The notes under the pieces: generated by a model
The model's database searches: none
The model's input: only the letters and a program-made list of their open reading frames with translations
What the model was told of the DNA's origin: nothing
Sequence record: OP557969.1
Strand: one strand, 5' to 3'
Source: Escherichia phage ph0011
Length of the DNA: 64,000 bases
Part shown: positions 1-64,000 of the stretch, piece after piece
How the letters are laid out: each line of letters begins with the position of its first letter
How positions within the stretch are numbered: position 1 is the stretch's first letter
Program-made: the position numbers and the translations under genes

Positions 1-2
1 TG

Positions 3-212
3 CATTTCAAGTACCAAGATGAAGAGGCAGACAATTATCCTTTACCTAATTTAGTACAAATACAGGAAGAGGAATTATTCCAGTACAGTTTAGTATACGA
101 CATTGATATTTGCACGATGCCAGTATTAATTAATATACAAAAAGTGATGCTCGATATGTATGATAAGCTAATACAAGGTATGTCAGGGAGGATCATTGAA
201 ATCGATATATAA
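3..212 (+). CDS. FamA (FQxS) paralog, 5'-truncated by window edge
   Basis: Frame 3 open from window start, stop 210-212; core EEELFQYSLVYD. Confidence 0.6.
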   Translation, partial: HFKYQDEEADNYPLPNLVQIQEEELFQYSLVYDIDICTMPVLINIQKVMLDMYDKLIQGMSGRIIEIDI

Positions 213-408
213 GAATTTACCTAATGCATATATGTTGAAGTACAAAGAGTTTATTAAAGATGTATATGTAGATCCTTTCAATATAAAATTATCAGAGTTC
301 GATGTATTATTTTATCTAGGGACAATAGTACAGGACCAATACGTTAATAATCTAATAAGGTGTTTGAAAAAGGAGATACAATGCAGACCCAAATGTACAA
401 AAAAATAA
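196..408 (+). CDS. small hypothetical protein, FamB (LFYLGT)
   Basis: TTG start 5 nt after GGGAGG; core LSEFDVLFYLGTIVQDQ; paralogs at 381, 11717, 11913. Confidence 0.55.
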   Translation: MKSIYKNLPNAYMLKYKEFIKDVYVDPFNIKLSEFDVLFYLGTIVQDQYVNNLIRCLKKEIQCRPKCTKK

Positions 409-644
409 ACCGTTATTTGTATGCATCAAAGTACAGGGATTTTTGTTTACAAGGAGGTGAGGACGATTTCGGTCTGAGGTTATCGGAATTTAATATGTTA
501 TTTTATCTTGGTACATCCGTACAAGAAGAAATGGTTCAGAAATTTCTCAATAACCTTGTACAAAAAATTAATATTCAAATTATGATGCATAAATTACAGA
601 ATGAGATAAATGAATATGAATCTAGAAATAGTTCAGGATCTTAA
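381..644 (+). CDS. small hypothetical protein, FamB (LFYLGT)
   Basis: ATG 5 nt after AGGAG (track ORF 360..644); core LSEFNMLFYLGTSVQEE. Confidence 0.6.
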   Translation: MQTQMYKKINRYLYASKYRDFCLQGGEDDFGLRLSEFNMLFYLGTSVQEEMVQKFLNNLVQKINIQIMMHKLQNEINEYESRNSSGS

Positions 645-1005
645 AAAAGTAATATTTCTTTTGAATACAAGAAGCTCTTTATATAAGGAGTTCAAAGATA
701 AGGATAGTTCTTTTAAACCAGTATGTATAGAATTCAATGATTTAATTACAGATGCATTGTTTGAATTTTCCGAGAAATATCAAGATACAGTGTTTGGTGT
801 TAGGAATGCTATTCATCCAATTACAGGCACAAGGAAGATAACGTTATCTCATTTTACATTTGACAATAAAGATTTATTCAGTTATAATCCCAGTACATCT
901 TTATATTTTATTCCAAAAGGAGACAAGAATAGTCCGATTCATTACGGATGGATTATATCTTATGTAGTGCAAGGAAAGGAGTATCCTATCAAATGGCACG
1001 ATTAG
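610..1005 (+). CDS. hypothetical protein, possibly decayed FamA member
   Basis: 131-aa ORF; N-terminal helix LEIVQDLKKVIFLL like FamA N-termini; no intact F-Q core. Confidence 0.45.
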   Translation: MNMNLEIVQDLKKVIFLLNTRSSLYKEFKDKDSSFKPVCIEFNDLITDALFEFSEKYQDTVFGVRNAIHPITGTRKITLSHFTFDNKDLFSYNPSTSLYFIPKGDKNSPIHYGWIISYVVQGKEYPIKWHD

Positions 1006-1145
1006 GACAGGAAGATTATAGTTTAAATATATTATTAAGAAATATTAATGCGGATTATTGTGTATGGGTTAAGAATCGAGACATGATGTATTATGATTTT
1101 TATTTAGATTATGCCATCAAACGCTTTTTAAGAGAAGAATATTAA
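948..1145 (+). pseudogene. possible frameshifted 3' part of 610..1005
   Basis: Overlaps upstream ORF by 58 nt in another frame; QEDYSLNILL resembles a FamA core lacking F-Q. Confidence 0.3.
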
Positions 1146-1321
1146 TGAAAGTGGTTAATACAAAAGCAATAAATGATTTAAATGATTCTTTATTAGTAAG
1201 TATTAAGTTGTATTATAATATTCATTTAAAGGGTGGTATTAACGATTTTAGTTATTACTTAAGTGCAATATCACAAGAGCATTTAAATTATCAAGATCAT
1301 TTATTACATCCAAATCATTAA
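1145..1321 (+). CDS. small hypothetical protein (58 aa)
   Basis: Hand-translated ORF below track cutoff; TAATG overlap with upstream stop; fills gap before 1330. Confidence 0.3.
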   Translation: MKVVNTKAINDLNDSLLVSIKLYYNIHLKGGINDFSYYLSAISQEHLNYQDHLLHPNH

Positions 1322-1329
1322 GGCAAATT

Positions 1330-1890
1330 ATGAATGAGATAGAGTTATTATCACACAAGATTAGTACAATAGCTACAGTACTGAACAACAAAAATAAAGT
1401 ACATAGTTCCTTTTTAAGAATTAATAAAGTTGGTAGTAGTTTATATTTGGAAGTAAAAGCGGGTTTTGCAGGACAGTACAATGATAAAATCAAAGAAGAA
1501 GTTAAGGGAAATGAAGATGCTTTCATTGAGGTTTGTGCAACAGTTGGTTCAAATCCAATTTCAGTATCACCGTTAATGCGAAATGAAAATTCAGAATTTG
1601 ATTCCAGTTTCGAAGGTTATTTGTGGTACAATTATGGTGATAATTATTTTATATATCAGAATTCCAAAACGAATTATAGTGAAGAAGGTATAAAATTCAT
1701 TGATCCTTACAATGAAGCAGAAGTATTTCAGAAATCCCTAATATACAATACAAATCAAATGAAGTATCTTATGTTGTTTAGTACAATGCATTTGAATCCA
1801 TTGAAAGATAATTTAAAATTTTTCATTCGTTTAGAATTAGTTGATATTACTTATGATCTTTTAATCCAAGGAAGTAGTTATGAAGTATAA
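1330..1890 (+). CDS. FamA (FQxS) paralog
   Basis: 186-aa ORF; core EAEVFQKSLIYNTN. Confidence 0.75.
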   Translation: MNEIELLSHKISTIATVLNNKNKVHSSFLRINKVGSSLYLEVKAGFAGQYNDKIKEEVKGNEDAFIEVCATVGSNPISVSPLMRNENSEFDSSFEGYLWYNYGDNYFIYQNSKTNYSEEGIKFIDPYNEAEVFQKSLIYNTNQMKYLMLFSTMHLNPLKDNLKFFIRLELVDITYDLLIQGSSYEV

Positions 1891-2194
1891 AATGATGTAT
1901 ACACCATCATTAGTATATGTAGAATTAGAATCAAATGATAATGGGTGGAATTTCATTAAACATATCGATACCAATACATGGTACATGGCTCACTTGGATA
2001 ATAATGTGGTATCAGACCATTTTATGGATTTCAATATCTTAGATGAAGATGAATTTTTCCAAATGCAATTGGTGCTTGACACAAATGGTTTTGATATGGT
2101 ATTATTAAAGAATATACAGAAAGCTGTTGATGAATTAATAGCTGAACATAATTTGAGCGAAATAAGGATTAGTTATGACCTCGAAGTACTGTGA
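1880..2194 (+). CDS. FamA (FQxS) paralog, short variant
   Basis: 104-aa ORF; core EDEFFQMQLVLDTN. Confidence 0.7.
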   Translation: MKYKMMYTPSLVYVELESNDNGWNFIKHIDTNTWYMAHLDNNVVSDHFMDFNILDEDEFFQMQLVLDTNGFDMVLLKNIQKAVDELIAEHNLSEIRISYDLEVL

Positions 2195-2525
2195 GTTTGA
2201 AATTAATAAGTTAAGAGAATGGTTTTATAATATTGAAATTGAGGCCATTCCTTATCATACATATGAACAAAGTGATTTACAATGTATTGATATTAGGGAG
2301 TTGTACAAATATTATCAAAGTGCGTTAGAGATGCATAAATTATTTTTGAGTACGGATTTCTTTATGCAGTATAATTTTGAGGAATATAATAATTATAACT
2401 TAGTACAGAAATACGTAGTAGCAAAGTACATGTACATTCAAGGTATTAAAGGTTGTATTGAATTCAATACTGTTCTTGCTTTAGTTGAGGTAATTTTATG
2501 TACAGCATGTGCATATCTAATTTAG
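2175..2525 (+). CDS. hypothetical protein
   Basis: 116-aa ORF in gene chain; only weak FamA-like bits (YQSALEMHKLF, DFFMQYNF). Confidence 0.5.
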   Translation: MTSKYCEFEINKLREWFYNIEIEAIPYHTYEQSDLQCIDIRELYKYYQSALEMHKLFLSTDFFMQYNFEEYNNYNLVQKYVVAKYMYIQGIKGCIEFNTVLALVEVILCTACAYLI

Positions 2526-3016
2526 AGTTTAGTTTAGATGCAGCCTTTAAATTTGCACATAAGATAGAAACAATATATAGTTTTTTTAGTGAAGTTTATG
2601 AAGTTTGTGCTAAACGATATATCGATACAATAGACATTAGCAATAAGTTCGATGTATGGCACAAAACAATCCAAAGCAAAAAGCAGTGTGCAGCAGTTTT
2701 TAGTGTTTTATCATTTAATCCCAGCAATTGTTACCCAGAGAAGCATGAACGTTATCCCAATGACGACATGTGGTTTGTGTACAAAGAAGATGCTGATATG
2801 TCGTCATTTGAAGTTCCTGATAATTTTGATATCAGTGATTTAACAGAAGAGTGGTGGTTCCAGCAGAATTTAGTACATGATGATATTGATTTATTTTTCT
2901 ATATCGTGTTCAAAATACTTTATCACAACAATATAGTTAAAGATAGTGTATCGTTTTCATGTCTATATATTGATGAGTTGTTCGAAGATATCAAAAATCT
3001 CAAGCCTGTATCGTAA
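2498..3016 (+). CDS. FamA (FQxS) paralog
   Basis: GAGG RBS; N-term FSLDAAFKFAHKI; core TEEWWFQQNLVHDD. Confidence 0.75.
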   Translation: MYSMCISNLEFSLDAAFKFAHKIETIYSFFSEVYEVCAKRYIDTIDISNKFDVWHKTIQSKKQCAAVFSVLSFNPSNCYPEKHERYPNDDMWFVYKEDADMSSFEVPDNFDISDLTEEWWFQQNLVHDDIDLFFYIVFKILYHNNIVKDSVSFSCLYIDELFEDIKNLKPVS

Positions 3017-3031
3017 GATATGGGCTTTTTT
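3002..3031 (+). terminator. weak hairpin + T-run
   Basis: aagcc(3002-3006)/ggctt(3023-3027), large loop, then tttttt. Confidence 0.4.
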
Positions 3032-3033
3032 GT

Positions 3034-3062
3034 TTGACTCAAGTACAAATGAATGGTACAAT
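3034..3062 (+). promoter_or_regulatory. sigma70-type promoter
   Basis: TTGACT - 17 nt - TACAAT, 25 nt upstream of the 3088 start. Confidence 0.55.
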
Positions 3063-3087
3063 GTGAAATCATTTTAAGGAGAACCCT

Positions 3088-3636
3088 ATGGAAAATTTTC
3101 AAATACCACAAGATTACGATACAGCGAAAGAGATGGTACACAAGGTTCATTACATTTTTAATGAATTAATTATTGCAAATTCATCCTGTATGCAAATTGA
3201 GTTAAAGGGTATTAATAGTGAAGAAGTTTTTTTGGCTTCTCCAAGTTCAATTATTCCGTTGTATGGTATGGACCGTTTATGGTTCATGAGAGATGCACCA
3301 ATTGACAGGTACAAAATACAAAAAAAATCAGAGAATGATTTTCTTTATGATTATTTTAATATTTCATTACAAGCACACGATATAAGTACAATGAGTGCAG
3401 AGGAATATTTTCAGCACAGTACAGTGTATAGTCCAGAAGAAATCTTTGTTGTTATGCTTGTTGCAAAATTGAGTACTGTTGATTTTGGGACGTACCCAAA
3501 TAAATCATTCAAGATTATTATTCCTGCATTTGTTGATCTTTATGATTTCATTGTGCACAAGAAAGAAAGTACAGTGTACGATATGCAGCGTTCAAATATC
3601 AGTTTAATTGCAGTAAGTGCAGGGGAATTAAAATGA
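3088..3636 (+). CDS. FamA (FQxS) paralog
   Basis: AAGGAGA RBS; core SAEEYFQHSTVYSPEE. Confidence 0.8.
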   Translation: MENFQIPQDYDTAKEMVHKVHYIFNELIIANSSCMQIELKGINSEEVFLASPSSIIPLYGMDRLWFMRDAPIDRYKIQKKSENDFLYDYFNISLQAHDISTMSAEEYFQHSTVYSPEEIFVVMLVAKLSTVDFGTYPNKSFKIIIPAFVDLYDFIVHKKESTVYDMQRSNISLIAVSAGELK

Positions 3637-4241
3637 ACATAGACCAATTAATGAAGTACAGTAAAAGTACAGTTCCAGTACTAAGTAAAGTGTTAGATGC
3701 CTTCACTGCTAAGTACCCTGAAGGTTCAGAGTTAAATATTCCTTTTACTACACCAGGGATTGATGATACTTACATGGTACACATTGGTAGTTCAGGTATT
3801 GTTTTGAAGCAAAAGTACAGTGATAGTGAATATTATGGTTTGAAACTGGATAAAATTTCAGGAGAGAAGACACCTTTTGAGTTTTGGATTCCGAATAGTA
3901 TTGAATCATGGAATACACATATTAATAAGAGAGACGAAGGTAATATTTCTCTTGTAAATTATAAGGAAAAAAGATTTGACGTATTTTATTATTACAGTAC
4001 AGATACGTTTCCAGAAGAGATTTATTTAAATTCAGAGATGTATGAAGATATTGAATCATTTTTCTTTCAGTTATCATTGGTACATGATATCATGCCATTG
4101 CAAGCGTTCAGGGATGAAATAAATTTAGCGAAAGAGATTTCGGATATGTTACCTGAATTTAGTGTTCTTTATGGTAGTAGAGCTTTACCTGAAAATGTGT
4201 ATATAGAATTTATTTCTTGTGTTCAAGGATTGAATATATAA
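3633..4241 (+). CDS. FamA (FQxS) paralog
   Basis: ATGA overlap; core IESFFFQLSLVHD. Confidence 0.75.
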   Translation: MNIDQLMKYSKSTVPVLSKVLDAFTAKYPEGSELNIPFTTPGIDDTYMVHIGSSGIVLKQKYSDSEYYGLKLDKISGEKTPFEFWIPNSIESWNTHINKRDEGNISLVNYKEKRFDVFYYYSTDTFPEEIYLNSEMYEDIESFFFQLSLVHDIMPLQAFRDEINLAKEISDMLPEFSVLYGSRALPENVYIEFISCVQGLNI

Positions 4242-4242
4242 T

Positions 4243-4437
4243 ATGAACGAAGATGATATCAAAAAAAGGCATACGAAGTTTGAACTGCTCCCTGACGAAA
4301 TCCACATTGATATAGTTAATTTTAACATCAAAGCGTCCTTGCATCCTATATCACAAGATGATTTTGACAACAGAGTGCTTAACATAGTGGTGATTTTGTG
4401 CTATAATCATTTCAGTGAATATTTTAACAAAAGATGA
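4243..4437 (+). CDS. small hypothetical protein
   Basis: 64-aa ORF fitting exactly between neighbours. Confidence 0.45.
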   Translation: MNEDDIKKRHTKFELLPDEIHIDIVNFNIKASLHPISQDDFDNRVLNIVVILCYNHFSEYFNKR

Positions 4438-4444
4438 GGTACAT

Positions 4445-4966
4445 ATGTATCAGCACACGTACAATACATCATATGAGTATGGGTACAGCATTTTGAAGAT
4501 TATCAAAGCGTTAGAGGGTGGATTGCTTAGTCATAAGTACACCAGAGTAGGTGACAATTGGTTCAGAAATGATGATGATGAGTTCAGAAGTCATAAAATC
4601 GTTTACAGTAATAATTACAGTGCTAATTATCTTCAGGATGTGGTTATGTGCTTTGAATACGTGTTACAGTTCAGGGGTTCCATCAGACCAGAGTTAAGAG
4701 AACACATGTACATTCGATACCTACCAATGCTTGAGGATGAGAAATCAATATTCAATTCAGTACACCACAGAGTACGAGATAGAACATTCAGGAATATTTT
4801 GGAAGATGAAGCTGCCTATTTTCAGCGATCATTGATTGATGCTCCTGATGTGTTACAGATGCAGAATTTGTATAATGTATTAGATGCGAACATCGATACT
4901 GATATCTTTTTTTCCTTAAGTGATTATGAAACATGTTTGGAAGATTTAAAGGAAATAGGATTATGA
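4445..4966 (+). CDS. FamA (FQxS) paralog
   Basis: ATG after GAGGT (track ORF 4415..); core DEAAYFQRSLIDAPD. Confidence 0.75.
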   Translation: MYQHTYNTSYEYGYSILKIIKALEGGLLSHKYTRVGDNWFRNDDDEFRSHKIVYSNNYSANYLQDVVMCFEYVLQFRGSIRPELREHMYIRYLPMLEDEKSIFNSVHHRVRDRTFRNILEDEAAYFQRSLIDAPDVLQMQNLYNVLDANIDTDIFFSLSDYETCLEDLKEIGL

Positions 4967-5307
4967 GTGGATTTACAGTATATATAGTAAACGTCAGTAC
5001 AGATGGTAGTTTAATTGAATTTGATGTAGTTGATGACGATGATAATGCATATGGTATTAAGGTGCAAGACAATGTTGTGCAGTTCAGTACAAGAACAAAT
5101 TACGAAAATCCAGTTCCTGTTCCTAATTTCATAGAAGACGAAGCTGTACGATTCCAATACGAAACTGCCTTTGACAATATAGCGATGCATATTATTATGC
5201 AACACAGTTTAGTTCAATTAGTTCCTTTATTTAGACAAAATGTATATGTACATGAATTGTCGATTAATAACGTTCAAAGTTCCGTTTTGTTCGGCACAAA
5301 TATGTAA
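4963..5307 (+). CDS. FamA (FQxS) paralog, variant
   Basis: ATGA overlap (track ORF 4933..); core EDEAVRFQYETAFD. Confidence 0.65.
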   Translation: MSGFTVYIVNVSTDGSLIEFDVVDDDDNAYGIKVQDNVVQFSTRTNYENPVPVPNFIEDEAVRFQYETAFDNIAMHIIMQHSLVQLVPLFRQNVYVHELSINNVQSSVLFGTNM

Positions 5308-5316
5308 GGAAGGATA

Positions 5317-5859
5317 ATGAGTTTATTAGATACCATAGAAAAAGACAGAAGTGCCATTAAGAGATTAAAAAATCTGGTTCTGTGTATTGTGAACAACGTT
5401 GAAAAGTTTGAAGTCCAAGGAAGAATTGGTGATATTTCACATACAGGAATAAAATCCCTGAAGTCAGATTTATTAATTCATAAGGAAGATAAATTATTAT
5501 TTGTATTGAGTTCAGATTTATTGGTTGCAAGTAATGGTTTCAATTCGGTATCAACACAAGATGGTAGTACTGGATTATATCTATCACAGGGTGTACAGAC
5601 GAATGAACATAAGTGTTTTAGTTCAAGAGTACAGAATCCCTTTAAGTTTAATACAGAACAAGCTACAGAGCTTTTTGAGGCTTCAGAAGAGATGTTATTT
5701 CAGTACAAAATGGTCTATACAGATTTTGAAATACGATGCCTATACGCTGTTAAGCATTATGTACAAGAGTTCGAAGATTTAAATTATCTTTTAGTTCGAA
5801 CGAATACGAAGAACATTGACATATTAGAAGATTACATTTCAACAGTTGTTAGTGTGTAA
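5317..5859 (+). CDS. FamA (FQxS) paralog
   Basis: AAGGAAGG RBS; core SEEMLFQYKMVYTD. Confidence 0.75.
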   Translation: MSLLDTIEKDRSAIKRLKNLVLCIVNNVEKFEVQGRIGDISHTGIKSLKSDLLIHKEDKLLFVLSSDLLVASNGFNSVSTQDGSTGLYLSQGVQTNEHKCFSSRVQNPFKFNTEQATELFEASEEMLFQYKMVYTDFEIRCLYAVKHYVQEFEDLNYLLVRTNTKNIDILEDYISTVVSV

Positions 5860-5863
5860 TGGG

Positions 5864-6034
5864 ATGTTGCTTATGAAGGAGTTATTTGATGAACAGTTCA
5901 ATGTATTAATGGATAATATTCTTTTTTATAGCCTTGGTAGTAAACGAGGAAATCGTGCTTACAATATAGATTACATATTAACTGTGTTGAGTTCACAGTA
6001 CACATATGCTGTGCAGAGGACATATTATGAATAG
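5864..6034 (+). CDS. small hypothetical protein
   Basis: Track ORF 5846..6034 trimmed to first ATG after upstream stop. Confidence 0.35.
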   Translation: MLLMKELFDEQFNVLMDNILFYSLGSKRGNRAYNIDYILTVLSSQYTYAVQRTYYE

Positions 6035-6212
6035 TTATAGTGGTGTTGCTAAGGAGAAGTTAAATTGTAGTTTAGATTTTGGCTTAAATGATTTTCTTAC
6101 GTGCACAATGTTCAGGAATGATGATTATGAACAATCCGTAATTTCGTTGTATAGATATTTTGAAATAATTTACACAAGATACCTTAGAAGGTTAGAGGGA
6201 TTGGAATTATGA
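6027..6212 (+). CDS. small hypothetical protein
   Basis: Track ORF 6006..6212; ATG after AGAGGA. Confidence 0.4.
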   Translation: MNSYSGVAKEKLNCSLDFGLNDFLTCTMFRNDDYEQSVISLYRYFEIIYTRYLRRLEGLEL

Positions 6213-6427
6213 TTTATGAACAAAAAGTACCAAGTGGTTATAGTGTTGATGGTTTTGAATTCATGATGGATTTGGTTTTAAAGAATACATTAGTAGTACA
6301 CCGTGCATTACCGGACCATGTAGATAGTGCGGTTCAACGAATAATGAATGTATACGAGATGACGAGTCGAAAGCTTTGTGCAATGAAAAGGATTGAAGAA
6401 ATCAAGCGTTCTAGGATGAATAATTAG
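6209..6427 (+). CDS. small hypothetical protein
   Basis: ATGA overlap with upstream ORF; 72 aa. Confidence 0.5.
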   Translation: MIYEQKVPSGYSVDGFEFMMDLVLKNTLVVHRALPDHVDSAVQRIMNVYEMTSRKLCAMKRIEEIKRSRMNN

Positions 6428-6567
6428 AGACGTTTCGTATGATGTATTCAAACGTACAATAAAACAATACTATATAACTTTTTATAATTGATATTTTTTA
6501 AAAAATACACAATCACAACGTGCTCCTTTTATTGGAATTTACCTTATTAATTATAGTTGAGGGGAAG

Positions 6568-6945
6568 ATGGAAATGAAATATAAAGATTTTCATATAGGG
6601 ACATGGATGTACACTGGTGAGTTTATTACGTGCTGTAATTTATACAAGCGTGATTTAAACTACTCAAGGGAGAAGGTTATAAAGTTCGCAGATTCACAAT
6701 TTTATTTTATGGAGTTAAGTACTGGAATTCGTGTTAAATCAACCGTTATGCTGGATTATACAGTTCTGGATGAGGCACAATTATTTCAGGAGTCATTAGT
6801 ATTTGATAAGAAGTACAACTGTACATTAGAAGAGATAGTTGAAATCCAGCGTAGGATCAAATTTATTCACAAGGATTGTATCGATAAATGGTGTAAAACT
6901 GGTGAAACTAATTTTAGTAATTATTTCAATCTAGGGGAAGAGTGA
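6568..6945 (+). CDS. FamA paralog, short FDKKY subclass
   Basis: ATG after GAGGGGA (track 6520..); CCNL.K.D; core DEAQLFQESLVFDKKY. Confidence 0.8.
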   Translation: MEMKYKDFHIGTWMYTGEFITCCNLYKRDLNYSREKVIKFADSQFYFMELSTGIRVKSTVMLDYTVLDEAQLFQESLVFDKKYNCTLEEIVEIQRRIKFIHKDCIDKWCKTGETNFSNYFNLGEE

Positions 6946-7301
6946 TGGAATTTGATTTTGTAATATCAGTACATTCTTTCAAGAATAGTTTTCAGTACTT
7001 TTGTAATTTAAACAAAGGTGATTTAATGCACAGTGCAAATGAGTATATTCATTACACTGCTGGTAAATTTACATTTATTGATTACGATTCATTACAGTAT
7101 CCACATCAGGATATGCCGGACTTTACATTAATGGATGAGGCCGAACTATTCCAAGCTGCATTAGTATTCGATAAGAAGTACTTGTGTACACTAGAAGAAG
7201 TAATTGCCATACAAAATGAAATAAAAGAGTATGCTGCTTTGAATAAATCCAATGTAAGTATTAATCAAGAATACAAATTCAATATAGGAATTACAGAATG
7301 A
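6945..7301 (+). CDS. FamA paralog, short FDKKY subclass
   Basis: TGATG overlap; core DEAELFQAALVFDKKYLCTLEEV. Confidence 0.8.
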   Translation: MEFDFVISVHSFKNSFQYFCNLNKGDLMHSANEYIHYTAGKFTFIDYDSLQYPHQDMPDFTLMDEAELFQAALVFDKKYLCTLEEVIAIQNEIKEYAALNKSNVSINQEYKFNIGITE

Positions 7302-7663
7302 CATTTGATTATTCGATATACGTTTGCAAGTCCAGAACGGGGTGGGATTTGTGCTGTAATCTTGTCAAGGGTGACTCGGAACATGAGTTGAGTTTATATA
7401 TTCAGTACTCGGATTTGTGTTTTAATTTTATTGATGTATTGTATGATGACTTCGACTATAACTCTGAAAGTATTACAGATTATACAGTACTGGATGATGC
7501 TGAACTATTTCAAGCTTCTTTGGTGTTTGACAAGAATAAGTACTCATGTACAATAGAAGATATGATTTTTATACAAAATGAAATGAAGAGATATGTCAAA
7601 GAAAACACCTTTGATACATCTACACCAACAACAAGTAATTATTATTTCAATACAGGTGAGTAA
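7298..7663 (+). CDS. FamA paralog, short FDKKY subclass
   Basis: ATGA overlap; core DDAELFQASLVFDKNKY. Confidence 0.8.
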   Translation: MTFDYSIYVCKSRTGWDLCCNLVKGDSEHELSLYIQYSDLCFNFIDVLYDDFDYNSESITDYTVLDDAELFQASLVFDKNKYSCTIEDMIFIQNEMKRYVKENTFDTSTPTTSNYYFNTGE

Positions 7664-7664
7664 T

Positions 7665-8006
7665 ATGGAATATGATTTTTCTATTTATATGCCTATAATT
7701 AGTTCACAAGATGTGTATTGTAATCTTAATAAAGGTGATTACGAACACAAAATGGATCAGTACATTAAATTTAATGGTGCGTACTTTAGCTTCATTGATT
7801 ATCAGGCCAAAGGATCAGTTGTAGAAAATATGAAAGACTATACAACAGTACATGGTGAGGCTGAAATATTTCAAGAGTCATTAATATTCGACAAGAAGTA
7901 CTTGTGTACTCTAGAGGAAGTAATTGAACTCCAACAGAAGATGAAAGAATATAGAAGAATCTACACAGAGACTGGTTCCAAAGATAGGTATCGTTTTAAG
8001 CTATGA
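7665..8006 (+). CDS. FamA paralog, short FDKKY subclass
   Basis: ATG after AGGTGAG (track 7593..); core GEAEIFQESLIFDKKYLCTLEEV. Confidence 0.8.
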   Translation: MEYDFSIYMPIISSQDVYCNLNKGDYEHKMDQYIKFNGAYFSFIDYQAKGSVVENMKDYTTVHGEAEIFQESLIFDKKYLCTLEEVIELQQKMKEYRRIYTETGSKDRYRFKL

Positions 8007-8188
8007 ATAAAAAAGAACAAATGGAATCATTCATGAATACAATACTTCGACGATTCGTAATTGATATTAGACATAACAACATTACCAGGAATGACATGTG
8101 CTTCGGTACATATAATATTAGTGAATTGTATATAGCTAATATTCACATGGTGTACCGAGATTATATCCAGACACTACACGGGAGTTGA
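8003..8188 (+). CDS. small hypothetical protein
   Basis: ATGA overlap; 61 aa. Confidence 0.45.
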   Translation: MNKKEQMESFMNTILRRFVIDIRHNNITRNDMCFGTYNISELYIANIHMVYRDYIQTLHGS

Positions 8189-8189
8189 T

Positions 8190-8660
8190 ATGAGTTTTGA
8201 AAGAGCATTAGAAATTGCTAAGTTAATTGATGTATGTAAAAAAGAAATAGTGCTCAACAGACTCAATGGGTATCTATTCAAGGAAGGTAAATCTTATTGC
8301 CGAATGATATACGATGACAGTAGTGAATATATTCACATGTATGAAGAAAATCTTGATGAATCTGAAACAACACTCACTGGGTGTGATGTTAATCTGGAAG
8401 ATAATTACATGTACTTCTGTCGTGATGCTGATATTTTAATACAAGAAACATCATATCAAACTGGGAATCCAGAGGTATATCTTCCATATTCAGTACTGGA
8501 TAATGACTGGGGAAGTGAAGAGTTCTACTTCCAGCAGAATACTATCTACGATGAAGATGTACTTGACAAGCTTGTCATTCTGTGGTACTTTAAGAACACT
8601 GATACTCCTAACTTCTATATAGATTTGGATCTACTAAGAGTTATTAATGAGGATATATGA
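8190..8660 (+). CDS. FamA paralog, ~150-aa SALE/WYFK subclass
   Basis: N-term MSFERALEIAKLI; core SEEFYFQQNTIYDEDVLD; WYFK. Confidence 0.8.
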   Translation: MSFERALEIAKLIDVCKKEIVLNRLNGYLFKEGKSYCRMIYDDSSEYIHMYEENLDESETTLTGCDVNLEDNYMYFCRDADILIQETSYQTGNPEVYLPYSVLDNDWGSEEFYFQQNTIYDEDVLDKLVILWYFKNTDTPNFYIDLDLLRVINEDI

Positions 8661-9097
8661 GTTTAGTAAGTGCACTTGAACTGGCACACAAAATACACAA
8701 CTTCCATGATAAAATAAAAAGTGGGTTTTATGGTGATAACGTAAGTGAATTTGGTAATGAGTATTATCTATCAAGTTCAAATACATACGCTGATGATATT
8801 TTACTTATGGGTCATGATAAAGACAATACTATACAGTACTCTTCATGTAGTCAATATGCTAGTTTTATGGTATATATTCCAGGAACTAAGATTACTTTTG
8901 ACACATCAAATACACCTGTTGACTTCGGGGTACTTGATGGTCCATGGGGTACTGAAGAGTATTACTTCCAACAGAGTCTTATTTTTAGCCAAGAGATGCT
9001 TGATACCTTGGTTGTGTTGTGGTACTTTAAAGAATTGAATTTTGAACCATTCTTTCTTGACTGGGGAGCATGTGAGTATTTAAGTTCAGGAGAATAA
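8657..9097 (+). CDS. FamA paralog, ~150-aa SALE/WYFK subclass
   Basis: ATGA overlap; MSLVSALELAHKI; TEEYYFQQSLIFSQEMLD; WYFK. Confidence 0.8.
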   Translation: MSLVSALELAHKIHNFHDKIKSGFYGDNVSEFGNEYYLSSSNTYADDILLMGHDKDNTIQYSSCSQYASFMVYIPGTKITFDTSNTPVDFGVLDGPWGTEEYYFQQSLIFSQEMLDTLVVLWYFKELNFEPFFLDWGACEYLSSGE

Positions 9098-9099
9098 TA

Positions 9100-9567
9100 A
9101 TGTCATTGCGAAGTGCATTGAAAGAAGCAAAGAAGATCCATAATTACATGATTATGGTACAAGAAGGTTCCGTGCCTGGTGTATATAAAACATCTGATAC
9201 TGAATTTTTCGTAAAAGATCGAGATGATTATGATGAGTCAGAGATATGTGCAGAAACGTTAGTACTGCACATTGATACGGATGATACTGATGACTGTGAA
9301 TATCAGATGCACAATCAATACCTTAGTTATTATAGGGATGAAGATATTATAATTTACACTCCTGATTACGATGATGATAACATAATCATTCCGTATTCAG
9401 TTCTGGAAGGTCCATGGGATAGTGAAGAATATTATTTCCAGCAAAGTACTGTGTATAATGAAGATGTTTTAGATGTTATTGTAATTATGTGGTACTTTAA
9501 AAGTATTGATTCTGACAGTTTCTATTTCGATTATGAATACGTAGAGAATACTGTAGGGGGAAGATAA
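9100..9567 (+). CDS. FamA paralog, ~150-aa SALE/WYFK subclass
   Basis: MSLRSALKEAKKI; SEEYYFQQSTVYNEDVLD; WYFKSID. Confidence 0.8.
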   Translation: MSLRSALKEAKKIHNYMIMVQEGSVPGVYKTSDTEFFVKDRDDYDESEICAETLVLHIDTDDTDDCEYQMHNQYLSYYRDEDIIIYTPDYDDDNIIIPYSVLEGPWDSEEYYFQQSTVYNEDVLDVIVIMWYFKSIDSDSFYFDYEYVENTVGGR

Positions 9568-10010
9568 TGTCATTACAAAGTGCTCTTGAAAAAGCAAAAG
9601 AACTTCATGCATATATTGAAGATATTAAGGCTGGGAAGTTCGAAGAAATATACAAAGCCGAGAATGGTAACTACTACAAGGATAGTGATTTTGCTACAAC
9701 TACAGTTATTCTTGGGTTGAATTCCAAAAGTCCAGTAGACTTTTCTCAATACAATCCAGATGCAGAATTTATTAGTTATGCTTATGGTGGCGAAATCCGT
9801 TTTTATAATCGCAGCAGACCTTTAAAATTGAACTTTGAAGTACTGAAAGGTCCGTGGGATAGTGAAGAGTACTACTTCCAGAATAGAACTTTGTATGATG
9901 ATGAAGTTCTAGATACTTTAGTTATTATGTGGTACTTTAAAAGTATTGATAGTACAAGATTTTATTTGGATTATGAATATGTACGTGAAGTTTATAAGGG
10001 TAAACGATGA
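9567..10010 (+). CDS. FamA paralog, ~150-aa SALE/WYFK subclass
   Basis: TAATG overlap; MSLQSALEKAKEL; SEEYYFQNRTLYDDEVLD; WYFKSID. Confidence 0.8.
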   Translation: MSLQSALEKAKELHAYIEDIKAGKFEEIYKAENGNYYKDSDFATTTVILGLNSKSPVDFSQYNPDAEFISYAYGGEIRFYNRSRPLKLNFEVLKGPWDSEEYYFQNRTLYDDEVLDTLVIMWYFKSIDSTRFYLDYEYVREVYKGKR

Positions 10011-10321
10011 AATTCTTATACAATATTCAGTACATTCCGGGTACAATTAGTTTAATGTATTTCTTCGACCATGATAATTTCCAACATCTTGCAGTTAGGA
10101 GATGTAATGAATCTTTAATGATCGAATATCTTCACGATTGTGATTATCTTCCTGACTTACTTGAATGTGATTACAGAGATGAGCATGAATCATTTCTGTT
10201 TCAGGAATCACTTGTATGGGACAAGAGAATAAATTTTTATGTTTTACTTGAGATACAAAAACAAGTAAAGTACTACTGGGATTACTTAATCACCCAAGAC
10301 TATATAGAGATTGAAATATAA
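10007..10321 (+). CDS. FamA paralog, short subclass
   Basis: ATGA overlap; core EHESFLFQESLVWDKR. Confidence 0.75.
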   Translation: MKFLYNIQYIPGTISLMYFFDHDNFQHLAVRRCNESLMIEYLHDCDYLPDLLECDYRDEHESFLFQESLVWDKRINFYVLLEIQKQVKYYWDYLITQDYIEIEI

Positions 10322-10764
10322 TGTACGAAAGTGATCTTAAGCACGCTGAAGAATTAGTTAATATAGTAAAGTTCTTTCAAAATAATGTAAAGTACTTAGA
10401 CTATAAAGGGGCTTATATTAGTACTATAAGTGTTGGTACAGATATTCTAGGATTAGGCAATGAATATAAGTACGAGTCCCATGATTATGACTTGGAATTC
10501 AAGTACTTCGTATGGGATTCTGGAACTTTCTATTCTATAGATGAAGATGGCAAATATTTTGAATTCACAGAAGAAGAAGTTCTATTCTTAAATTCAGAAG
10601 ATGCTTACTTTCAATATAGTACTATATACCCAAACGCGGCGTTAAGAGCTTTAGTAGTTTTTAATGCATTTCTGAAAGAGAACTTTAACAATTCTATATT
10701 CATTGATTTAGATTATGTATATGAACTAAATCAGGTGATATATATGGAGTCCAGAAAAGAATGA
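10321..10764 (+). CDS. FamA paralog
   Basis: TAATG overlap; MYESDLKHAEELV; core SEDAYFQYSTIYPN. Confidence 0.75.
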   Translation: MYESDLKHAEELVNIVKFFQNNVKYLDYKGAYISTISVGTDILGLGNEYKYESHDYDLEFKYFVWDSGTFYSIDEDGKYFEFTEEEVLFLNSEDAYFQYSTIYPNAALRALVVFNAFLKENFNNSIFIDLDYVYELNQVIYMESRKE

Positions 10765-11216
10765 GTTATGAAAGTGCACTAAAAAAGGCTAATGATATTC
10801 TACGCGTTGTTCAGTTCTTAAAGGACTATCCTGTTTATGTAGATGATGAACGCAGAGAAGTTTCTAATGGCACGAAGATTACAATTGATTCTTTATTTGA
10901 CACTAGCAGCAACAACTGTAGTACTATTGAATTAGCATACGATTATATTTCATTGAACAGAAAATATGATGAAGTTACGATAGAGCGTCATGAGGATGAA
11001 GAATCTTTTAAAATTTCTGATATTTTATCCCTGAGTACTGAAGAAGGGTACTTCCAGGGAAGTACTCTTTATAATGAAGAAACACTTGACAATCTATGTA
11101 CATTTAGTGTACTATATCAGAAGTCAGTACTGGATATATTTTATCTAGACACTGAAAAACTTGATAGGTTAGTTGATTTCGTTACTATAGAAGAGGCATC
11201 CTTTGAGAAAAATTAA
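10761..11216 (+). CDS. FamA paralog
   Basis: ATGA overlap; MSYESALKKANDI; core TEEGYFQGSTLYNEETLD. Confidence 0.75.
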   Translation: MSYESALKKANDILRVVQFLKDYPVYVDDERREVSNGTKITIDSLFDTSSNNCSTIELAYDYISLNRKYDEVTIERHEDEESFKISDILSLSTEEGYFQGSTLYNEETLDNLCTFSVLYQKSVLDIFYLDTEKLDRLVDFVTIEEASFEKN

Positions 11217-11739
11217 CATTAATGATTATGATGCATTACAAGATTTATCAAAAAAGATTCGCACTATCGTACCAGTACTGAAGAAATGCAGTACTGGATT
11301 AATCGATCCTAGTACAGTTATTAGTGAGAAGTACAATTTTCATAAACTGTTACAAGGGAATGGTGCATTCCAGAAGTGTGAGATACGTGAGACACACGTA
11401 ATTGATACATCATTGTTTTCTATTGGTGCACCTGTGTCGAATAATACTATTTTCCTAGACAACGCTGGAAATATTCAACAATTAACATTTAAGAAAAGGA
11501 AAAAGAACAATAACATTGGTGTGTATGCGATGAAGTGGGGTCAACCTGATTTGAAGCGTGAAATTCACATCCCTAAGTACAATTACAATGCATTTGACGA
11601 ACAGTGTTTTCAACTATCGTGTACTGACCCTGACTATGCTATCATTCAGTTCTATATGGAATTGCAGATTGCATTTAACAGTAATTTGTATATTAACTTA
11701 TTGGCGATGAACATCGATGAAGTATTCAAAAACATTTAA
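11203..11739 (+). CDS. FamA paralog
   Basis: TTG start after GAAGAGG; core FDEQCFQLSCTDPD. Confidence 0.65.
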   Translation: MRKININDYDALQDLSKKIRTIVPVLKKCSTGLIDPSTVISEKYNFHKLLQGNGAFQKCEIRETHVIDTSLFSIGAPVSNNTIFLDNAGNIQQLTFKKRKKNNNIGVYAMKWGQPDLKREIHIPKYNYNAFDEQCFQLSCTDPDYAIIQFYMELQIAFNSNLYINLLAMNIDEVFKNI

Positions 11740-11935
11740 TCGAATTGAATACATGAGAACTGTGAGTGCAGTGTGGGACATATGGTTCACTACTAAACCA
11801 AAAATGGATTACCATGACTTTAAGCTATTGTTCTTCGTTGGCTCTAACAAACAGGATGTTGCAATGAAGGGTTATATTCAGCACTTACAGGAACTAATCC
11901 AGAAGAGAATATATGAAAATAATAGACCAAGATGA
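11717..11935 (+). CDS. small hypothetical protein, FamB (LFYLGT)
   Basis: 72 aa; core HDFKLLFFVGSNKQDV..IQHLQELIQK. Confidence 0.55.
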   Translation: MKYSKTFNRIEYMRTVSAVWDIWFTTKPKMDYHDFKLLFFVGSNKQDVAMKGYIQHLQELIQKRIYENNRPR

Positions 11936-12104
11936 TATTGCTAAACTATTCAATATATATTCTTCTAAAATGATGCAAATCGACTCATATAGTACTGAAT
12001 TCAAAGAATTAAAAGTACTGATGTATTTGGGTACACAACATCAGGAACAAGTTGTTAAAGAATATATTGATTCATTACAGAAGGATATACGTTATGTACA
12101 ATGA
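11913..12104 (+). CDS. small hypothetical protein, FamB (LFYLGT)
   Basis: 63 aa; core EFKELKVLMYLGTQHQEQVV..IDSLQKDI. Confidence 0.55.
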   Translation: MKIIDQDDIAKLFNIYSSKMMQIDSYSTEFKELKVLMYLGTQHQEQVVKEYIDSLQKDIRYVQ

Positions 12105-12648
12105 GCTTGACTTAGCATTTGAACGTGTAAAAATCTTCATTGAAACTTATCTTATGCACAAAACTATATTGAAAACAAAAGGAATATGGTTCACTGATAA
12201 ATTTCTTACTATGGCTAAGAGAGATGGAATGGAACATCTTTACTGTACAGATAGTGCCAGAATTTCAGTACTGAATTATGATGAAAGTGTATCATCTGGT
12301 ACTAGTTTAATTTCGACATATAATGATAATATTACTAGTATTATGTATACTAAAAATTGTTCAAATGTTTCTGTATATAAAAACTGTGATAGTTCATTAT
12401 CGTACAATATCGATCAGTACTTTTATCCTAATACAGAAGAAAACATCTTTCAAAATAGTCTTATATTGGATGATACATCTAATAAATGTATATATCTTTA
12501 TAATAAATTAAAAGAGTACATTGATAACAGTTCAATTAGAACTAATACATTCAGTGTTTCTGTTTTAAATTATAATAAGGAAGATGTGTTTTATTATACA
12601 GAAATTGAAAGAATACATACAATGTATAAGGAACTACTATGTTATTAA
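12094..12648 (+). CDS. FamA paralog
   Basis: ATG after AAGGA (track 12052..); ELDLAFERVKIF; core TEENIFQNSLILDD. Confidence 0.7.
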   Translation: MYNELDLAFERVKIFIETYLMHKTILKTKGIWFTDKFLTMAKRDGMEHLYCTDSARISVLNYDESVSSGTSLISTYNDNITSIMYTKNCSNVSVYKNCDSSLSYNIDQYFYPNTEENIFQNSLILDDTSNKCIYLYNKLKEYIDNSSIRTNTFSVSVLNYNKEDVFYYTEIERIHTMYKELLCY

Positions 12649-13241
12649 ATGCAAATAAATGTTGTAGTGCTGATGTTCATGTATATTTTAAGAAATTAGT
12701 CAATGATATCATCTATATGCAAGAAATCATTTATCACAAAAGAATGGACTTAGAAAAAGCATTAGCTCAGTTCTCTTTTAATCTAGATGGTGATATATCT
12801 TTAGATGGTGATGGGTTACGTATAACATTAGACAGCAATTCCAATAGAGTTTTCTTTTGGATAGATAATAAATTATGTTCCTCAATTTGTCGCACTTTTT
12901 ATAACCCTATTTCGGACTTGTATCAATTGGTTTATTCGAAAGGTGCGGTTGAAGCATCATATGGTGATAGTTTTGCACTAGGGAAGTCCATTCCATATAT
13001 GCAAACATTTGATATTGAATTAGTCAGTACTGATGAAGATGTAATGTTCACAAATGATCTAACGATGCAGCGTGAATCTGCAATGAGATATATAACAAAT
13101 TCAATGCATACCTTCTTTAAAATAGCAGAATTTGATAATGTATATATATCAAATGTAAATATTTTCACTGACTTGTGTCAGTTTTTGAGAAATATTTTTG
13201 ATTTTGATGAAAGATATTCTAAGTTTTATACTGAGGTTTAA
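12639..13241 (+). CDS. FamA-like, decayed core
   Basis: 200-aa ORF; DEDVMFTNDLTMQ at the expected position. Confidence 0.6.
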   Translation: MLLNANKCCSADVHVYFKKLVNDIIYMQEIIYHKRMDLEKALAQFSFNLDGDISLDGDGLRITLDSNSNRVFFWIDNKLCSSICRTFYNPISDLYQLVYSKGAVEASYGDSFALGKSIPYMQTFDIELVSTDEDVMFTNDLTMQRESAMRYITNSMHTFFKIAEFDNVYISNVNIFTDLCQFLRNIFDFDERYSKFYTEV

Positions 13242-13246
13242 ATCAA

Positions 13247-13606
13247 ATGAATACCATTAGTATTACGTACTACACAACTAAAAAATACGTTTGTTGTTTA
13301 CTTTCTTTGAAGACTAATGATGATATGTTCAATAATGTGGCATATACATTAGAATTGTCAGAAGATGGTTTTCAATGTCATGAAGCATACTCAAATACAC
13401 GTGAAGATACAATTGATACTACGCTCATGCAAGAGGATGAATTATTTCAAGAAAGTTTAGTATGGGATAAAAAGTACTATTGTGATTTTGATTTTCTATG
13501 TTTAATCCAGAAAGAAATGAAAAGGATCTTCGACAATTATCCAGTGAAGAGATTAAGTTCTGGACCAGAGCAGTACAGGAGGATGATATTCCGATATGAA
13601 GACTAG
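13247..13606 (+). CDS. FamA paralog, short subclass
   Basis: core QEDELFQESLVWDKKYY. Confidence 0.75.
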   Translation: MNTISITYYTTKKYVCCLLSLKTNDDMFNNVAYTLELSEDGFQCHEAYSNTREDTIDTTLMQEDELFQESLVWDKKYYCDFDFLCLIQKEMKRIFDNYPVKRLSSGPEQYRRMIFRYED

Positions 13607-13931
13607 ATTAGTAAAAGTAATGTATGCTACACATATTAAACTACTTCTTGTGAAATTTGATTATAATAAAAAACACAATGAGTTTTATACTTTAATTCGT
13701 AATGAAGAATCATTTTCATTGAGATGTAATAATATACCAATGAAAATAAACGATTACACCACATTAGATGAGGGAGAACTATTCCAAGAATCATTAGTTA
13801 TTGATAGTAATATAAAAATAGATATAGAAATTATTAAGCAGTACCAGACGTTATTAAACAAAATTATGAATTGTTATCCCTGTAGAATAGAAGGTAATAT
13901 GCAATTTAAATCGAAAATGTACGAGTTGTGA
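13596..13931 (+). CDS. FamA paralog, short subclass
   Basis: core DEGELFQESLVIDS. Confidence 0.75.
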   Translation: MKTRLVKVMYATHIKLLLVKFDYNKKHNEFYTLIRNEESFSLRCNNIPMKINDYTTLDEGELFQESLVIDSNIKIDIEIIKQYQTLLNKIMNCYPCRIEGNMQFKSKMYEL

Positions 13932-13938
13932 GGTTTTT

Positions 13939-14475
13939 ATGTTAGATAAAATAATCAATACTGGAACACCATACAACCATCTTAAGTTGGATACATTTGA
14001 GTCAGCATTAAGTACTGCCCAAGATATAATTGATATTATTAAGTACATTAAAGAAAATAAGATAAAATGTTTAAAAAAGATAAATCATTCAATGTACAAA
14101 GATGACGACATTCATGTATCAGTTCTAAAGCCAAAAGATAAAGTAAATGGGAGAGATTTTTATAATAATAGTGGACAGTATGAATGCGAATATGACCCAG
14201 AATTTCGTGGCGGGTTCATGTGCTACAGTAAAAATGACACATCACATATTGAGATACGTACAATAAACGGTGGTATAACTAGATTGGAGTTCATTGATAT
14301 AGTTTTAAATCAGGAAAATTACTTCCAACAAACATTAATTTATCCTTCTTATTATGTAGGAGTACTATTCATGTACAAGTACTTCTATGTGCACTTAAAT
14401 GAAGATTTCTATATAGACTTAGAAGATTACCAATTAGTATGGGAAGAAATGATAGAACTTCGCAATAACACTTGA
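13939..14475 (+). CDS. FamA paralog
   Basis: GTGAGG RBS; FESALSTAQDIIDI; core NQENYFQQTLIYPS. Confidence 0.75.
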   Translation: MLDKIINTGTPYNHLKLDTFESALSTAQDIIDIIKYIKENKIKCLKKINHSMYKDDDIHVSVLKPKDKVNGRDFYNNSGQYECEYDPEFRGGFMCYSKNDTSHIEIRTINGGITRLEFIDIVLNQENYFQQTLIYPSYYVGVLFMYKYFYVHLNEDFYIDLEDYQLVWEEMIELRNNT

Positions 14476-14501
14476 CCCCCACCAAATCTTTGTGATATAA
14501 T
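14472..14501 (+). promoter_or_regulatory. early-type sigma70 promoter (TGTGATATAAT class)
   Basis: TTGACC ... tgTGtGATATAAT; -10 at 14496-14501. Confidence 0.65.
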
Positions 14502-14534
14502 CTCTTTAAATTAATTGTAAAGGGTTATATCGCA

Positions 14535-15008
14535 ATGTCACCAGACCTCAATTTCGATAATGCACAAAAAATCGCACAATATATCATTAAACTTCATAAG
14601 TTTCTCATAACAGTTAAAGAGGATATAATTCTACCCAAAGGTAAACTTTATGTGGGCAAAAATTATTTGTCATATCGTGGAAATTTATTGTATACTACAG
14701 ATGAAAATTTCTGTGGTATTCGTGTAATTGACGATGTACCAACAGGAAACTTTATCTCATATTGTTTCCGTACATCTAGTCGTTTTAAGTACTATCATCC
14801 TAGATATGATGATGAACATGACACATTTGATGTTAGGACAGAAGAAGATTTTTTCCAGAACAGTACTTTACACGATGAGAGAATTGTGTTGAGTTCTACA
14901 ATTTTTACAGTTCTTAAAGATGAACTCAACGACGCAAATGATAGATTCTATATGGATTTAAACTTCGTAGATGAAATTATGGAGTACATGGAGACGAATG
15001 GTTTATGA
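14535..15008 (+). CDS. FamA paralog
   Basis: LNFDNAQKIAQYI; core TEEDFFQNSTLHDE. Confidence 0.75.
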   Translation: MSPDLNFDNAQKIAQYIIKLHKFLITVKEDIILPKGKLYVGKNYLSYRGNLLYTTDENFCGIRVIDDVPTGNFISYCFRTSSRFKYYHPRYDDEHDTFDVRTEEDFFQNSTLHDERIVLSSTIFTVLKDELNDANDRFYMDLNFVDEIMEYMETNGL

Positions 15009-15475
15009 TTACAACAACATATGATTACGATGGTGTTTTGGAATTTGCATCTAACATTCATCGCATTGCTAAGGAGTTCAGAAGTCCCGAACCGTTTGGT
15101 GGAATGTTCCATTATGACATGTTCAGTTCACCCAAAGGAAAACTTGCCTATAAAAATAATAAGGGTAATCAAGTATATGCTGAAATCTTTGACGATAATG
15201 ACTTTCACTACAAAGCCGAATACATTTCATATTGTCCTGGGTCTGATTTGAAGATTTATATTGATAGGGATAAAGAAAATGTATTTGTTCCATATACTGA
15301 TTTAGTCTTCATGTCAGAGGAAATGTACTTTCAGGAATCATTGATTCATGATATAAAAGTTCTTAATGCTATATTATTATATGGTACACTACTTAATTAT
15401 TACAAATACAATCAAAGATTCTTTTTAGATTTAGAAGTATACTATATATGCGTGGATTATTTGAATGCAAAATAA
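15005..15475 (+). CDS. FamA paralog
   Basis: ATGA overlap; core SEEMYFQESLIHD. Confidence 0.75.
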   Translation: MITTTYDYDGVLEFASNIHRIAKEFRSPEPFGGMFHYDMFSSPKGKLAYKNNKGNQVYAEIFDDNDFHYKAEYISYCPGSDLKIYIDRDKENVFVPYTDLVFMSEEMYFQESLIHDIKVLNAILLYGTLLNYYKYNQRFFLDLEVYYICVDYLNAK

Positions 15476-15827
15476 GAAAACAATTCAGTACATCACTGAT
15501 GGCAATGAATACTTTGCTTCAAGATATGAATTCAGTGAGGGTCATTTCGTAACTTATATACCTGAATATAATCAGTTTTATCTCCAGATTTACCAAAAAG
15601 ATTCCAATATAAATGAATTATATACCGAAATAAAAATCCCAGATTATAGTACTTTATCAGAAGAGGAATTGTTTCAGGAGAGCACGATCAGTACTGAAGA
15701 TGTATACGAACTAATTGAATATCAGAAGGTACTTAAATATTTCCATAAATCACATGATATAGAAATGGATATGGTTAAACCGTGGCGTTATAATACATAT
15801 GAGGTAAATTATGTTAGAAATGATTAA
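15465..15827 (+). CDS. FamA paralog, short subclass
   Basis: core SEEELFQESTISTED. Confidence 0.75.
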   Translation: MQNKKTIQYITDGNEYFASRYEFSEGHFVTYIPEYNQFYLQIYQKDSNINELYTEIKIPDYSTLSEEELFQESTISTEDVYELIEYQKVLKYFHKSHDIEMDMVKPWRYNTYEVNYVRND

Positions 15828-16224
15828 AATCATACAACGCTGTCTTGTTGACAAATATGGTATATATGGATATAGTTTAAGTGCTCCTATTGACAAAAAC
15901 AAAACAACCTATGTAAGCTATAATGCAGTGCGTGGGTTTGATATATTCATTAGTACTAATCATCAAATTAAACAAGCTAAAGATGTGTCTATGATGGCCC
16001 CTGACGAGTTGTTTCAGTACAGCTTAGTTCTTCCTACATGTATCGATATACATCGTCTAGGAGCTATACAGAAGGTTTTACGTGAACATAAAATACTACC
16101 TAATAAAATTACACACATCCCAGAAACAATCTTCAAAACCATAGAAGTAGAAACCCCTGATTATATGTTAAGTGATGATGAGTTCTACGAGAAGCACTTC
16201 CCTGGTAAAGTTTGGAGAGACTAA
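15811..16224 (+). CDS. FamA paralog
   Basis: GAGG RBS; core APDELFQYSLVLP. Confidence 0.7.
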   Translation: MLEMIKIIQRCLVDKYGIYGYSLSAPIDKNKTTYVSYNAVRGFDIFISTNHQIKQAKDVSMMAPDELFQYSLVLPTCIDIHRLGAIQKVLREHKILPNKITHIPETIFKTIEVETPDYMLSDDEFYEKHFPGKVWRD

Positions 16225-16691
16225 TGAACCGAAAGTACAGAGAAACTATGAAGTTCACTAAGGAGTGTTTAGAGGTAGTTGATTTCATTTTCGATAACAA
16301 AGACTCTCTGGGTCATCACTTCGTAATTACAAAGAAAGAAGATAAGAGATACAAGTGTCAAAGACTAGGATACAGTATTGAGTTCTCCTTAATGAGTGAT
16401 GGAATGATTAACTCCTTATATGAATGTGGGAAGACTGATTACATTTCATTTAGATCATGGAGTGATAATATAATGTTCTTGAGTCCTAATGGAAGTAAAT
16501 ATCCATTTCTTAATGATTTATCAGAAGAAAGTTACTTTCAAAATAGTTTAATTTACACAGAAAAAGAACTCAAGATGCTATTCATTATGTCGTACTTTAA
16601 AAAGTACTGCAAATTTAAATTATTATCTTTTGAGATTTCATCAATGAAAGTATTCATTAAAAATGTAAAAGAATTAAAGAGGGTTTTTTGA
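16224..16691 (+). CDS. FamA paralog
   Basis: TAATG overlap (track 16212..); core SEESYFQNSLIYTEKE; SYFKK. Confidence 0.75.
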   Translation: MNRKYRETMKFTKECLEVVDFIFDNKDSLGHHFVITKKEDKRYKCQRLGYSIEFSLMSDGMINSLYECGKTDYISFRSWSDNIMFLSPNGSKYPFLNDLSEESYFQNSLIYTEKELKMLFIMSYFKKYCKFKLLSFEISSMKVFIKNVKELKRVF

Positions 16692-17233
16692 TGTACATAG
16701 AAAATGATAATGTAAAATGCATTTCTGACATTTGTATAAAATTAATGAAAATTTTCATTAACCCAAAATACAAGACTCGTTTATTACGTCATAACATTGA
16801 TGAACATTGTGTAATTACTATTTTAGGTAGTATGCTTGATGTAAAGTACGATGGAAAAATTCTTTTTGGTATAAGAGAAGAAAAGATTGAAGATTCCTTC
16901 TTTACTCCTAAAGATAAATTTGAACCTTCTGATTATAAAGTAATTATTCGTGATGATACACTATACATTAGTAGTGATTATTCCAACTTTTTGGACCAAA
17001 TATATACTGAAAATGTTGACTACTATCATGAATTATTAGATTTACCAAAAACTGACATAGATATGGAGAGAATTAAATTTTCATTATCATATAATGAGTT
17101 CTTAGGTATACAAACATATTATTCACTCAAAGGAAAGATTCCACCTTCTATGTATATAAGGATTGAGATTGGTAATGTATTCAATGAAAAAGTTCTATCA
17201 ATTGCTGATAAAATATTGAGGGTTGAATTATGA
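16691..17233 (+). CDS. FamA-like, decayed core
   Basis: TGATG overlap; ENVDYYHELLDLP at the expected position. Confidence 0.55.
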   Translation: MYIENDNVKCISDICIKLMKIFINPKYKTRLLRHNIDEHCVITILGSMLDVKYDGKILFGIREEKIEDSFFTPKDKFEPSDYKVIIRDDTLYISSDYSNFLDQIYTENVDYYHELLDLPKTDIDMERIKFSLSYNEFLGIQTYYSLKGKIPPSMYIRIEIGNVFNEKVLSIADKILRVEL

Positions 17234-17802
17234 ATATTATGAATTTTACAAATTACCAATTTCATAGGCTTGAATTTCGTCATTGTGTTGCATTTGCAAA
17301 AACATTGATGTGTATCATTGACACTCTTTCAAACAAATCATTTCTAAAGGATAATGATTTATTTCTGAAAAAAAATCGTGTGGCATCATCCGATGTCGGT
17401 GTCGAACTATATGTTGAGATCAGTGTTGATACGGAAGATAGTTCAAGAGTGGGGTGTATTGGCACTATTGGTACACATTGTTTTACATGGAATCCAAATA
17501 CAAGTCAAGTTCGTATTGATAGAAACAATTCACGTTGGGTTAATCTTAGTACTGAACCCGATTTAGAATCAGTAATGTTTCAGTTGAGTTTAATACACGA
17601 ACCTAATGAACTTCTTTATATTATTGTATTCAGTTATCTTTCACAAAATTACGATAAACCAACAGGGTTTTTCATAGAATCGGATATAGATGAAATTATG
17701 GAAGAGATTCCTAGTTTAAAGCATATTTTAGTACAGAAAGATTTCTATGAAGACTTCAGAGATTTATATGACATGCACTTAGGGTTATTTAAGAATGGAT
17801 AA
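17230..17802 (+). CDS. FamA paralog, long subclass
   Basis: ATGA overlap; core LESVMFQLSLIHEPNE. Confidence 0.75.
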   Translation: MNIMNFTNYQFHRLEFRHCVAFAKTLMCIIDTLSNKSFLKDNDLFLKKNRVASSDVGVELYVEISVDTEDSSRVGCIGTIGTHCFTWNPNTSQVRIDRNNSRWVNLSTEPDLESVMFQLSLIHEPNELLYIIVFSYLSQNYDKPTGFFIESDIDEIMEEIPSLKHILVQKDFYEDFRDLYDMHLGLFKNG

Positions 17803-18313
17803 AGATGGTATTCTAATTAGACTAATTAAGAGTTTGATGAAGTTCACAAATAATGATGTCGATACATACAAAGTTGGGGATATTGAATTCAAATCATTTG
17901 GTATGTACGGTGAAGCCAAAACATATTATGCATCAATAAAATTACAAGAATCACACGAAATGTTAATATCGTTATCATACGAAGATGTTGACCCAAGATG
18001 GAGTTCCAGTATCTCGTTATCGAGAATGGTAATTCGTAATAATCACCGATACATTTCGTCAAGGAATACTCCTAACTTGTTTGATATTGTTTTGAATGAA
18101 AATACCAACCCTATATCTAAACATGATATCGTACCTTTAACTGATGAAGTTCGTTTTCAGTTGAGCACCATTTGTGACGAAGATGTAATATCATGTATGA
18201 AAATTTACGAGAAGGTTGGGAGTGATATTCCCATGAACTATTACCTAACCATCGATGGAACGTACATCCGAGATGATGTTCTTGTGTACATTGACAGTGT
18301 TTTACCAAAATAA
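17795..18313 (+). CDS. FamA paralog, long subclass
   Basis: core TDEVRFQLSTICDEDV. Confidence 0.75.
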   Translation: MDKDGILIRLIKSLMKFTNNDVDTYKVGDIEFKSFGMYGEAKTYYASIKLQESHEMLISLSYEDVDPRWSSSISLSRMVIRNNHRYISSRNTPNLFDIVLNENTNPISKHDIVPLTDEVRFQLSTICDEDVISCMKIYEKVGSDIPMNYYLTIDGTYIRDDVLVYIDSVLPK

Positions 18314-18334
18314 AGACCCGTATGGGTCTTTTTG
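18312..18334 (+). terminator. Rho-independent terminator
   Basis: agaccc-gtat-gggtct then ttttt, directly after stop 18311-18313. Confidence 0.75.
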
Positions 18335-18344
18335 TGTTTTAGGC

Positions 18345-18373
18345 TTTACATAAGCATTCAGGTGTGTTATACT
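18345..18373 (+). promoter_or_regulatory. sigma70-type promoter
   Basis: TTTACA - 17 nt - TATACT with upstream TG. Confidence 0.6.
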
Positions 18374-18400
18374 TGATTTTAAATAAAATTGGAGGAATAT

Positions 18401-18964
18401 ATGAGTACTGAATTAATTAAAGAAGTCACATTACTTCTGAAACATTGTTTTAAGTACATTCCTGATACTGGTTCACGCCAGTACATTAAAGTTAATGAGA
18501 AATATAACATTAATGTCTTAAAGAATGAAACCGTTAACAGTTATGCAAACATTGAGTTAGATGTTGAGGACAAATACACAGCATTACACATCATTTCGTC
18601 AGGCGATAGAAAACAAGATTATCGTTCTACATTTTATGATGAGAGTGTTACTGTTGGTTATAACTTTCATAAAAATAAAATTGCGTACAAGAATACATAC
18701 ACACATGAAGTAATTGAAGAGTACAATTATAAAATTAAAAAAGACGAGTACGATGTACTTTTATTCAATGCGAACCTCATACATAATGCTTGCACAGTTC
18801 GCAATCTTATGTTAGCATATGAAATTCCAAAGGTGATAGAAAGAAATGAATTGATAATCTTCAAAACTATTTTAAAATTCAGTACAGAAGAATTAGAAGA
18901 ACTAGTACTGGCTCTTAAGATGTTCATCAATGAATATGTGCCTGTTAAATTAGAGGACTTATAA
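18401..18964 (+). CDS. FamA-like, decayed core
   Basis: ATG after GGAGG (track 18389..); DEYDVLLFNANLIHN. Confidence 0.6.
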   Translation: MSTELIKEVTLLLKHCFKYIPDTGSRQYIKVNEKYNINVLKNETVNSYANIELDVEDKYTALHIISSGDRKQDYRSTFYDESVTVGYNFHKNKIAYKNTYTHEVIEEYNYKIKKDEYDVLLFNANLIHNACTVRNLMLAYEIPKVIERNELIIFKTILKFSTEELEELVLALKMFINEYVPVKLEDL

Positions 18965-19548
18965 TGCAAGCTGAACACATTCAAATTATGAATTTGATGC
19001 ATGACATTGCGGAACTATCTGATAAGTACGATATTACTGTTCATGAGTCTATTGGAAATTATCGACTTAAAGTTGAAAACAAATCACCACATCGTTTTGG
19101 TTCTGTGACACTGGAGTCTTATAAAGATTACGGTTATGGAACGGCAAAAAAGGGTTTCTGGGATACTATGGCAATGTATATACGTACATCAAGACGTAGA
19201 GAACAAATCGGTTCAATTACGCCAAATATGATATTTGTCAATGCTGTACACAGTGATATTAATCGAATTGTTGAATCTAATTTTGGTGACGTTGAGAACG
19301 ATACATATTTGGAAATTCCACCAGAACTAGACCAATGTGAAGACATTCGTGAAGCATACATTTTCCAGAGATCATTACTTAACAACTTCAATGAGTTTCA
19401 GTACTTGATGCTTTGTTATGAAGCTGCAAAAGCTATTAAGACTGGTGAATTGGTAATGTATAATAATTTCATTAACTGCAAATCCGATACACTTAAAGAG
19501 TTACACACTGCCATCAAAAACATCAAGGATACATATGAACGCTTATAG
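18964..19548 (+). CDS. FamA paralog, long subclass
   Basis: TAATG overlap; core IREAYIFQRSLLNN. Confidence 0.7.
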   Translation: MQAEHIQIMNLMHDIAELSDKYDITVHESIGNYRLKVENKSPHRFGSVTLESYKDYGYGTAKKGFWDTMAMYIRTSRRREQIGSITPNMIFVNAVHSDINRIVESNFGDVENDTYLEIPPELDQCEDIREAYIFQRSLLNNFNEFQYLMLCYEAAKAIKTGELVMYNNFINCKSDTLKELHTAIKNIKDTYERL

Positions 19549-20113
19549 TTATATGACAGAACGTCATCAGATATTATATGATATCAGTACTAAAATGTTA
19601 TCAATCGTTAATAGTGGAAAAGAAATTGAAAAACAATACCTCATCCGTGATGTAGCAATTTCATCTAAATGTTGGTCCAATGAATATTACAACCACGGTA
19701 TTCTTACGATTTCTGGTGCTAGAAATATTTGTATTGTAAAAAATAAAAACAAAAGTAATGAAGAGTGTGAGATTAGAACCGATATACAAATTAAGGATGA
19801 TGGAAGTTTTTCACACTACCCATTTCATATTAGTACTATTGGTGTTTTATATAATATTAAAGTACTATTCGGTGATGAAGAGTATAAGTTAAAATATATC
19901 GACCCAGAATCGAGTACAGTCCAAGAAGACCTGTTTCAGATGAGCACAATTATGCCCGAAGAAGTTCTTAGTACTGTTGTTTTTTGTAGTTTAATTTATC
20001 ACGAATACAAAAAGAACCAATTCGATTTCCACATGATAGGAACGTACATCTTCAATAATTTGAATGTAGATCGTTTAAAAGCATTAAATTCAGCAATGGA
20101 TAAGGTGCTATAA
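19535..20113 (+). CDS. FamA paralog, long subclass
   Basis: AAGGA RBS; core VQEDLFQMSTIMPEE. Confidence 0.7.
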   Translation: MNAYSYMTERHQILYDISTKMLSIVNSGKEIEKQYLIRDVAISSKCWSNEYYNHGILTISGARNICIVKNKNKSNEECEIRTDIQIKDDGSFSHYPFHISTIGVLYNIKVLFGDEEYKLKYIDPESSTVQEDLFQMSTIMPEEVLSTVVFCSLIYHEYKKNQFDFHMIGTYIFNNLNVDRLKALNSAMDKVL

Positions 20114-20541
20114 TGACAAGAGATGATTGTTTGTACATATGGGATGTAGTTGAAAATACACTTTCAAATCCAGAAAAATATAAAACACAAAAAAGACAGC
20201 GACATAAAACATGGATAGATTTGTTCGTTGAGGACATACACGCAGTGACTATTTGGGATTCACCGAGGGCATCAGCATCTACTCTATTGGACAATGAATG
20301 TATTGATTGCATTAATTCCACTTTTCATCTACACGGTTCTACAATTTTCGGTACATTTCTGGATATTGAAAATAAAGATGATATTGATTCACTTGCGTTA
20401 CAATATCAAGTACTGTATAATACTAAATTAATTTATGATTTAGTTCTAGCTTCTTATGTGTATAAATTAATGAAGAAATATAATTATATTTCTGTTTCAG
20501 TTTATACTAAGGATATTCTTTCATTAAGAGACAAAACATGA
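20113..20541 (+). CDS. FamA-like, decayed core
   Basis: TAATG overlap; DSLALQYQVLYNTK. Confidence 0.55.
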   Translation: MTRDDCLYIWDVVENTLSNPEKYKTQKRQRHKTWIDLFVEDIHAVTIWDSPRASASTLLDNECIDCINSTFHLHGSTIFGTFLDIENKDDIDSLALQYQVLYNTKLIYDLVLASYVYKLMKKYNYISVSVYTKDILSLRDKT

Positions 20542-21047
20542 ATTTATTAAATGCACGCGAATTGGTTGAGATGTATGAGATATTGTCTACATATAAAAAT
20601 TCACCTGACGATGTAATTATCAACAAAAAGTTCCATGTCAGTGTTGATCATATGACAAATATAGATATGATTTCTTTGGTTGAAAGTAATAAGTCAGGTC
20701 TTGAACGTGATATCATGCGTTTGATTTATATTCCCAAACCATCATATCCTAATGATAGTTCAATTAGTAATGAGACTTTTATATATAATCCTTATACTGA
20801 TTGTACTTTAGTTTCGGTATCGAATCAGAAACAAGATACTTTTCAATTCATCTATACCAGTACTGATAACCTTGAAGAAATCGAATTCCAAAATAATACA
20901 TTAAGTCCATGTGGAAGTATTATTGCATTCATGTCATATCTGTGGTCAATCAAATCAGATACCATAGTATATAGTTCAAATTATACACAGGATTGTATTG
21001 TTGAATCATTTAAAGTTCTAAAGGAATACTATGAAAATAACAAATGA
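20538..21047 (+). CDS. FamA paralog
   Basis: ATGA overlap; core LEEIEFQNNTLSP. Confidence 0.7.
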   Translation: MNLLNARELVEMYEILSTYKNSPDDVIINKKFHVSVDHMTNIDMISLVESNKSGLERDIMRLIYIPKPSYPNDSSISNETFIYNPYTDCTLVSVSNQKQDTFQFIYTSTDNLEEIEFQNNTLSPCGSIIAFMSYLWSIKSDTIVYSSNYTQDCIVESFKVLKEYYENNK

Positions 21048-21612
21048 TTTTATTAAAAGTTTAGTACACCCTATGCTTAGTGTTATGAAAAAATCACAGT
21101 CTCTACCTGAAGATAACGATTACAAGTATAATCGTTTTGATTCAGATGTGTTTTGTATTGAAATGGAAATTAATAACAATCGTGATTTTTATTTAAAATT
21201 CAAAGAATCTTCAAGTTCGTACTACAATTTTGACATGAATTTCAAAATGGACACAAATATTGAAGAAAACGCAATTTCAAATCATATTAGTAGAAATGGT
21301 TTTATGTATAGATCTAATATGCATAATAATAAAAAAAGTGTTAGATCTAAATGGAACCAGCAATTCACTAAAATTTGTGAAATTGATAGCAGTACTTTTG
21401 GTGAAGAACAATATTTTCAATTAAGCACAATTCATGAACTACCACCATATGATTTTGTTAAAACATGGTTTGATATTCATAATATAATTGATGAAACAAT
21501 TGAACTTCCATTTAGTTTATCAATATCATATACTGCAACTAAAACGTTTATTTTTACTGAAGATATGATTATGAAAAAAATATGGGCAATGCTCCCTCTT
21601 ATGAGTGATTAA
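21031..21612 (+). CDS. FamA paralog, long subclass
   Basis: core GEEQYFQLSTIHELP. Confidence 0.75.
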   Translation: MKITNDFIKSLVHPMLSVMKKSQSLPEDNDYKYNRFDSDVFCIEMEINNNRDFYLKFKESSSSYYNFDMNFKMDTNIEENAISNHISRNGFMYRSNMHNNKKSVRSKWNQQFTKICEIDSSTFGEEQYFQLSTIHELPPYDFVKTWFDIHNIIDETIELPFSLSISYTATKTFIFTEDMIMKKIWAMLPLMSD

Positions 21613-21624
21613 CGGAGAAACTAC

Positions 21625-22176
21625 ATGAATCAAAGTCATGATCTTTTTAAATTATGTGCATCCAAAGATGTTGAAGGATGGACAGATAAAGTCAATACAA
21701 TCATCAATAGATTCCGAGTCTTTAGTGCTCGTGCACGAAGTGATGGTTCTATGAATTTCAAATATTCAATGACAATTGATGGTGTTGTAATTCATGTAGA
21801 TGAAGAAAAACTATCTATTAATCTACATGATTCATGTGTATTTGCTATTCATCAAAAGATGGGTTCAGGATGGGGTTGCAACAACATGAACTCAAAAGCA
21901 TTCTTTTGGGTTGGTCATTACAATACAGTTCTTGATCCTTCCATCAAATCCAATCTATTAGTTAATAATATCGTTTATGATTTATCGTATCCAGAAGAGT
22001 CACATTTTCAATTGAGTACATTACATAATTTAGTCAAATATGAAGATTGTGTCAAAGCATTAGAATTATGTCATTCAATTGATCTTAAAGATAAGTTGAT
22101 ACAAATTTACCCGTTGTTCTTCCATGAAGAAGTACAATGCACACTTGAACATATTTTATATGGGTACGATAAATGA
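21625..22176 (+). CDS. FamA paralog, long subclass
   Basis: ACGGAG RBS; core PEESHFQLSTLHN. Confidence 0.75.
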   Translation: MNQSHDLFKLCASKDVEGWTDKVNTIINRFRVFSARARSDGSMNFKYSMTIDGVVIHVDEEKLSINLHDSCVFAIHQKMGSGWGCNNMNSKAFFWVGHYNTVLDPSIKSNLLVNNIVYDLSYPEESHFQLSTLHNLVKYEDCVKALELCHSIDLKDKLIQIYPLFFHEEVQCTLEHILYGYDK

Positions 22177-22775
22177 GAAAAAGTTACCAAGAAGCTATTG
22201 ACCTAATTCGAGAAGTTATTAAGGTTGCACCAGGTGCAATAGCATTCAAGAAGTCTCTATATAAGAAATATGGTCCCATGTCAAGTATGTGCTGTCAAAA
22301 GAAACGTAGTAAATTCACTACGCAGTACTGGCATGACTCTATTATCTTGAGTAATGAACATCAGCGTATTTTAACAATCGAATCAGTAGATAATCAATAT
22401 GGGGAAGGATTGATTTGTATTCCTGACTATGATGAAATTAATTTCAATTGTGGGGATTATGAGACAACATTATTATTACACGAGGGTTATCCTGAAGGTG
22501 ATGTAATGGCAGAGTATAATCCAAAAACAAAAATACTGAAACGTGGTATACAGTTCAAAATCGATAACAAAGATGATGTGGAAGCTGCACTAATGCAACT
22601 GAGTACAAGCGAACCTATCTCTATTGATGTAGAAGAGTTATGGGGAATCATTTCAGTACTTAATGAGTGTTATAAAATTAAATCATTGCATAAGTACTCT
22701 ATAATTTTACATACTAATTGTGCAATGATAAAATGTAAGAACATACAAGAGATGGTGGTTCCAGATGAACTTTAA
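22173..22775 (+). CDS. FamA-like, decayed core
   Basis: ATGA overlap; VEAALMQLSTSEP. Confidence 0.6.
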   Translation: MRKSYQEAIDLIREVIKVAPGAIAFKKSLYKKYGPMSSMCCQKKRSKFTTQYWHDSIILSNEHQRILTIESVDNQYGEGLICIPDYDEINFNCGDYETTLLLHEGYPEGDVMAEYNPKTKILKRGIQFKIDNKDDVEAALMQLSTSEPISIDVEELWGIISVLNECYKIKSLHKYSIILHTNCAMIKCKNIQEMVVPDEL

Positions 22776-23349
22776 AGAAATAGAAAGTAAAATTAAGTAC
22801 TTCAAAGATATCAAAAAACTTTGGGAAAAGTATAAAATTGTTTATCAATTCCAAGATGATGATACTGTTCAAACCATTGATATTAGTATTCGTGTGAAGT
22901 TCAAGAATGGTAGTTATGGTGAAGTTAAATTGAATTCTATGGGTGTATATCTTAGAGACTATGATGGTTCCACTCTTGCACAATTTGACTTCACACCTGA
23001 CCCTGATGATATGTTACTGAGTGAAATCAATGCGTATGACCTTGAGATGTTTGGTGGGAAACCTTTATTATTCCGCTTATCAGATGAATGGGATGAGGTT
23101 TACTACACATACAAAGATGGAGTGATTCGAGACGTGAATGATGAGGTTGTAAATGATATGGAAGAACGTCTATTCCAAGAATCATGTGTGTCATCTGAGT
23201 CATATACATACCAATACCTACTTGACATGTTCGATTTGTATAGTAAAATAGATTCAGAAATGGGTACATTGGGTATTCATTATCTCACAATAAATGACTA
23301 TGCTCAACTCGAAACCGCAGTGAAAGCATTATCTAAAGTTCTGAAATAG
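22765..23349 (+). CDS. FamA paralog, long subclass
   Basis: core MEERLFQESCVSSES. Confidence 0.7.
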   Translation: MNFKEIESKIKYFKDIKKLWEKYKIVYQFQDDDTVQTIDISIRVKFKNGSYGEVKLNSMGVYLRDYDGSTLAQFDFTPDPDDMLLSEINAYDLEMFGGKPLLFRLSDEWDEVYYTYKDGVIRDVNDEVVNDMEERLFQESCVSSESYTYQYLLDMFDLYSKIDSEMGTLGIHYLTINDYAQLETAVKALSKVLK

Positions 23350-23358
23350 GAATGAATT

Positions 23359-23772
23359 ATGAAACTGTATCATGCGAGTACTGTAAAAATTGATAACTTT
23401 TATATCCCGTATGGTGGCCTTCATATGGGAGGTAAACACAGTGCACTTGAAGCTGCATTACGCAAGCTAAGAAGCCCACTGAACGTTGTTGCCGCTGATA
23501 CAGTATACTTGCATACTTTAGAAGTTGATGTTGACAACGTGCTTCTATGGGAGGATTTGGGTAGTGATGATGAGTGGCGTTCACTAATTGAACATTGTAA
23601 TTCTAAAGGTTACGATGCTGTTCAATACACAAATGAATACGAGCCGGATAATGTTCCTAGTTATATGATTTGGGATACGTCTAAGGTTCGCATTGTCGAA
23701 GTTGATGCTATGCATATGGATGATGCAGAAATGATCATCGAAGATTTCCTTGATGAATATGAAGGTGTATAA
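23359..23772 (+). CDS. hypothetical protein, not FamA (interrupts the array)
   Basis: 137 aa; MKLYHAS..GGLHMGGKHSALEAA; locally higher GC; acidic C-terminus. Confidence 0.6.
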   Translation: MKLYHASTVKIDNFYIPYGGLHMGGKHSALEAALRKLRSPLNVVAADTVYLHTLEVDVDNVLLWEDLGSDDEWRSLIEHCNSKGYDAVQYTNEYEPDNVPSYMIWDTSKVRIVEVDAMHMDDAEMIIEDFLDEYEGV

Positions 23773-24290
23773 TGATTGAACCTATGACAGTACTAGCACG
23801 TACTAAATTATTATTGAAGATTGGTGAGATATTAACTGATATTTTGTACAGTGAGATTGATATACATGAATTATGCATTATACAACCATGGGAATTAACC
23901 AAATTCTCTGCGTTCTATCGTTTATCATATAAAGGGGAAACAGTTCTGGACTGGAACCCCAAAGCCAGATTTATGGAGTATGCAGCTTTATATGGAACAT
24001 GTGGTGGAATAACAAATGATTTTAAAGAAATTAAAACTCAAACAGCGTCACATGAATTTAATGATTTATTATATCCAGAATTTAAGTTAACAGAAGAATC
24101 ATTATTCCAGCACTCATTAATTTTAAAAGATCTTAATGATTTAGAGTACTACAAAGAATTAGTAGATATTTTTATGAATACACGACTTTCAAAAGATATT
24201 GTGATATTCTGGTATACAGAGCATGTTACGGAGGAATTGCTTACTGAATTTCTTCTAAATATGACAGCTATAAAGGAGAAGTTATGTTAG
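23772..24290 (+). CDS. FamA paralog
   Basis: TAATG overlap; core TEESLFQHSLILKD. Confidence 0.75.
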   Translation: MIEPMTVLARTKLLLKIGEILTDILYSEIDIHELCIIQPWELTKFSAFYRLSYKGETVLDWNPKARFMEYAALYGTCGGITNDFKEIKTQTASHEFNDLLYPEFKLTEESLFQHSLILKDLNDLEYYKELVDIFMNTRLSKDIVIFWYTEHVTEELLTEFLLNMTAIKEKLC

Positions 24291-24757
24291 ATATTTTAGG
24301 AAACATCGATACTGCAAATTATTTTATCCAAGACGCACTGTTTAATACACTACAAAAAGGTTTAGAAGTTCGTCACAATGTATACCAAGGTGATGGTTAT
24401 TTCGTTGATATTATTGAGGCACGAAAGAATACGTTTAATCTTAACGTTACGACGCTTGGAAGACAGAACATTGCACGAATTTTAGTAAGTAAAGATGAAA
24501 TTGTATTAAGATACAGTGCTAAGTTTATGCTGACTTACAAGAAAAAAACTGACATGTTCAGTACTAATTTATTTGATGAGCCATTTGACCTTGAAGATAT
24601 TGAAGCTACTTTCTTCACTCAAAGTACTATGGTAAAATACACTGATGTTCAATTTTCAGCAGACGTTATGTCTGAAACATTACAAATGATCAAGGTATTA
24701 TTTTATGCTTTTGAGCAATTTAGAGAAGAAAGAAATAAGGTTAACAACCACAGATGA
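24284..24757 (+). CDS. FamA-like, decayed core
   Basis: AAAGGAGAAG RBS; IEATFFTQSTMVKY. Confidence 0.6.
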   Translation: MLDILGNIDTANYFIQDALFNTLQKGLEVRHNVYQGDGYFVDIIEARKNTFNLNVTTLGRQNIARILVSKDEIVLRYSAKFMLTYKKKTDMFSTNLFDEPFDLEDIEATFFTQSTMVKYTDVQFSADVMSETLQMIKVLFYAFEQFREERNKVNNHR

Positions 24758-25118
24758 ACTAATAGAGGCGATTACTAAGGATTCAAAATACCATAAAGGG
24801 ATTCGTCTATACTTTATAGATACTGGCTCAATGGAAGGTACATACATTTATGGCTCACAATCTTTGTCTTATGTTGTAATACCAAATAAAAATGTAAAAA
24901 TCTTTTTAGGTTCAAGTAAAAAAGCGTTCTTGACAGTTAATGACAACAGTGTTATTATGAATTCCTTGGGTCATGACAAGGTAGAAATTGATCTAAACAC
25001 ATTAGAAGAAATGGATTTTTTTCAGTACGAGTGTTTAGGCGTTGACTTACATGGTATCAGTAGTGATATGATAAAATCATTAATTAAATATTTCAAGGGT
25101 GTTTATAAATGTATCTAA
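24705..25118 (+). CDS. FamA paralog
   Basis: core LEEMDFFQYECLGVD; start uncertain (53-nt overlap). Confidence 0.6.
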   Translation: MLLSNLEKKEIRLTTTDELIEAITKDSKYHKGIRLYFIDTGSMEGTYIYGSQSLSYVVIPNKNVKIFLGSSKKAFLTVNDNSVIMNSLGHDKVEIDLNTLEEMDFFQYECLGVDLHGISSDMIKSLIKYFKGVYKCI

Positions 25119-25606
25119 CAAAATCGATGAAAAATTCATTTGATAAGATCAAGAGTGTTCTTGGTGGTGAGCATATTACTAGTGTGACTCAAACGGCTGA
25201 CCAAATTCAATGCAGTTCAAATGATTATACTGTAATTCTAGGTTTACATAGTCTACGTTTGACAATAGTAAATAATATTGACAACACTGCAATTGTAATA
25301 ACACCATGCCATATCAAAAATGAAAATGGTGTATATCTTCATCATATGGGAACAGTATTTCATATTTTTAATACAAATGAAAATATTGTTAAAGAATACA
25401 ATACACTTAATATTGATTCAGGTGAATTATTTCAAATGAGCACGTTGTACTCATGTAATTTTACAGATACTTCACGTATTTTACCATTCTTCTTAGAAAT
25501 TATTAAGAAAATGGAAAATTTAAAACGTGAATACAATAAAGAAATGGTTCCTGAAGCTATATTAAATATTACTAATGCTATAGAGAAGTATAATTCAGTG
25601 ACTTAA
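25109..25606 (+). CDS. FamA paralog
   Basis: core DSGELFQMSTLYS. Confidence 0.7.
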   Translation: MYLTKSMKNSFDKIKSVLGGEHITSVTQTADQIQCSSNDYTVILGLHSLRLTIVNNIDNTAIVITPCHIKNENGVYLHHMGTVFHIFNTNENIVKEYNTLNIDSGELFQMSTLYSCNFTDTSRILPFFLEIIKKMENLKREYNKEMVPEAILNITNAIEKYNSVT

Positions 25607-25648
25607 TAAAAACGCACATGGAGTGCATGAGAAGATCAAGGATAGATC

Positions 25649-26122
25649 ATGGAGATTAAAACCGTTGAAAATGGGGAAATTGATGACATTTTAGAGTTGG
25701 ATGCCTTCAAAGTTCATGATATAATGTTCAATGTGAAAGACATTATTCAATGTCTGTTTTTGTGCAGCAAGACTATGCATGACTTTTTTCACAACCCAAA
25801 TACAAATGTTTTTATACTAACAATCAGTACTGAAAGCTCGTTCATCATGGGTATGCCTATGAGTACGAATGAACAGTATATTGATTGTGTTATTCGCAAT
25901 AACGATAGTATTACACCTCAATCTGAAGTACGTAAAAAGAAAAACACTTACACAATCAAAGATGATAAAATTATGATGTGCTGTAGTAAGGGGTTTATAT
26001 TAGATAATTTTATTGTCAAAGATAGTTATCATGACTTTAAAGTTTCCGAAAACCAATCTAATGTAGTTCTTTATGCAAGTGACATAGAAAGTCTAACAGT
26101 AAAAGATCCCAGTTTGGAGTAA
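25649..26122 (+). CDS. hypothetical protein
   Basis: 157-aa ORF, AAGGA RBS; no FamA core seen. Confidence 0.6.
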   Translation: MEIKTVENGEIDDILELDAFKVHDIMFNVKDIIQCLFLCSKTMHDFFHNPNTNVFILTISTESSFIMGMPMSTNEQYIDCVIRNNDSITPQSEVRKKKNTYTIKDDKIMMCCSKGFILDNFIVKDSYHDFKVSENQSNVVLYASDIESLTVKDPSLE

Positions 26123-26124
26123 TT

Positions 26125-26256
26125 ATGTCGAAGAAAGTTAATAATTTCGTACAGAAACACATGAATGAGTTTAATAAACCTCAAACACATGTGGATCGTA
26201 AAAAAGAAATGAAAAATGGTAAAGTAAAACATAAGTCGAGATTTATTCTCGACTAA
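26125..26256 (+). CDS. 43-aa lysine-rich peptide
   Basis: Hand-translated MSKKVNNFVQKHMNEFNKPQTHVDRKKEMKNGKVKHKSRFILD; GGAG 5 nt upstream; last 7 codons form the terminator stem. Confidence 0.45.
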   Translation: MSKKVNNFVQKHMNEFNKPQTHVDRKKEMKNGKVKHKSRFILD

Positions 26257-26262
26257 TTTTTT
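26235..26262 (+). terminator. Rho-independent terminator overlapping the peptide 3' end
   Basis: GTCGAGA-tttat-TCTCGAC (26235-26253), stop TAA 26254-26256, then tttttt. Confidence 0.7.
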
Positions 26263-26285
26263 GTCCAAATTTATGGAGATTGTAT

Positions 26286-27134
26286 ATGTTAGATAGTACA
26301 GAATTTCGCAACTTCAAAAAGTATTCAGTACTTGAACATATCAACGAATTTCTGAATTCTCCAACACCATTTGGTATCAGTACATCAGATTCATACGATG
26401 GATATAGAATCTTCACATGTAATGACTTTCAAATTTCTGTCAAAAAAGGTACTTCAAAAGAAGTTGCAATTCGTGATGTAGTACTGTATAGCGATTCTTC
26501 CATTTCTTACTGTCATGATGTGAACAATTTTGAATCTCTTTCAACACCTAATTGTTCATACTACAAATCCCATGACACGATGATGTATAAAGAACAACAT
26601 ATCAATGGCGTTTCGTTCTATAAAACTAGCAGTGATAAATCATATACATCTAGAGATGATTTTGGAAAATACACATGTACTATGTACACGGATAATGAAA
26701 AAACAAATTACACTCATTCATTCGAGTCCAAATTCAAAGAAAGTGAAGTTTCAAATATCACTATACAAGAACAGGTATCAGAAGGCATTGTTTATCGTAG
26801 CACTGCATTCTTTCGCATGAAAGATATTGAATCTGGTAGGCCAATGATGTATAATATTGATATATACATGCAAGGTGAAATATCTGAAGTAGTGATTAGT
26901 GTTGGATATCGTACTAGCTTCACATTTACGATAAACTCACCAGATGCATCATTGGTACACCTCTTTGACAAATTGTATACATTCCAAGTTGAGTTTTGTC
27001 TCAATTCAAACGAATATCAAATATTCGATATATTAAAAAGTAATATCATTAATAAATTAGAATATTACTATAAGTTGGGTGGGAAGATGAGTATAGTTAA
27101 TACAATGATACATAATATAAAAGAAACATTATAA
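26286..27134 (+). CDS. hypothetical protein, divergent FamA-like C-terminus
   Basis: ATG 7 nt after GGAG (track 26280..); 282 aa; DKLYTFQVEFCLNS near C-terminus. Confidence 0.6.
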   Translation: MLDSTEFRNFKKYSVLEHINEFLNSPTPFGISTSDSYDGYRIFTCNDFQISVKKGTSKEVAIRDVVLYSDSSISYCHDVNNFESLSTPNCSYYKSHDTMMYKEQHINGVSFYKTSSDKSYTSRDDFGKYTCTMYTDNEKTNYTHSFESKFKESEVSNITIQEQVSEGIVYRSTAFFRMKDIESGRPMMYNIDIYMQGEISEVVISVGYRTSFTFTINSPDASLVHLFDKLYTFQVEFCLNSNEYQIFDILKSNIINKLEYYYKLGGKMSIVNTMIHNIKETL

Positions 27135-27150
27135 ATCTGGAGGATTTGGT

Positions 27151-27444
27151 ATGGATACTAAATTCAAAATTATTTTTAAAACGAAGCCGTATATACCATA
27201 TACTGCCGAACGTTTTATACCACCTGGTGCAGAGGAAATTATTCACCAAGATGGTACAAAGTTATATCTAGTTCCATGTTCATATGAACGTGCAGTAGAA
27301 ATGCTACTCATGAATTCTAAACTATGCACAAATAAGTATATTAGTTACCTATATAATGAACATATCTTAGAGTTCAATGATGAAAATATGTTTATTCTTG
27401 CAATTGAAGATTTTAATAAATGGTTTGAATTTATTAAAGTCTAA
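27151..27444 (+). CDS. hypothetical protein
   Basis: 97-aa ORF, TGGAGGA RBS. Confidence 0.6.
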   Translation: MDTKFKIIFKTKPYIPYTAERFIPPGAEEIIHQDGTKLYLVPCSYERAVEMLLMNSKLCTNKYISYLYNEHILEFNDENMFILAIEDFNKWFEFIKV

Positions 27445-27457
27445 TGAAAAAAATAAT

Positions 27458-27486
27458 GTGGACAAATTAAATCCCTGTGATATAAT
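27458..27486 (+). promoter_or_regulatory. early-type sigma70 promoter (TGTGATATAAT class)
   Basis: GTGGAC - 17 nt (..ccctgtga) - TATAAT. Confidence 0.65.
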
Positions 27487-27516
27487 GTTCGCATCTTTTT
27501 GATAACGGAGATATAG

Positions 27517-27903
27517 ATGAATACAAGTTCAATCCTAAAAGCAATTGGTGGTGTTTTACTCATTGAGGTGAAAGGTGAACCAAAACTATGCTGTTTAGAA
27601 GATATGAAGAACACAAAACACTTCAGTACTGGTCAGATTTTCAATGCAATTCGCGTTCTGAATGACAAATCCATTGCTGATTATGGTAAAGTTTGGCCTG
27701 TATATCAAAATTCTGATGGTGAGATCAGTTCTGATTGGAAAACAATTGAAGAAGTTCGACAAAATTGTGATTGTGATTGGGACTTTATCGTTGAAGTATG
27801 TGACCAACTACAAGAAGATGTACCAGAAATCGTAGAACGAAAGGAAGTTCTGGCAAATCTAGAAAAATTCCGTAATGGAACACTCCAATACGACACAATC
27901 TAA
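27517..27903 (+). CDS. hypothetical protein
   Basis: 128-aa ORF, ACGGAG RBS. Confidence 0.65.
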   Translation: MNTSSILKAIGGVLLIEVKGEPKLCCLEDMKNTKHFSTGQIFNAIRVLNDKSIADYGKVWPVYQNSDGEISSDWKTIEEVRQNCDCDWDFIVEVCDQLQEDVPEIVERKEVLANLEKFRNGTLQYDTI

Positions 27904-27952
27904 TCTGCTTATTTAAAAATAGCTAGTTAACATTATATAAAAGGAATTTAAA

Positions 27953-28258
27953 ATGGAAGACAATGGAATGAAATTTGATATGTTTGAGGGTGTGCCTGAG
28001 TTTGATTTTAACAAACTTGAAGAAGGTGAAGCCACTGAACTTGTCAGTGTTACGCTTAAAGCTGATACTAAAAAGAAATATTCACCATCAGTTCGTGCAC
28101 GCTCAAAAGAAGAATATGAAACATTTATTGAGAGTATTCATTATGAAACATTCTATCACAAAGATGGAACTCCATATGAAGTACGTGTAACAGTTCTGAA
28201 GCCTGAAGTAAACCCAATGGAAAATCTACGTCCTGTTTACTGCTGGGCAAGCCACTAA
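27953..28258 (+). CDS. hypothetical protein
   Basis: 101-aa ORF, AAAGGA RBS. Confidence 0.6.
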   Translation: MEDNGMKFDMFEGVPEFDFNKLEEGEATELVSVTLKADTKKKYSPSVRARSKEEYETFIESIHYETFYHKDGTPYEVRVTVLKPEVNPMENLRPVYCWASH

Positions 28259-28266
28259 TAAACCAT

Positions 28267-28298
28267 AGGACGGGATATAATATCTCGTCCTTTTTTTT
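28267..28298 (+). terminator. Rho-independent terminator
   Basis: aggacgggata-taa-tatctcgtcct stem (~11 bp) then tttttttt. Confidence 0.8.
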
Positions 28299-28310
28299 GT
28301 CTGGAGATAT

Positions 28311-29159
28311 ATGAAACTTTATCTAATCGTTGACTACAGTAAGGGTTATTATGACTACGCAGAAGAATCTGAAGGGTATTGCTCGTCTACTAATGTCAAT
28401 GTACGCACCAGTAGTACACATGAGCATGAATCTATTACAAATCTAAAAGATTTTATTGCATATCGAGCATTTGAAAAGAATTTCTGTCGTAGTAGATATT
28501 CGAAGTTTGAGTACCCGTTAATTGATGTTCCTGATGAATTGATGTTCCAGTTAATGCTCACTGGAGTACAAGATTATGATTACATTGCGTACAATCACAT
28601 TACTAAGAAAATTTATATCGGTACGTCAACGCATGACATTTCTATGTATGCATCATGCCCCGATGATCGAATGAATGATAGAAAATCATACTATAGTGGT
28701 TCAGTTGGTTCAAATGTTCCATCAAATAAAAATTTATTCTTTGAGTACGAGTTTGATAATCATCGAGGGAAAACAGACCGAGAAGATTATTGTACTGAAA
28801 TTAATAGTTCAAATGGATATGAAGAAGTGAAAGAAGCAATAATGCCATATATCCTAGACAAGTACTACAAAGATTTTCAGTACTGTAGTAATTTTCTAAT
28901 CCGAAATTCTATCAAAATCGGTCGTCAAAGCACTGCATTCTCTAAGTACTACAATGATTCCCCTGTTGCTGAAAATGAATACTGTAATGTTCTCTCAATC
29001 CCACGTGAAGATATGGTATTCATGTTCACATCTTTCATTGAAGATGATGAGTTGTATGTAAAAAACAAGCACAGGTTCATGCTAAGTAATATTGAGGTTA
29101 TGAGAAGCTTAAGTGCAGATATATTAACGAATTTCACTGAAAAAACAGAATACAACTGA
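28311..29159 (+). CDS. hypothetical protein with two FamA-like cores
   Basis: 282 aa, TGGAG RBS; PDELMFQLMLTGVQD (aa ~85) and PREDMVFMFTSFIEDD (aa ~235). Confidence 0.65.
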   Translation: MKLYLIVDYSKGYYDYAEESEGYCSSTNVNVRTSSTHEHESITNLKDFIAYRAFEKNFCRSRYSKFEYPLIDVPDELMFQLMLTGVQDYDYIAYNHITKKIYIGTSTHDISMYASCPDDRMNDRKSYYSGSVGSNVPSNKNLFFEYEFDNHRGKTDREDYCTEINSSNGYEEVKEAIMPYILDKYYKDFQYCSNFLIRNSIKIGRQSTAFSKYYNDSPVAENEYCNVLSIPREDMVFMFTSFIEDDELYVKNKHRFMLSNIEVMRSLSADILTNFTEKTEYN

Positions 29160-29185
29160 GACATACCATAAGTTTATGATATAAT
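29157..29185 (+). promoter_or_regulatory. early-type sigma70 promoter (GATATAAT class)
   Basis: TGAGAC - 17 nt - TATAAT; same -35 as the 44595 promoter; overlaps the stop of 28311..29159. Confidence 0.55.
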
Positions 29186-29189
29186 ATAA

Positions 29190-29220
29190 GGTGACAGCAG
29201 AATATGTTGTCACCTTTTTT
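29190..29220 (+). terminator. Rho-independent terminator
   Basis: ggtgacagca-gaata-tgttgtcacc (10 bp, one G-U) then tttttt. Confidence 0.8.
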
Positions 29221-29840
29221 AATCCTGAAAGGTTCCTTTAAAGGAAACGTTTAAAACCTAATCCACTCGAAAATGTAGAGGGTAGATGAGTAGTCCTTTC
29301 AGTACGAACAGCAGATGAAACCCGTTAGATGATGGCATAGTTTGAACCACTCACGGCAATGCGGCTGTATAAAGAACTCCAATAGGATAAAGAGAGTTCC
29401 TCGATAGACATATAAGGATCGCACCTTACCAATTATCTAAGGGAGATTTCATGAGAAATATGCGGTCGGAATTATACAATATAGTTGCGTCCAAATTTTG
29501 TGAAATCAAATACAAGTACTGGTCATATGGTATTTGTATTATGTGTTGGGATGTTTAAGACCAACGACCGTTGCTACAAGAACCGCGATAGAGAGAAACC
29601 GAGCAACCCGCTTTCGTCTCGTATGAGAATTCGTGATATGAACTATGTGAAGACCACCAGCGTCAAATTTTTTTGTTCTTTCCCCTGCGGGGGGATGAAA
29701 TATGCTCAAACAAACCTCGTCAATATTAATTAAAAGAATTATTATTACTTGTAGAATTTGACATGCGTAGCATGGATAATTCTACTGGTGTTGATGTAAT
29801 CAACATCACGTATATATTCATTGAAGTTTCCACAGGAATA
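29221..29840 (+). ncRNA. candidate structured non-coding RNA (unclassified)
   Basis: ~620 nt without a credible ORF; three 60-nt lines counted at 43-48% GC vs ~33% around; nested complementary segments; promoter at 29157. Confidence 0.35.
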
Positions 29841-30386
29841 ATGATGGCATTTATTAAAAAACAAAAAACATTTACCTATAAGACTTTGGATTTTATTGAT
29901 TGCGAAAATCAAACACAGAATGAAGATAACTTTACTGGATTTGTTGTTATTAAAGAAAAAGGATGTATTTCGTATATCAAGGAATTACAAAATGGAATTG
30001 AAGTAACGTCGGTTAAATTACTTCCTACACAAAAGCCAACAATATCCAAAGCACAATATGGTAATTATTTTGAGGAAAGATATAGTAATAATTTAATAAG
30101 TGTTAAGGCTCATATTATAAAAGGAGAACTAGAAGGAGAATATAGAAAATTCAATCCACAAGGAAAATGTGTTTGGGTTAAATACTTCAATTCAGGAAAT
30201 GATGTAACATCTGAAATAATTGAGTTTTTAGGTTTAACATGTACCCCTGAAACTCTTCATGACTACAAATTTAATGCTGAAGAAGAGTTTAATCTGATGA
30301 TGCGTTATGGAACACATTTTAAATTTTTATATGAATATAACATTGACAGTGGTGTTTTTGATAGGATAGTACAAAACTGTCTTTAA
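29841..30386 (+). CDS. hypothetical protein (possible MORN/YwqK-like repeats)
   Basis: ATG after AGGA (track 29763..); GELEGEYRKFNPQGKCVWVKYFNSGND repeat-like segment. Confidence 0.5.
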   Translation: MMAFIKKQKTFTYKTLDFIDCENQTQNEDNFTGFVVIKEKGCISYIKELQNGIEVTSVKLLPTQKPTISKAQYGNYFEERYSNNLISVKAHIIKGELEGEYRKFNPQGKCVWVKYFNSGNDVTSEIIEFLGLTCTPETLHDYKFNAEEEFNLMMRYGTHFKFLYEYNIDSGVFDRIVQNCL

Positions 30387-30402
30387 CAAAAGGATTTATA
30401 AC

Positions 30403-30927
30403 ATGTCGAAGAAGGATACTTCGAAGAAAAAGCAATCAGTACATTTCAGTACTGGAAAAGATAACTGGACAACTCCAAAGGATTTCTTTGAAGAGTTGGA
30501 TGAGTTATGGGGATTCACACTTGATGCTGCTTGTGTTGATGAGACGGCATTATGTGAAAATTATTTTACACCAAATGACGATTCTCTATCACAGGATTGG
30601 GGAAAGAATATAGTTTGGTTAAACCCGCCATATAGTGATTTGAAAACATGGTTATCTAAAGCAGTAGATGCGTATAATAAAGGAGCAACAGTCGTAATTC
30701 TAGTTCCATCACGAACTGATACAATAGCCTTCCATGAATATGCTGCAAAAGTTTGTGATTGTATTTGTTTCATTAAAGGAAGATTACGATTTGGTATCCC
30801 AGAAGAACCAGAGAAGAAGACAGATTCAGCACCATTTCCTTCATGTCTTATAGTTCTTGATAATTACTTAACTACTGCTAAAATAAATTATCTTAAATCT
30901 ATTGGGTTGGTAATGAAGAAACTATGA
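30403..30927 (+). CDS. DNA N6-adenine methyltransferase (phage Dam-family type)
   Basis: 174 aa; DWGKNIVWLNPPYS catalytic (D/N)PPY motif; FTLDAAC upstream. Confidence 0.75.
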   Translation: MSKKDTSKKKQSVHFSTGKDNWTTPKDFFEELDELWGFTLDAACVDETALCENYFTPNDDSLSQDWGKNIVWLNPPYSDLKTWLSKAVDAYNKGATVVILVPSRTDTIAFHEYAAKVCDCICFIKGRLRFGIPEEPEKKTDSAPFPSCLIVLDNYLTTAKINYLKSIGLVMKKL

Positions 30928-31457
30928 AAGAAACATGTATTTTATCATTTATGAGATGTAACCCTGTACATAATGGACATGGTTTAGTTTTTGAAAAGGC
31001 CAAAACATTACAAGAACAGTACAATGCTGATTTGAAAATATATCTAAGTACCAGTACTGACAATATAAAAAACCAACTCCCACCTGAACTAAAAATGTAT
31101 TATACAGAGGGATTTTATCCTTCAGTACAAGAGAACATCTACACCGAAGACAATCTATTTGATATAATGAGAGAACTGGATGGAAAATACTTAGATGTAT
31201 TTTTCATATGTGGTTCAGACCGTATTGAATCTTTTCAGAAAACTCTTGACAGTTACAATGGGAAATTATATAATTTTTGTAATATAAAAGCAATTCAAGC
31301 AGGTATTGATCGCCAATCAAGTCAATATAGTTCAACACAAATGCGTAACTTCGCAAAAAATGAAGATTTTGATAATTTTCGAGAATTTTTACCAGGTAAT
31401 GATGAGGACTTAAAAATTCAATTATTTGAAGATGTTATCAAATACATGAGGAAATAA
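30924..31457 (+). CDS. HxGH nucleotidyltransferase (NMN adenylyltransferase-like)
   Basis: ATGA overlap; RCNPVHNGH and YSSTQMRN (ISSTxxR-like) motifs. Confidence 0.55.
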   Translation: MKETCILSFMRCNPVHNGHGLVFEKAKTLQEQYNADLKIYLSTSTDNIKNQLPPELKMYYTEGFYPSVQENIYTEDNLFDIMRELDGKYLDVFFICGSDRIESFQKTLDSYNGKLYNFCNIKAIQAGIDRQSSQYSSTQMRNFAKNEDFDNFREFLPGNDEDLKIQLFEDVIKYMRK

Positions 31458-31459
31458 CT

Positions 31460-31753
31460 ATGACAGTACTGTTCAAAACTAATCCAGTTCTTTGGGAACA
31501 AAATGAGCAAGCAGGATTCCGTTCTATCCATGTTGAATACAAGGGTAACACGGTAGTTGCAATTATTGCTAATAAAACTTTAGGAAAATGGACTGCACAA
31601 GTTGTTCCTATGGGATATTCTTATACATCTGATGAGGTAGAATTTTTGGCTGATCTTTATCGTCAAATGCCTTTTATCATTAATGTTCTAGAACAAAGTG
31701 ATACATTAACACATGAAGATGTAATCAACTTTCTTGGAAACTTACATGTGTGA
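31460..31753 (+). CDS. hypothetical protein
   Basis: 97-aa ORF abutting the upstream stop. Confidence 0.6.
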   Translation: MTVLFKTNPVLWEQNEQAGFRSIHVEYKGNTVVAIIANKTLGKWTAQVVPMGYSYTSDEVEFLADLYRQMPFIINVLEQSDTLTHEDVINFLGNLHV

Positions 31754-32033
31754 TGTGATTAATCTTACTGGATATTTTTTACAAGAATCAATGATTAAAT
31801 TTAGTGAACACTTTCCAGTACTGGATGGTATAGAAATGTGGCATGTTAAGCCACTTTTCAACTCTTTCAGTAAAGAGCACAAAATGTTATTGACAGAAGC
31901 GAGTAAATCTAATAACATATGTGAAATCAAGATTGGTGTGAATGTCTATAAAGGGTTGGTAATCTTTTTTGACAATAACAGCAATTATTTTTATATTGTT
32001 AAGGAGCATTACGTTGACAAATACAAATACTAA
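31746..32033 (+). CDS. hypothetical protein
   Basis: Track ORF 31734..32033 trimmed to first ATG. Confidence 0.5.
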   Translation: MCDVINLTGYFLQESMIKFSEHFPVLDGIEMWHVKPLFNSFSKEHKMLLTEASKSNNICEIKIGVNVYKGLVIFFDNNSNYFYIVKEHYVDKYKY

Positions 32034-32625
32034 TACATACTTTAGATATCTTCGCCTTGGTCTTTCCCTACGTCCTATTCGTGGTAAGTGTGATTCGCTT
32101 ACAGATCTTGATTATGCATATGCATTACATCATGAAGGTGTACAGTATGTATTAGGTGATTATGGCGAATTTGAAGAAACAAATGACAGTACTGCTATTA
32201 ATGCAGGTGTTGAAAATCTTAACAACATTGCTAATAGTTCTCGTCATGATATTGTGTTACAAATCCAGAACTTTATTGAACAACACACAGGTAAACGTGT
32301 TTGGTGCTATGTAGGCACTGATGCACAAATGTCAATTTCCTTCGGGAACGATGAAGGATATGTTGCACAGCTTATTATGGATTTTGAATCTGAAGAGAAG
32401 TTTTTAGAATTTAAAGAGAAAATCATCCAGTCACTCGTTGATATGGGTATCCCAGAAGATAAAATGCCAGAAGTTCAAAACATCGATGAATTTGTTTTGA
32501 TTCCATCTGATGAAAAGTATGATGCAATGTTTACTGCTCTTAATATTCCCGGAGTTATTGTGGAGTACTTTGATGATGGTGATGATAGTATCTATATCGA
32601 CCTAGATGATGATGATGATGAATAA
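32014..32625 (+). CDS. acidic hypothetical protein (poly-Asp tail)
   Basis: TTG 7 nt after AAGGAG (track 31969..); C-terminus YFDDGDDSIYIDLDDDDDE. Confidence 0.55.
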   Translation: MTNTNTNTYFRYLRLGLSLRPIRGKCDSLTDLDYAYALHHEGVQYVLGDYGEFEETNDSTAINAGVENLNNIANSSRHDIVLQIQNFIEQHTGKRVWCYVGTDAQMSISFGNDEGYVAQLIMDFESEEKFLEFKEKIIQSLVDMGIPEDKMPEVQNIDEFVLIPSDEKYDAMFTALNIPGVIVEYFDDGDDSIYIDLDDDDDE

Positions 32626-32632
32626 TGCAAAC

Positions 32633-32659
32633 AGCCCGACATAAGTTCGGGCTATTTTT
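32633..32659 (+). terminator. Rho-independent terminator
   Basis: agcccga-cataagt-tcgggct then atttttg. Confidence 0.75.
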
Positions 32660-32671
32660 GTAAGGAAAAAT

Positions 32672-32941
32672 ATGAATTACAAAAATATACAATTCACTTA
32701 TATGGAATTATTTAAATTACACCATAAAAACAGAAGTTCTAACACAATTATTAAAAATGCGTTTACCCATAAACTATGGACAAATTACCTAGAAGAATTG
32801 CGTGAATATTTTGTTGATACTGAAATTTTCATTGGTGGTAAAAAACGAAAAATACTTAGAGTCGATAGTTTTGGTGGTCGATTAGTTCTTTCATATAAAC
32901 TTAATAACGATCTATGTTCTGTGAATTTGGTAGATTTATGA
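32672..32941 (+). CDS. FamC (IQFTY) small protein
   Basis: MNYKNIQFTYMELFKL; ..LEELREYF..; C-terminal GGRLVLSY. Confidence 0.65.
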   Translation: MNYKNIQFTYMELFKLHHKNRSSNTIIKNAFTHKLWTNYLEELREYFVDTEIFIGGKKRKILRVDSFGGRLVLSYKLNNDLCSVNLVDL

Positions 32942-33198
32942 ATTATAAAGATTTCCAATTTACATTCAAATATATTCGTAGTATAGCAGATAAAAATAAT
33001 AGTGTGTTTTTAGAAGACACATGTTCTGAAATGATTAATACTGTTCGTGATAGGATTAAAGAAAAATTCAGTACTGTTATTATTAACGATGAACATGCAG
33101 AATTTTCAGATATAATAATTCGACGAGATGGTAAAGTTGAGGTTCAGTACTACACTGATTTTGGATTTACCAGTGTTACGTTGGAGATATTCCCTTGA
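32938..33198 (+). CDS. FamC (IQFTY) small protein
   Basis: ATGA overlap (track 32914..); MNYKDFQFTFKYIRS. Confidence 0.65.
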   Translation: MNYKDFQFTFKYIRSIADKNNSVFLEDTCSEMINTVRDRIKEKFSTVIINDEHAEFSDIIIRRDGKVEVQYYTDFGFTSVTLEIFP

Positions 33199-33506
33199 GA
33201 TTAAATTTAAATGATATTCAATTTACATATAAAAATATATACGATTTGTATGATATGTATCTTTTTAGTGGGAAGATTGGTAACCATACTGAATCAAAAG
33301 AATCACCATTTATCCAAAATTACTTTGATTACTTAGATGCAGTTGGTGAATATATAAAAAAGAATTACAGTACTTACACTGATGGAGATGATATGTTTGA
33401 ATATTCAGGTATAAAATCTTATCAAGGAATTATCCATGTTGAGTTTCTTGAAAAAACTGATAGGGAGTTTATAGAGATCAAAGTGATGAAGTTAACGGAC
33501 CTGTAA
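33195..33506 (+). CDS. FamC (IQFTY) small protein
   Basis: TTGA overlap, TTG start; LNDIQFTYKNIYDLY. Confidence 0.6.
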   Translation: MRLNLNDIQFTYKNIYDLYDMYLFSGKIGNHTESKESPFIQNYFDYLDAVGEYIKKNYSTYTDGDDMFEYSGIKSYQGIIHVEFLEKTDREFIEIKVMKLTDL

Positions 33507-33516
33507 GGATTGACAT

Positions 33517-33807
33517 ATGATTCTTAATGATATACAATTCACATATAGAGTTTTATACATGGAGTACTCTCATACTGATCCTAAAGACTATCACTATTAT
33601 GAAACCTTTCGAACGATATGGATTGAATTTTTAGATGAATTAAAAGCGTATTACGGTAGTGTTCGTATTGTTCGTGATGGTAGAATTTACACTTGTAAAG
33701 ATGTTGTCAGTCATAGTGGTAAGCTACGATTAGAATTATATACAGAAGGACATGGTTGGATTGGTGTAAATTTACTGGATTTAGATAATGAAACACAACT
33801 TAAATGA
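33517..33807 (+). CDS. FamC (IQFTY) small protein
   Basis: TAAGGA RBS; MILNDIQFTYRVLYMEY; SHSGKLRLEL. Confidence 0.65.
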   Translation: MILNDIQFTYRVLYMEYSHTDPKDYHYYETFRTIWIEFLDELKAYYGSVRIVRDGRIYTCKDVVSHSGKLRLELYTEGHGWIGVNLLDLDNETQLK

Positions 33808-34066
33808 CATACAAGTGTTCTATAGCTTCGTATATGAATCTTATGCATCAGAAGGTTACTATGAAAGTGTGTATTATTTTTTATGGCAACAATACCGTAC
33901 TATAGTACGAGATTTATATATAGGAAAATATATAACATACTGTGATAGTAGAATGATGTGCACAGATGTTCTTAGTTATCATGGTAGGTTGGTATTCCAG
34001 TTCGAAGACAGTGAAGGTAGTATGTCTTTAAATGTAAGAGATTTAAAAGGAGTGCATTTTGAATAA
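33788..34066 (+). CDS. FamC (IQFTY) small protein
   Basis: LNDIQVFYSFVYESY; SYHGRLVFQF. Confidence 0.65.
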   Translation: MKHNLNDIQVFYSFVYESYASEGYYESVYYFLWQQYRTIVRDLYIGKYITYCDSRMMCTDVLSYHGRLVFQFEDSEGSMSLNVRDLKGVHFE

Positions 34067-34259
34067 GTGTCCATATTGTAACAGTACTCAATTAGCTCGT
34101 TTCCGTTTAGATTCAGACTGGGCCACTGGTGCTGGTGATTTCTTTCCTATCAATGATGATGCAGAATATACAGAAGAACAGCACAAAGATTTTGATAAAT
34201 CATGGCGACCTGACATTGAGTGCATTTATTGTCTTAATTGTGAGCGTATACATGACTAA
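34059..34259 (+). CDS. zinc-ribbon protein
   Basis: TTG after AAGGAG; CPYCNS ... CIYCLNC. Confidence 0.5.
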   Translation: MNKCPYCNSTQLARFRLDSDWATGAGDFFPINDDAEYTEEQHKDFDKSWRPDIECIYCLNCERIHD

Positions 34260-34515
34260 AGCTGAACTGATCGTACAAACACTGCGTTTATTGAGGGATT
34301 TAGATATCCCACGCATGGATGTGAAACTTGAAGATATCTACATTGAATCTCTTAGTGAAGATTACACCGATACCGTAATGATGCTGAATGACGTGCTTTA
34401 TCGTATAGATAGCATCAGTCGTCTTGGAAGTACTTTAAAAGTGAATATGGAAAGAGTTGATAAACTTTATGTACATATATATAGTCTACCTATTTCAATA
34501 TTAAACTATAGATGA
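34252..34515 (+). CDS. small hypothetical protein, FamC/D-like
   Basis: Track ORF 34129.. trimmed to the ATG at the upstream stop; 87 aa. Confidence 0.5.
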   Translation: MTKAELIVQTLRLLRDLDIPRMDVKLEDIYIESLSEDYTDTVMMLNDVLYRIDSISRLGSTLKVNMERVDKLYVHIYSLPISILNYR

Positions 34516-34802
34516 ATATTATATTGATACAAAAAACATATGCGTTATTGATGAAAGAATATACTAATACTTATGATGAAAAGTGCAGTGCAAATCATAA
34601 TATGTATAAATTCATTACCCAAGAGTACAGGGATTATATATATGCTGCGTTAGTGGGTAGATATTTCAGTACTAAAAAACGTAAAGAACTCAAAGTTGTA
34701 GATATTACTTTTTTCTACAACGGGCATATAACAATTCATGGTGTTGAACATAATTCACAAATATATCGTAACTATTCATTCAATGAGGTAACAATTATAT
34801 GA
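34512..34802 (+). CDS. FamC (IQFTY) small protein, variant
   Basis: ATGA overlap; MNIILIQKTYALLMKEY. Confidence 0.6.
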   Translation: MNIILIQKTYALLMKEYTNTYDEKCSANHNMYKFITQEYRDYIYAALVGRYFSTKKRKELKVVDITFFYNGHITIHGVEHNSQIYRNYSFNEVTII

Positions 34803-34981
34803 GAGTAGTATTTTTTATCTGGAGTCTTTTCTCACTAGCAGTACTGACAGTTTCAGGTGCTTATTCTTTTTTAACAATGAACACATGGTATGTTAATTTA
34901 CTATTCCCAATTGTTGGTGTCGGTTTAGGATTTACTTTACATAGTGTATGTAAGGATTACAATGACAAATACAACAAATGA
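34799..34981 (+). CDS. small membrane protein (2 TM)
   Basis: ATGA overlap; two hydrophobic stretches FFIWSLFSLAVLTVSGAY / LLFPIVGVGLGFTL. Confidence 0.55.
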   Translation: MRVVFFIWSLFSLAVLTVSGAYSFLTMNTWYVNLLFPIVGVGLGFTLHSVCKDYNDKYNK

Positions 34982-35240
34982 AGTTCTTATTGCTGAAACA
35001 ATGAATATGATTTATTTTATTACTACGGCACAGGATTTGTCTTATCCAGTGAAATCGTTACTTAGGTCAATGTATATTGATATTGTAAAAGAATATTATA
35101 AATCTAAACACAGAAGTATTATTAGTGTTTATCGTGATTATGAAAGGATTCGTATTTTATTCTGGAACAAGAACCGAGTTCGTGAGGAATGTGATCTAGT
35201 AGATTTTAAATTAGAGAATCTTTATTGTTACAAAATTTAA
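34962..35240 (+). CDS. small hypothetical protein, FamC/D-like
   Basis: ATG after AAGGA (track 34944..); 92 aa. Confidence 0.5.
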   Translation: MTNTTNEVLIAETMNMIYFITTAQDLSYPVKSLLRSMYIDIVKEYYKSKHRSIISVYRDYERIRILFWNKNRVREECDLVDFKLENLYCYKI

Positions 35241-35296
35241 AAGATGATAAATATTTTACAAAAGAATGTTTTTTTAGAAAAAAAAGGATTTTGTAA

Positions 35297-36781
35297 ATGA
35301 AAGTATGTACGAATTTAAATGTTACTGGTGATATAACGTCTAATGGGATGACGTTAAGCAAGAATCATAATTATGAGAATTTTAGTGACCTACAAGAAAG
35401 ATGTACTAAAATGCTTTTACAATTTGATAAACCTGAAGTATACGATCCTGATATTACTATTACAATAACTACTAAAAATGTAAATTATACATATAAAGGA
35501 CCAATTGATGGTATGTGTGATATAGAAAATCCTTCATTGTATAAAATTTCCATGTATGTATACACTGACAAAGAGTATTTTATAAACGATGTACAATTAT
35601 CAGATGATGGTAGTTTTCATTTTTCTAAAACGAATAATGGCTCAAAACAATTTAGACTAATTAGAATATCTGATAATAAATGGATTGATACATTAGAATA
35701 TGCATTATTGACTAGAAGTTATATAATACCAGAAACTGAAGATTCGCAAGTTAGAAATACAATGAAAGATCGTTGTTACACATATGATCAAGCGGCAGTT
35801 GCTATTGCATTAATGGTACAAAACCACCCAGAGATGGATAGATATGTATATGGTTTGTGTCAATTGGTTGAGGAAAATGGTGGAATAAAATTTTTTGTTA
35901 ATAGGATATCGGCATTTTCCAATAGAGCATACTATAGAATGGGTAATGCTGCATGGGTATTATATGGATTAGCTTTTTACTTATGGAAATTCCCAGATGG
36001 GGTATATGCGAATTTGGCCCGTGAAAAACTTTTGTTAGGGTTAGAATGGGTATCAACTTTTAAAGTAACTACACCCGGTGATAAAAGAGAAGGTTTATAT
36101 ATGGGTGGAAAAGGAAAATTTATCAATAATGGTTCTCAATTTGACCCGAATTACATTGCTAGTTGGTGTGCAATGGAACACAATTTAGATCTTTGGTTTT
36201 TATTTGATCTATGCTCTGTTATTGGAATTCAGAATTATGATACAATAGCAAAGGAATTACATAATAATATAAATGATAAATTGTGGATAGAAAGTGAAGG
36301 ACGTTTTCGTCAAGGTGTACATGAAACAACAGATGATAATGCTGCTGCATTAGATCAATCATCATGGGGTGGTTTGTATTCTTTATATGCAGATGGTAAT
36401 GATACAAAAGCAGTAAAATGTCACAAATATATGGAACGTTTTATGTTTGGTACGTTGGAATGTGAGGGATATACGCCTTATAATAAATTATTTGGTTATC
36501 CAAATGCAGTACAAGGTGTATGGACTGAAGGAACTGCTGGTGTGGCTTTGTTTGAACGTGCATTGGGTAATGACAGAACTGCCGCAAAATTAATTGCTAA
36601 TTTGAAGCCTATATGTGACCCAGTTTATGGATATCGTGACTCATGTGATGACCCAGATTACGATGTTCTTCCAGATTGGCCTTCCTCGTGTAATACAGCA
36701 TGGATTATTCTGGCTATTAACCCACAAGGTTTCTGGAAAGTTGAAGCCCCACTGATGGATATTGGGCTTGTGAAATATTAA
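35297..36781 (+). CDS. 494-aa protein, possible (alpha/alpha)-barrel glycan-degrading enzyme with fibre-like N-terminus
   Basis: N-term LNVTGDITSNG; repeated W/aromatic helix pattern (AAWVLYGLAFYLW, SWCAMEHNLDLWFLF, DQSSWGG, VWTEGTAGVALF); pattern-level only. Confidence 0.35.
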   Translation: MKVCTNLNVTGDITSNGMTLSKNHNYENFSDLQERCTKMLLQFDKPEVYDPDITITITTKNVNYTYKGPIDGMCDIENPSLYKISMYVYTDKEYFINDVQLSDDGSFHFSKTNNGSKQFRLIRISDNKWIDTLEYALLTRSYIIPETEDSQVRNTMKDRCYTYDQAAVAIALMVQNHPEMDRYVYGLCQLVEENGGIKFFVNRISAFSNRAYYRMGNAAWVLYGLAFYLWKFPDGVYANLAREKLLLGLEWVSTFKVTTPGDKREGLYMGGKGKFINNGSQFDPNYIASWCAMEHNLDLWFLFDLCSVIGIQNYDTIAKELHNNINDKLWIESEGRFRQGVHETTDDNAAALDQSSWGGLYSLYADGNDTKAVKCHKYMERFMFGTLECEGYTPYNKLFGYPNAVQGVWTEGTAGVALFERALGNDRTAAKLIANLKPICDPVYGYRDSCDDPDYDVLPDWPSSCNTAWIILAINPQGFWKVEAPLMDIGLVKY

Positions 36782-36793
36782 TTATAATAAAAA

Positions 36794-36826
36794 ATGAACA
36801 TATAAAAATATATGTTCATTTTTTTA
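36794..36826 (+). terminator. Rho-independent terminator
   Basis: atgaacatata-aaaa-tatatgttcat (11 bp) then ttttttt. Confidence 0.75.
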
Positions 36827-36854
36827 TGGACATTATTAATATTTGTGATATAAT
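36826..36854 (+). promoter_or_regulatory. early-type sigma70 promoter (TGTGATATAAT class)
   Basis: ATGGAC - 17 nt (..atttgtga) - TATAAT. Confidence 0.65.
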
Positions 36855-36894
36855 ATTGGATAAGGAACAATAACTAACACAAGGAGTGTGGAAA

Positions 36895-37623
36895 GTGCTT
36901 GACCGTATCCGTTTTGCCACAGAGATGGCGAATGAATTAAACATGGCAAATTTTCAAATGTTAACATCAGTGATGGCTGAACATGCATGTGCTTATTCTG
37001 TAAGTGGTGTGCAGTGTGGTCAGGAGAATATGTTAGCAGATGTATATAGCGAAGTTCAAAGTAAACAATACAGTGTAAAGACGTACAAGGATAAGTTCGT
37101 TAGTCTTTATATGAATGAAGACATTTCAGAAGACCGCAAATATACTGATTTTATTATTGAACGAAGAGTATCAGGTGTATCTAATCCTAACGCACCAAGT
37201 GATGAAGTTTTTTCAGAAGTACTGAAAGATATATACGAAAATGAATTGAAAAGTAAGAATCATTACAATGTACGTGAAACTAACACTGTGCTCTTGGGAT
37301 ATGATGAAGACGATCAATATTATTATTTCCGTATGACAGAAGTCCCTTTTGAATACAAATCACCAAGTACTACTGCTGTAAAAGAATTTACCGAGAAAAG
37401 CAAGAACTACAAGAAACATGAAGGCAACCGTTGTAGTATAAATGGTTATAATGAAGATGGTGTTCATATATATGAATGGGTTCATCCTAATTGCCAGACA
37501 TATACCCGTTGCTTGAAGAAACGTTATAATTTAGAAGACAATGAATCCTTCTACTTTAAAGTTAAGAAACAAAGCTATACTCGCCCTGAAGATTCAGAAT
37601 TGATGGGTATGGTATATTTCTAA
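36895..37623 (+). CDS. hypothetical protein
   Basis: GTG 8 nt after AAGGAG (track start 36886 overlaps the RBS); 242 aa. Confidence 0.6.
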   Translation: MLDRIRFATEMANELNMANFQMLTSVMAEHACAYSVSGVQCGQENMLADVYSEVQSKQYSVKTYKDKFVSLYMNEDISEDRKYTDFIIERRVSGVSNPNAPSDEVFSEVLKDIYENELKSKNHYNVRETNTVLLGYDEDDQYYYFRMTEVPFEYKSPSTTAVKEFTEKSKNYKKHEGNRCSINGYNEDGVHIYEWVHPNCQTYTRCLKKRYNLEDNESFYFKVKKQSYTRPEDSELMGMVYF

Positions 37624-37632
37624 GGAACTGTT

Positions 37633-37914
37633 ATGGATTTTTACCTACACACATGGTCATACGAACAATACATTACATTATATCTTGAGATTATTAATAC
37701 TGATCCCAGATATGGTTGTGATTTTGCTGATATTATAAAAGAGTATGCAGATGAGTTTGAGTTTGTATATCTTGGCTCTGACCTATTCGTGAAGAGTGTA
37801 GGTAAAACCGGACGCATCACTGAGATTGATTATGATACTGTTAGTGTGAATTTCTATGTTGATTTTCCTTGTGATGGCGTTGATGGTGTATATTGTCTAT
37901 ATGAAATAATTTAA
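37633..37914 (+). CDS. small hypothetical protein, FamD-like
   Basis: TAAGGA RBS; ..EYADEFEFVYLGSDLFVKSVGKTGRITEIDYD. Confidence 0.55.
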   Translation: MDFYLHTWSYEQYITLYLEIINTDPRYGCDFADIIKEYADEFEFVYLGSDLFVKSVGKTGRITEIDYDTVSVNFYVDFPCDGVDGVYCLYEII

Positions 37915-37921
37915 ATTTTTA

Positions 37922-37945
37922 GGCCAGCGTTTGCTGGTCTTTTTT
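37922..37945 (+). terminator. Rho-independent terminator
   Basis: ggccagc-gttt-gctggtc then tttttt. Confidence 0.8.
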
Positions 37946-37958
37946 CGCAGGTACAAAG

Positions 37959-38258
37959 ATGATTAGTATAGATTTAATTAACAGTACTATAAAGTTGTTG
38001 GCTGATGTAGTGAGAGAATCCAATGGAACTGTATACCCATCAATGTATAAAATCTTTGAACGATACATCAAGGATTGTAACATATCCTTATATGGACTGG
38101 CGGTTGATATAGACGACCACTATGAAATTAATACTTCATATAAAACAGGAATGTTAATTGGTATTAATATGATGGGATATTTTCCTTATTACTGTATAGG
38201 ATTACCAGATAGTACTATGGTAGATTACCCAGCCAGTACTATTAAATTAAGAGGATAA
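37959..38258 (+). CDS. small hypothetical protein
   Basis: 99-aa ORF after the terminator. Confidence 0.5.
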   Translation: MISIDLINSTIKLLADVVRESNGTVYPSMYKIFERYIKDCNISLYGLAVDIDDHYEINTSYKTGMLIGINMMGYFPYYCIGLPDSTMVDYPASTIKLRG

Positions 38259-38265
38259 AACTAAA

Positions 38266-38844
38266 ATGAATGTATTAGAATTAAGTACTAAGCTTATTAG
38301 TATGCGTAATGAGTGGTACGATTGGTTTTATAAAGGCACTGATATGGATTTTTCAAAATATCCATTTATGGAATCAGGATGTGATGCAAACTACCGCTGG
38401 TTGAGCAAAAGTGATTCTGGTTTATTCATTCGAATTGATGATAGTGGTCAAGGAATTTTAAAAGATTTAATTCGAGTTGAAGAACTCGTCCATGACAATT
38501 GGTGTGATAATGATCCATACCTTGGAAATATGATTTATGTAAGTGAAAATGATTGCATATTCGTTATCCAGCGTCATGGTGATTCTATGTTTTATGTAGC
38601 AGACAACAGTACACCTGACGGTGCGGCAGCCAGTGAACTTATGCCTAAGATTGGTATATTGGAATTTGGATTACCTGAGCACTTTCAGATTAGTACTTTA
38701 TACGATATTCCACCACTTGAGTTCTTTGAAGAATTTAAATTATACTACAATGATCTTCAAAAATTGAGTTCTGAACATCGAATTGAAATAATAGTCAAGT
38801 ACATGGATGGGACAAAATTAACCGATACGGGGATAGAATTTTGA
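38266..38844 (+). CDS. FamA paralog (outlier copy)
   Basis: core LPEHFQISTLYDIPPLEFF. Confidence 0.7.
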   Translation: MNVLELSTKLISMRNEWYDWFYKGTDMDFSKYPFMESGCDANYRWLSKSDSGLFIRIDDSGQGILKDLIRVEELVHDNWCDNDPYLGNMIYVSENDCIFVIQRHGDSMFYVADNSTPDGAAASELMPKIGILEFGLPEHFQISTLYDIPPLEFFEEFKLYYNDLQKLSSEHRIEIIVKYMDGTKLTDTGIEF

Positions 38845-39530
38845 TTAAAGATTTAGATAGAATTTTATATGTACTAAGGGGTGTGATTACATTGCATCCA
38901 CAGATTAATCGCATGGAGCGTGTATTTGAATTAAAATCAATAGAAACTCCATATTCACATATATCAAATGTAGTTGGATCATTCAGTACTGAAGACTCTC
39001 CATATGATATTTGTGTATGTGAAGTACAACCAAGTTCGGATATTGGATTTGCTATTTTTGATAAAAATCGAAATCTTATTAGTATGTTTCAGTGCAATAA
39101 TCCTTTTTGGAAAACATGCCTGTATCCAGAGTGGGCTATGCTTGATCCAACAAAGAGTAACATTAAAGTGTACGACTCTAAAAACAAAGAAGTCGTTATT
39201 GATTTGGATGAGTCAATGACTGAGGAAGAACACTTTCAGTTAATGATGTTGCGAGCTATGCCTGAATACAATGCAATGATTAACACTGTGAAATATATTA
39301 ATGATACTATGCAATCATTGCGTACACATGAGTTTTGTCATCCAGTATTGTATGAAAATTTAGATTTAGACTTCAGTACTATTAAATTTAAAGATAATGT
39401 TGTAAATTACATTCAAGAGAATGTTAAATTTGATTTTATTAATACTATGAATAATAATCCAAAAACAAATTTCAGGCATCAGTATAATGAATCGCTCTCT
39501 AATGGACGCGATACCAGTTGGTGGAAATAA
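38841..39530 (+). CDS. FamA paralog (outlier copy)
   Basis: TTGA overlap, TTG start; core TEEEHFQLMMLRAMPE. Confidence 0.65.
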   Translation: MIKDLDRILYVLRGVITLHPQINRMERVFELKSIETPYSHISNVVGSFSTEDSPYDICVCEVQPSSDIGFAIFDKNRNLISMFQCNNPFWKTCLYPEWAMLDPTKSNIKVYDSKNKEVVIDLDESMTEEEHFQLMMLRAMPEYNAMINTVKYINDTMQSLRTHEFCHPVLYENLDLDFSTIKFKDNVVNYIQENVKFDFINTMNNNPKTNFRHQYNESLSNGRDTSWWK

Positions 39531-39531
39531 T

Positions 39532-39795
39532 ATGAATATCCAAGATAGATTACAATTGTTGTGCACACTTGAACAAGCTGCTTATGAACTTGTTAATAAA
39601 ATCTCTGAAGAACTTCCCAAAGGAACTAGAGTTCGTGTTCGTGAAATGGATTATGTAACGGGTGAAATTGAAGAAAAAGTTTTAACAGTGGTTAAAGTAA
39701 CATACTATGAGTCAGAGCTATCAATTCAATGTAAGTCAGATAATGGTTACATTTCCTACTATGGCACTGATATAGAGATGGAGGTAATCAAATGA
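39532..39795 (+). CDS. small hypothetical protein, FamD
   Basis: ATG just after upstream stop (track 39487..); LEQAAYELVNKISEELPKGTRVRVREMD. Confidence 0.55.
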   Translation: MNIQDRLQLLCTLEQAAYELVNKISEELPKGTRVRVREMDYVTGEIEEKVLTVVKVTYYESELSIQCKSDNGYISYYGTDIEMEVIK

Positions 39796-40934
39796 CCCTT
39801 TTACAAATATATGAAGATTTGATGCACTTATGTAATACCCGTGAGGCTTTCTTTTATGTAGATCATAAAAGTCCTGCTGGTGGCACATATCGTGTATTCA
39901 GTTATCGACTAGCATCATATACTGATTTCATGCAACCGAATGCATTGGAAACCCGTGGTTCTATGTGGGAAATCGATGACGATGGCAACATGATACGTTG
40001 TGCATCACGTTGTATGAAAAAGTTCTTTAATGCTTACGAAAATCCTGCTACGATGTTCCCTGCTGATACCAAATGTGATGACATTGCAGTAGTGATGCCT
40101 AAGTTGGATGGTTCAATTATCAGTTCTTACCGTGATAATGATGGTATTATTCGTTGTAAATCACATACCTCATTGTATTCTGACCATGCAATTAACAGTA
40201 CTCGACTAATTAACGAGAACCAGAATTTGTATCAGTACATTGATGAAGCTGAACGTTTGGGTTACACGGTTAACATGGAGTACACAAGCCCAGAGTACCG
40301 AATCGTATTGCCATATCAGGTAGAACAACTATTTGTTCTAAACGTCCGTCATCGTGTAAGTGGTGAATTGTTGTGTGGTAAAGCATTACGCGAAAAGTTT
40401 CCTTGTCTTTCACAGTACAGCACCAATATGACAGGTAAAGATATTCATCACACGTTTCCGGTAAGAAATACATTTCGTGAAAGTGTTGAAGAAGTTCATA
40501 AAATGCTTGATATTGAGGGTTTTGTTTGTATTCTAAAAGATGGGACAATGTGTAAAATAAAGACGGATTGGTATAGTTCATTACATCTAACAAAAGACAG
40601 TATCATTATTGATTCACATTTGTTCGAAGCTGTGTTAAATGGTTCAAGTGACGACTTGAAACAATTATTCAGTACTGACGAATATGCTATGCAAAAGATA
40701 TTGAGAATGGAACAATTGGTATTTTCGTGCTATAATTCATTACAAGATGAGGTAGAAAACTTCGTCAATACACACAAGCACTTGGGACGAAAGGAATTCG
40801 CAATGAAGGTTCAGGAGTGTTTGACTAATGAACTAAATCGTCAGGGCTTGGCCTTTGCAATGTATAACAATAAGTATGTTGATTATAAAGAAACTCTTAT
40901 CAAATACATGAAAGTAGTACTAAAGGACTTTTAG
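39792..40934 (+). CDS. rnlA: RNA ligase 1 (T4 gp63/RnlA-like)
   Basis: 380 aa; N-term ..FFYVDHKSPAGGTYRVFSYRLASYTDF..ALETRG and KLDGS adenylation lysine collinear with T4 Rnl1 as I recall it. Confidence 0.85.
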   Translation: MTLLQIYEDLMHLCNTREAFFYVDHKSPAGGTYRVFSYRLASYTDFMQPNALETRGSMWEIDDDGNMIRCASRCMKKFFNAYENPATMFPADTKCDDIAVVMPKLDGSIISSYRDNDGIIRCKSHTSLYSDHAINSTRLINENQNLYQYIDEAERLGYTVNMEYTSPEYRIVLPYQVEQLFVLNVRHRVSGELLCGKALREKFPCLSQYSTNMTGKDIHHTFPVRNTFRESVEEVHKMLDIEGFVCILKDGTMCKIKTDWYSSLHLTKDSIIIDSHLFEAVLNGSSDDLKQLFSTDEYAMQKILRMEQLVFSCYNSLQDEVENFVNTHKHLGRKEFAMKVQECLTNELNRQGLAFAMYNNKYVDYKETLIKYMKVVLKDF

Positions 40935-40966
40935 TATAATCTATAGCCTAAGCACAAGGAGAAGTG

Positions 40967-41221
40967 ATGGCTAAACCTAAGTATAGAAATGACGGTTCCC
41001 TTTCTCCAACAGAGTTCAGGAAGATACAAGAAGAAATCGATACATTACAGCACAAACGCTCTAAGAAAGGTGTGAAGATTAGTAAGAAACGAATCGAGAA
41101 TACTTTCGGTTGTAGTAGTACTGAATATAAAAAGAAAAGGAAACCGAAAGATGTTAGACCGAGAATATATGATATTACTCGTTATACATCAAGACGTGAA
41201 AATAAGTTTGATCCACTATAA
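40967..41221 (+). CDS. basic (Lys/Arg-rich) hypothetical protein
   Basis: ATG after AAGGAG (track 40964..); 84 aa. Confidence 0.55.
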   Translation: MAKPKYRNDGSLSPTEFRKIQEEIDTLQHKRSKKGVKISKKRIENTFGCSSTEYKKKRKPKDVRPRIYDITRYTSRRENKFDPL

Positions 41222-41230
41222 GGAGTTCAT

Positions 41231-41461
41231 ATGAAAGTTGAAGTTCAGCATAGTATTGTTCAAGATATGTCGGTAGTGAAATTTCATTCTCTGAAAGATT
41301 ACTTCAGGTGTATCAAGTTTCTAGAAGAATCTCATTTACAGTGGACTCCATTGAAATACAGTTCATTTAATGATACAGCTAGTATTCGTTGTGATGAATC
41401 TGTACTTGTAAAAATTACAAAACGATTTGGGTTAGGTAAAATTAATGAGCACAGTAAATGA
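41231..41461 (+). CDS. small hypothetical protein
   Basis: TAAGGAG RBS; 76 aa. Confidence 0.6.
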   Translation: MKVEVQHSIVQDMSVVKFHSLKDYFRCIKFLEESHLQWTPLKYSSFNDTASIRCDESVLVKITKRFGLGKINEHSK

Positions 41462-41699
41462 CCTAAAATACTACAACCAAACTGCGGATACCTTTATTAC
41501 CCATTTATATGAAGAATTCAGTCGTATCCGCAATGAATATACTGGTAAATGTATTTTATATAGCTTTTATCATAGTGGTGAAATTGAACTTGCTTACATT
41601 ACTAAAGTGAAGTTTTCAGATGACTATCAATTACTCTTTGAATTAGACAATAGTTTCGTTATTGAAGCTAATTTGATAGTTGATGTACTAGATAAGTGA
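41445..41699 (+). CDS. small hypothetical protein, FamD
   Basis: ..THLYEEFSRIRNEYTGKCILYSFYH.. Confidence 0.55.
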   Translation: MSTVNDLKYYNQTADTFITHLYEEFSRIRNEYTGKCILYSFYHSGEIELAYITKVKFSDDYQLLFELDNSFVIEANLIVDVLDK

Positions 41700-41705
41700 G
41701 GACAC

Positions 41706-42020
41706 ATGAATAAAGAACTTGCTCAAAAAGGCATTGATCAGTTAAAGTACATTGAAAAGGAACTAATAGAATCAGTTGAATTAATGGTCGAAGATTTCGT
41801 GTTTGATTTTAAGAAAACATTGATTGGATGTAAAGTCAAATGCTGGGACCATACTATCAGGGAATGGTTTAGTACTATAATCCTTGATGTTAAAGTATCG
41901 CGTACTGCTTTTGGTAACTTAGTAAATGGTGAATGCTTTGTATACACTGAATACAATAACGGAACAAGACACCTTTCAAAAGGATGGCACAGACTCGAAG
42001 ATGTAGAATTCATTGAGTAG
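41706..42020 (+). CDS. small hypothetical protein, FamD
   Basis: GTGAGG RBS; ..LKYIEKELIES..KKTLIGCKVKCWDH. Confidence 0.6.
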   Translation: MNKELAQKGIDQLKYIEKELIESVELMVEDFVFDFKKTLIGCKVKCWDHTIREWFSTIILDVKVSRTAFGNLVNGECFVYTEYNNGTRHLSKGWHRLEDVEFIE

Positions 42021-42032
42021 TAAGGAGTAATA

Positions 42033-42965
42033 ATGCCGACTATCACACTAACAGTTGGTTTACCTGGATGTGGTAAAACAACATGGGCAGTACAAGAGAT
42101 TAAAAAAGCCAAATCCAAGACTATCAATATCAACCGTGATGATATTCGTGAATCGATGGCTGGGTCACATGATGCTTACAAATTCAATGATGCTAATGAG
42201 AAGTACGTAACTAATTTACAGTTCAGTGCAGCAAAATTAGCAGCAGAGAATGGTTGGAATATTATTGTATCCGACACAAACCTTAAACCACATTTCCGTG
42301 AACAATGGAAAATGTGGGCTAAAGATAATGGTTATGATTATAAAGAAAAGAACTTCTATGATGATTTTGTACCAAAGGAAGACCGTGGTGCAGATGTTCA
42401 TGAATTCTTTAAGATTAAAGAGTTTGTAAAACTTTGTAAGAAATATAACCTCCAGCGTGAGCGTTCAGTACAAGATAATATCATTGACACAATGGCAGAT
42501 ACGTACTATTATAGTAAGGCATTGCATATTGGTTACTATGGTAATTCTCGTGAAGAAGCGATTATCGTTGATATCGATGGAACTCTTGCTCATAAATGGA
42601 ACCGCAATCCATTTGATGAAAGTACAGTTCTCCAAGATACACCAGACGAAGAAGTTATTTTGTCTGTTATCGCCGAAGCAGTTTTTCATAAACGCAAGAT
42701 TATTGTCATGAGTGGTCGTACTGAAGGGTGTCGTGCTGACACAGAACAGTGGTTGAAGAATTGGGGTGTTCCCTACGATGCATTGTTTATGCGAGGCATT
42801 GATGATAAACGTCCCGATGATGTTGTTAAATTCGACCTGTACATGAAAAATGTGGTTGATCATTACGATGTTAAAAAAGTATATGATGACAGAGCACAAG
42901 TCGTATTCATGTGGCGTAAACTACTTGGATTGAAAGTGATGCAAGTTGCGGAAGGAAATTTTTAG
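42033..42965 (+). CDS. pseT: polynucleotide 5'-kinase / 3'-phosphatase (T4 PseT-like)
   Basis: GLPGCGKTT P-loop; DIDGTLA HAD motif; C-terminal ..MWRKLLGLKVMQVAEGNF like the T4 Pnkp end. Confidence 0.85.
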   Translation: MPTITLTVGLPGCGKTTWAVQEIKKAKSKTININRDDIRESMAGSHDAYKFNDANEKYVTNLQFSAAKLAAENGWNIIVSDTNLKPHFREQWKMWAKDNGYDYKEKNFYDDFVPKEDRGADVHEFFKIKEFVKLCKKYNLQRERSVQDNIIDTMADTYYYSKALHIGYYGNSREEAIIVDIDGTLAHKWNRNPFDESTVLQDTPDEEVILSVIAEAVFHKRKIIVMSGRTEGCRADTEQWLKNWGVPYDALFMRGIDDKRPDDVVKFDLYMKNVVDHYDVKKVYDDRAQVVFMWRKLLGLKVMQVAEGNF

Positions 42966-42972
42966 TACAAAA

Positions 42973-42997
42973 AGGGATCAGTATATGATCCCTTTTT
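42973..42997 (+). terminator. Rho-independent terminator
   Basis: agggatc-agtatat-gatccct then ttttt. Confidence 0.75.
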
Positions 42998-43015
42998 CTT
43001 TTAAGGTACATTATA

Positions 43016-43192
43016 GTGAATGTAACAACACAAATGTTATTACGAAAAGATTATTTAGAAAATATAGAAAGATTCTATAGAATGTCTTTGTATGAAAATA
43101 AGCATAAAAATTATAATTTTGATAAACTGCTAAATTCCAGTACTGATGATTATTTATTTTCATCAATGTTTTATGTGAGAGGATTATTGTAA
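43016..43192 (+). CDS. small hypothetical protein (58 aa)
   Basis: Hand-translated GTG ORF (or ATG 43034); TAATG overlap with 43192. Confidence 0.35.
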   Translation: MNVTTQMLLRKDYLENIERFYRMSLYENKHKNYNFDKLLNSSTDDYLFSSMFYVRGLL

Positions 43193-43452
43193 TGGATAAA
43201 TTTCATACAGATATAACACAGATAGGTAACCTTATCAATAGTCTAATTACTGATTTAGAAGAAAAGTACTTAGGGCGAAATGTATACGTAGAAATGTATG
43301 AAACATATGGTGTTATTGATATGATTTATTATAGTGCATTGAAATATGAAATACGTTTAACTGTATGTTTATATGAAAAAGGTACATTTAAAAGAAGTTC
43401 TGCAATCCGTCAAGTCGGAGTTGACGACATTGAATTATACGAGGAACAATGA
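43192..43452 (+). CDS. small hypothetical protein, FamD
   Basis: ..IGNLINSLITDLEEKYLGRNVYVEMYE.. Confidence 0.6.
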   Translation: MDKFHTDITQIGNLINSLITDLEEKYLGRNVYVEMYETYGVIDMIYYSALKYEIRLTVCLYEKGTFKRSSAIRQVGVDDIELYEEQ

Positions 43453-43703
43453 TGTTTGAGCAGGACTTAGAGCTATTCAAAAGTTATATTGAGTACTTAG
43501 TTACTTTAGAAAAAGAGCTAACTGCAAAGTACAAGGGTGTTCGTGTTCAGTGCTGGTATGACGATTGTGATTATAAACGTGAACTTATTATTGACCGAAT
43601 ATATTTCATCGATGGTGTATTGAATGTACATGGTGTTAATGATTTTGGACATTCATATACTTATTCAAATAATGCAAAATTCAAGAGGATTGACAATGAA
43701 TGA
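43449..43703 (+). CDS. small hypothetical protein, FamD
   Basis: ATGA overlap; ..YIEYLVTLEKELTAKYKGVRVQCWYDD.. Confidence 0.6.
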   Translation: MMFEQDLELFKSYIEYLVTLEKELTAKYKGVRVQCWYDDCDYKRELIIDRIYFIDGVLNVHGVNDFGHSYTYSNNAKFKRIDNE

Positions 43704-43998
43704 GTATTATCAAAATTTATTCAAATACATAAAACTAATAGATGATCTTGCTTTTGATTTTCTTAGTACTGATAAAGTTGATGAGCCTTTATATTATGAT
43801 TGTATTGGTTCACTTTGTTCATATGAAAAAGAAATATTAGAAAACAATTTACCATCAACGCTCTGTATTATCAATGGTTCTAAAGCGGTGGTGGTAGATG
43901 TTAATTTTTATAAATCACTTAATACAATTGTTTACAAGTTTGATAACACTGGGTTTAATCATATAACAGGTAATATTAAATCTGTGAGGTTCTTATGA
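43696..43998 (+). CDS. small hypothetical protein, FamD-like
   Basis: ATG after AGAGGA (track 43624..); MNEYYQNLFKYIKLIDDLAFDF. Confidence 0.55.
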   Translation: MNEYYQNLFKYIKLIDDLAFDFLSTDKVDEPLYYDCIGSLCSYEKEILENNLPSTLCIINGSKAVVVDVNFYKSLNTIVYKFDNTGFNHITGNIKSVRFL

Positions 43999-44291
43999 AT
44001 TTAAAACATTTGTTAGAACAGGCTCATTTATTGTATAGCTGTGCTGATGGTTCTGGTAAGGAGTATAGTGAAGTTTATTTAGAACTGTTTAGAACGGAAA
44101 TACACATAATTAGAAGATACTTAATTGATAATAAAACTGAAGTAAAAGTTAGATACCATAATGGTACTTTAAAGAATGGTATAATTATTGGATTGATAGT
44201 TTCACGAATGTCTAGTAATATTAAAGTTGCAATTAGATTAATGACTGATGATGGTGTCTACACCATAGAAGTAAGTGAGATTATATATTAA
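43995..44291 (+). CDS. small hypothetical protein, FamD-like
   Basis: ATGA overlap; 98 aa. Confidence 0.55.
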   Translation: MNLKHLLEQAHLLYSCADGSGKEYSEVYLELFRTEIHIIRRYLIDNKTEVKVRYHNGTLKNGIIIGLIVSRMSSNIKVAIRLMTDDGVYTIEVSEIIY

Positions 44292-44597
44292 ATGGATATA
44301 CAAACATTCAATAAACTTAAGTACTACGACAATGGTTTTACTATTATTATTAATGAACTGGATGGGATACCATATGAGTATCATAATGGTGTAATGAAAA
44401 TATTAAAAAGTATTTGTGATGATTTAAAAACTATATTTGAAAATGAATATGTTTACGACTTAGGCATAAACAATAAAAAATTATACATAAAGAAATTCAG
44501 TGGGACGCATTGTGGGCTGATGGTTAATTTGGGTTTATGTGCTGACAATAATTTTGAAGCATGTAGTTTATATCTGGATGAAATGCGAATCTCATGA
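44292..44597 (+). CDS. small hypothetical protein, FamD-like
   Basis: 101-aa ORF directly after upstream stop. Confidence 0.55.
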   Translation: MDIQTFNKLKYYDNGFTIIINELDGIPYEYHNGVMKILKSICDDLKTIFENEYVYDLGINNKKLYIKKFSGTHCGLMVNLGLCADNNFEACSLYLDEMRIS

Positions 44598-44623
44598 GAC
44601 ATATCTTGAATCGGTGATATAAT
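44595..44623 (+). promoter_or_regulatory. early-type sigma70 promoter (GATATAAT class)
   Basis: TGAGAC - 17 nt (..tcggtga) - TATAAT. Confidence 0.6.
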
Positions 44624-44655
44624 TTCATTACAACACTGACAATGGAGTAGATGTT

Positions 44656-44985
44656 GTGGATGACGATTTTTTTAAAACGTTGGATAAAACGATAGTTATT
44701 CTATCTAGTTCATTAATGCACATTTTCAGTACTGATAATTCTTATAGTTCACATACATTTGATTTAATATGTAATAACTATGTAAATGGTATATCAGATG
44801 ATTTATGTCCATTTATTGCATATTTACTCGATGATAGTGAAGAATTTAATATATGCAACATTAGTTGTGGATTTGGTGATTGGATTGTGTTAAATGAACG
44901 TGGTGGGATCTGTTTATACACCGAAGATATTGGTAAATTTATATATAAAGGAGTAGAATATGTTAACAATCGCAGCAGTTATTAG
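44656..44985 (+). CDS. hypothetical protein
   Basis: GTG 8 nt after GGAG; 109 aa. Confidence 0.55.
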   Translation: MDDDFFKTLDKTIVILSSSLMHIFSTDNSYSSHTFDLICNNYVNGISDDLCPFIAYLLDDSEEFNICNISCGFGDWIVLNERGGICLYTEDIGKFIYKGVEYVNNRSSY

Positions 44986-45550
44986 TGTACTAGGCGTAGC
45001 CATTACAGGTATGCTTGCTTACAATTACAACCGTAGTGTTATCGGTTATGTACTACTTAGTCTAGTACTAACACCAGTACTAGCCATCGTTACTTTATTA
45101 GTATTAGGTGAACGTAAAATCAACTTCATTATTAATGATAAACGTGATCAAGTTACACCCGAACCCGAAAAAGTTATCAATGAAGAACGAGAAGAGCAAA
45201 AAGTTGAAGTTCAAATGAAAGTGAATGTTCACAACGCACTTGATGAAACTGACCCTAAAGTTAATATTACTGTTGTTCCTAAAGTCAATGAAGTAAAGCC
45301 TAAAACAGCAACAAAAAGTTCTAAATCAAAGAAAAGCACCAAGACCACAAAGAAAGCTCGCAACACAAAAGGTAAGAATAAAAACAAAGTTCAAGATGAA
45401 CCACAACAAGACACACATGATCATACTTCCCATATTATTACAGCAGCTACAACCGCAGCAGTTGTGACACCATATATCTCTTCTGCTGATACTGGTTCAT
45501 ATGATAGCTCTAGCTGTGATTCAAACACTAGTTCTGGAAGCGGTGATTAA
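44960..45550 (+). CDS. membrane protein with Lys-rich and Ser-rich tail
   Basis: AAAGGAG RBS; two N-terminal TM segments; KSSKSKKSTKTTKKARNTKGKNKNK. Confidence 0.65.
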   Translation: MLTIAAVISVLGVAITGMLAYNYNRSVIGYVLLSLVLTPVLAIVTLLVLGERKINFIINDKRDQVTPEPEKVINEEREEQKVEVQMKVNVHNALDETDPKVNITVVPKVNEVKPKTATKSSKSKKSTKTTKKARNTKGKNKNKVQDEPQQDTHDHTSHIITAATTAAVVTPYISSADTGSYDSSSCDSNTSSGSGD

Positions 45551-45552
45551 CA

Positions 45553-45885
45553 ATGAAACATCTTGTACAATATAATCAGTACTTGATTTCATTACACAAA
45601 ATGAAAGATGATTTCTTTAGAAGTGCTGAGATTGAACTCGTTGGTAAGATAGTAAAATTTACTGACGAGTATATCAAAAGATACACTGACATAGATGATG
45701 ACCCAGAGTATGAATCATACTACCAGTACATAAATCAATATACTAGAATGCGAATTGTTGGAATTTTAAAATTCGGTATACGATTAGTTGCACATGTGGA
45801 ATTCATCAATTACGAAGCAATTGATGCAGCAGCCTTTGGGGATGAAATTAGTTTAGATCATCTTATACTAGTTGATGAGGAATAA
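45553..45885 (+). CDS. small hypothetical protein, FamD
   Basis: ..YLISLHKMKDDFFRSAEIELVGKIVKFTDE.. Confidence 0.6.
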   Translation: MKHLVQYNQYLISLHKMKDDFFRSAEIELVGKIVKFTDEYIKRYTDIDDDPEYESYYQYINQYTRMRIVGILKFGIRLVAHVEFINYEAIDAAAFGDEISLDHLILVDEE

Positions 45886-45887
45886 TA

Positions 45888-46103
45888 ATGATTACATTTT
45901 TTGCAATATATGGGTTTGTTGCGTTTTGTTCATTTATATGTAACTTTCTAGTACTAAATTGGAATTGTTTCAAAGATGAAATCATAACTGCAATGAGTCT
46001 GCAATCAGCAGCACTAATGGCTATAATTTGGCCTGTAACTATGGTGTATCTTTTTATCTCAATAATAAAAGATATCACATCCCACTTCAAGAGAAAGAAA
46101 TAA
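45888..46103 (+). CDS. small membrane protein (2 TM)
   Basis: 71 aa, hydrophobic FFAIYGFVAFCSFICNFLVL / AALMAIIWPVTMVYLFISII. Confidence 0.55.
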   Translation: MITFFAIYGFVAFCSFICNFLVLNWNCFKDEIITAMSLQSAALMAIIWPVTMVYLFISIIKDITSHFKRKK

Positions 46104-46354
46104 TGTTTAACACAGACTATTCACATTTACGATATCTTATGTCTTTGGCTGATGATTTTATTAATGATTTGAAGCCTAAGTATATTGGACAGGAAGTAAG
46201 TTTGATAAACTCTAGGGGTTATGGAAAGTACATTATTACTGATATGTATATTAGCGGTGGAGAATGGCGTTTCAAAGTTAATACGTATCTTAAAGATGGT
46301 TCTTTTGCAGGTACACAAGTTACAAAACACACTAACATTATATGGTTGAAATAA
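46103..46354 (+). CDS. small hypothetical protein, FamD
   Basis: TAATG overlap (track 46028..); ..LRYLMSLADDFINDLKPKYIGQEVSLIN.. Confidence 0.6.
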   Translation: MFNTDYSHLRYLMSLADDFINDLKPKYIGQEVSLINSRGYGKYIITDMYISGGEWRFKVNTYLKDGSFAGTQVTKHTNIIWLK

Positions 46355-46356
46355 TA

Positions 46357-47100
46357 ATGAAACATTTCTTAGAAGTTACAGTACCGGATGATAAAGATTT
46401 ATATATTGTTGGTGATTTACATGGTAATGGAAAACTGTGGGACGCGACTAAGAAAGAGTTCGGTGTCACCAACGAAGATTACGTGTTTTCTGTTGGTGAT
46501 GTTATTGACCGTGGTGACCAGAACTCTAAGCTTCTATTTGAATTCCTTTTCGGTGAAAACCGTTTTATGATTACTGGGAACCACGAGATGATGTGTGTTG
46601 ATTCTGAAACTCATCGTGACTGGTATCACTGTTGGGTCCAAAATGGTGGAGATAAGTTCATTGATGAAGTTGGGGTAACAGGCATTCAATTCTTTCGTCA
46701 GTACTTAAATGATCTCCCTATGATTATCCAAATCAATCACCGAGGATTGAAGATTGGGTTAGTTCATGCAGGTGTTCCATTGGAATATACAACATGGGAA
46801 CGTTTCGTTAATGGGACAAAATCACTTAGTGCTGATATAATTGAGAAGTGCTTGTGGGAACGTGATACATTTGACTACTGCAAGAAAAATAACACATATT
46901 ACGCCCCTAGACTTGATGGTATCCATTGCGTATTTAGTGGTCATACCGCAGTATCTGACCCACTCATTTATGGTAATCGTATTTGGATTGATAGTCAGTT
47001 TTTAACAGGTGATTTGACTCTTGCAACTCCACAAAGCGGTGGGATGAGATACTTACGTAAAGAAAAAGATGAGTACTCATTCAATCGTTTCAAAAGGTAA
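46357..47100 (+). CDS. Ser/Thr protein phosphatase-type metallophosphatase (lambda PP / PrpA-like)
   Basis: GDLHGN, GDVIDRGD, GNHE motifs; start moved to the ATG after the upstream stop. Confidence 0.8.
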   Translation: MKHFLEVTVPDDKDLYIVGDLHGNGKLWDATKKEFGVTNEDYVFSVGDVIDRGDQNSKLLFEFLFGENRFMITGNHEMMCVDSETHRDWYHCWVQNGGDKFIDEVGVTGIQFFRQYLNDLPMIIQINHRGLKIGLVHAGVPLEYTTWERFVNGTKSLSADIIEKCLWERDTFDYCKKNNTYYAPRLDGIHCVFSGHTAVSDPLIYGNRIWIDSQFLTGDLTLATPQSGGMRYLRKEKDEYSFNRFKR

Positions 47101-47105
47101 TAATT

Positions 47106-47366
47106 ATGCATGACGTAATTAAAAAATACTTAAATGATAGATATGTCCTGACAAAATCTATTAATTCTATACTAAAAGACCATGCTAATCAAATACATGA
47201 GATTCTATCCGAGAAACTTATTGGTTGTTCAGTTGAATTTGACTACAAAAAGAATATCGGAGTTATTCGACGTGTAGTTGATGTTTATGAACAAAATGTA
47301 TATGTTGAAATTGTATATGATGGTAAATTATTACAACTAAGTACTGAAGATTTGACATTTTTATAA
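47106..47366 (+). CDS. small hypothetical protein, FamD
   Basis: ..SINSILKDHANQIHEILSEKLIGCSVEFDYKK.. Confidence 0.6.
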   Translation: MHDVIKKYLNDRYVLTKSINSILKDHANQIHEILSEKLIGCSVEFDYKKNIGVIRRVVDVYEQNVYVEIVYDGKLLQLSTEDLTFL

Positions 47367-47376
47367 GGAAATAGAA

Positions 47377-47604
47377 ATGAAAGTAATTCAAGTTATGGTA
47401 GAAAAATACCAAACTGAAGATGGTCGCATTTTTGATTCAGCAAAACAAGCTGAACATCATGAACGTATTATTTCTGGTACACGTAAAGTGTGTCCTACAT
47501 GTAATGGAACACAACAAGTACCGTCAGAGGATTACCGCAGCTTTTATGCTTGTCCACAGTGTGACGGTAAAGGTTACGTAGAAAAACAAGAGGTATGGAA
47601 ATGA
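47377..47604 (+). CDS. DnaJ-type zinc-finger small protein
   Basis: TAAGGAAA RBS; CPTCNGTQ ... CPQCDGKG (CxxCxGxG x2). Confidence 0.6.
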   Translation: MKVIQVMVEKYQTEDGRIFDSAKQAEHHERIISGTRKVCPTCNGTQQVPSEDYRSFYACPQCDGKGYVEKQEVWK

Positions 47605-48014
47605 AATTATATTGCTTAACTAATATGTATTGTCAAGGTGTCCAAGCTGGTATTCAAGCATTTCATGCTGGAGTTAAACTAATCAAAGAATATGAAGGTT
47701 CTTCGTTCAGTACTATGATTGATGAATGGTACAATGAGCATGAAACTATTGTAGTACTAAATGCGGGTGGACATGATAAATTAAATTCTTATTATAAAGA
47801 CCTTAACAAACAGGGAACAGTTCCGTTTGCCAAATTCAATGAAGCTGGATTGAATGATGCTATTACATGTATAGCAGTACTGTGTACATCTGAAATGGTT
47901 GAAGATATGTCTATTATGCGTATGAATCTTCCTGCTGGTGATCAGTTAATGCAGGTGAAATATGGATCATTATTTGACACATTAAAAGCAATTAGTACTA
48001 TGAGGACTATTTGA
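47601..48014 (+). CDS. hypothetical protein (weak PTH2/DUF2000-like pattern)
   Basis: ATGA overlap (track 47595..); ..GVQAGIQAFHAGV..W..ETIVVLNAG..; pattern-level impression only. Confidence 0.3.
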   Translation: MKLYCLTNMYCQGVQAGIQAFHAGVKLIKEYEGSSFSTMIDEWYNEHETIVVLNAGGHDKLNSYYKDLNKQGTVPFAKFNEAGLNDAITCIAVLCTSEMVEDMSIMRMNLPAGDQLMQVKYGSLFDTLKAISTMRTI

Positions 48015-49213
48015 TGGATTTTCCAGAGAAGTTATTTGTTGCACGTTCCTATATAAACCACAACCAAGTTAATGGTTATATTATCGATGCAACAAAATCA
48101 CACACAAAAGCATTCGAAACAAAGAAAGAAAGAGCTGAGTACTGGGCCAACAAGAACAAACTCCCATCGTTGTATATTGATAATGTACCAACTACAGGTT
48201 TTTGTGTAGTTGATAAATTGACAATTCATGCACGTGAAACATATTTCACTATCCGACATCCTGAAGGATTTGAATTTATGATTAGTTCCAAAAACATGAA
48301 TGATTTGATTATTAATAATGATATAATTAAAGGTGTTTTTGTTGACCCAATGTTTTTCAATAATAACTTAGAGTTGATCAATGGTAAAACAAAAGCATTT
48401 GCTAAGTTGGTTGATAAAGAAAATAAAAAAGAAAAACAAAAAGAAATTGTAGCAGGACTCAAAGTTGGTGATGGCTTCACTTATAACAAAGAAGATTACT
48501 ATTACTGTGGTAAAGTACATGCAATTTGTATAAAGAAAACTAAAGAATTTGCATACCCAGATAAAAGTTCAGTATATCATTTAGTGTTTAATAGTTCTCG
48601 TGGAACTTATGCTTTGAATCAACGTTTGGATAATTACAAACTGGAACCTCGTGCTCTTTTGAATAAGAAGACTACAACAGATGAAGAAATTAAACTTGCT
48701 AATGAATTTTGGCAAAGCTATAGAACAAACAGACATAACCCATTAGGTGAATCTAACATTCCAGTACTGGTACACAATAAATCATTTAAAGCAAAAGACC
48801 TTAAAATTAAATACGAAGAAATAAATGTTGATGATCTTATGAACAATGGACGTTTCAACGAAAACGTACCATTCATGACTAAAGATAATGAACAATCTTA
48901 TCGCGTATTTTTTGGTGTAAGTAATAATACAACACGTAGTTATTACGGGCGTAGTGGAGATTACACTATCCATTACAATGATAAATTTGAACGATTTAGT
49001 GCATATCCAGTTCAAATAGATGATAATGGAATTATGGTAATGGATGTTGATATTAACACACACTCTTCATTCAGTACATGGAATGGTCATCGTTCTCCAT
49101 TCTTTCCACCAAATGAACGCAAAACATCAAGTACTCGTTACTATCAAGATAAGCCGTGTCACGTACAACTAGCAATCAGCAATCCACTTTACATTGGAAA
49201 GTATTATCTATAA
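48014..49213 (+). CDS. hypothetical protein (399 aa)
   Basis: TGATG overlap; long ORF, no motif recognised. Confidence 0.7.
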   Translation: MDFPEKLFVARSYINHNQVNGYIIDATKSHTKAFETKKERAEYWANKNKLPSLYIDNVPTTGFCVVDKLTIHARETYFTIRHPEGFEFMISSKNMNDLIINNDIIKGVFVDPMFFNNNLELINGKTKAFAKLVDKENKKEKQKEIVAGLKVGDGFTYNKEDYYYCGKVHAICIKKTKEFAYPDKSSVYHLVFNSSRGTYALNQRLDNYKLEPRALLNKKTTTDEEIKLANEFWQSYRTNRHNPLGESNIPVLVHNKSFKAKDLKIKYEEINVDDLMNNGRFNENVPFMTKDNEQSYRVFFGVSNNTTRSYYGRSGDYTIHYNDKFERFSAYPVQIDDNGIMVMDVDINTHSSFSTWNGHRSPFFPPNERKTSSTRYYQDKPCHVQLAISNPLYIGKYYL

Positions 49214-49224
49214 AGGAATATACA

Positions 49225-50643
49225 ATGAGCATTTTAGCAATTATTGAAAGCATTAAAAATACTAGTAGTACACTAGGCAAAAAAGCTATCCTTGAACAAA
49301 ATAAAGATAACTTAACTTTACAAAAAGTACTGAAATATACTCTCGACCCTTCAATTGTAAGTGGCTATAAGAAACTCCCTGCCGCTGATGACGTAGATCA
49401 ACATATGACGTTAGATGAAGCAATTGATAAGCTAGAATGCATTTACAAGCGTAGCTTGACAGGAAATGCGGGGCGTGATTTCATTGCTTCAGTACTGGGT
49501 TCAGTATCAGAAGATGATCAGGAAGTTCTCCGTAAAATGCTCACTAAGAACCTTGATTGTGGTATCCAAGAAAAGAACTGCAATGATGTGTTTGGTAAAG
49601 GATTCATCAAAGACGAACCATATATGCGTTGTTCTTTGATTGACAAAAAGACTGCAAAGAACATTAACTTCAAAGACTATGGCTATGCAGTCTCTGAGGT
49701 GAAAATGGATGGTCAGTACTTGAACCACGTTGTCATTAATGGTTCATTAACTTCTACATCCCGTAATGGTAAACTCTACGACTTCCTGGGTTGTCGTGAT
49801 GGTGAGATGGCAGGTCTTGCTCACATCATCCAAAGTAAAGATGAACGTTTTAGTAGTGGTGTAGTCTTTATGGGTGAAGGTGTAGTACTGGATACTGATG
49901 GAGAAACCATTCTCCCGCGTACTACAGGTAATGGTATTATTCAGAAAGCTGGAAAAGATTCAATCACTCAAAGTGAAGCAATGCGTACTGTATTCGTTCT
50001 ATGGGATGTTGTTCCATATGATGCATTCAGTGAAGGTGTATGGAATGTAAAACGTAAAGAACGCCGCGAGATCTTAGTTGGTGCAATCAATGAACTCGGT
50101 AGTGAATTTGTTCGTATGGTTGGGTTCCGTAAAGTTAACAACATCAAAGAAGCATTTGAGTACAACAGTGAACTGATGAACAAAGGTGAAGAAGGTTCAG
50201 TACTGAAATGTGAAGATGGTATCTGGAAATCTCATACTTCTCCTAAGCAGTTGAAAATGAAACTTAAGATGCAATTGGATTTGCGTATTGTTGGTTTCAA
50301 TGAAGGTGAAGGTAAGCGTAAAGGTAGCCTTGGTTCTTTACAACTGGAAAGTGCATGTGGTACACTAAAAGTAAATGTAGGTACAGGTATCCGTGAAAAA
50401 GATGCCGAATGGACGTTTAAAACCATTTGGGAAAGAATGCAAGAACTCATTGGTAAAGTAGTAACCGTGGAGTGCAATGATATAGTACAAGATAAGCGTA
50501 CTGGCGAACCATCACTATTTTTACCTGTGTTTATTGAATTTAGATTTGACAAAAACACTTGCGACGATTATACTCGTATCTTAGAAATTCGTGATAGTGC
50601 AGTTGAAGTGTTTTCAAACAGTATTATTGAAGTTTTAGGTTAA
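49225..50643 (+). CDS. 30: ATP-dependent DNA ligase (T4 gp30-like)
   Basis: KMDGQ adenylation motif (SEVKMDGQYL); N-term MSILAIIESIKNTSSTLGKKAILEQNKDN resembles the T4 ligase N-term; ATG after AAAGGAA. Confidence 0.85.
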   Translation: MSILAIIESIKNTSSTLGKKAILEQNKDNLTLQKVLKYTLDPSIVSGYKKLPAADDVDQHMTLDEAIDKLECIYKRSLTGNAGRDFIASVLGSVSEDDQEVLRKMLTKNLDCGIQEKNCNDVFGKGFIKDEPYMRCSLIDKKTAKNINFKDYGYAVSEVKMDGQYLNHVVINGSLTSTSRNGKLYDFLGCRDGEMAGLAHIIQSKDERFSSGVVFMGEGVVLDTDGETILPRTTGNGIIQKAGKDSITQSEAMRTVFVLWDVVPYDAFSEGVWNVKRKERREILVGAINELGSEFVRMVGFRKVNNIKEAFEYNSELMNKGEEGSVLKCEDGIWKSHTSPKQLKMKLKMQLDLRIVGFNEGEGKRKGSLGSLQLESACGTLKVNVGTGIREKDAEWTFKTIWERMQELIGKVVTVECNDIVQDKRTGEPSLFLPVFIEFRFDKNTCDDYTRILEIRDSAVEVFSNSIIEVLG

Positions 50644-50662
50644 CCATTTATTGGAGGTAATT

Positions 50663-51454
50663 ATGAAATTTGTCGTAACATCTGATGTACACGGTAGTAC
50701 TGATTACCTCCATAGTGGGGATTACAGCGATACAGTACTGATTATTGCGGGAGACTTCGATGAAGTTAAACGAAGTCGTTATCGTACTGGTATTGAATCA
50801 CTGTGTAAGCAGTTCAAGAATGTAGTTCTGGTTCCAGGAAACCATGAGTATTATGGTTCAAACATTCACAAAACGCATCGAGTACTGTCCGATATGCAAG
50901 ATGAGATTCCAAATTTCATCTTTTTGCAAAACAAATTTGTATGGCTGGATGGTGTACTGCTCGTTGGTAGCACACTATGGACTGACTTTGATAAAGGCAA
51001 TGCACTGGTTAAGTTTGATGCTCAACAAAAGATGAATGATTATAAACACATTCGTCATGGAACAACATCAGAACCGTGGAAACGTAAACTCAAACCTGAT
51101 GATGTTGAGTTCATGCATTATCAGGATAAACAATTTATCAAAAATTCAGTTGATACAGTTCGTCTAATGAATGATAATGATATCAAGGTTGTGGTGGTAA
51201 CACATCATGCACCAAGTTATCAGAGTGTATCTCCGAGATACAAGAATGACTCACTGAATGGATGTTATTGTTCTGATATGGACCAGTACATCGAAGATTT
51301 GGGTGCTGATGTTTGGATTCATGGTCACGTTCATAGTAGCTTTGACTACCACATTGGTAAGACACGTATCATTTGTAATCCACGAGGCTATGAATCGTAC
51401 AGTGGTGCTTGTGAGAATTTTGATTACAATCCAAAATTTGTAGTTGAAATCTAA
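50663..51454 (+). CDS. calcineurin-like metallophosphoesterase
   Basis: ATG after GGAGG (track 50651..); SDVHGS, AGDFDE, GNHEYYG, VVTHHAP, GHVH. Confidence 0.8.
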   Translation: MKFVVTSDVHGSTDYLHSGDYSDTVLIIAGDFDEVKRSRYRTGIESLCKQFKNVVLVPGNHEYYGSNIHKTHRVLSDMQDEIPNFIFLQNKFVWLDGVLLVGSTLWTDFDKGNALVKFDAQQKMNDYKHIRHGTTSEPWKRKLKPDDVEFMHYQDKQFIKNSVDTVRLMNDNDIKVVVVTHHAPSYQSVSPRYKNDSLNGCYCSDMDQYIEDLGADVWIHGHVHSSFDYHIGKTRIICNPRGYESYSGACENFDYNPKFVVEI

Positions 51455-51463
51455 GGTAAGGTT

Positions 51464-51859
51464 ATGATACATACATTTCACATTGATGATAAGATGCTTG
51501 TTATATTGAGTTGCTGTCATATGTTTCAACGATTGGGTATGCGTATGCTATACTCTTGTGACAAAATCCAATACTACAATCCTGATGGTACTGGTACAGT
51601 GATGAAAGATAGATATAACTTCACCCGTGATGTAAAACGAGCAGACGATTTAGATTCATTTGTGGGAAAGGCGTATGTTCTTGTTCATGATGACAGTCGT
51701 GGTGATGTGTTACCATTCAGCACTTTATCAATTAATATGTTCTTTAAATATGAACAATTTTCAAATACACTAAGAATGATTGAGATTGATTTTGATAACA
51801 TTCCTGTTGGTACACGTTATGAATTTCTTTATGCCCTTACCACAATAGGGGTGTACTGA
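51464..51859 (+). CDS. hypothetical protein
   Basis: TAAGGTAAGG RBS; 131 aa. Confidence 0.6.
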   Translation: MIHTFHIDDKMLVILSCCHMFQRLGMRMLYSCDKIQYYNPDGTGTVMKDRYNFTRDVKRADDLDSFVGKAYVLVHDDSRGDVLPFSTLSINMFFKYEQFSNTLRMIEIDFDNIPVGTRYEFLYALTTIGVY

Positions 51860-52242
51860 TGGAAAATGTCGTTGTATATGTATTTGAGATCAATAATGAA
51901 ATCAAGTACGTAATTAATGGTTATAAACATTACACAAGAGCAGACCGAAAGCTGGAAATATATTCAAAAGAAGCAAGAAACTACTGCTTAGGTGATGATT
52001 CAGTTGAGGTTTGGATTGATGGAAATGCAGAGTATTTTGATGCTGACTTCTATGATGATCTTGACAAATCAAATGACTTGTACATTTATGTAGAAAATGA
52101 ACATTATTACACAAATTCTTTGTTTGACATTACCGACAGTACAGTATATGATACTGCTATGGTTAAGTTACTAAAGATTGACCACGATATGTTTAATAAA
52201 CATACAATTTGTGGTTTATTAGATTTTTTCAGAAACTTGTAG
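51859..52242 (+). CDS. hypothetical protein
   Basis: TGATG overlap; 127 aa. Confidence 0.6.
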   Translation: MENVVVYVFEINNEIKYVINGYKHYTRADRKLEIYSKEARNYCLGDDSVEVWIDGNAEYFDADFYDDLDKSNDLYIYVENEHYYTNSLFDITDSTVYDTAMVKLLKIDHDMFNKHTICGLLDFFRNL

Positions 52243-52267
52243 ACAAATACGATCACTGTGATATAAT
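52239..52267 (+). promoter_or_regulatory. early-type sigma70 promoter (TGTGATATAAT class)
   Basis: GTAGAC - 17 nt (..cactgtga) - TATAAT. Confidence 0.65.
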
Positions 52268-52301
52268 ACTCACATAAATGAAACAATAGAGGAAAATAAC
52301 A

Positions 52302-52997
52302 ATGGTTGAACAATTCAATTTTGGTGGTTATGCTAATGGTGAAGTAAGTAACATTTCTATTCCATATGTAGTTGAGAAAGTTAATGGTTCAGAACGTACA
52401 TATGATCTAGCATCTCGTATGATGCAAGACCGTATCATTTTCCTTGATACTGACTTCAATGACCAAATGGCACATATCATCAAACAACAATTGGTGTGGT
52501 TAGACTCACAAGGTGATTCCCCTATTACATTCTATATTAGCTCACCGGGCGGTTCAGTACACGCAGGATTGGGTATTGCAGATGTTGCCAAGTCTTGTGT
52601 TTCACCAATTCGTACTGTAGTAATGGGTTATGCAGCTTCAATGGGGTGTTATACTCAATCGGTAATTGGTACTAAAGGTTTTCGTTTAGGTGGTAAGCGT
52701 TCTTACTTTATGTGTCATCAAGTAAGTTCTGGCACACAAGGTTTAATTACCGACCAGAAGATTTCACTTAAACATTCTGATGAATTGAATACACTATTGA
52801 CCAAAGAAATCGCAGAAGCAGTAGGTGTTTCTCATGAACAACTACTGAAAGATGCAGACCGTGATTTGTGGTTGAATGCTGAAGAAGCACTCGAATATGG
52901 TGAAAAAGGATTTATCGATGGTATTATCCTTGGACCACGCAACGAGAAAGGTCAATACCTAGTCAAGCGTCGTGGTGGTGTTGAAGAGTGGGTGTAA
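52302..52997 (+). CDS. ClpP-family (S14) serine protease
   Basis: ISSPGGSV, catalytic-type GYAASMG and FMCHQ; 231 aa. Confidence 0.8.
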   Translation: MVEQFNFGGYANGEVSNISIPYVVEKVNGSERTYDLASRMMQDRIIFLDTDFNDQMAHIIKQQLVWLDSQGDSPITFYISSPGGSVHAGLGIADVAKSCVSPIRTVVMGYAASMGCYTQSVIGTKGFRLGGKRSYFMCHQVSSGTQGLITDQKISLKHSDELNTLLTKEIAEAVGVSHEQLLKDADRDLWLNAEEALEYGEKGFIDGIILGPRNEKGQYLVKRRGGVEEWV

Positions 52998-53009
52998 AAT
53001 AGTTTTATT

Positions 53010-53036
53010 GATACCCCAAATGGGGTATCATCTTTT
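53010..53036 (+). terminator. Rho-independent terminator
   Basis: gatacccc-aaat-ggggtatc (8 bp) then atctttt. Confidence 0.75.
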
Positions 53037-53045
53037 GGAGATTAT

Positions 53046-53336
53046 ATGAAAGTTCTAGTTCGTAATAATACTGAAGTGGAAAGTGTATTAGATGATTCCG
53101 ATTTTATTAATGTTGCATTCGACCAAATGAGCACAGTAGTGCTTGAATTAAAAAATATAGATGAAGCCGAACGTGTACTGAATGGATTTGCAATTGTGCT
53201 TGAATTAATGAAAGAAGTATTAATTAAAAAGAACATGAATCCAGGTGATGTGGTTAAACATGCAGAAGCTGAGCGTAAAGAACACGGGTCATTCTCTGAT
53301 AAAAAATACATTCAAACTGATGAGGTAAAAGAATAA
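53046..53336 (+). CDS. hypothetical protein
   Basis: TGGAG RBS; 96 aa. Confidence 0.6.
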   Translation: MKVLVRNNTEVESVLDDSDFINVAFDQMSTVVLELKNIDEAERVLNGFAIVLELMKEVLIKKNMNPGDVVKHAEAERKEHGSFSDKKYIQTDEVKE

Positions 53337-53337
53337 T

Positions 53338-53784
53338 ATGTCCAATGCACAATATAAAGATGGTTATGACGCATACAAAGCAAAAGTAGTTCTAAGTGCT
53401 GAACAACTAAAAATGCAGCACCCATTGTATCGTCAGGGTTATCGTGCAGCACAAGCAGAATCGATGAAGAAAAATAATGTAACTTTCCCTACGACGTTAT
53501 ATGATATTCCAAAACGCCCACACATTTTTAAAGCAGAATGGACTGATATTATGGCAGCAACTAAACGTCCTCGTTTTGCTAAACTTCACACTGATGAAGG
53601 TCGATGGCTACTAATGGGTATTATGAAAGCAGTTGAGAATCAATCTCACAAAATCGTTCGTTATAAAGATGTTGTGGCTATGGTTGATAAAGCATTTGAT
53701 CTCGTGCTACAATACGGCTATGAAGAAGGCGTATTAACTGTTGCAGATTGTGAACAATATCAGTACACACCTTTTCAAAAATAG
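53338..53784 (+). CDS. hypothetical protein
   Basis: 148-aa ORF directly after upstream stop. Confidence 0.6.
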   Translation: MSNAQYKDGYDAYKAKVVLSAEQLKMQHPLYRQGYRAAQAESMKKNNVTFPTTLYDIPKRPHIFKAEWTDIMAATKRPRFAKLHTDEGRWLLMGIMKAVENQSHKIVRYKDVVAMVDKAFDLVLQYGYEEGVLTVADCEQYQYTPFQK

Positions 53785-53793
53785 TATAACAAA

Positions 53794-53819
53794 AAGGAAT
53801 CCAGATCTGGATTCCTTTT
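53794..53819. terminator. palindromic (potentially bidirectional) terminator
   Basis: aaggaatccaga|tctggattcctt perfect palindrome flanked by an A-run and a T-run. Confidence 0.7.
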
Positions 53820-53875
53820 CTTATTACTGTATACTTAAATGAATATATGAAATTAGTTCTGGTTTAGAGGACATA

Positions 53876-54400
53876 ATGAAATATACACAACTAAACAACA
53901 ATGATACTAATATATGGTTAGGAAATATATCTAAAACACTTGAATTGGTTAAATTCACACTACAAAAATCGGTCGATATTGAAATTAATATTAAGAAAGA
54001 AATATTAAAACATTATCATAAAAATAAATTTTACAAGTTTATTTCTAAATTAATCTATGGGTTATATGATATTGAAGATATTTGTATTGGGTACAGTACT
54101 GGTATTTGTTTCACTACTGATGGTATAATGAATGATTTAAATTTTCGACTAACCCGCGAAGAACAAGATTTTCGTATATTTTGTGATAATATCATGAATG
54201 AAGATAAAATCCAATTTGTGATTGAATTGAGTCAGATATGGTCTGTATATGCAGACAAACCATTCGAAATTAATGAATCAGATATATTAAACTATATTCG
54301 AATAATGAAAATTCATGATTTATGTAAAAACGCATTACTAAGTATTGGAGCCTATGATGAAGCATACGACGTGGTTAAAGATAGCAGAAGTGGTTGCTGA
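53876..54400 (+). CDS. hypothetical protein
   Basis: AGAGGA RBS; 174 aa. Confidence 0.6.
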   Translation: MKYTQLNNNDTNIWLGNISKTLELVKFTLQKSVDIEINIKKEILKHYHKNKFYKFISKLIYGLYDIEDICIGYSTGICFTTDGIMNDLNFRLTREEQDFRIFCDNIMNEDKIQFVIELSQIWSVYADKPFEINESDILNYIRIMKIHDLCKNALLSIGAYDEAYDVVKDSRSGC

Positions 54401-54836
54401 AGAAAGTAAATGTCTTTCTCAAAAAGTTGGGTGTGTGATTGTTAAAAATAACCGAGTATTGAGTACTGGTTATAATGGTACTCCATCTAAACAACCTAAT
54501 TGTTGTGATGTTAATCAACATTTAGTTAAGAATGGTCGTTTTCAAGACTGGATTAGTGATGAAGCAAAGCATGAACACCATGAGTGGAGTAATATTCATG
54601 AAATACATGCAGAAATGAATGCACTGTTATATAGTTCTCCGACTGAGCGTCAAGGTTCAACACTTTACACAACACTCCAACCGTGTTATACTTGTTCTAA
54701 ATTGATAGCGGGGAGTGGTGTTTCTCGTGTAATTTATCAAAAAAGTTATCCTCGTACTCCACCAGAGGCTATTAAAGTACTGGAAGATGCTGGGATTATT
54801 GTAAATTGCATTTATGATAAGGATCTTGACAAATGA
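54357..54836 (+). CDS. cd: dCMP deaminase (T4 Cd-like)
   Basis: HAEMNAL and PCYTCSKLI zinc motifs; N-term ..IAEVVAEESKC..KVGCVIVKNNRVLSTGYNG like T4 Cd; start 54354/54357. Confidence 0.85.
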   Translation: MKHTTWLKIAEVVAEESKCLSQKVGCVIVKNNRVLSTGYNGTPSKQPNCCDVNQHLVKNGRFQDWISDEAKHEHHEWSNIHEIHAEMNALLYSSPTERQGSTLYTTLQPCYTCSKLIAGSGVSRVIYQKSYPRTPPEAIKVLEDAGIIVNCIYDKDLDK

Positions 54837-55090
54837 CATTATTGGCAATCGCTGGTTTTTTGTTTATATTAGTTTTCTTGTTATTATTGGTAATGTTTGT
54901 TATTGATGATAACGATGGATATTTCAGAAATTATAAAGTACGCTTTTCTGCACAAAATAATAAGTATTATATTGTGAATTGTATTAAACATCGTGAAAAG
55001 AATGTAACAAATAGATTTGGATTTACAATTTATTACAAAGACCGCGTAGAGGCTGATATGATTTGTCAAAAACTTAACACAGTAGAATAA
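54833..55090 (+). CDS. small membrane protein (1 TM)
   Basis: ATGA overlap; LLAIAGFLFILVFLLLLVMFVI. Confidence 0.55.
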   Translation: MTLLAIAGFLFILVFLLLLVMFVIDDNDGYFRNYKVRFSAQNNKYYIVNCIKHREKNVTNRFGFTIYYKDRVEADMICQKLNTVE

Positions 55091-55094
55091 AAAA

Positions 55095-55117
55095 AGGAGC
55101 CATATGGCTCCTTTTTT
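55095..55117. terminator. bidirectional-type terminator
   Basis: aaaaa-aggagcc-atat-ggctcct-ttttt. Confidence 0.75.
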
Positions 55118-55311
55118 ATGTTTTTACGTAAGATGTATAGATCATTATTCAATTTGATTTTGTGAATCATATACATAGAACAAAAACCTCCAACACCTGC
55201 TTTTTCATCTTTTAATTTAATGAAGAAAGTATCATCTCTTAGACTTTCATCTGAATTTTCGATACTATCAATAGAAAAAGGAAGTCTTCCGGTTAATGCA
55301 ATTATGCTACT

Positions 55312-55342
55312 CTAAGGAAAGTGCATGATAATTATCATGCAC
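55312..55342 (-). terminator. hairpin downstream of the minus-strand gene
   Basis: gtgcatgata-at-tatcatgcac (10 bp); on the minus strand followed by tttcctt (weak U-tract). Confidence 0.45.
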
Positions 55343-55356
55343 TATATTATTAAAAA

Positions 55357-58029
55357 TTAAGCACTGATTGTTACAGTTGCAGTATCTTTTTTATTACCAT
55401 CCACTGTAGTCACTGTAATGATTACAGAACCTTCTTCTAGAGCAGTTACTAATCCATCATCACTAATAGATACTTTAGTAGGTTTATCTGCACTATAAGT
55501 TACTGATTTGTTAGTTGCTTTAGCTGGTAGAACTTCTGGAACTAGTTGAACTGTTTTAGTTCCTGATAGTGAAAGTTCAGTAGTTTTAGGTGTTAAACTA
55601 ACACTGGATACTGGAACTGGAATATTAACGATTACTGATGTTTGACCAGTAACATCACTACCATCAGCGGCAGTAGCGATAATATTTGCAGTACCATTAG
55701 TTAGTGCAGTTACGATACCAGTATTAGCATCTACTTTAGCAATTTCTGGAGCACTGGATGACCAAATTACATTTTTATTGGTTGCATCACTTGGGGTAAT
55801 TGCAGCAGCCATTTGTTTAGTTGCATTCAATGTAGTCAAAGTTTGATCTTTAGGAGTTACATCAATTGCAGTTACTGGCACTGGAATATTAACAGTAATA
55901 ACACCTTGACCTGTTTTACCACTTCCATCAGCAGCAGTTGCGATAATGTTTGCAGAACCGTTAGTTAACGCAGTTACAACACCAGTACTAGCATCTACTT
56001 TCGCTACAGCAGGTTTACTGGAAGACCATGTTACAGATTTATTTGTTGCGTTAGTTGGAAGAACTTCAGCAGCCATTGCTTGAGTTGCGTTAACAGCAGT
56101 CAATGTTTTAGTTGCTGGAGTAACATTAATAGATGCGACTGGAACTGGAATTGCTACAGTTACCGCACATTTTGCAGTTTTTGCTCCATCAGCAGTTGTT
56201 ACTGTGATATCAGCAGTGCCATTTGCTACAGCAGTGATTAAACCAGTTGGACTAACAGTTGCCACTCCATCAGCAGAAGTACTATAAGTTACTGCTTTGT
56301 TGGTAGCATTAGGTGGTAGTACAGTTGGTGTTAGTTGTTGAGTATCACCGACTGAAGTTAATTTAGCACTTGTTGGAGATACTGATACACTTGCAACAGG
56401 AACTGGAATGTTAACAGTTACCACGCAAACTTTAGAAAATCCACCATCAGATGTGGTTGCTGTAATATTTGCAGTACCGTTTGCAACAGCAGTGATTAAA
56501 CCAGTTGGACTTACCGTTGCGACACCCTCAGCAGAAGTAGTGTATGAAATATCTTTACGACGAGCGTTATCTGGAATAACAGATGCAGTTAGTTGTTGAG
56601 TAGCACCTACAGAAGTTAGGGTTGCTGTCAACGGAGTCATATTAATTCCAGTTACTGGGATCGTTACATCAATCACTGATTCAGCAGTTTTAGCACCATC
56701 ATCAGTGGTAACAGTAATAGTTGTAGTACCGTTATCAACCGAAGTTACTAGACCAGTATTACTAACTTTTGCTACGTCTGGATATGAAGAAACATATGAA
56801 ACTGCTTTATTGGATGCAGTTGCAGGAGCAACGGTTGTTTCTAATTGTTTAGTATCACCTAATGTTGAGAATGTATAAGTACTAGGAGTCATTGTGACAC
56901 CAGATACTGGTGTTTTCACTGTGATTGTAGTAGTGTCCGTTTTAGCACCATCTTCGGTTGTAGCTGTAATCACCACTGTGCCGTTAGCCACACCAGTTAC
57001 TAGACCAGAAGTAGGGTTAACAGTTGCTATATCAGGTGTTGCTGAAGACCACGTGACGTTTTTATTAGTTGCATCATCAGGAGATATTGTAGCAGTTAAT
57101 TGTTGAGTACTGCCAACGTTAATTGATGCAGTTTTAGGAGAAACAACAACACCACTAACTGGAGTTGTTACAGTAACAGTACATTTTGAAACAAATGAAC
57201 CATCAACTGTAGTTGCAATTACATCAGTACTGCCATCTGCAATACCAGTTACCATACCAGTTGGACTTACAGTTGCGAAGCGTGGTATACTGGATGACCA
57301 AATAACACTTTTATCACTTGCATCATCGGGTGATACGGTAGCTGTTAGTTGATGAGTTTTACCAACACCAAGAGATAGAGTTGAAGGAGAAACAACAACA
57401 CCACTAACTGGAGTTGTTACAGTAAATGCACAAACATCGGTGAAACCACCATCATGAGTAGTAACTGTTACATTTGCATTACCATTAGCACGGGCAATTG
57501 CTAAACCAGTTTGAGCATCAACTTCAACTATTGTTGGAGCAGAGGAACTATAACTTACTGTTGGATCATTTGCATAATCTGGATTAATTGTAGCTGATAG
57601 TTGTTGTGTGCTACCAACTTTAAGTGCTACTACTTTGGGTGAAATAATAACACCATTAACTGGTGTAGTATAATCACGTTTAACCACACGACCATTGTTC
57701 AATTTAATAATACGACCCATATAAAGAGTAGCATATCCCTTACTAATCCCATCATCTACATAAATCATAAATGAATTGTCTTGAACCATATTAATTGCGT
57801 CTACTGGCTTAACAGTATTTGGAATGTCGATACCACGGGTATCATACCAACACATGGAAACTTTGTAATATATATCACCATTATCATTGATGAGATCATA
57901 CACGTTACTGGAACGTTGACGGTTAATATATAAAGTTTCGGTTAATACCTTACCATCGATTTTAGCGACAGAAACTTTAATACCACCAATACCAAATGGC
58001 AATTTACCTTCACTAGATATTGCTTTCAT
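55357..58029 (-). CDS. Ig-like (Big_2) repeat virion-surface/adhesin-type protein
   Basis: 890 aa; ~121-aa N-domain then 9 repeats starting (T/I)PV..V..P....L..G.TQQL..; AAAGGAAAG RBS; only minus-strand gene. Confidence 0.8.
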   Translation of the reverse strand: MKAISSEGKLPFGIGGIKVSVAKIDGKVLTETLYINRQRSSNVYDLINDNGDIYYKVSMCWYDTRGIDIPNTVKPVDAINMVQDNSFMIYVDDGISKGYATLYMGRIIKLNNGRVVKRDYTTPVNGVIISPKVVALKVGSTQQLSATINPDYANDPTVSYSSSAPTIVEVDAQTGLAIARANGNANVTVTTHDGGFTDVCAFTVTTPVSGVVVSPSTLSLGVGKTHQLTATVSPDDASDKSVIWSSSIPRFATVSPTGMVTGIADGSTDVIATTVDGSFVSKCTVTVTTPVSGVVVSPKTASINVGSTQQLTATISPDDATNKNVTWSSATPDIATVNPTSGLVTGVANGTVVITATTEDGAKTDTTTITVKTPVSGVTMTPSTYTFSTLGDTKQLETTVAPATASNKAVSYVSSYPDVAKVSNTGLVTSVDNGTTTITVTTDDGAKTAESVIDVTIPVTGINMTPLTATLTSVGATQQLTASVIPDNARRKDISYTTSAEGVATVSPTGLITAVANGTANITATTSDGGFSKVCVVTVNIPVPVASVSVSPTSAKLTSVGDTQQLTPTVLPPNATNKAVTYSTSADGVATVSPTGLITAVANGTADITVTTADGAKTAKCAVTVAIPVPVASINVTPATKTLTAVNATQAMAAEVLPTNATNKSVTWSSSKPAVAKVDASTGVVTALTNGSANIIATAADGSGKTGQGVITVNIPVPVTAIDVTPKDQTLTTLNATKQMAAAITPSDATNKNVIWSSSAPEIAKVDANTGIVTALTNGTANIIATAADGSDVTGQTSVIVNIPVPVSSVSLTPKTTELSLSGTKTVQLVPEVLPAKATNKSVTYSADKPTKVSISDDGLVTALEEGSVIITVTTVDGNKKDTATVTISA
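55360..57666 (-). repeat. 9 tandem ~255-270-bp coding repeats (Big_2 domains)
   Basis: Adjacent units near-identical at DNA level, e.g. 56210-56280 vs 56470-56540 (..cagcagtgattaaaccagttggac..). Confidence 0.75.
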
Positions 58030-58066
58030 ATACTTTCCTTTATAAAATTGTATTGTATTGTTATAT

Positions 58067-58074
58067 TATTTATA
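58067..58074 (-). promoter_or_regulatory. T4-late-type promoter TATAAATA
   Basis: Plus strand tatttata = minus strand TATAAATA, ~38 nt upstream of the Big_2 ATG. Confidence 0.5.
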
Positions 58075-58265
58075 TTATAACAAAATTATTTTAGTATTAA
58101 AAAGGTGTTCGAATGCTTCTTGAAATCTGGCTTGGACAGGTCAATCTTTGCTTTTAAAATGGAATTGTAAACTGCCTCCTGATATGATATCATAGTTTAA
58201 ATGGTAAATCAATAAACTTAACAAAAAAAACTTGCTACTACAGTCATAATTGTTCAATTTTGTAC

Positions 58266-58294
58266 TTGACATAATTAATCAATTATTGTACTAT
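58266..58294 (+). promoter_or_regulatory. sigma70-type promoter
   Basis: TTGACA - 17 nt - TACTAT upstream of 58330. Confidence 0.55.
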
Positions 58295-58329
58295 TGTTAA
58301 TGTTCCTTAACTCAAATCCGAGGTAATCA

Positions 58330-58935
58330 ATGAAACTATTCTTGAAAGAGATTGTACAAACCGTTGTTTTAATCGCTGCATTAAATTTTCCAGCAGCGGC
58401 AGAAGTTTCAAAAAAAGCATCTGTTCTTCTATTAAATGAACAGGTTGTATCAATGGATGGTGAACTAAATGATAATACGGTACAAGAAGTAGAGCAGTTG
58501 TGGAAAGAAAAAAGATTTAAAATTTTAACAATTACATCACCTGGGGGTGATTTTGATGCTGGTATTAAAATGGCAAATTTTGTTAGAGACAATGGTATAA
58601 ATTTAATTGTTTCTAAATATTGCAATTCGGCATGTACTGTGGTATTCTTTAGTGTATCCCCAGAAAAGCGATATATGACAAATCAATCAGTACTGGGATT
58701 GCATAATATTTCAATCAAAAGTAACGTTAAAGATATGGATCATACTTTCGTATCTGTTAGACAACTATCATCATTTACTGAAGAAATGGCAACAAAAGTA
58801 GGATTTTTATTTACACTATATTCAGCTAATGGTATTCCACCTAGCATTCTATATAAAGTTAGTCGTTCACGTGGTGAAGATGTTGTTATCTTAACAAAAA
58901 CAGACCTAATAAATTACGGTTCAGTCAATCCATGA
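58330..58935 (+). CDS. secreted ClpP/NfeD-fold serine-protease-like protein
   Basis: Signal peptide ..VVLIAALNFPAAAE; ITSPGGDFDAG, CNSACTV, GLHNIS resemble the ClpP-class layout. Confidence 0.55.
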   Translation: MKLFLKEIVQTVVLIAALNFPAAAEVSKKASVLLLNEQVVSMDGELNDNTVQEVEQLWKEKRFKILTITSPGGDFDAGIKMANFVRDNGINLIVSKYCNSACTVVFFSVSPEKRYMTNQSVLGLHNISIKSNVKDMDHTFVSVRQLSSFTEEMATKVGFLFTLYSANGIPPSILYKVSRSRGEDVVILTKTDLINYGSVNP

Positions 58936-59003
58936 AAATAATTATAATAACAGGATGATTATGTTGTTCTTCCTTTGTTATTAACTATATCGGAAATATA
59001 ACC

Positions 59004-59264
59004 ATGACAAACATCCAGAATTTGACATCTATTATTTTTTATGCTACAGTGGTGATATATGCTATTGTACTTATTTTAACAGTTTTTATATACAAAGATT
59101 ACAAAAAAGGCTTTATTAATAGCACAACAATCAAGTTCAATTCTAAATTTAAAGAAATTATATTTTATGTTTTGACAACATCATATTTGTTGTGTATATT
59201 GTTACTAGGGCCATTGATTTATATTTTATATACAACATTATTTGCAATTGGAGCTATTTTATGA
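59004..59264 (+). CDS. small membrane protein
   Basis: 86 aa, 2-3 hydrophobic segments. Confidence 0.55.
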   Translation: MTNIQNLTSIIFYATVVIYAIVLILTVFIYKDYKKGFINSTTIKFNSKFKEIIFYVLTTSYLLCILLLGPLIYILYTTLFAIGAIL

Positions 59265-59857
59265 CATGTATTATTGCACACACTAACGGTGTAACTTCAT
59301 TTATTGCAGGGGACAAGATGGGGAGTGATGGTTTTACGAAATCAATCCAAACAGAGCCGAAAGTGTTTGAGAAAGAATTCGTAAAGATTAGTGGTGATGA
59401 CGGCTTGACTCGTACAAAAGATGTTATGACTTTTGGATTCACTACATCATTTCGTATGGGGCAACTGCTAACTTACAATTTAAATTTACCAGACCAAAAT
59501 TCAAATGAGACGTTTCTACAGTACTTAGTACTGAAAGTTATTCCTATTATTCGCCAAATGTTTAAAGACGAATGGGGTGCACGTGATACATCACAAGATG
59601 TTGGTGGTGGTCAATTTATTATTTTACACAATCATAAGATTTATGAAATTCAGGAAGATTTTTCAGTTCTCCAGTCAAAATCAAGTATTGCATCAGTTGG
59701 TAGTGGTACATATCATGCAATTGCAGCGATGCAAGCATACATTGAACTCGAAAAAGAAACTAACGTACAACTTCATGAACGTATCAAATCTATTTTCAAA
59801 ATTGTCAGTGATAATGTGTCGAGTGTAAGTGAAGAGTTTGATGTATTAAAATATTAA
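59261..59857 (+). CDS. HslV/proteasome-beta-like Ntn hydrolase
   Basis: ATGA overlap (track 59192..); Met-Thr start (MTCIIAHT..), ..GDKMGSDG.., ..SVGSGTYHAIAAMQAY like the HslV GSG..A motif. Confidence 0.55.
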   Translation: MTCIIAHTNGVTSFIAGDKMGSDGFTKSIQTEPKVFEKEFVKISGDDGLTRTKDVMTFGFTTSFRMGQLLTYNLNLPDQNSNETFLQYLVLKVIPIIRQMFKDEWGARDTSQDVGGGQFIILHNHKIYEIQEDFSVLQSKSSIASVGSGTYHAIAAMQAYIELEKETNVQLHERIKSIFKIVSDNVSSVSEEFDVLKY

Positions 59858-59872
59858 AATTATAAGAGAGAA

Positions 59873-60067
59873 ATGATGGCATACACAATTTATGAATGGA
59901 TTTTGAGTTTTATTATAGTATTTTTTATGGTTGTAATTTACAATAATGCTAAATGCTTATATAGAGATTTAAAATCCAATGGTTATCATGCAAACAATAA
60001 TTTAATGTATGCCTATCATATTGGAATCATTCTATTATTATCAATATATTTAATTGGCTTTATATAA
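59873..60067 (+). CDS. small membrane protein (2 TM)
   Basis: 64 aa; WILSFIIVFFMVVIY / IGIILLLSIYLIGFI. Confidence 0.55.
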   Translation: MMAYTIYEWILSFIIVFFMVVIYNNAKCLYRDLKSNGYHANNNLMYAYHIGIILLLSIYLIGFI

Positions 60068-60076
60068 GGATTACGT

Positions 60077-60829
60077 ATGATATCAGAAAAATTCATAAGT
60101 AATGAGGGAAACAAGAGATTACTTATCATCTCAGGAGCAGGTCTTTCCGTTGAAAGTGGTATGGACCCATTTCGTTTCGATGATGGCCTATGGGATACAT
60201 TTAAAATTAATGATGTATGTAATATTGCAAATTTAGATACAAAATATCATATTGTTCATTCGTTTTATAACACGCTGCGTGTTAAACTGGGTCAATGTGA
60301 ACCAAATGCAATGCATTATTTTATAAAATCATTAGAGGAACAATATGGTGATTGTTTCCTTCATATGACTTCAAATATGGATGATCTTTACACCCGTATT
60401 GGCGGTAAAGAACTTAAACTTCATGGTAATTTATGTGAAGTGATAGAAAATTATAGTATTAATGGTGATGATTACAACATTGTTAACTGTGGTTATGAGC
60501 CATATATCCCAAAACATGATATTTTTGCTAAACCAAATGTAGTGATGATTGGTGAGTATCATCGTTATGTAGATGGTGTACGCCTACCAATATATGAAGA
60601 ACGAAATAATGTCTTGAAATCCCTTGATGAAAATGATACAGTTATTGTTATTGGTAGCAGCGATACTGTTCTTGTATGGTCCCGATTGGTAGCATCATTG
60701 CCATGTTATAGTGTCAATGTTAATATTAGAAAGAATGATAATGATTTTTTGTTTAATGAAAAAATTATCAAGCCAGCAACCAAAGCAATACCACAACTAG
60801 AGACTATAATTAAGGAACGTATGAAATGA
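60077..60829 (+). CDS. Sir2-family NAD-dependent deacylase/ADP-ribosyltransferase
   Basis: ISGAGLSVESGMDPFR, LHGNL, KPNVVMIGE, VIGSSDTV motifs; no 4-Cys zinc module seen. Confidence 0.8.
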   Translation: MISEKFISNEGNKRLLIISGAGLSVESGMDPFRFDDGLWDTFKINDVCNIANLDTKYHIVHSFYNTLRVKLGQCEPNAMHYFIKSLEEQYGDCFLHMTSNMDDLYTRIGGKELKLHGNLCEVIENYSINGDDYNIVNCGYEPYIPKHDIFAKPNVVMIGEYHRYVDGVRLPIYEERNNVLKSLDENDTVIVIGSSDTVLVWSRLVASLPCYSVNVNIRKNDNDFLFNEKIIKPATKAIPQLETIIKERMK

Positions 60830-61377
60830 GTGTTAAAGAAGTTCCCTTTGGTGAATATGGTTCACGTGCAAATTTTGTATTCTGCTATTTCTTTGCAAGA
60901 GGATGTAATCCCTACGAAAACTATGAGTTGAATGATATACCAGAAGTAAATTTAGTATTACTTCAACTACGATGGGATGGCCTTCTGGGTGGATGTGGTG
61001 GTACAGTTGAAAGTACTGATATCTCATTAGAAGATGCGTTGCGTCGTGAAATACAAGAAGAAATGAACTACTATATTTTTGTTTCTCACCTAAAACCACT
61101 TAAAACGTTTGAAATTTACCCAGGTGCAAACAGTCATAGTTTCAGTTATGAAGTAACATATGATGAGTTAAAATACATTCGTGATGGGTATACAACTGCC
61201 AAACATGCAAGTGCCGAAGTTGCTGGTGTAAATTTATGTCACATTTCTCGTTATTCTAAGGGACAAAATCGAGAAGCGGGATATAATAATCTTATGACAC
61301 AGAACTTCATCGGTACAGCAAAACACGAATTAGCGTATCTGGTACAAAAAGAGAACTTACTAATTAGCTATCTATAG
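60826..61377 (+). CDS. Nudix hydrolase
   Basis: ATGA overlap with Sir2; GGTVESTDISLEDALRREIQEEMN (REUxEE signature, non-canonical spacing). Confidence 0.6.
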   Translation: MSVKEVPFGEYGSRANFVFCYFFARGCNPYENYELNDIPEVNLVLLQLRWDGLLGGCGGTVESTDISLEDALRREIQEEMNYYIFVSHLKPLKTFEIYPGANSHSFSYEVTYDELKYIRDGYTTAKHASAEVAGVNLCHISRYSKGQNREAGYNNLMTQNFIGTAKHELAYLVQKENLLISYL

Positions 61378-61387
61378 GAGTTTAAAA

Positions 61388-61708
61388 ATGTCTTACTCTA
61401 TGTTTTTGGATGACATTCGTGATGCAAAACAATATTACCCTAATCAAGATATGGTAGTATGTCGTGATTTTAACAGTGCGTGTGAATATGTTGTTAAAAA
61501 TGGAATTCCAGCATTTGTATCATTTGACCATGACTTGGGTGATATGAGTGGAGACGAAAAAACTGGATATTCTTTTGCTAAATTTCTTATTGATTATATG
61601 TTTGATAATAATATTAAAGAACCGTTTGAGTACTTTGTGCACAGTAGTAACCCAGTTGGTAAAGTTAACATTGAAACATACTTAAACAATGGATTTAATG
61701 CATTATGA
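61388..61708 (+). CDS. receiver-like (cyclic-phosphate-processing REC-like) domain protein
   Basis: MFLDDIRD ... VSFDHDLGD ... EKTGYSFAKFLIDY; matches my memory of that phage domain, unverified. Confidence 0.45.
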   Translation: MSYSMFLDDIRDAKQYYPNQDMVVCRDFNSACEYVVKNGIPAFVSFDHDLGDMSGDEKTGYSFAKFLIDYMFDNNIKEPFEYFVHSSNPVGKVNIETYLNNGFNAL

Positions 61709-62007
61709 TTCAAACACATATTAAAAGTATCATTTGCACTATACTACTAGGTGTAGGAGTTCTATGGTTCAGTAATTATCACGAGAACACTAAGCGTACA
61801 AATATTCACTATAATACCGCAGAAGTTGTAAGTTTAGGACAATGTAGTGAGTACAAATGTTCGTTTATGTACAAAACCAGTAATGGTGAAGTACGTAATG
61901 GACTATCTAGTGAACCAGTTTCGATTGGTCAAATTGTTTACCAGGAGTGCTGGGAAGAAAAGGTTCGAGGTTCACGATGTTATGTTGAATACGAACCAAA
62001 AATGTAA
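61705..62007 (+). CDS. small membrane-anchored protein (1 TM)
   Basis: ATGA overlap; IICTILLGVGVLWF. Confidence 0.55.
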   Translation: MIQTHIKSIICTILLGVGVLWFSNYHENTKRTNIHYNTAEVVSLGQCSEYKCSFMYKTSNGEVRNGLSSEPVSIGQIVYQECWEEKVRGSRCYVEYEPKM

Positions 62008-62034
62008 TAATAACATGAGTCAATAATAATAGCC

Positions 62035-62052
62035 GAGTACAAGGATGTACTC
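62035..62052 (+). promoter_or_regulatory. hairpin in the phoH leader
   Basis: GAGTACA-agga-TGTACTC perfect 7-bp stem, no U-tract; 19 nt before the ATG. Confidence 0.3.
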
Positions 62053-62070
62053 ACAATTCAAGGATGTTTT

Positions 62071-63510
62071 ATGAAAAAATATACAATTGACACAAACGTA
62101 CTACTATCTGATCCAAATGCATCTGTTGCTTTTGATGGTGCTGCAATCATTCTACCATTTACAGTACTGGAAGAATTGGATTCGATTAAGAGTCGCAATG
62201 TTGATGTTTCACGTGATGCTCGTGTTGCGATTCGTAACATTGAAGCAATTATTGCAGAGGCATCACATAATGAGATTAGTTGTACTGGTGTTAATATTGC
62301 TGATGTTCATACCAATATGAGTCCTGAAAGCAAATTGTTTGTTATTACAAACGAAGAAGCTGAAGCACTAATTCGTACTAAGGCAATTGAAGATAAAGTT
62401 CAAACACTTCTCAAAAGTTCTGTACCAGATGATAAAATTATCTTAGTCGCTTTAGCAACTGATTCAGTACTGGTTACCCGTGATATCAATATGCGTATCA
62501 AGGCTCTTAGTTATGGAGTTGAAGTACAGGATTATCGTCATGATGTGGTTATCGGTGATAGCGATCTAATGCACGTAGGTCAACATCATCTCGATATCGA
62601 TTTCTGGGCAGAATTCAGTGGGATTGAAAATGCTGAAATTAAATCTGAAAAAACAGGTCGCCGCCTGTATCATTATATCCCAACACATCTAATCAAAGAT
62701 CTTCTTCCACAAAATCTTTGTATTGGTGACTATCTATATGATAATGCTGATGTGCTCTTTGTTTACGAAGGTCAGTCTGCAATCGAAGAAGATGATGGTA
62801 GTCTAACACCAGAAGATATTTTGGTCTTCCAAGATATTGGTCAATCTGTTGCATTACGTGCTAATGTATGGGATATTAAAGCTAAGAATGTCAAACAAGC
62901 ACTAGCTATTAATAGTATTCTCGATCCCGATGTACATCTAACAGTTCTACTAGGTTCTGCTGGGACAGGAAAAACACTAATTACGATTGCTACTGCACTA
63001 GAGTTAGTTCTGGAAAAACGTAAATACGACCGTATTATCTTCTCTAAAACACAAGATTCACAGTTTGAAGATATCGGATTCTTGCCTGGTTCAGAGGCCG
63101 AGAAAGTGATTCCATTTTGTGGTCCAGCGATTGACGCACTAGAGTACCTACATAAAGATGATGCAAATCCACAAGGTAGCATTGAGGAAATCATGAAACG
63201 TAATGTTATCCAGTTCAAAGCATTGAACTTTATTCGTGGTCGTTCTTTTGCCAATACAATTCTAATTGTGGATGAAGCACAGAACTTAACACCAGCCCAG
63301 CTAAAAACTGTCTTGACAAGAGCCGGAGAAAACTGTAAAGTAATCATACTTGGTAACCTAGCACAGATCGATAACAAGTTTATCAGTCCAGTAAACAGCG
63401 GTCTAACTTATGTAACTGAGAAATTTAAAAATTGGTCTGGTTGTCGTATCATTGAATTGGAAGGTGTTGTTCGTTCACCACTTGCTGAATTTGCTGAAGA
63501 AAATATGTAA
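62071..63510 (+). CDS. phoH: PIN-domain PhoH-like ATPase
   Basis: N-term PIN-like (YTIDTNVLL..), Walker A GSAGTGKT, Walker B IVDEAQN; 479 aa. Confidence 0.85.
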   Translation: MKKYTIDTNVLLSDPNASVAFDGAAIILPFTVLEELDSIKSRNVDVSRDARVAIRNIEAIIAEASHNEISCTGVNIADVHTNMSPESKLFVITNEEAEALIRTKAIEDKVQTLLKSSVPDDKIILVALATDSVLVTRDINMRIKALSYGVEVQDYRHDVVIGDSDLMHVGQHHLDIDFWAEFSGIENAEIKSEKTGRRLYHYIPTHLIKDLLPQNLCIGDYLYDNADVLFVYEGQSAIEEDDGSLTPEDILVFQDIGQSVALRANVWDIKAKNVKQALAINSILDPDVHLTVLLGSAGTGKTLITIATALELVLEKRKYDRIIFSKTQDSQFEDIGFLPGSEAEKVIPFCGPAIDALEYLHKDDANPQGSIEEIMKRNVIQFKALNFIRGRSFANTILIVDEAQNLTPAQLKTVLTRAGENCKVIILGNLAQIDNKFISPVNSGLTYVTEKFKNWSGCRIIELEGVVRSPLAEFAEENM

Positions 63511-63514
63511 TATT

Positions 63515-63547
63515 GTATGGGACAATATGTCCCATACATGATATAAT
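63515..63547 (+). promoter_or_regulatory. early-type promoter whose -35 lies inside a 9-bp hairpin
   Basis: GTATGGGAC-aatat-GTCCCATAC (63515-63537); TGGGAC - 18 nt - TATAAT (63542-63547). Confidence 0.55.
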
Positions 63548-63579
63548 GCTGTTATCATAATACAGAAGGAGATAGTAAA

Positions 63580-63768
63580 ATGGCTAAACAACCTAAGAAA
63601 AAAGAACCAGTAGCTAAAGTTAAAAAAGCAAAAGTTATTACATCCACAGAACAACGTATGTACGAACAACGTAAGAGTGAAACACTTTCTGGTCTACAAG
63701 CTCTTCGCAAACAAGGAGTCCTAACTCGTGCACAATATCGTAAGTTGGTAACACAAAAAGGTTATTGA
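63580..63768 (+). CDS. small basic hypothetical protein
   Basis: GAAGGAG RBS; MAKQPKKKEPVAKVKKAK..; 62 aa. Confidence 0.6.
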   Translation: MAKQPKKKEPVAKVKKAKVITSTEQRMYEQRKSETLSGLQALRKQGVLTRAQYRKLVTQKGY

Positions 63769-63870
63769 TACATTTGAAGTAATATTATGGGGTTCTTAAT
63801 AAATAACCTTATAAGAATAATAATACTTTTTATTAAATTAAAAAGAACTCCATGTGTTATTTCAGTTTTT

Positions 63871-63897
63871 ATCCCTGTCGGTTGGCAGGGATTTTTT
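63871..63897 (+). terminator. Rho-independent terminator
   Basis: atccctg-tcggttgg-cagggat then tttttt. Confidence 0.75.
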
Positions 63898-64000
63898 CTA
63901 TCTATGTATTGACAAAAGGATTAATTTATGAGAACATGTATAAAAGGCCGTATGACATTCCATTAGGTTAGTTTTTAACTTAAAGGAGATATATATGTTT

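Follow-up and report, generated by a model that had tools for sequence, protein, structure and literature searches.

AGTACT, an over-represented palindrome in Escherichia phage ph0011 and related RaK2-like jumbo phages

Introduction

Why is the tetramer GTAC so frequent in the DNA of Escherichia phage ph0011? An initial annotation of a 64,000-nucleotide stretch of this genome (sequence record OP557969.1; hereafter the window) reported a several-fold GTAC excess and attributed it to context-dependent codon choice. Here we show that the enriched unit is a longer palindrome, AGTACT, common to a lineage of jumbo phages, and consider what could maintain it. A literature search found no published account of this AGTACT palindrome.

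Results

GTAC enrichment and the nested palindrome

GTAC is present in 451 copies in the window where base composition predicts 188 (2.4-fold), and it ranks first for over-representation among all 256 tetramers. First-order and maximal-order Markov models predict 191 and 308 copies respectively. The reported enrichment is thus real, and the local tallies given for it (10 copies in 1–660 and 6 in 3655–3820) are exact, although the expected rate is about once per 340 nt rather than once per 300 nt, with one copy observed per 142 nt. The annotation was also right that this is the opposite of palindrome avoidance, as GCGC is absent from the window and, of the 32 six-base palindromes containing four or more G/C, 28 are missing. 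E. coli Chi occurs only twice.

GTAC does not hold up as the unit, because its excess mirrors that of a longer palindrome that had been missed. The window contains 143 copies of AGTACT (21.4 expected from composition; 6.7-fold) and 35 of CAGTACTG (0.55 expected; 63-fold), a nested excess (GTAC < AGTACT < CAGTACTG) that spans positions 1–64000. Dinucleotide shuffles yield a mean of 0.77 and at most five copies of the octamer (45-fold excess), and 236 of the 451 GTAC copies lie in AGTACT or AGTACA. One-base variants of the octamer keep an approximately 10-fold enrichment only if the change is at an outermost position; nearly all changes to the hexamer core abolish the excess, with CAGTTCTG and CAGTAGTG as partial exceptions. 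The favoured extended form in ph0011 and its closest relatives is (TT)CAGTACTG(AA). Repeats are not responsible, since the AGTACT excess is 6.6-fold once two small paralog families are left out. AGTACT sites have a mean spacing of 430 bp that is Poisson-like (CV 1.04; KS test against an exponential, p=0.57), which speaks against an architectural role needing regular intervals.

The octamer copies have no assigned strand. Several lie within predicted genes, including those at 1376–1383 (ORF 1330–1890), 8491–8498 (ORF 8190–8660) and 11125–11132 (ORF 10761–11216), and a pair at 11273–11280 and 11289–11296 with starts 16 bp apart that occupy different frames of ORF 11203–11739. Others are in the methyltransferase ORF described below (30447–30454), the RNA ligase gene (40670–40677), the DNA ligase gene (49490–49497 and 50198–50205), a minus-strand Ig-repeat gene (57225–57232) and the PhoH-like gene (62162–62169 and 62465–62472). 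The copy at 12266–12273 has palindromic flanks that extend further (ttCAGTACTGaa), that at 22323–22330 is in frame 0, that at 48762–48769 is within a listed ORF (48011–49213) left out of the greedy gene set, and that at 34839–34846 is where no ORF was called. The remaining copies are at 7485–7492, 13025–13032, 15689–15696, 20858–20865, 25825–25832, 27624–27631, 28878–28885, 31052–31059, 31464–31471, 31816–31823, 32187–32194, 33069–33076, 38984–38991, 43138–43145, 44727–44734, 47875–47882, 50733–50740, 54094–54101 and 58688–58695.

Codon usage, reading frame and strand

Codon choice does vary with the neighbouring codon, just as had been proposed. TAC represents 53% of Tyr codons following a G-ending codon and 29–36% otherwise (Fisher p=1e-10), an effect specific to a preceding AG (82 TAC : 39 TAT) and absent after TG (31:68). 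Among the Tyr examples cited, position 10502 is AAG-TAC, but 7187 (TGT-ACA) and 7907 (TGT-ACT) are Cys-Thr in the ORF frame. AGT accounts for 67% of Ser codons before Thr and 32% elsewhere, and the codon after AGT is ACT in 66 of 95 cases. The suggested preference for GTA before C is marginal (42%, compared with 28–45% before other bases).

This variation could reflect a translational bias in which certain pairs of neighbouring codons are favoured because they are decoded efficiently, with GTAC arising as a by-product, but we consider that scarcely credible. AGTACT is enriched 2.9–3.7-fold in each of the three reading frames, which use unrelated codon pairs (AGT-ACT, xAG-TAC-Txx and xxA-GTA-CTx), and is 5.8-fold enriched in intergenic DNA (nine copies, 1.55 expected; P=4e-5); together these refute the codon-pair reading. 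A minus-strand gene (55357–58029) coding for an 890-residue protein with Big_2 (Ig-like) repeats has five copies (0.9 expected) and is thus equally enriched, so the excess is independent of transcription direction. Codon choice therefore fails as the cause; it is how coding sequence accommodates AGTACT, and the context-dependent usage is a consequence. Coding DNA contains 135 copies, compared with 41.7 in synonymous shuffles (z=16.5) and 23.4 in codon permutations (z=24.9). The null that keeps the protein gives 42 copies and codon permutation 23, so the order of amino acids accounts for part of the excess; synonymous codons contribute about 3-fold and the choice or order of amino acids about 2-fold.

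Half-sites are also symmetrically enriched relative to codon-aware nulls: AGTAC and GTACT at 2.01- and 1.99-fold, CAGTAC and its reverse complement GTACTG at 3.46- and 3.17-fold, and AGTACTG and CAGTACT at 5.8- and 6.3-fold. Enrichment in all frames, both gene orientations and intergenic DNA, together with these symmetric half-sites, identifies a duplex-DNA signal rather than a translational codon-pair effect. With approximately 90% of the genes on one strand the palindrome alone cannot discriminate RNA from DNA, and AGUACU could act in mRNA processing, stability or translation. A few non-palindromic neighbours do show sense-strand bias (AGTACA 1.63-fold and TGTACT 1.05-fold; AGTTCT 2.14-fold and AGAACT 1.36-fold), although these asymmetries follow from whether a given single change is synonymous or conservative. 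An RNA signal is very unlikely given the equal enrichment of half-sites and their reverse complements, intergenic DNA and the minus-strand gene, and the lack of any positional bias of AGTACT within genes.

Distribution among phages and hosts

AGTACT enrichment is common to the RaK2-like jumbo phages, namely Asteriusvirus, RaK2, GAP32, Erwinia Eneladusvirus and XaC1. Observed/expected ratios are 9.6 for Erwinia phage pEa_SNUABM_50, 7.1 for RaK2, 6.4 for GAP32, 8.4 for Turkey3, 7.9 for PBECO4, 6.2 for UE-S1, 8.0 for 121Q and 11.3 for Xanthomonas phage XaC1, and in every case the trait is accompanied by a complete lack of GCGC. The hexamer is not enriched in PA5oct (0.12), XacN1 (0), T4 (0.5) or E. 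coli K-12 (0.26), and sampled phage DNA has about 37 times as many sites per kb as sampled E. coli DNA. The trait thus belongs to the phage lineage and not to the host.

Most of the motif-bearing phages infect Enterobacterales, and AGTACT is the centre of the 12-bp site GTGAGTACTCAC, a palindrome bound by a dimer of the host nucleoid-occlusion protein SlmA (PMC3020112). The phage sites could accordingly be host-factor sites, acting as decoys or in host-cell manipulation, but this is highly improbable. XaC1, which has the trait, is recorded as a Xanthomonas phage. In its site SlmA needs G at position 1, T at 2, a purine at 3, A at 4 and G at 5 (PMC3020112), whereas the first and third positions of the phage motif are preferentially T and C, and no match to GTRAGYRCTYAC was found in the window with one mismatch allowed. 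SlmA as the reader is thus contradicted.

Conservation, gain and loss of sites

AGTACT positions are partly conserved across genera. In pairwise alignments of orthologues the hexamer is retained in 70.6% of cases, compared with 48.9% for all hexamers (p=2e-10), and 7 of 29 sites (about 24%) are shared between the window and an Erwinia phage at 49% amino-acid identity, where 0.09 are expected by chance and sharing for all hexamers is 8.5%. In the absence of gains since these phages diverged, their ancestor would need about 200 sites in 15 kb, and gains have therefore continued since the genera separated.

Counts of gain and loss depend on how they are made. Strict parsimony gives 29 losses and six gains, with an average gain rate and an ordinary loss rate (rank 87 of 184 frequent hexamers). 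A looser count, which is confounded by parallel losses, gives 34 gains and 29 losses, with a gain rate raised 3-fold that ranks 5th of 1975 hexamers; the half-sites CAGTAC and GTACTG rank 7th and 2nd. When the same codons inside and outside the motif were compared on polarised terminal branches, change rates did not differ significantly (GTA 0.226 inside and 0.196 outside; TAC 0.16 and 0.188; ACT 0.139 and 0.227; AGT 0.068 and 0.112). The case for recent selection acting on individual sites is thus weak and method-dependent.

The strict count and the similar codon change rates are what would be seen if AGTACT were a relic, amplified in the lineage ancestor by a now-inactive process and decaying neutrally, most visibly to AGTTCT. 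This is unlikely, however, as five divergent lineages hold 2.1–3.8 sites per kb even though the window and the Erwinia phage have only about 24% of positions in common, decay alone demands an implausible ancestral density (~13 sites per kb), and the looser count is balanced.

A mutational or repair drive, in which a phage-encoded, methylation-linked very-short-patch-type repair or some other biased conversion turns near-cognates into AGTACT with no need for site function, is possible but rather unlikely. It would account for the lack of significant protection of existing sites in the matched-codon analysis and for the raised gain rates of AGTACT and its half-sites in the looser count. The 494-residue rightwards-transcribed ORF at 35297–36781 contains no AGTACT (about 3.3 expected at the window density; P=0.036); it has no counterpart in any Asteriusvirus relative, which makes a recent insertion probable, and its lack of the motif is as slow amelioration predicts. 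There is precedent in E. coli, where the palindromic methylation site CCWGG is over-represented as a by-product of Dcm/Vsr very-short-patch repair. The CCWGG excess stays well below 2-fold, and CTWGG and CCWAG, its deamination neighbours, are strongly depleted, whereas AGTACT is enriched 6–11-fold, far beyond known effects of such repair, with no symmetric one-base neighbour pair depleted as a repair substrate should be, and with its deamination products near expectation (AGTATT 1.0, AATACT 0.82). Positional sharing across genera is three times that of ordinary hexamers, and the amino-acid sequence is bent to the motif, such that any drive must overcome protein-level selection. A second precedent is the cyanobacterial palindrome HIP1, for which Elhai proposed this model (PMC4390886).

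A candidate methyltransferase

The methyltransferase that the initial annotation placed at 30403 is present. The rightwards-transcribed ORF 30403–30927 encodes a small (174-residue) phage N6-adenine DNA methyltransferase of the Dam family (PF05869, E=7e-33), scoring 95.9 bits against TIGR01712, slightly below the 97.05 cut-off. The gene and an adjoining cytidyltransferase gene are kept in Asteriusvirus, XaC1, and Salmonella, Klebsiella, Erwinia and Yersinia jumbo phages, and the methyltransferase is found in the sampled motif-bearing Asteriusvirus, RaK2/K64-1, Erwinia Eneladusvirus and XaC1; a GAP32 ortholog was not confirmed. As a reader or modifier of AGTACT it is no more than a candidate. 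Characterised PF05869 members, among them the Dam enzymes of T1 and Stx phages, have GATC as their methylation target, and the enzyme may therefore be irrelevant to AGTACT. Published restriction digests of fEgEco12 include no enzyme with GTAC in its site.

Discussion

By analogy with HIP1 and because the site is symmetric, we favour, with a probability of a little over one half (about 0.55), the proposal that a dimeric phage-encoded protein binds or modifies DNA at AGTACT, and that the sites stay dense because they mark the DNA as the phage's own. Such a protein would recognise AGTACT on duplex DNA and probably modify it, with the product of ORF 30403–30927 as a candidate; the high density would be maintained as a genome-wide mark, with selection rather than repair bias presumably keeping the motif abundant. 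The absence of AGTACT from the probably recent ORF at 35297–36781 is in keeping with this proposal, as is the presence of the methyltransferase in several motif-bearing lineages.

Several bacterial chromosomes carry oligomers with which a protein machine distinguishes self from foreign DNA, including Chi (GCTGGTGG), the Neisseria and Haemophilus DNA uptake sequences, and KOPS. Like AGTACT these are short, several-fold over-represented, tolerated in coding sequence and much denser in self than in foreign DNA. However, they are asymmetric, with Chi and KOPS oriented to replication, whereas AGTACT is a perfect palindrome without orientation; they also have cognate machines, while the AGTACT reader is putative.

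The closest analogue is HIP1, the highly iterated palindrome GCGATCGC of cyanobacteria (Elhai 2015, PMC4390886; Xu, Lawrence and Durand 2018, PMC5861425). Both HIP1 and CAGTACTG are palindromic octamers over-represented by tens of fold, are located in all frames within ORFs as well as between them, and are lineage-wide with a favoured extended form that varies. The nesting of GATC within CGATCG within GCGATCGC parallels that of GTAC, AGTACT and CAGTACTG, and in both it is chiefly the outermost positions that tolerate one-base deviations, as reported for HIP1 along with its nested methyltransferase sites (PMC4390886). The two differ in sequence, the phage motif being A/T-rich at its centre, and in carrier, one a cellular chromosome and the other a virus. 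Orphan methyltransferases for the nested sites are known for HIP1, whereas the phage enzyme is a candidate, and the HIP1 periodicity of 10–90 kb is beyond the reach of a 64-kb window. Both are debated between selection and methylation-linked repair; HIP1 conservation has been taken as a sign of selection (PMC5861425), and conservation of individual sites is better supported in HIP1 than in the phages.

The abundance of AGTACT is unusual in that phages normally purge such sequences. Modification of AGTACT would explain how hundreds of ScaI/RsaI-type sites persist in a genome otherwise purged of nearly all G/C-containing palindromes.

Gene content of the window

The window has a G+C content of 32.5% and is 83–91% identical in nucleotide sequence to the ~350-kb Escherichia jumbo phages 121Q, PBECO4, G17, Sharanji, Turkey3, and UE-S1 (Asteriusvirus), a level of identity that points to a new relative of these phages and not a copy of one. 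Approximately 133 ORFs are called, most of them small, with 120 on the + strand. Genes with putative functions include those for an RnlA RNA ligase, a polynucleotide kinase/phosphatase, an ATP-dependent DNA ligase, a Sir2-family protein, and an Ig-like-repeat protein (minus strand), and the ORF at 30403–30927 (+) has a profile match to PF05869 N6-adenine methyltransferases. A long array of 100–200-aa ORFs contains two families of small paralogs with five members each (6520–8006, 13247–13931 and 8190–10010, 15005–15475), and the stretches 7178–7195 and 7898–7915 within these regions are near-identical. The E. coli Chi octamer GCTGGTGG is present twice (29654–29661 (−) and 39876–39883 (+); 0.24 copies expected from shuffles). 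One ORF (35297–36781 (+); 494 aa) contains no copies of AGTACT and is probably a recent insertion; no counterpart was found in Pfam, NCBIfam, or Asteriusvirus, and among phage sequences it best matches a 'tail protein' of an Stx2k prophage, at 56% amino-acid identity, with Microbacterium and Thermus phages next.

The enriched palindrome

The initial annotation proposed that GTAC is over-represented, and it is the most over-represented tetramer in the window, with 451 copies where composition predicts 188 and Markov models predict 191 (first order) and 308 (maximal order); a recount of the partial tallies in that annotation returns exactly the same numbers. However, the real enriched unit is longer than GTAC and corresponds to AGTACT and CAGTACTG. 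The base 5′ of GTAC is A in 59% of copies and the 3′ base is A or T in 88%, and AGTACT is present 143 times against 21.4 expected (6.7-fold), an enrichment that no other six-base palindrome approaches (the runner-up, GTGCAC, has 14 copies). GTAC in other flanks is enriched only ~1.5-fold, and GGTACC and CGTACG have zero copies in the window. The octamer CAGTACTG has 35 copies, where composition predicts 0.55 and dinucleotide-preserving shuffles give 0.77 with a largest value of 5; its outer flanks are weakly T-rich and A-rich, respectively, as in (TT)CAGTACTG(AA). Variants at the outermost bases (NAGTACTG and CAGTACTN) are still enriched 9–12-fold, whereas nearly all changes within the hexamer core are at 0–3-fold, with CAGTTCTG (9.9-fold) and CAGTAGTG (5.4-fold) as partial exceptions.

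Coding sequences accommodate the motif

The GTAC excess had been attributed to context-dependent codon choice, and the predicted biases are present. Tyrosine is encoded by TAC in 53% of cases after a G-ending codon versus ~30% otherwise (p=1e-10), and AGT accounts for 67% of the serine codons preceding threonine versus 32% elsewhere. The tyrosine effect is confined to a preceding AG (82 TAC : 39 TAT) and is absent after TG (31:68), itself a hint of a word longer than GTAC.

Two null models were used for coding DNA: a synonymous-codon shuffle within each gene, preserving both protein sequence and codon usage, and a codon permutation preserving composition alone. The 135 coding copies of AGTACT compare with 41.7 under the first (z=16.5) and 23.4 under the second (z=24.9), and the 33 coding copies of CAGTACTG with 2.3 and 0.8, respectively. 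Protein coding is thus bent to fit the motif, ~3-fold through synonymous choice and ~2-fold through amino-acid order, such that codon context is an accommodation and not the cause. AGTACT occurs in the three frames 66, 35, and 34 times (nulls of 20, 9.5, and 12; ~3-fold in each), which correspond to unrelated codon pairs; the 4.7 kb of intergenic DNA contains nine copies against 1.55 expected (P=4e-5), and the single long minus-strand gene has five against 0.9. A translational codon-pair bias is therefore rejected, since the enrichment extends to every frame and to non-coding DNA. The observation in the initial annotation accordingly stands, sharpened to AGTACT, while its interpretation is only partly supported: codon choice does depend on context, but the excess in three frames and between genes makes it the means of fitting the motif and not the reason for it.

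A motif acting in mRNA is similarly rejected, because the half-sites are symmetric under the codon-aware nulls (CAGTAC 3.46-fold and GTACTG 3.17-fold; AGTAC 2.01-fold and GTACT 1.99-fold), reverse complements being equally enriched, and no positional bias of AGTACT was found inside genes. Repeats are not the source, as the enrichment is unchanged without the two five-member paralog families. Spacing is random-like and approximately Poisson (CV 1.04, KS p=0.57), short pair distances lack periodicity, and regular or helically phased spacing within the window is rejected.

Conservation and turnover of sites

In orthologous alignments with four relatives (83–89% identity), AGTACT is intact in 70.6% of cases versus 48.9% for all hexamers (p=2e-10), and third-codon-position divergence inside the sites is about half of that outside. 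In the comparison with the Erwinia phage pEa_SNUABM_50, where mean amino-acid identity is only 49% and third positions are almost saturated, seven of 29 AGTACT sites (24%) share the same aligned position, versus 8.5% for hexamers generally and 0.09 sites expected if the two sets were independent. The Erwinia phage has 49 sites in the same alignment columns, and most positions are unshared. With so few in common, a history without gains would need ~200 ancestral sites in 15 kb, and new AGTACT sites have therefore continued to appear in each of the two lineages.

On polarised recent branches, strict parsimony gives 29 losses and six gains of AGTACT, an average gain rate. A looser count, which parallel losses could inflate, gives 34 gains and 29 losses, with a three-fold elevated gain rate ranking fifth among 1975 hexamers. 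A matched-codon polarised comparison shows no significant difference in change rates inside and outside the motif. We regard long-term maintenance of AGTACT as shown by these comparisons, which leave purifying selection on individual sites in recent time unsupported. That AGTACT is the decaying relic of an earlier amplification agrees with the losses of the strict count but not with the continued origin of sites in both lineages, and we consider it very improbable. Repair or mutational drive towards AGTACT, which the elevated gain rate of the looser count would favour, seems rather unlikely. The neighbour depletion typical of an excess generated by very-short-patch repair is not seen, the deamination neighbours AGTATT and AATACT being at 1.0 and 0.82 of expectation.

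Of the 29 polarised losses, 13 are changes of AGTACT to AGTTCT, the commonest specific hexamer change in that comparison; the mirror change to AGAACT almost never occurs. GTA to GTT is found at seven of 31 in-motif valine codons versus 11 of 179 elsewhere (p=0.008). Both aligned relatives carry AGTACT at 13 positions that read AGTTCT in the window (e.g. 9399, 9905, 13556, 15358, 17097, 20442, 21927, 23337, 40122, 43396, 62943, and 63006), eight of them being synonymous GTA to GTT changes, and AGTTCT is enriched 2.9-fold in the window. Sequencing error at a modified base is an unlikely source, because the changes cluster where they are synonymous, as expected of real substitutions, and are also inferred in UE-S1 and 121Q.

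Distribution of AGTACT and absence of GCGC

Observed/expected ratios for AGTACT were calculated from samples of ~25–40 kb per genome (50 kb for E. coli K-12). The ratio is 9.6 in Erwinia phage pEa_SNUABM_50 (Eneladusvirus), where the favoured octamer is AAGTACTT, 7.1 in Klebsiella phage RaK2 (CAGTACTG 13 versus 0.2 expected), 6.4 in Cronobacter phage GAP32, 6.2–8.4 in four Asteriusvirus orthologous regions, and 11.3 in the RaK2-like Xanthomonas phage XaC1 (32% G+C). In contrast, it is 0.12 in Pseudomonas phage PA5oct, 0 in Xanthomonas phage XacN1, 0.5 in T4 (GTAC itself 0.43), and 0.26 in E. coli K-12. The trait thus follows the phage lineage, with a constant core and drifting favoured flanks, and the AGTACT excess predates the divergence of the RaK2-like genera. 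Site density is ~2–4 per kb in the sampled phage DNA but 0.06 per kb in the E. coli sample. The XaC1 sample (OR258281.1, 38025–62534) has a RaK2-like gene order and zero GCGC; its host on record is Xanthomonas vesicatoria, an assignment or range that may be questionable. Apart from one unrelated contig, a scan of IMG/VR with the DNA ligase matched nothing but 121Q itself.

GCGC is absent from the window (43 copies expected by composition, 16 by a maximal-order Markov model) and from all motif-bearing phage samples (the window, L001–L003, L005–L008, L014, and L015, the L-numbers being sampled DNA of relatives; ~204 expected by composition in 288 kb). It is present 342 times in the 50 kb of E. 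coli (6.8 per kb), and PA5oct and T4 carry it at normal frequency. The absence of GCGC accompanies the AGTACT excess and is suggestive of a nuclease specific for this tetramer, encoded by the phages themselves or common among their hosts. More broadly, among the 32 six-base palindromes in which four or more bases are G/C, 28 have zero copies in the window (summed expectation ~107 by composition), the others being GTGCAC (14; 2.9-fold), CACGTG (8), CCATGG (3), and ACGCGT (1), and GATC, AGCT, CTAG, and GGCC are each at ~0.5-fold. Phage genomes are known for avoidance of short palindromes; the RaK2-like lineage avoids nearly all of them yet holds one at 6–11 times expectation.

Relationship to known motifs

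The closest known phenomenon is HIP1 of cyanobacteria, a nested palindrome (GATC, CGATCG, GCGATCGC) that lies in all frames and is over-represented tens to hundreds of fold, with one-base deviants biased to the outer positions and associated orphan methyltransferases; whether selection or methylation-linked repair accounts for it is still debated (PMC4390886, PMC5861425). The phage motif resembles it in three respects: CAGTACTG exceeds expectation at least about 15-fold under every null (35 versus 0.55, 0.77, or 2.3); AGTACT lies both between ORFs and within them in every frame, with no indication of a peptide or RNA role; and one-base deviations concentrate at the first and last octamer positions around the inner hexamer. 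Sequence and carrier are both different, with CGATCG having zero copies in the window, and as HIP-type long-range periodicity is 10–90 kb, the 64-kb window covers short-range spacing alone. Searches of the literature on RaK2-like jumbo phages, full text included, found no report of the motif, and AGTACT appears to be a HIP-like palindrome, hitherto undescribed in jumbo phages, that spans the lineage and goes together with complete avoidance of GCGC.

The nucleoid-occlusion protein SlmA binds a 12-bp site, GTRAGYRCTYAC, that requires G1, T2, A4, and G5 (PMC3020112). It shares the AGTACT core, but these required flanks are absent: GTRAGYRCTYAC has zero matches in the window with up to one mismatch, the flank preferences differ, and SlmA decoy sites are rejected. 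An oriented motif of the Chi or KOPS type is excluded by the perfect palindrome and symmetric half-sites, and Chi itself has only two copies.

A candidate methyltransferase and a proposed role of AGTACT

The putative methyltransferase gene shares four bases with a cytidyltransferase-like ORF (30924–31457). The two genes adjoin in Asteriusvirus, Salmonella, Klebsiella, Erwinia, and Yersinia jumbo phages, and the pair is kept across the lineage, with four small ORFs between them in XaC1. The N6-adenine methyltransferase gene co-occurs with the AGTACT trait in the lineages checked. Its next relatives are enzymes of Lactococcus 936-group phages (~41% identity), and no PDB relative from which to infer specificity was found. 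GTAC contains an adenine, but characterised PF05869 Dam-family members methylate GATC, and the enzyme is only a candidate modifier of the motif. A second methyltransferase is annotated near the Dam gene in Sharanji, and the neighbouring ORFs in the window have no recognisable match to one in Pfam, PHROGs, or NCBIfam. RaK2 DNA is reportedly cut only by methylation-tolerant enzymes and reportedly carries methylated CpG (PMC3622015); none of the enzymes used on fEgEco12 DNA has GTAC in its recognition site.

The reading we favour, at a probability of roughly 0.55, is that a dimeric phage-encoded protein reads and probably also modifies AGTACT, and that the high density of sites would be retained because it marks phage DNA. 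Modification would protect the sites, such that hundreds of ScaI/RsaI-type sites are tolerated, and this would explain their presence in a genome devoid of 28 of the 32 G/C-rich six-base palindromes. The probability left by this reading, mutational drive, and a decaying relic is shared among an RNA-level signal, codon-pair bias, host-factor binding (SlmA included), and unlisted possibilities. A more elaborate scheme, which we think distinctly unlikely, is a two-word code by which RaK2-like phages would distinguish their DNA from that of the host: AGTACT would be the self mark, recognised and probably also modified by a phage protein directing replication, recombination, packaging, or protection, and GCGC the target of a phage nuclease that destroys the host chromosome. 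Such a code would be a sequence-based counterpart of the strategy of T4, which relies on modified cytosine.

The AGTACT excess and GCGC absence form a compositional signature able to flag the lineage in metagenomes, and from it the outcome of restriction typing with ScaI, RsaI, and HhaI can be predicted. The phage motif further offers a second system, independent of the first and open to experiment, in which to address the HIP1 question, now 30 years old: a phage of 350 kb is far easier to recode and assay than a cyanobacterial chromosome. Should a phage protein read or modify the sites, with self-marking, protection, and the initiation of replication or of recombination as possible roles, they would provide a handle on a genome-wide process in jumbo phages without a phage nucleus.

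What the first reader, a model, noticed from the sequence alone, without database searches (positions are those of the whole stretch)
3..26122. About 50 tandem paralogs of one unrecognised small-protein family (FamA, acidic-x-x-aromatic-F-Q-x-S/T core) fill ~24 kb
The ORF track shows 45 ORFs with the same short core about two-thirds of the way along the protein. The core is one to three acidic residues, an aromatic or aliphatic residue, F-Q, any residue, then [ST]-[LTC]-[IVL]-[YHFW]-[DNSP]. Examples: 8190 SEEFYFQQNTIYDEDVLD, 9100 SEEYYFQQSTVYNEDVLD, 6945 DEAELFQAALVFDKKY, 13247 QEDELFQESLVWDKKY, 17230 ESVMFQLSLIHEPNE, 21625 EESHFQLSTLHN, 25109 SGELFQMSTLYS. Six more ORFs carry decayed versions (12639, 16691, 18401, 20113, 22173, 24284). 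Forty-seven members lie head-to-tail on the + strand between 3 and 25606, mostly joined by ATGA/TAATG/TGATG stop-start overlaps. Outliers sit at 26286, 28311, 38266 and 38841. Three subclasses are visible. One is ~105-125 aa with FDKKY (6568-8006, 10007, 13247, 13596, 15465). One is ~150 aa with an N-terminal M-S-x-x-S-A-L-E/K-x-A-x-x-I helix and a C-terminal WYFK (8190-10010, 10321, 10761, 13939-15475, 16224). One is ~170-200 aa (17230-23349). Outside the core the members are strongly diverged. I do not recognise the motif as any named domain. Inference: one family occupying more than a third of a 64-kb phage segment suggests diversifying pressure, for example a repertoire of host-factor or defence inhibitors or decoys, not a housekeeping role.
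Basis: partly seen in the sequence, partly recalled or inferred. Interest (0 to 1): 0.9.

Follow-up and report, generated by a model that had tools for sequence, protein, structure and literature searches.

The report
Giant paralog family in jumbo phage
About 45 head-to-tail genes in this giant E. coli phage segment really do encode one uncharacterised small-protein family with no recognisable fold, probably made early in infection, and its role (most likely binding host or defence factors) is still untested.

Summary
The window comes from a Rak2-like (Asteriusvirus) jumbo coliphage. Positions 3-25,606 hold 35 securely related paralogs, 8 probable and 3 possible. Two more probable members lie at 38,266 and 38,841. 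All sit on the + strand and share [ST]-E-E-x-[YL]-F-Q-x-S-[LT]-[IV]-[YH]. A strict form of the motif occurs in 25 of 132 genes, against 0.05 expected by shuffling.

In fEgEco12 the array starts upstream of the window, just after the 21-kb terminal repeat. A second cluster lies at 275-297 kb. The total of about 62 genes is roughly 9% of that genome. The Klebsiella phage Muenster carries about 34.

The paralogs are old (closest pair 45% identical) and are kept as syntenic orthologs. They evolve faster than their neighbours, but dN/dS is 0.07-0.70, so selection is relaxed purifying, not demonstrably diversifying.

Conserved sigma-70 promoters and terminators, absence from a relative's virion proteome, and acidic soluble proteins suggest an early, non-structural binder repertoire. 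The function remains inferred.

The parts
3..212 (+). FQ-family member, truncated by the window edge (C-terminal 69 aa, QEEELFQYSLVYD)
   Evidence: Translation. Ortholog of fEgEco12 29156-29467, which is a family hit.
1330..1890 (+). FQ-family member (186 aa), solid
   Evidence: LOO-HMM E 1.5e-8. HHalign 97.7%.
1880..2194 (+). FQ-family member (104 aa), solid
   Evidence: LOO E 1.8e-6. HH 91.4%.
2498..3016 (+). FQ-family member (172 aa), solid
   Evidence: LOO E 2.1e-9. HH 96.5%.
3002..3062 (+). Intrinsic terminator hairpin (3002-3027) followed by a sigma-70-type promoter (TTGACT-17-TG-TACAAT, 3034-3062), in the 71-bp gap before 3088
   Evidence: Conserved in fEgEco12; phAPEC6 has an equivalent terminator and promoter.
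3088..3636 (+). FQ-family member (182 aa), solid
   Evidence: LOO E 5.1e-9. HH 95.0%.
3633..4241 (+). FQ-family member (202 aa), probable
   Evidence: Motif ESFFFQLSLVHD. Broad HMM 2.7e-7. LOO 0.058. HH 20.5%.
4415..4966 (+). FQ-family member (183 aa), solid
   Evidence: LOO 5.1e-7. HH 95.7%.
4933..5307 (+). FQ-family member (124 aa), probable
   Evidence: Motif EAVRFQYETAFD. LOO 0.016. HH 46.4%.
5317..5859 (+). FQ-family member (180 aa), solid
   Evidence: LOO 2.3e-6. HH 94.6%.
6520..6945 (+). FQ-family member, short FDKKY class (true start probably ATG 6568), solid
   Evidence: LOO 1.3e-10. HH 99.8%.
6942..7301 (+). FQ-family member, short class (119 aa), solid; modelled
   Evidence: LOO 5.4e-18. 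HH 97.7%. AF2 pLDDT 89, pTM 0.84.
7298..7663 (+). FQ-family member, short class, solid
   Evidence: LOO 1.2e-11. HH 96.3%.
7593..8006 (+). FQ-family member, short class (true start probably 7662), solid
   Evidence: LOO 1.5e-14. HH 96.9%.
8190..8660 (+). FQ-family member, ~150-aa class, solid
   Evidence: LOO 1.8e-15. HH 96.9%.
8657..9097 (+). FQ-family member, ~150-aa class, solid
   Evidence: LOO 7.1e-20. HH 96.8%.
9100..9567 (+). FQ-family member, ~150-aa class, solid; modelled
   Evidence: LOO 1.4e-20. HH 98.6%. AF2 pLDDT 84, pTM 0.77.
9567..10010 (+). FQ-family member, ~150-aa class, solid
   Evidence: LOO 1.5e-21. HH 98.2%.
10007..10321 (+). FQ-family member, short class, solid
   Evidence: LOO 1.8e-5. 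HH 85.7%.
10321..10764 (+). FQ-family member, solid
   Evidence: LOO 1.1e-11. HH 98.5%.
10761..11216 (+). FQ-family member, solid (EEGYFQGS)
   Evidence: LOO 8.8e-13. HH 98.4%.
11203..11739 (+). FQ-family member (178 aa), probable
   Evidence: Motif DEQCFQLSCTD. LOO 0.0079. HH 43.9% to 12052.
12052..12648 (+). FQ-family member (198 aa), solid
   Evidence: LOO 1.8e-6. HH 92.6%.
13247..13606 (+). FQ-family member, short class, solid
   Evidence: LOO 9.2e-8. HH 96.5%.
13596..13931 (+). FQ-family member, short class, solid
   Evidence: LOO 4.8e-8. HH 94.0%.
13939..14475 (+). FQ-family member (178 aa), solid
   Evidence: LOO 4.5e-9. HH 98.3%.
14472..14501 (+). Sigma-70-type extended -10 promoter (TTGACC-18-TGTGATATAAT) in the 59-bp gap
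   Evidence: Both hexamers and the TG are conserved in fEgEco12, phAPEC6 and the divergent Turkey5.
14535..15008 (+). FQ-family member, solid
   Evidence: LOO 1.7e-8. HH 98.3%.
15005..15475 (+). FQ-family member, solid
   Evidence: LOO 1.1e-14. HH 98.9%.
15465..15827 (+). FQ-family member, short class, solid
   Evidence: LOO 4.6e-9. HH 97.6%.
15811..16224 (+). FQ-family member, solid
   Evidence: LOO 1.4e-5. HH 81.0%.
16212..16691 (+). FQ-family member, solid
   Evidence: LOO 6.9e-12. HH 98.2%.
16688..17233 (+). FQ-family member with a decayed motif (181 aa), solid by profile comparison
   Evidence: HH 82.2% to the family. HH 95.4% to 17795.
17230..17802 (+). FQ-family member, long class, solid
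   Evidence: LOO 2.4e-6. HH 97.3%.
17795..18313 (+). FQ-family member, long class, solid
   Evidence: LOO 6.3e-8. HH 95.2%.
18312..18373 (+). Terminator hairpin (18312-18331) plus sigma-70-type promoter (TTTACA-17-TGTGTTATACT, 18345-18373) in the 75-bp gap
   Evidence: Conserved in fEgEco12, phAPEC6 and Turkey5.
18389..18964 (+). Probable member without the motif (191 aa)
   Evidence: phmmer link to 18964. HH 46.9% to 18964.
18964..19548 (+). FQ-family member, long class, probable
   Evidence: Motif REAYIFQRSLL. LOO 0.0039. HH 46%.
19535..20113 (+). FQ-family member, long class, solid
   Evidence: LOO 5.2e-5. HH 87.1%.
20113..20541 (+). Possible decayed member
   Evidence: HH 24.6% to the family and 17.7% to 17230. 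Above the control maximum of 5.1%, but unproven.
20538..21047 (+). FQ-family member, probable
   Evidence: Motif LEEIEFQNNTLS. Broad HMM 0.0049. HH 15%.
21031..21612 (+). FQ-family member, long class, solid
   Evidence: LOO 1.9e-4. HH 91.8%.
21625..22176 (+). FQ-family member, long class, solid
   Evidence: LOO 0.0078. HH 79.4%.
22173..22775 (+). Possible decayed member
   Evidence: HH 19.8% to 15465 only. Unproven.
22765..23349 (+). FQ-family member, probable
   Evidence: Motif MEERLFQESCVS. LOO 0.0019. HH 23%.
23772..24290 (+). FQ-family member, solid
   Evidence: LOO 8.5e-7. HH 89%.
24284..24757 (+). Possible decayed member
   Evidence: HH 17.1% to 3633 only. Unproven.
24705..25118 (+). FQ-family member, probable
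   Evidence: Motif LEEMDFFQYECLG. HH 56.7% to 15465.
25109..25606 (+). FQ-family member, solid; last of the main array
   Evidence: LOO 0.035. HH 74.1%. Broad HMM 8e-5.
38266..38844 (+). Dispersed FQ-family member, probable; absent at this locus in fEgEco12
   Evidence: phmmer link to 21031. Broad HMM 9.8e-9. HH 35%. No ortholog found.
38841..39530 (+). Dispersed FQ-family member (229 aa), probable
   Evidence: LOO 0.0024. HH 35%. In the iterated HMM set. Ortholog fEgEco12 67346-68035.

Best explanation
The segment is the main array of a lineage-specific multigene family in Rak2-like jumbo phages (Asteriusvirus, Alcyoneusvirus). About 45 tandem + strand genes each encode a small (104-229 aa), soluble, mostly acidic alpha+beta protein.

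Shown:
- All members share one core. It runs: antiparallel beta-sheet; a short helix carrying [ST]-E-E-x-[YL]-F-Q; a loop S-[LT]-[IV]-[YH]-[DN]; a long helix; and a final strand [FY]-[YF]-x-D. The ~150-aa class adds an N-terminal helix.
- The part N-terminal to the motif varies greatly in length and sequence.

Inferred:
- The motif is the folding nucleus of a common scaffold. It contains helix-capping S/T and D/N residues and buried aromatic and aliphatic residues. It is probably not a catalytic or cleavage site.
- The array is transcribed early by host sigma-70 RNA polymerase. It would be read as at least four long, translationally coupled units from the conserved promoters in the few intergenic gaps.
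- The products stay in the cytoplasm and are not packaged.
- Each paralog uses its variable sheet and loops to bind a different host factor or defence protein. Together they would form a host-takeover or anti-defence repertoire on one scaffold.
For: Family and fold:
- establish the family.
- AF2 models have pLDDT 84 and 89 with the same order of secondary-structure elements. The motif block has the highest confidence, 97.
- F and Q are invariant in 152 sequences, S in 131 and E in 126.

No known relative:

Early and accessory context:
- In fEgEco12, whose termini were mapped experimentally (direct terminal repeat, DTR, 1-20,993; PMC13070987), the array runs from 27,270 to 56,262. It follows the DTR and a second small-gene array.
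- Klebsiella phage Muenster has the same layout.
- Extended -10 sigma-70 promoters and terminators lie in the gaps. They are conserved even in Turkey5, where the flanking proteins are only about 30% identical.
- An ADP-ribosyltransferase-like gene, so annotated in Muenster, lies inside the array.

Non-structural:
- None of phAPEC6 gp404c-gp465c is among the 62 proteins found by virion mass spectrometry.
- No member has a transmembrane-like segment. The median pI is 4.9.

Maintained but fast-evolving:
- 41 of 42 members have a reciprocal, syntenic ortholog in fEgEco12.
- dN/dS is 0.07-0.70.
- Median identity to Turkey5 is 33%, against 59% for non-family genes. Several well-conserved non-family genes (25649, 27517, 30403, 30924, 36886, 39792) stay at 77-88%.
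- Copy number is 34-45 across genera, with local gains and losses.
Against: - There is no direct evidence of expression timing, localisation, binding partners or phenotype.
- Sigma-70-like hits overall are no more frequent than in shuffled sequence (133 against 131), so only the gap-located, conserved promoters count.
- The phage encodes its own sigma factors, which could use similar promoters.
- dN/dS gives no sign of positive selection, whether gene-wide or pooled by region.
- Invariant polar Q and S could mark a shared functional site and not a folding core.
- The AF2 models rest on paralog-only alignments of 34-40 sequences.
- About a quarter of the family in a relative lies outside the array, including loci among metabolic and structural genes. 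One common early role is therefore not guaranteed.
Confidence: 0.45

Rival explanations
1. The family serves the phage's own machinery and does not target the host. For example, members could be adaptors, substrates or regulators for the phage-encoded Clp-type proteolysis system, or assembly and replication accessory factors. The conserved FQ segment would then be the common docking site and the variable part would select the client.
For: - The window encodes two ClpP-like proteins, at 52302-52997 (PF00574, E 1.6e-41) and 58330-58935.
- The relative fEgEco12 is annotated with a Clp ATPase, an HslV-like subunit and a 'protease adapter protein'.
- An invariant short motif across paralogs that are otherwise about 15-25% identical is what a shared docking site would look like.
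Against: - Nothing links the family to these proteases.
- The motif is predicted to be folded (helix, pLDDT 97), not a disordered degron or docking peptide.
- Members evolve much faster than phage core machinery.
Confidence: 0.15
2. The array is largely dispensable 'filler' made by tandem duplication after capsid enlargement. This is the ratchet model of Hua et al. 2017. Individual copies would then have little specific function.
For: - Hua et al. [quoted passage not shown]
- The RaK2 paper notes that about 10% of gene products are paralogs.
- dN/dS is about twice that of neighbouring genes.
Against: - All copies are intact ORFs with dN/dS of 0.07-0.70.
- Syntenic 1:1 orthologs persist between phages at 30-40% identity and partly into the Klebsiella phages.
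- There are no recent duplicates (45% identity at most).
- The promoters and terminators are conserved.
- This is the signature of maintained genes, not decaying filler.
Confidence: 0.12
3. The members are small enzymes, or ligand or nucleotide binders, whose active site is formed by the invariant E-E...F-Q-x-S residues.
For: Q (152 of 152), S (131 of 152) and E (126 of 152) are polar residues under the strongest constraint. The core has half the dN/dS of the rest of the protein.
Against: - [ST]-x-x-E and [DN]-E-E are classic helix-capping arrangements, which fits a structural role (inference).
- More than 45 paralogous enzymes with a hypervariable remainder would be unusual.
Confidence: 0.05
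4. The E-x-x-[YL]-F-Q-x-S segment is a proteolytic processing site, resembling the TEV/3C site E-x-x-Y-x-Q|S/G. The proteins would be processed, perhaps as packaged or ejected proteins.
For: P6 E, P3 Y/L, P2 F and P1 Q match the TEV consensus known from the literature. 10761-11216 even reads EEGYFQGS.
Against: - P1' is variable (Y, L, Q, N, E...) and is rarely S or G.
- The segment is predicted to be helical and is the most confidently folded part, not an exposed loop.
- No member's ortholog is in the phAPEC6 virion proteome.
- The proteases checked or annotated are ClpP-like in the window and, in the relative fEgEco12, a T4-type prohead protease and an HslV-like subunit by annotation; an unclassified 'peptidase' g432 was not examined, and no 3C-like protease was identified.
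Confidence: 0.03

Closest known systems
PHROG families phrog_9317, 12674, 15629, 13866, 34600, 22855, 29816, 38478, 30978, 19795, 34017, 32531 (all 'unknown function')
   Same: These are the same proteins. Each window member hits one of them at E 1e-34 to 1e-150, with weak cross-hits between them.
   Different: PHROGs treats them as more than 12 unrelated small families. Here they are shown to be one superfamily with one predicted fold, about 62 copies per genome.
Tandem gene arrays noted in phage 121Q and phage G (Hua et al. 2017, PMC5646251) and the 'about 10% paralogs' remark for RaK2 (PMC3622015)
   Same: Same phage group and same phenomenon: large tandem paralog arrays in Rak2-like jumbo phages.
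   Different: Those papers give one sentence each, with no family definition, motif, structure or context. [quoted passage not shown]
Host-takeover early gene modules next to or within terminal repeats (SPO1 host-takeover module, T5 pre-early region, T4 early genes); from general knowledge, not tested here
   Same: Many small genes of unknown function near a genome end, with host-type promoters, non-structural products and rapid evolution.
   Different: Those modules consist of mostly unrelated genes. Here a single fold has been amplified to 45 or more copies. No sequence or fold similarity to any of them was detected.
Multigene families of large eukaryotic DNA viruses (ASFV MGF110/360/505, poxvirus terminal host-range and immune-evasion families); from general knowledge
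   Same: Tandem, same-orientation paralog arrays near the termini of a linear dsDNA genome. Copy number varies between strains, and members diverge faster than core genes.
   Different: Bacterial virus, unrelated proteins. A role in immunity evasion is unproven here.
[not shown]

Membership tests
Any Pfam-A / NCBIfam / PADLOC family | Score above the curated cut-off, or a consistent sub-threshold hit across members | tested here: not met
   40 members were scanned. No family is hit by more than one member and none reaches its cut-off.
[not shown]
   [not shown]
PHROGs 'unknown function' families of Rak2-like phages | Significant full-length HMM match | tested here: met
   E values from 1e-34 to 1e-150 for ten members. 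This carries no functional information.
ADP-ribosyltransferases (the S-T-[ST] / [QE]-x-E resemblance was considered) | ART fold plus the R/H, S-T-S and Q/E-x-E triad in that order | tested here: not met
   [not shown]
TEV/3C-type cleavage site | E-x-x-Y-x-Q followed by S/G at P1', in an exposed extended segment, with a cognate protease | tested here: not met
   P1' is variable. The segment is helical with pLDDT 97. Only ClpP-like proteases are present in the window.
Virion / internal (ejected) proteins | Detection in purified virions | tested here: not met
   phAPEC6 virion MS lists 62 proteins, none from gp404c-gp465c. This is evidence from a relative, not from this phage.
Viral multigene family (works-like category) | Tandem same-strand paralogs near a genome terminus | tested here: met
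Viral multigene family (works-like category) | Copy number varies between relatives | tested here: met
Viral multigene family (works-like category) | Divergence faster than core genes | tested here: met
Early (host-RNAP-transcribed) phage genes | Functional sigma-70 promoters and early transcripts | tested here: inconclusive
   Conserved extended -10 promoters and terminators lie in the gaps. No transcript data are available, and overall promoter-like hits equal the shuffled expectation.
Anti-defence / host-factor inhibitors | Binding to, or neutralisation of, a host protein | not testable with these tools
   No complex prediction or experimental data were available.
Beta-clamp-binding motif (QL[SD]LF / QLxLxL), recalled resemblance to Q-x-S-L-[IV]-[YF] | Exposed peptide that docks on the sliding clamp | not tested
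   Resemblance recalled from memory only. The segment is predicted to be structured.

The most novel reading that the evidence does not exclude
A bacteriophage counterpart of the multigene families of large eukaryotic DNA viruses. One previously unseen alpha+beta scaffold would have radiated into about 60 specialised proteins, roughly 9% of the phage's genes. Each would neutralise a different bacterial immune system or host factor early in infection. That would make these jumbo phages carriers of the largest single-fold anti-host repertoire known in phages, and a mine of new inhibitors.
Probability: 0.3. Interest if true: 0.85.

Novelty: new variant of a known kind. Interest (0 to 1): 0.6.

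Why it matters
Rak2-like jumbo phages are used as therapy candidates, yet more than 70-80% of their genes are unannotated. This work collapses more than 12 'unknown' PHROG families and about 9% of the gene content into one superfamily with a defined motif, a predicted fold, a genomic address next to the terminal repeat, and conserved promoters.

That turns a diffuse block of 'hypothetical proteins' into a testable unit. Block deletions, toxicity or partner screens, and one crystal structure would show whether phages build large single-scaffold repertoires against host factors or defences, as poxviruses and ASFV do. If the members are inhibitors, they would also point to their targets.

The family also bears on how jumbo genomes grow. 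The duplications here are ancient and the copies have been maintained.

Tried and rejected
- Chance recurrence of the motif: rejected.
- P0007, a 773-aa hit with 13 stretches in the 1.84-billion-protein search: a low-complexity repeat artefact.
- Relationship between the ~70-aa LGTNYQE family and this family: rejected (HHalign 0.1%).
- Positive selection: Nei-Gojobori dN/dS per gene and pooled by region were all below 1. Site models were not run.
- Recent duplication or gene conversion: rejected (45% paralog identity at most).
- TEV-like cleavage site and ART-like motif: rejected (see the membership tests).
- The search for related loci with the alignment failed because no stretch was conserved enough.
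- tblastn with the HMM consensus reached only Escherichia, Klebsiella and Salmonella jumbo phages. GAP32 and Serratia BF relatives are suggested only by weak BFVD fold hits.
- Literature searches found no study of this family.
- Members 610-1005, 2175-2525, 12639-13241, 25649-26122, 26280-27134 and 28311-29159 were tested and not accepted.

Full report
**Source and setting.** The window is 84-89% identical at the DNA level to Asteriusvirus jumbo coliphages such as TH47, Turkey3, fEgEco12, PBECO4 and 121Q. All 25-29 genes under window 8,000-20,000 are annotated 'hypothetical protein' in those records. One window protein is 100% identical to a protein from an E. coli assembly that holds a 349,498-bp contig. 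G+C content is about 31% and nearly all genes are on the + strand.

- It occurs in 25 of 132 called genes, against a mean of 0.047 (maximum 2) in 1000 shuffles.
- phmmer all-vs-all at E<1e-3 already links 23 genes. An iterated HMM converges on 34.
- To avoid circularity I rebuilt the profile without each candidate. About 31 genes then score E 1e-21 to 1e-4.
- Leave-one-out profile-profile comparison used each gene with its orthologs from four relatives. It gave more than 90% probability for 28 genes and 74-89% for 7 more, always aligning the FQ region to the same profile columns. All control genes from 27-64 kb stayed at 5.1% or below.
- Pairwise profile comparisons rescued 16688 (95% to 17795). 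They gave intermediate support to 11203, 18389 and 24705, and only weak hints (17-25%) for 20113, 22173 and 24284. They gave none for 610, 2175, 12639, 25649, 26280 and 28311.
- The window begins inside a member: 3-212 encodes ...QEEELFQYSLVYD....
- My tally is 35 solid, 10 probable and 3 possible members. Two of the probable ones are dispersed, at 38,266 and 38,841.
- 46 of 60 junctions in 1-26,200 overlap and 97% is coding. Family genes occupy 18.7 kb of that stretch.

**Anatomy of the protein.**
- Across 152 sequences (40 from the window plus 112 database representatives), F and Q are invariant. S is present in 131, the first E in 126 and the second E in 107.
- The consensus is [ST]-E-E-x-[YL]-F-Q-x-S-[LT]-[IV]-[YH]-[DN].
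- Weaker conserved features are Y-I-x-Y and F-Y strands upstream and a [FY]-[YF]-x-D strand downstream.
- The distance from the motif to the C-terminus is fairly constant (32-75 residues). The distance from the N-terminus to the motif ranges from 59 to 144.
- AlphaFold2 on paralog alignments gave confident models. Window 9100-9567 has pLDDT 84 and pTM 0.77. It shows an N-terminal helix, six strands, a short helix carrying SEEYYFQ (block pLDDT 97), a long helix, a strand and a C-terminal helix.
- The short-class member 6942-7301 has pLDDT 89 and pTM 0.84. It shows five strands, the FQ helix, a long helix and a strand.
- The order of elements is the same, so the three length classes are variations on one core.
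- The proteins have no transmembrane-like segment and are mostly acidic, with a median pI of 4.9.

**Comparison with what is known.**
- Pfam on all 40 members, NCBIfam and PADLOC give no family hit by more than one member.
- A PDB sequence-profile search gives nothing below E 0.079.
- Foldseek against BFVD finds only uncharacterised proteins of 121Q, SP27 and RaK2, and more weakly GAP32 and Serratia BF.
- PHROGs contains the proteins, but as more than 12 separate 'unknown function' families.
- A full HMMER pass over 1.84 billion representative proteins found only 113 clusters at E<1e-3. One of them is a repeat artefact.
- tblastn finds the family in 41-44 of 50,697 phage records, all Escherichia, Klebsiella or Salmonella jumbo phages.
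- The literature has only passing remarks. RaK2 is said to have 'nearly 10% paralogues'. [quoted passage not shown]

**The family is bigger than the finding.**
- fEgEco12's linear genome and 20,993-bp direct terminal repeats were confirmed experimentally.
- In that genome the order is: repeat (1-20,993, about 56 spaced small genes); an array of about 30 genes of ~70 aa with an LGTNYQE motif (21,091-27,280); then the FQ family from 27,270 to 56,262.
- The window therefore starts a few genes into the array.
- An iterated HMM search was run over all ORFs of fEgEco12 0-350 kb plus the window: 1143 ORFs on both strands. It finds 62 members in fEgEco12 and 39 in the window, with no - strand hit.
- Besides the main array there is a second cluster at 275.5-297.5 kb. 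Single copies lie at 106, 119, 311, 317 and 332 kb. Most of them carry the motif.
- That is about 9% of the 670 genes.
- phAPEC6 has at least 44 members in its array, Turkey5 about 39-43 and Klebsiella phage Muenster about 34-35, in the same position after its predicted repeat.

**Evolution.**
- Paralogs within the window are old. The median closest-paralog identity is 27% and the maximum is 45%.
- 41 of 42 members have a reciprocal, syntenic ortholog in fEgEco12. Many also do in Turkey5 and some in Muenster.
- Between the window and Turkey5, family orthologs have a median identity of 33%, against 59% for other genes. Several well-conserved non-family genes (25649, 27517, 30403, 30924, 36886, 39792) stay at 77-88%.
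- Against fEgEco12, dN/dS for family genes is 0.07-0.70 (median 0.28). Non-family genes have a median of 0.15.
- Pooled over 40 genes, dN/dS is 0.29 N-terminal to the motif, 0.16 in the 15-residue core and 0.31 C-terminal. Values against phAPEC6 are similar.
- So the genes are maintained by purifying selection that is about twofold relaxed. Nothing here demonstrates diversifying selection, although site-level tests were not possible.
- Local gain and loss occurs. For example, 38266-38844 has no counterpart in fEgEco12, and fEgEco12 has extra copies near 31 kb.

**Expression signals.**
- Sigma-70-like matches overall are no more frequent than in shuffled sequence (133 against 131, and 107 against 128).
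- However, three of the only five gaps longer than 40 bp carry good promoters with an extended -10 TG. They are at 3034-3062, 14472-14501 and 18345-18373. Two are preceded by terminator hairpins (3002-3027, 18312-18331).
- The hexamers, the TG and the hairpins are conserved in fEgEco12 and phAPEC6. For two of the gaps they are also conserved in Turkey5, despite about 30% identity of the flanking proteins.
- This supports at least four long, translationally coupled units read by sigma-70-type RNA polymerase, which implies early expression. That step is an inference.

**Not structural.** The phAPEC6 virion proteome of 62 proteins contains none of gp404c-gp465c, the orthologous array. None of the family loci in fEgEco12 is annotated as structural.

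**Interpretation.** The best-supported reading, at about 0.45, is an early, cytoplasmic, non-structural repertoire built on one scaffold. The FQ segment would be the folding core, and the variable N-terminal sheet and loops would recognise different host or defence proteins. The neighbourhood is consistent with this:
- An ART-like gene lies inside the array (Muenster annotation; ortholog of window 23359-23772).
- Dam-like methyltransferase, RNA ligase plus PseT-like kinase/phosphatase, Sir2, NUDIX and ClpP-like genes lie downstream.

The rivals are:
- a role in the phage's own Clp-type proteolysis or other internal processes (0.15);
- duplicated filler (0.12), disfavoured by purifying selection and retained orthologs;
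- small enzymes (0.05);
- a TEV-like processing site (0.03), disfavoured by the folded helical context, the variable P1' residue and absence from virions.

**Verdict.** The finding is real, larger than reported, and an uncharacterised family with no detectable fold relative. Its scale, about 9% of a 375-kb phage genome on one scaffold, is unusual for phages. The kind of thing, a terminal multigene family of accessory genes in a large DNA virus, is known. The function is inferred from context only.

Noticed in passing
window 196-408, 360-644, 11717-11935, 11913-12104; fEgEco12 (L001) 21,091-27,280: A second, unrelated paralog family of ~70-aa proteins with the motif [LF]-x-x-[LF]-G-T-[ND]-[YF]-Q-E-x-[YF]-[VI]. 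About 30 tandem copies lie directly after the terminal repeat in fEgEco12, and four copies are interspersed in the window. HHalign against the FQ family gives 0.1%. [quoted passage not shown] 2017.
   Followed up: partly
fEgEco12 L009 (275.5-297.5 kb), L006 (106,370; 119,601), L010 (311,329; 317,243; 331,600): A second cluster and scattered single copies of the FQ family lie outside the main array, and most carry the motif. The family totals about 62 genes in that genome.
   Followed up: partly
window 23359-23772 (+): A non-family gene embedded in the array and unusually conserved: 76% identical in Turkey5 and 57% in Muenster. Its Muenster ortholog is annotated 'putative ADP-ribosyl transferase, HHpred 4GV2 99.8%'. 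Pfam and the PDB sequence search gave nothing here, and PHROGs says 'unknown'.
   Followed up: partly
window 52302-52997 and 58330-58935 (+): Two ClpP-like proteins (PF00574, E 1.6e-41 and 5.5e-5). The relative fEgEco12 is also annotated with a Clp ATPase (168-170 kb), an HslV-like subunit and a 'protease adapter protein'. The phage therefore seems to carry its own ATP-dependent proteolysis system.
   Followed up: partly
window 55357-58029 (-): The only large minus-strand gene in the window. It encodes an 890-aa protein with nine Big_2 Ig-like domains.
   Followed up: no
window 35297-36781 (+) and 38266-38844 (+): A 494-aa tail-fibre-like gene (phrog_13714, E 6e-184) and an extra FQ-family copy are both absent from the corresponding locus of fEgEco12. 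This looks like an indel hot spot in an otherwise collinear region.
   Followed up: partly
window 39792-40934, 42033-42965, 60077-60829 (+): Orthologs of genes annotated as RNA ligase and PseT-like polynucleotide kinase/phosphatase (a T4-type RNA repair pair) in relatives, plus a Sir2-family protein (PF02146, E 1e-19).
   Followed up: no
window 32672-32941 / 33517-33807 / 33788-34066; 56408-56599 / 56705-56878 / 56894-57106; 43192-43452 / 46028-46354: Three further small paralog sets detected by all-vs-all phmmer.
   Followed up: no
fEgEco12 L010, 330-349 kb (- strand): An array of about 14 RCC1-like 'chromosome/DNA condensation' paralogs. Their phAPEC6 homologs are virion proteins. This is probably the 'array of closely related genes' mentioned in the phAPEC6 paper.
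   Followed up: no
[not shown]
   Followed up: no
window 6428-6519: A 92-bp AT-rich gap before the FDKKY sub-block. In fEgEco12 it is replaced by a longer, unrelated spacer containing a G-run. No convincing promoter was identified.
   Followed up: no
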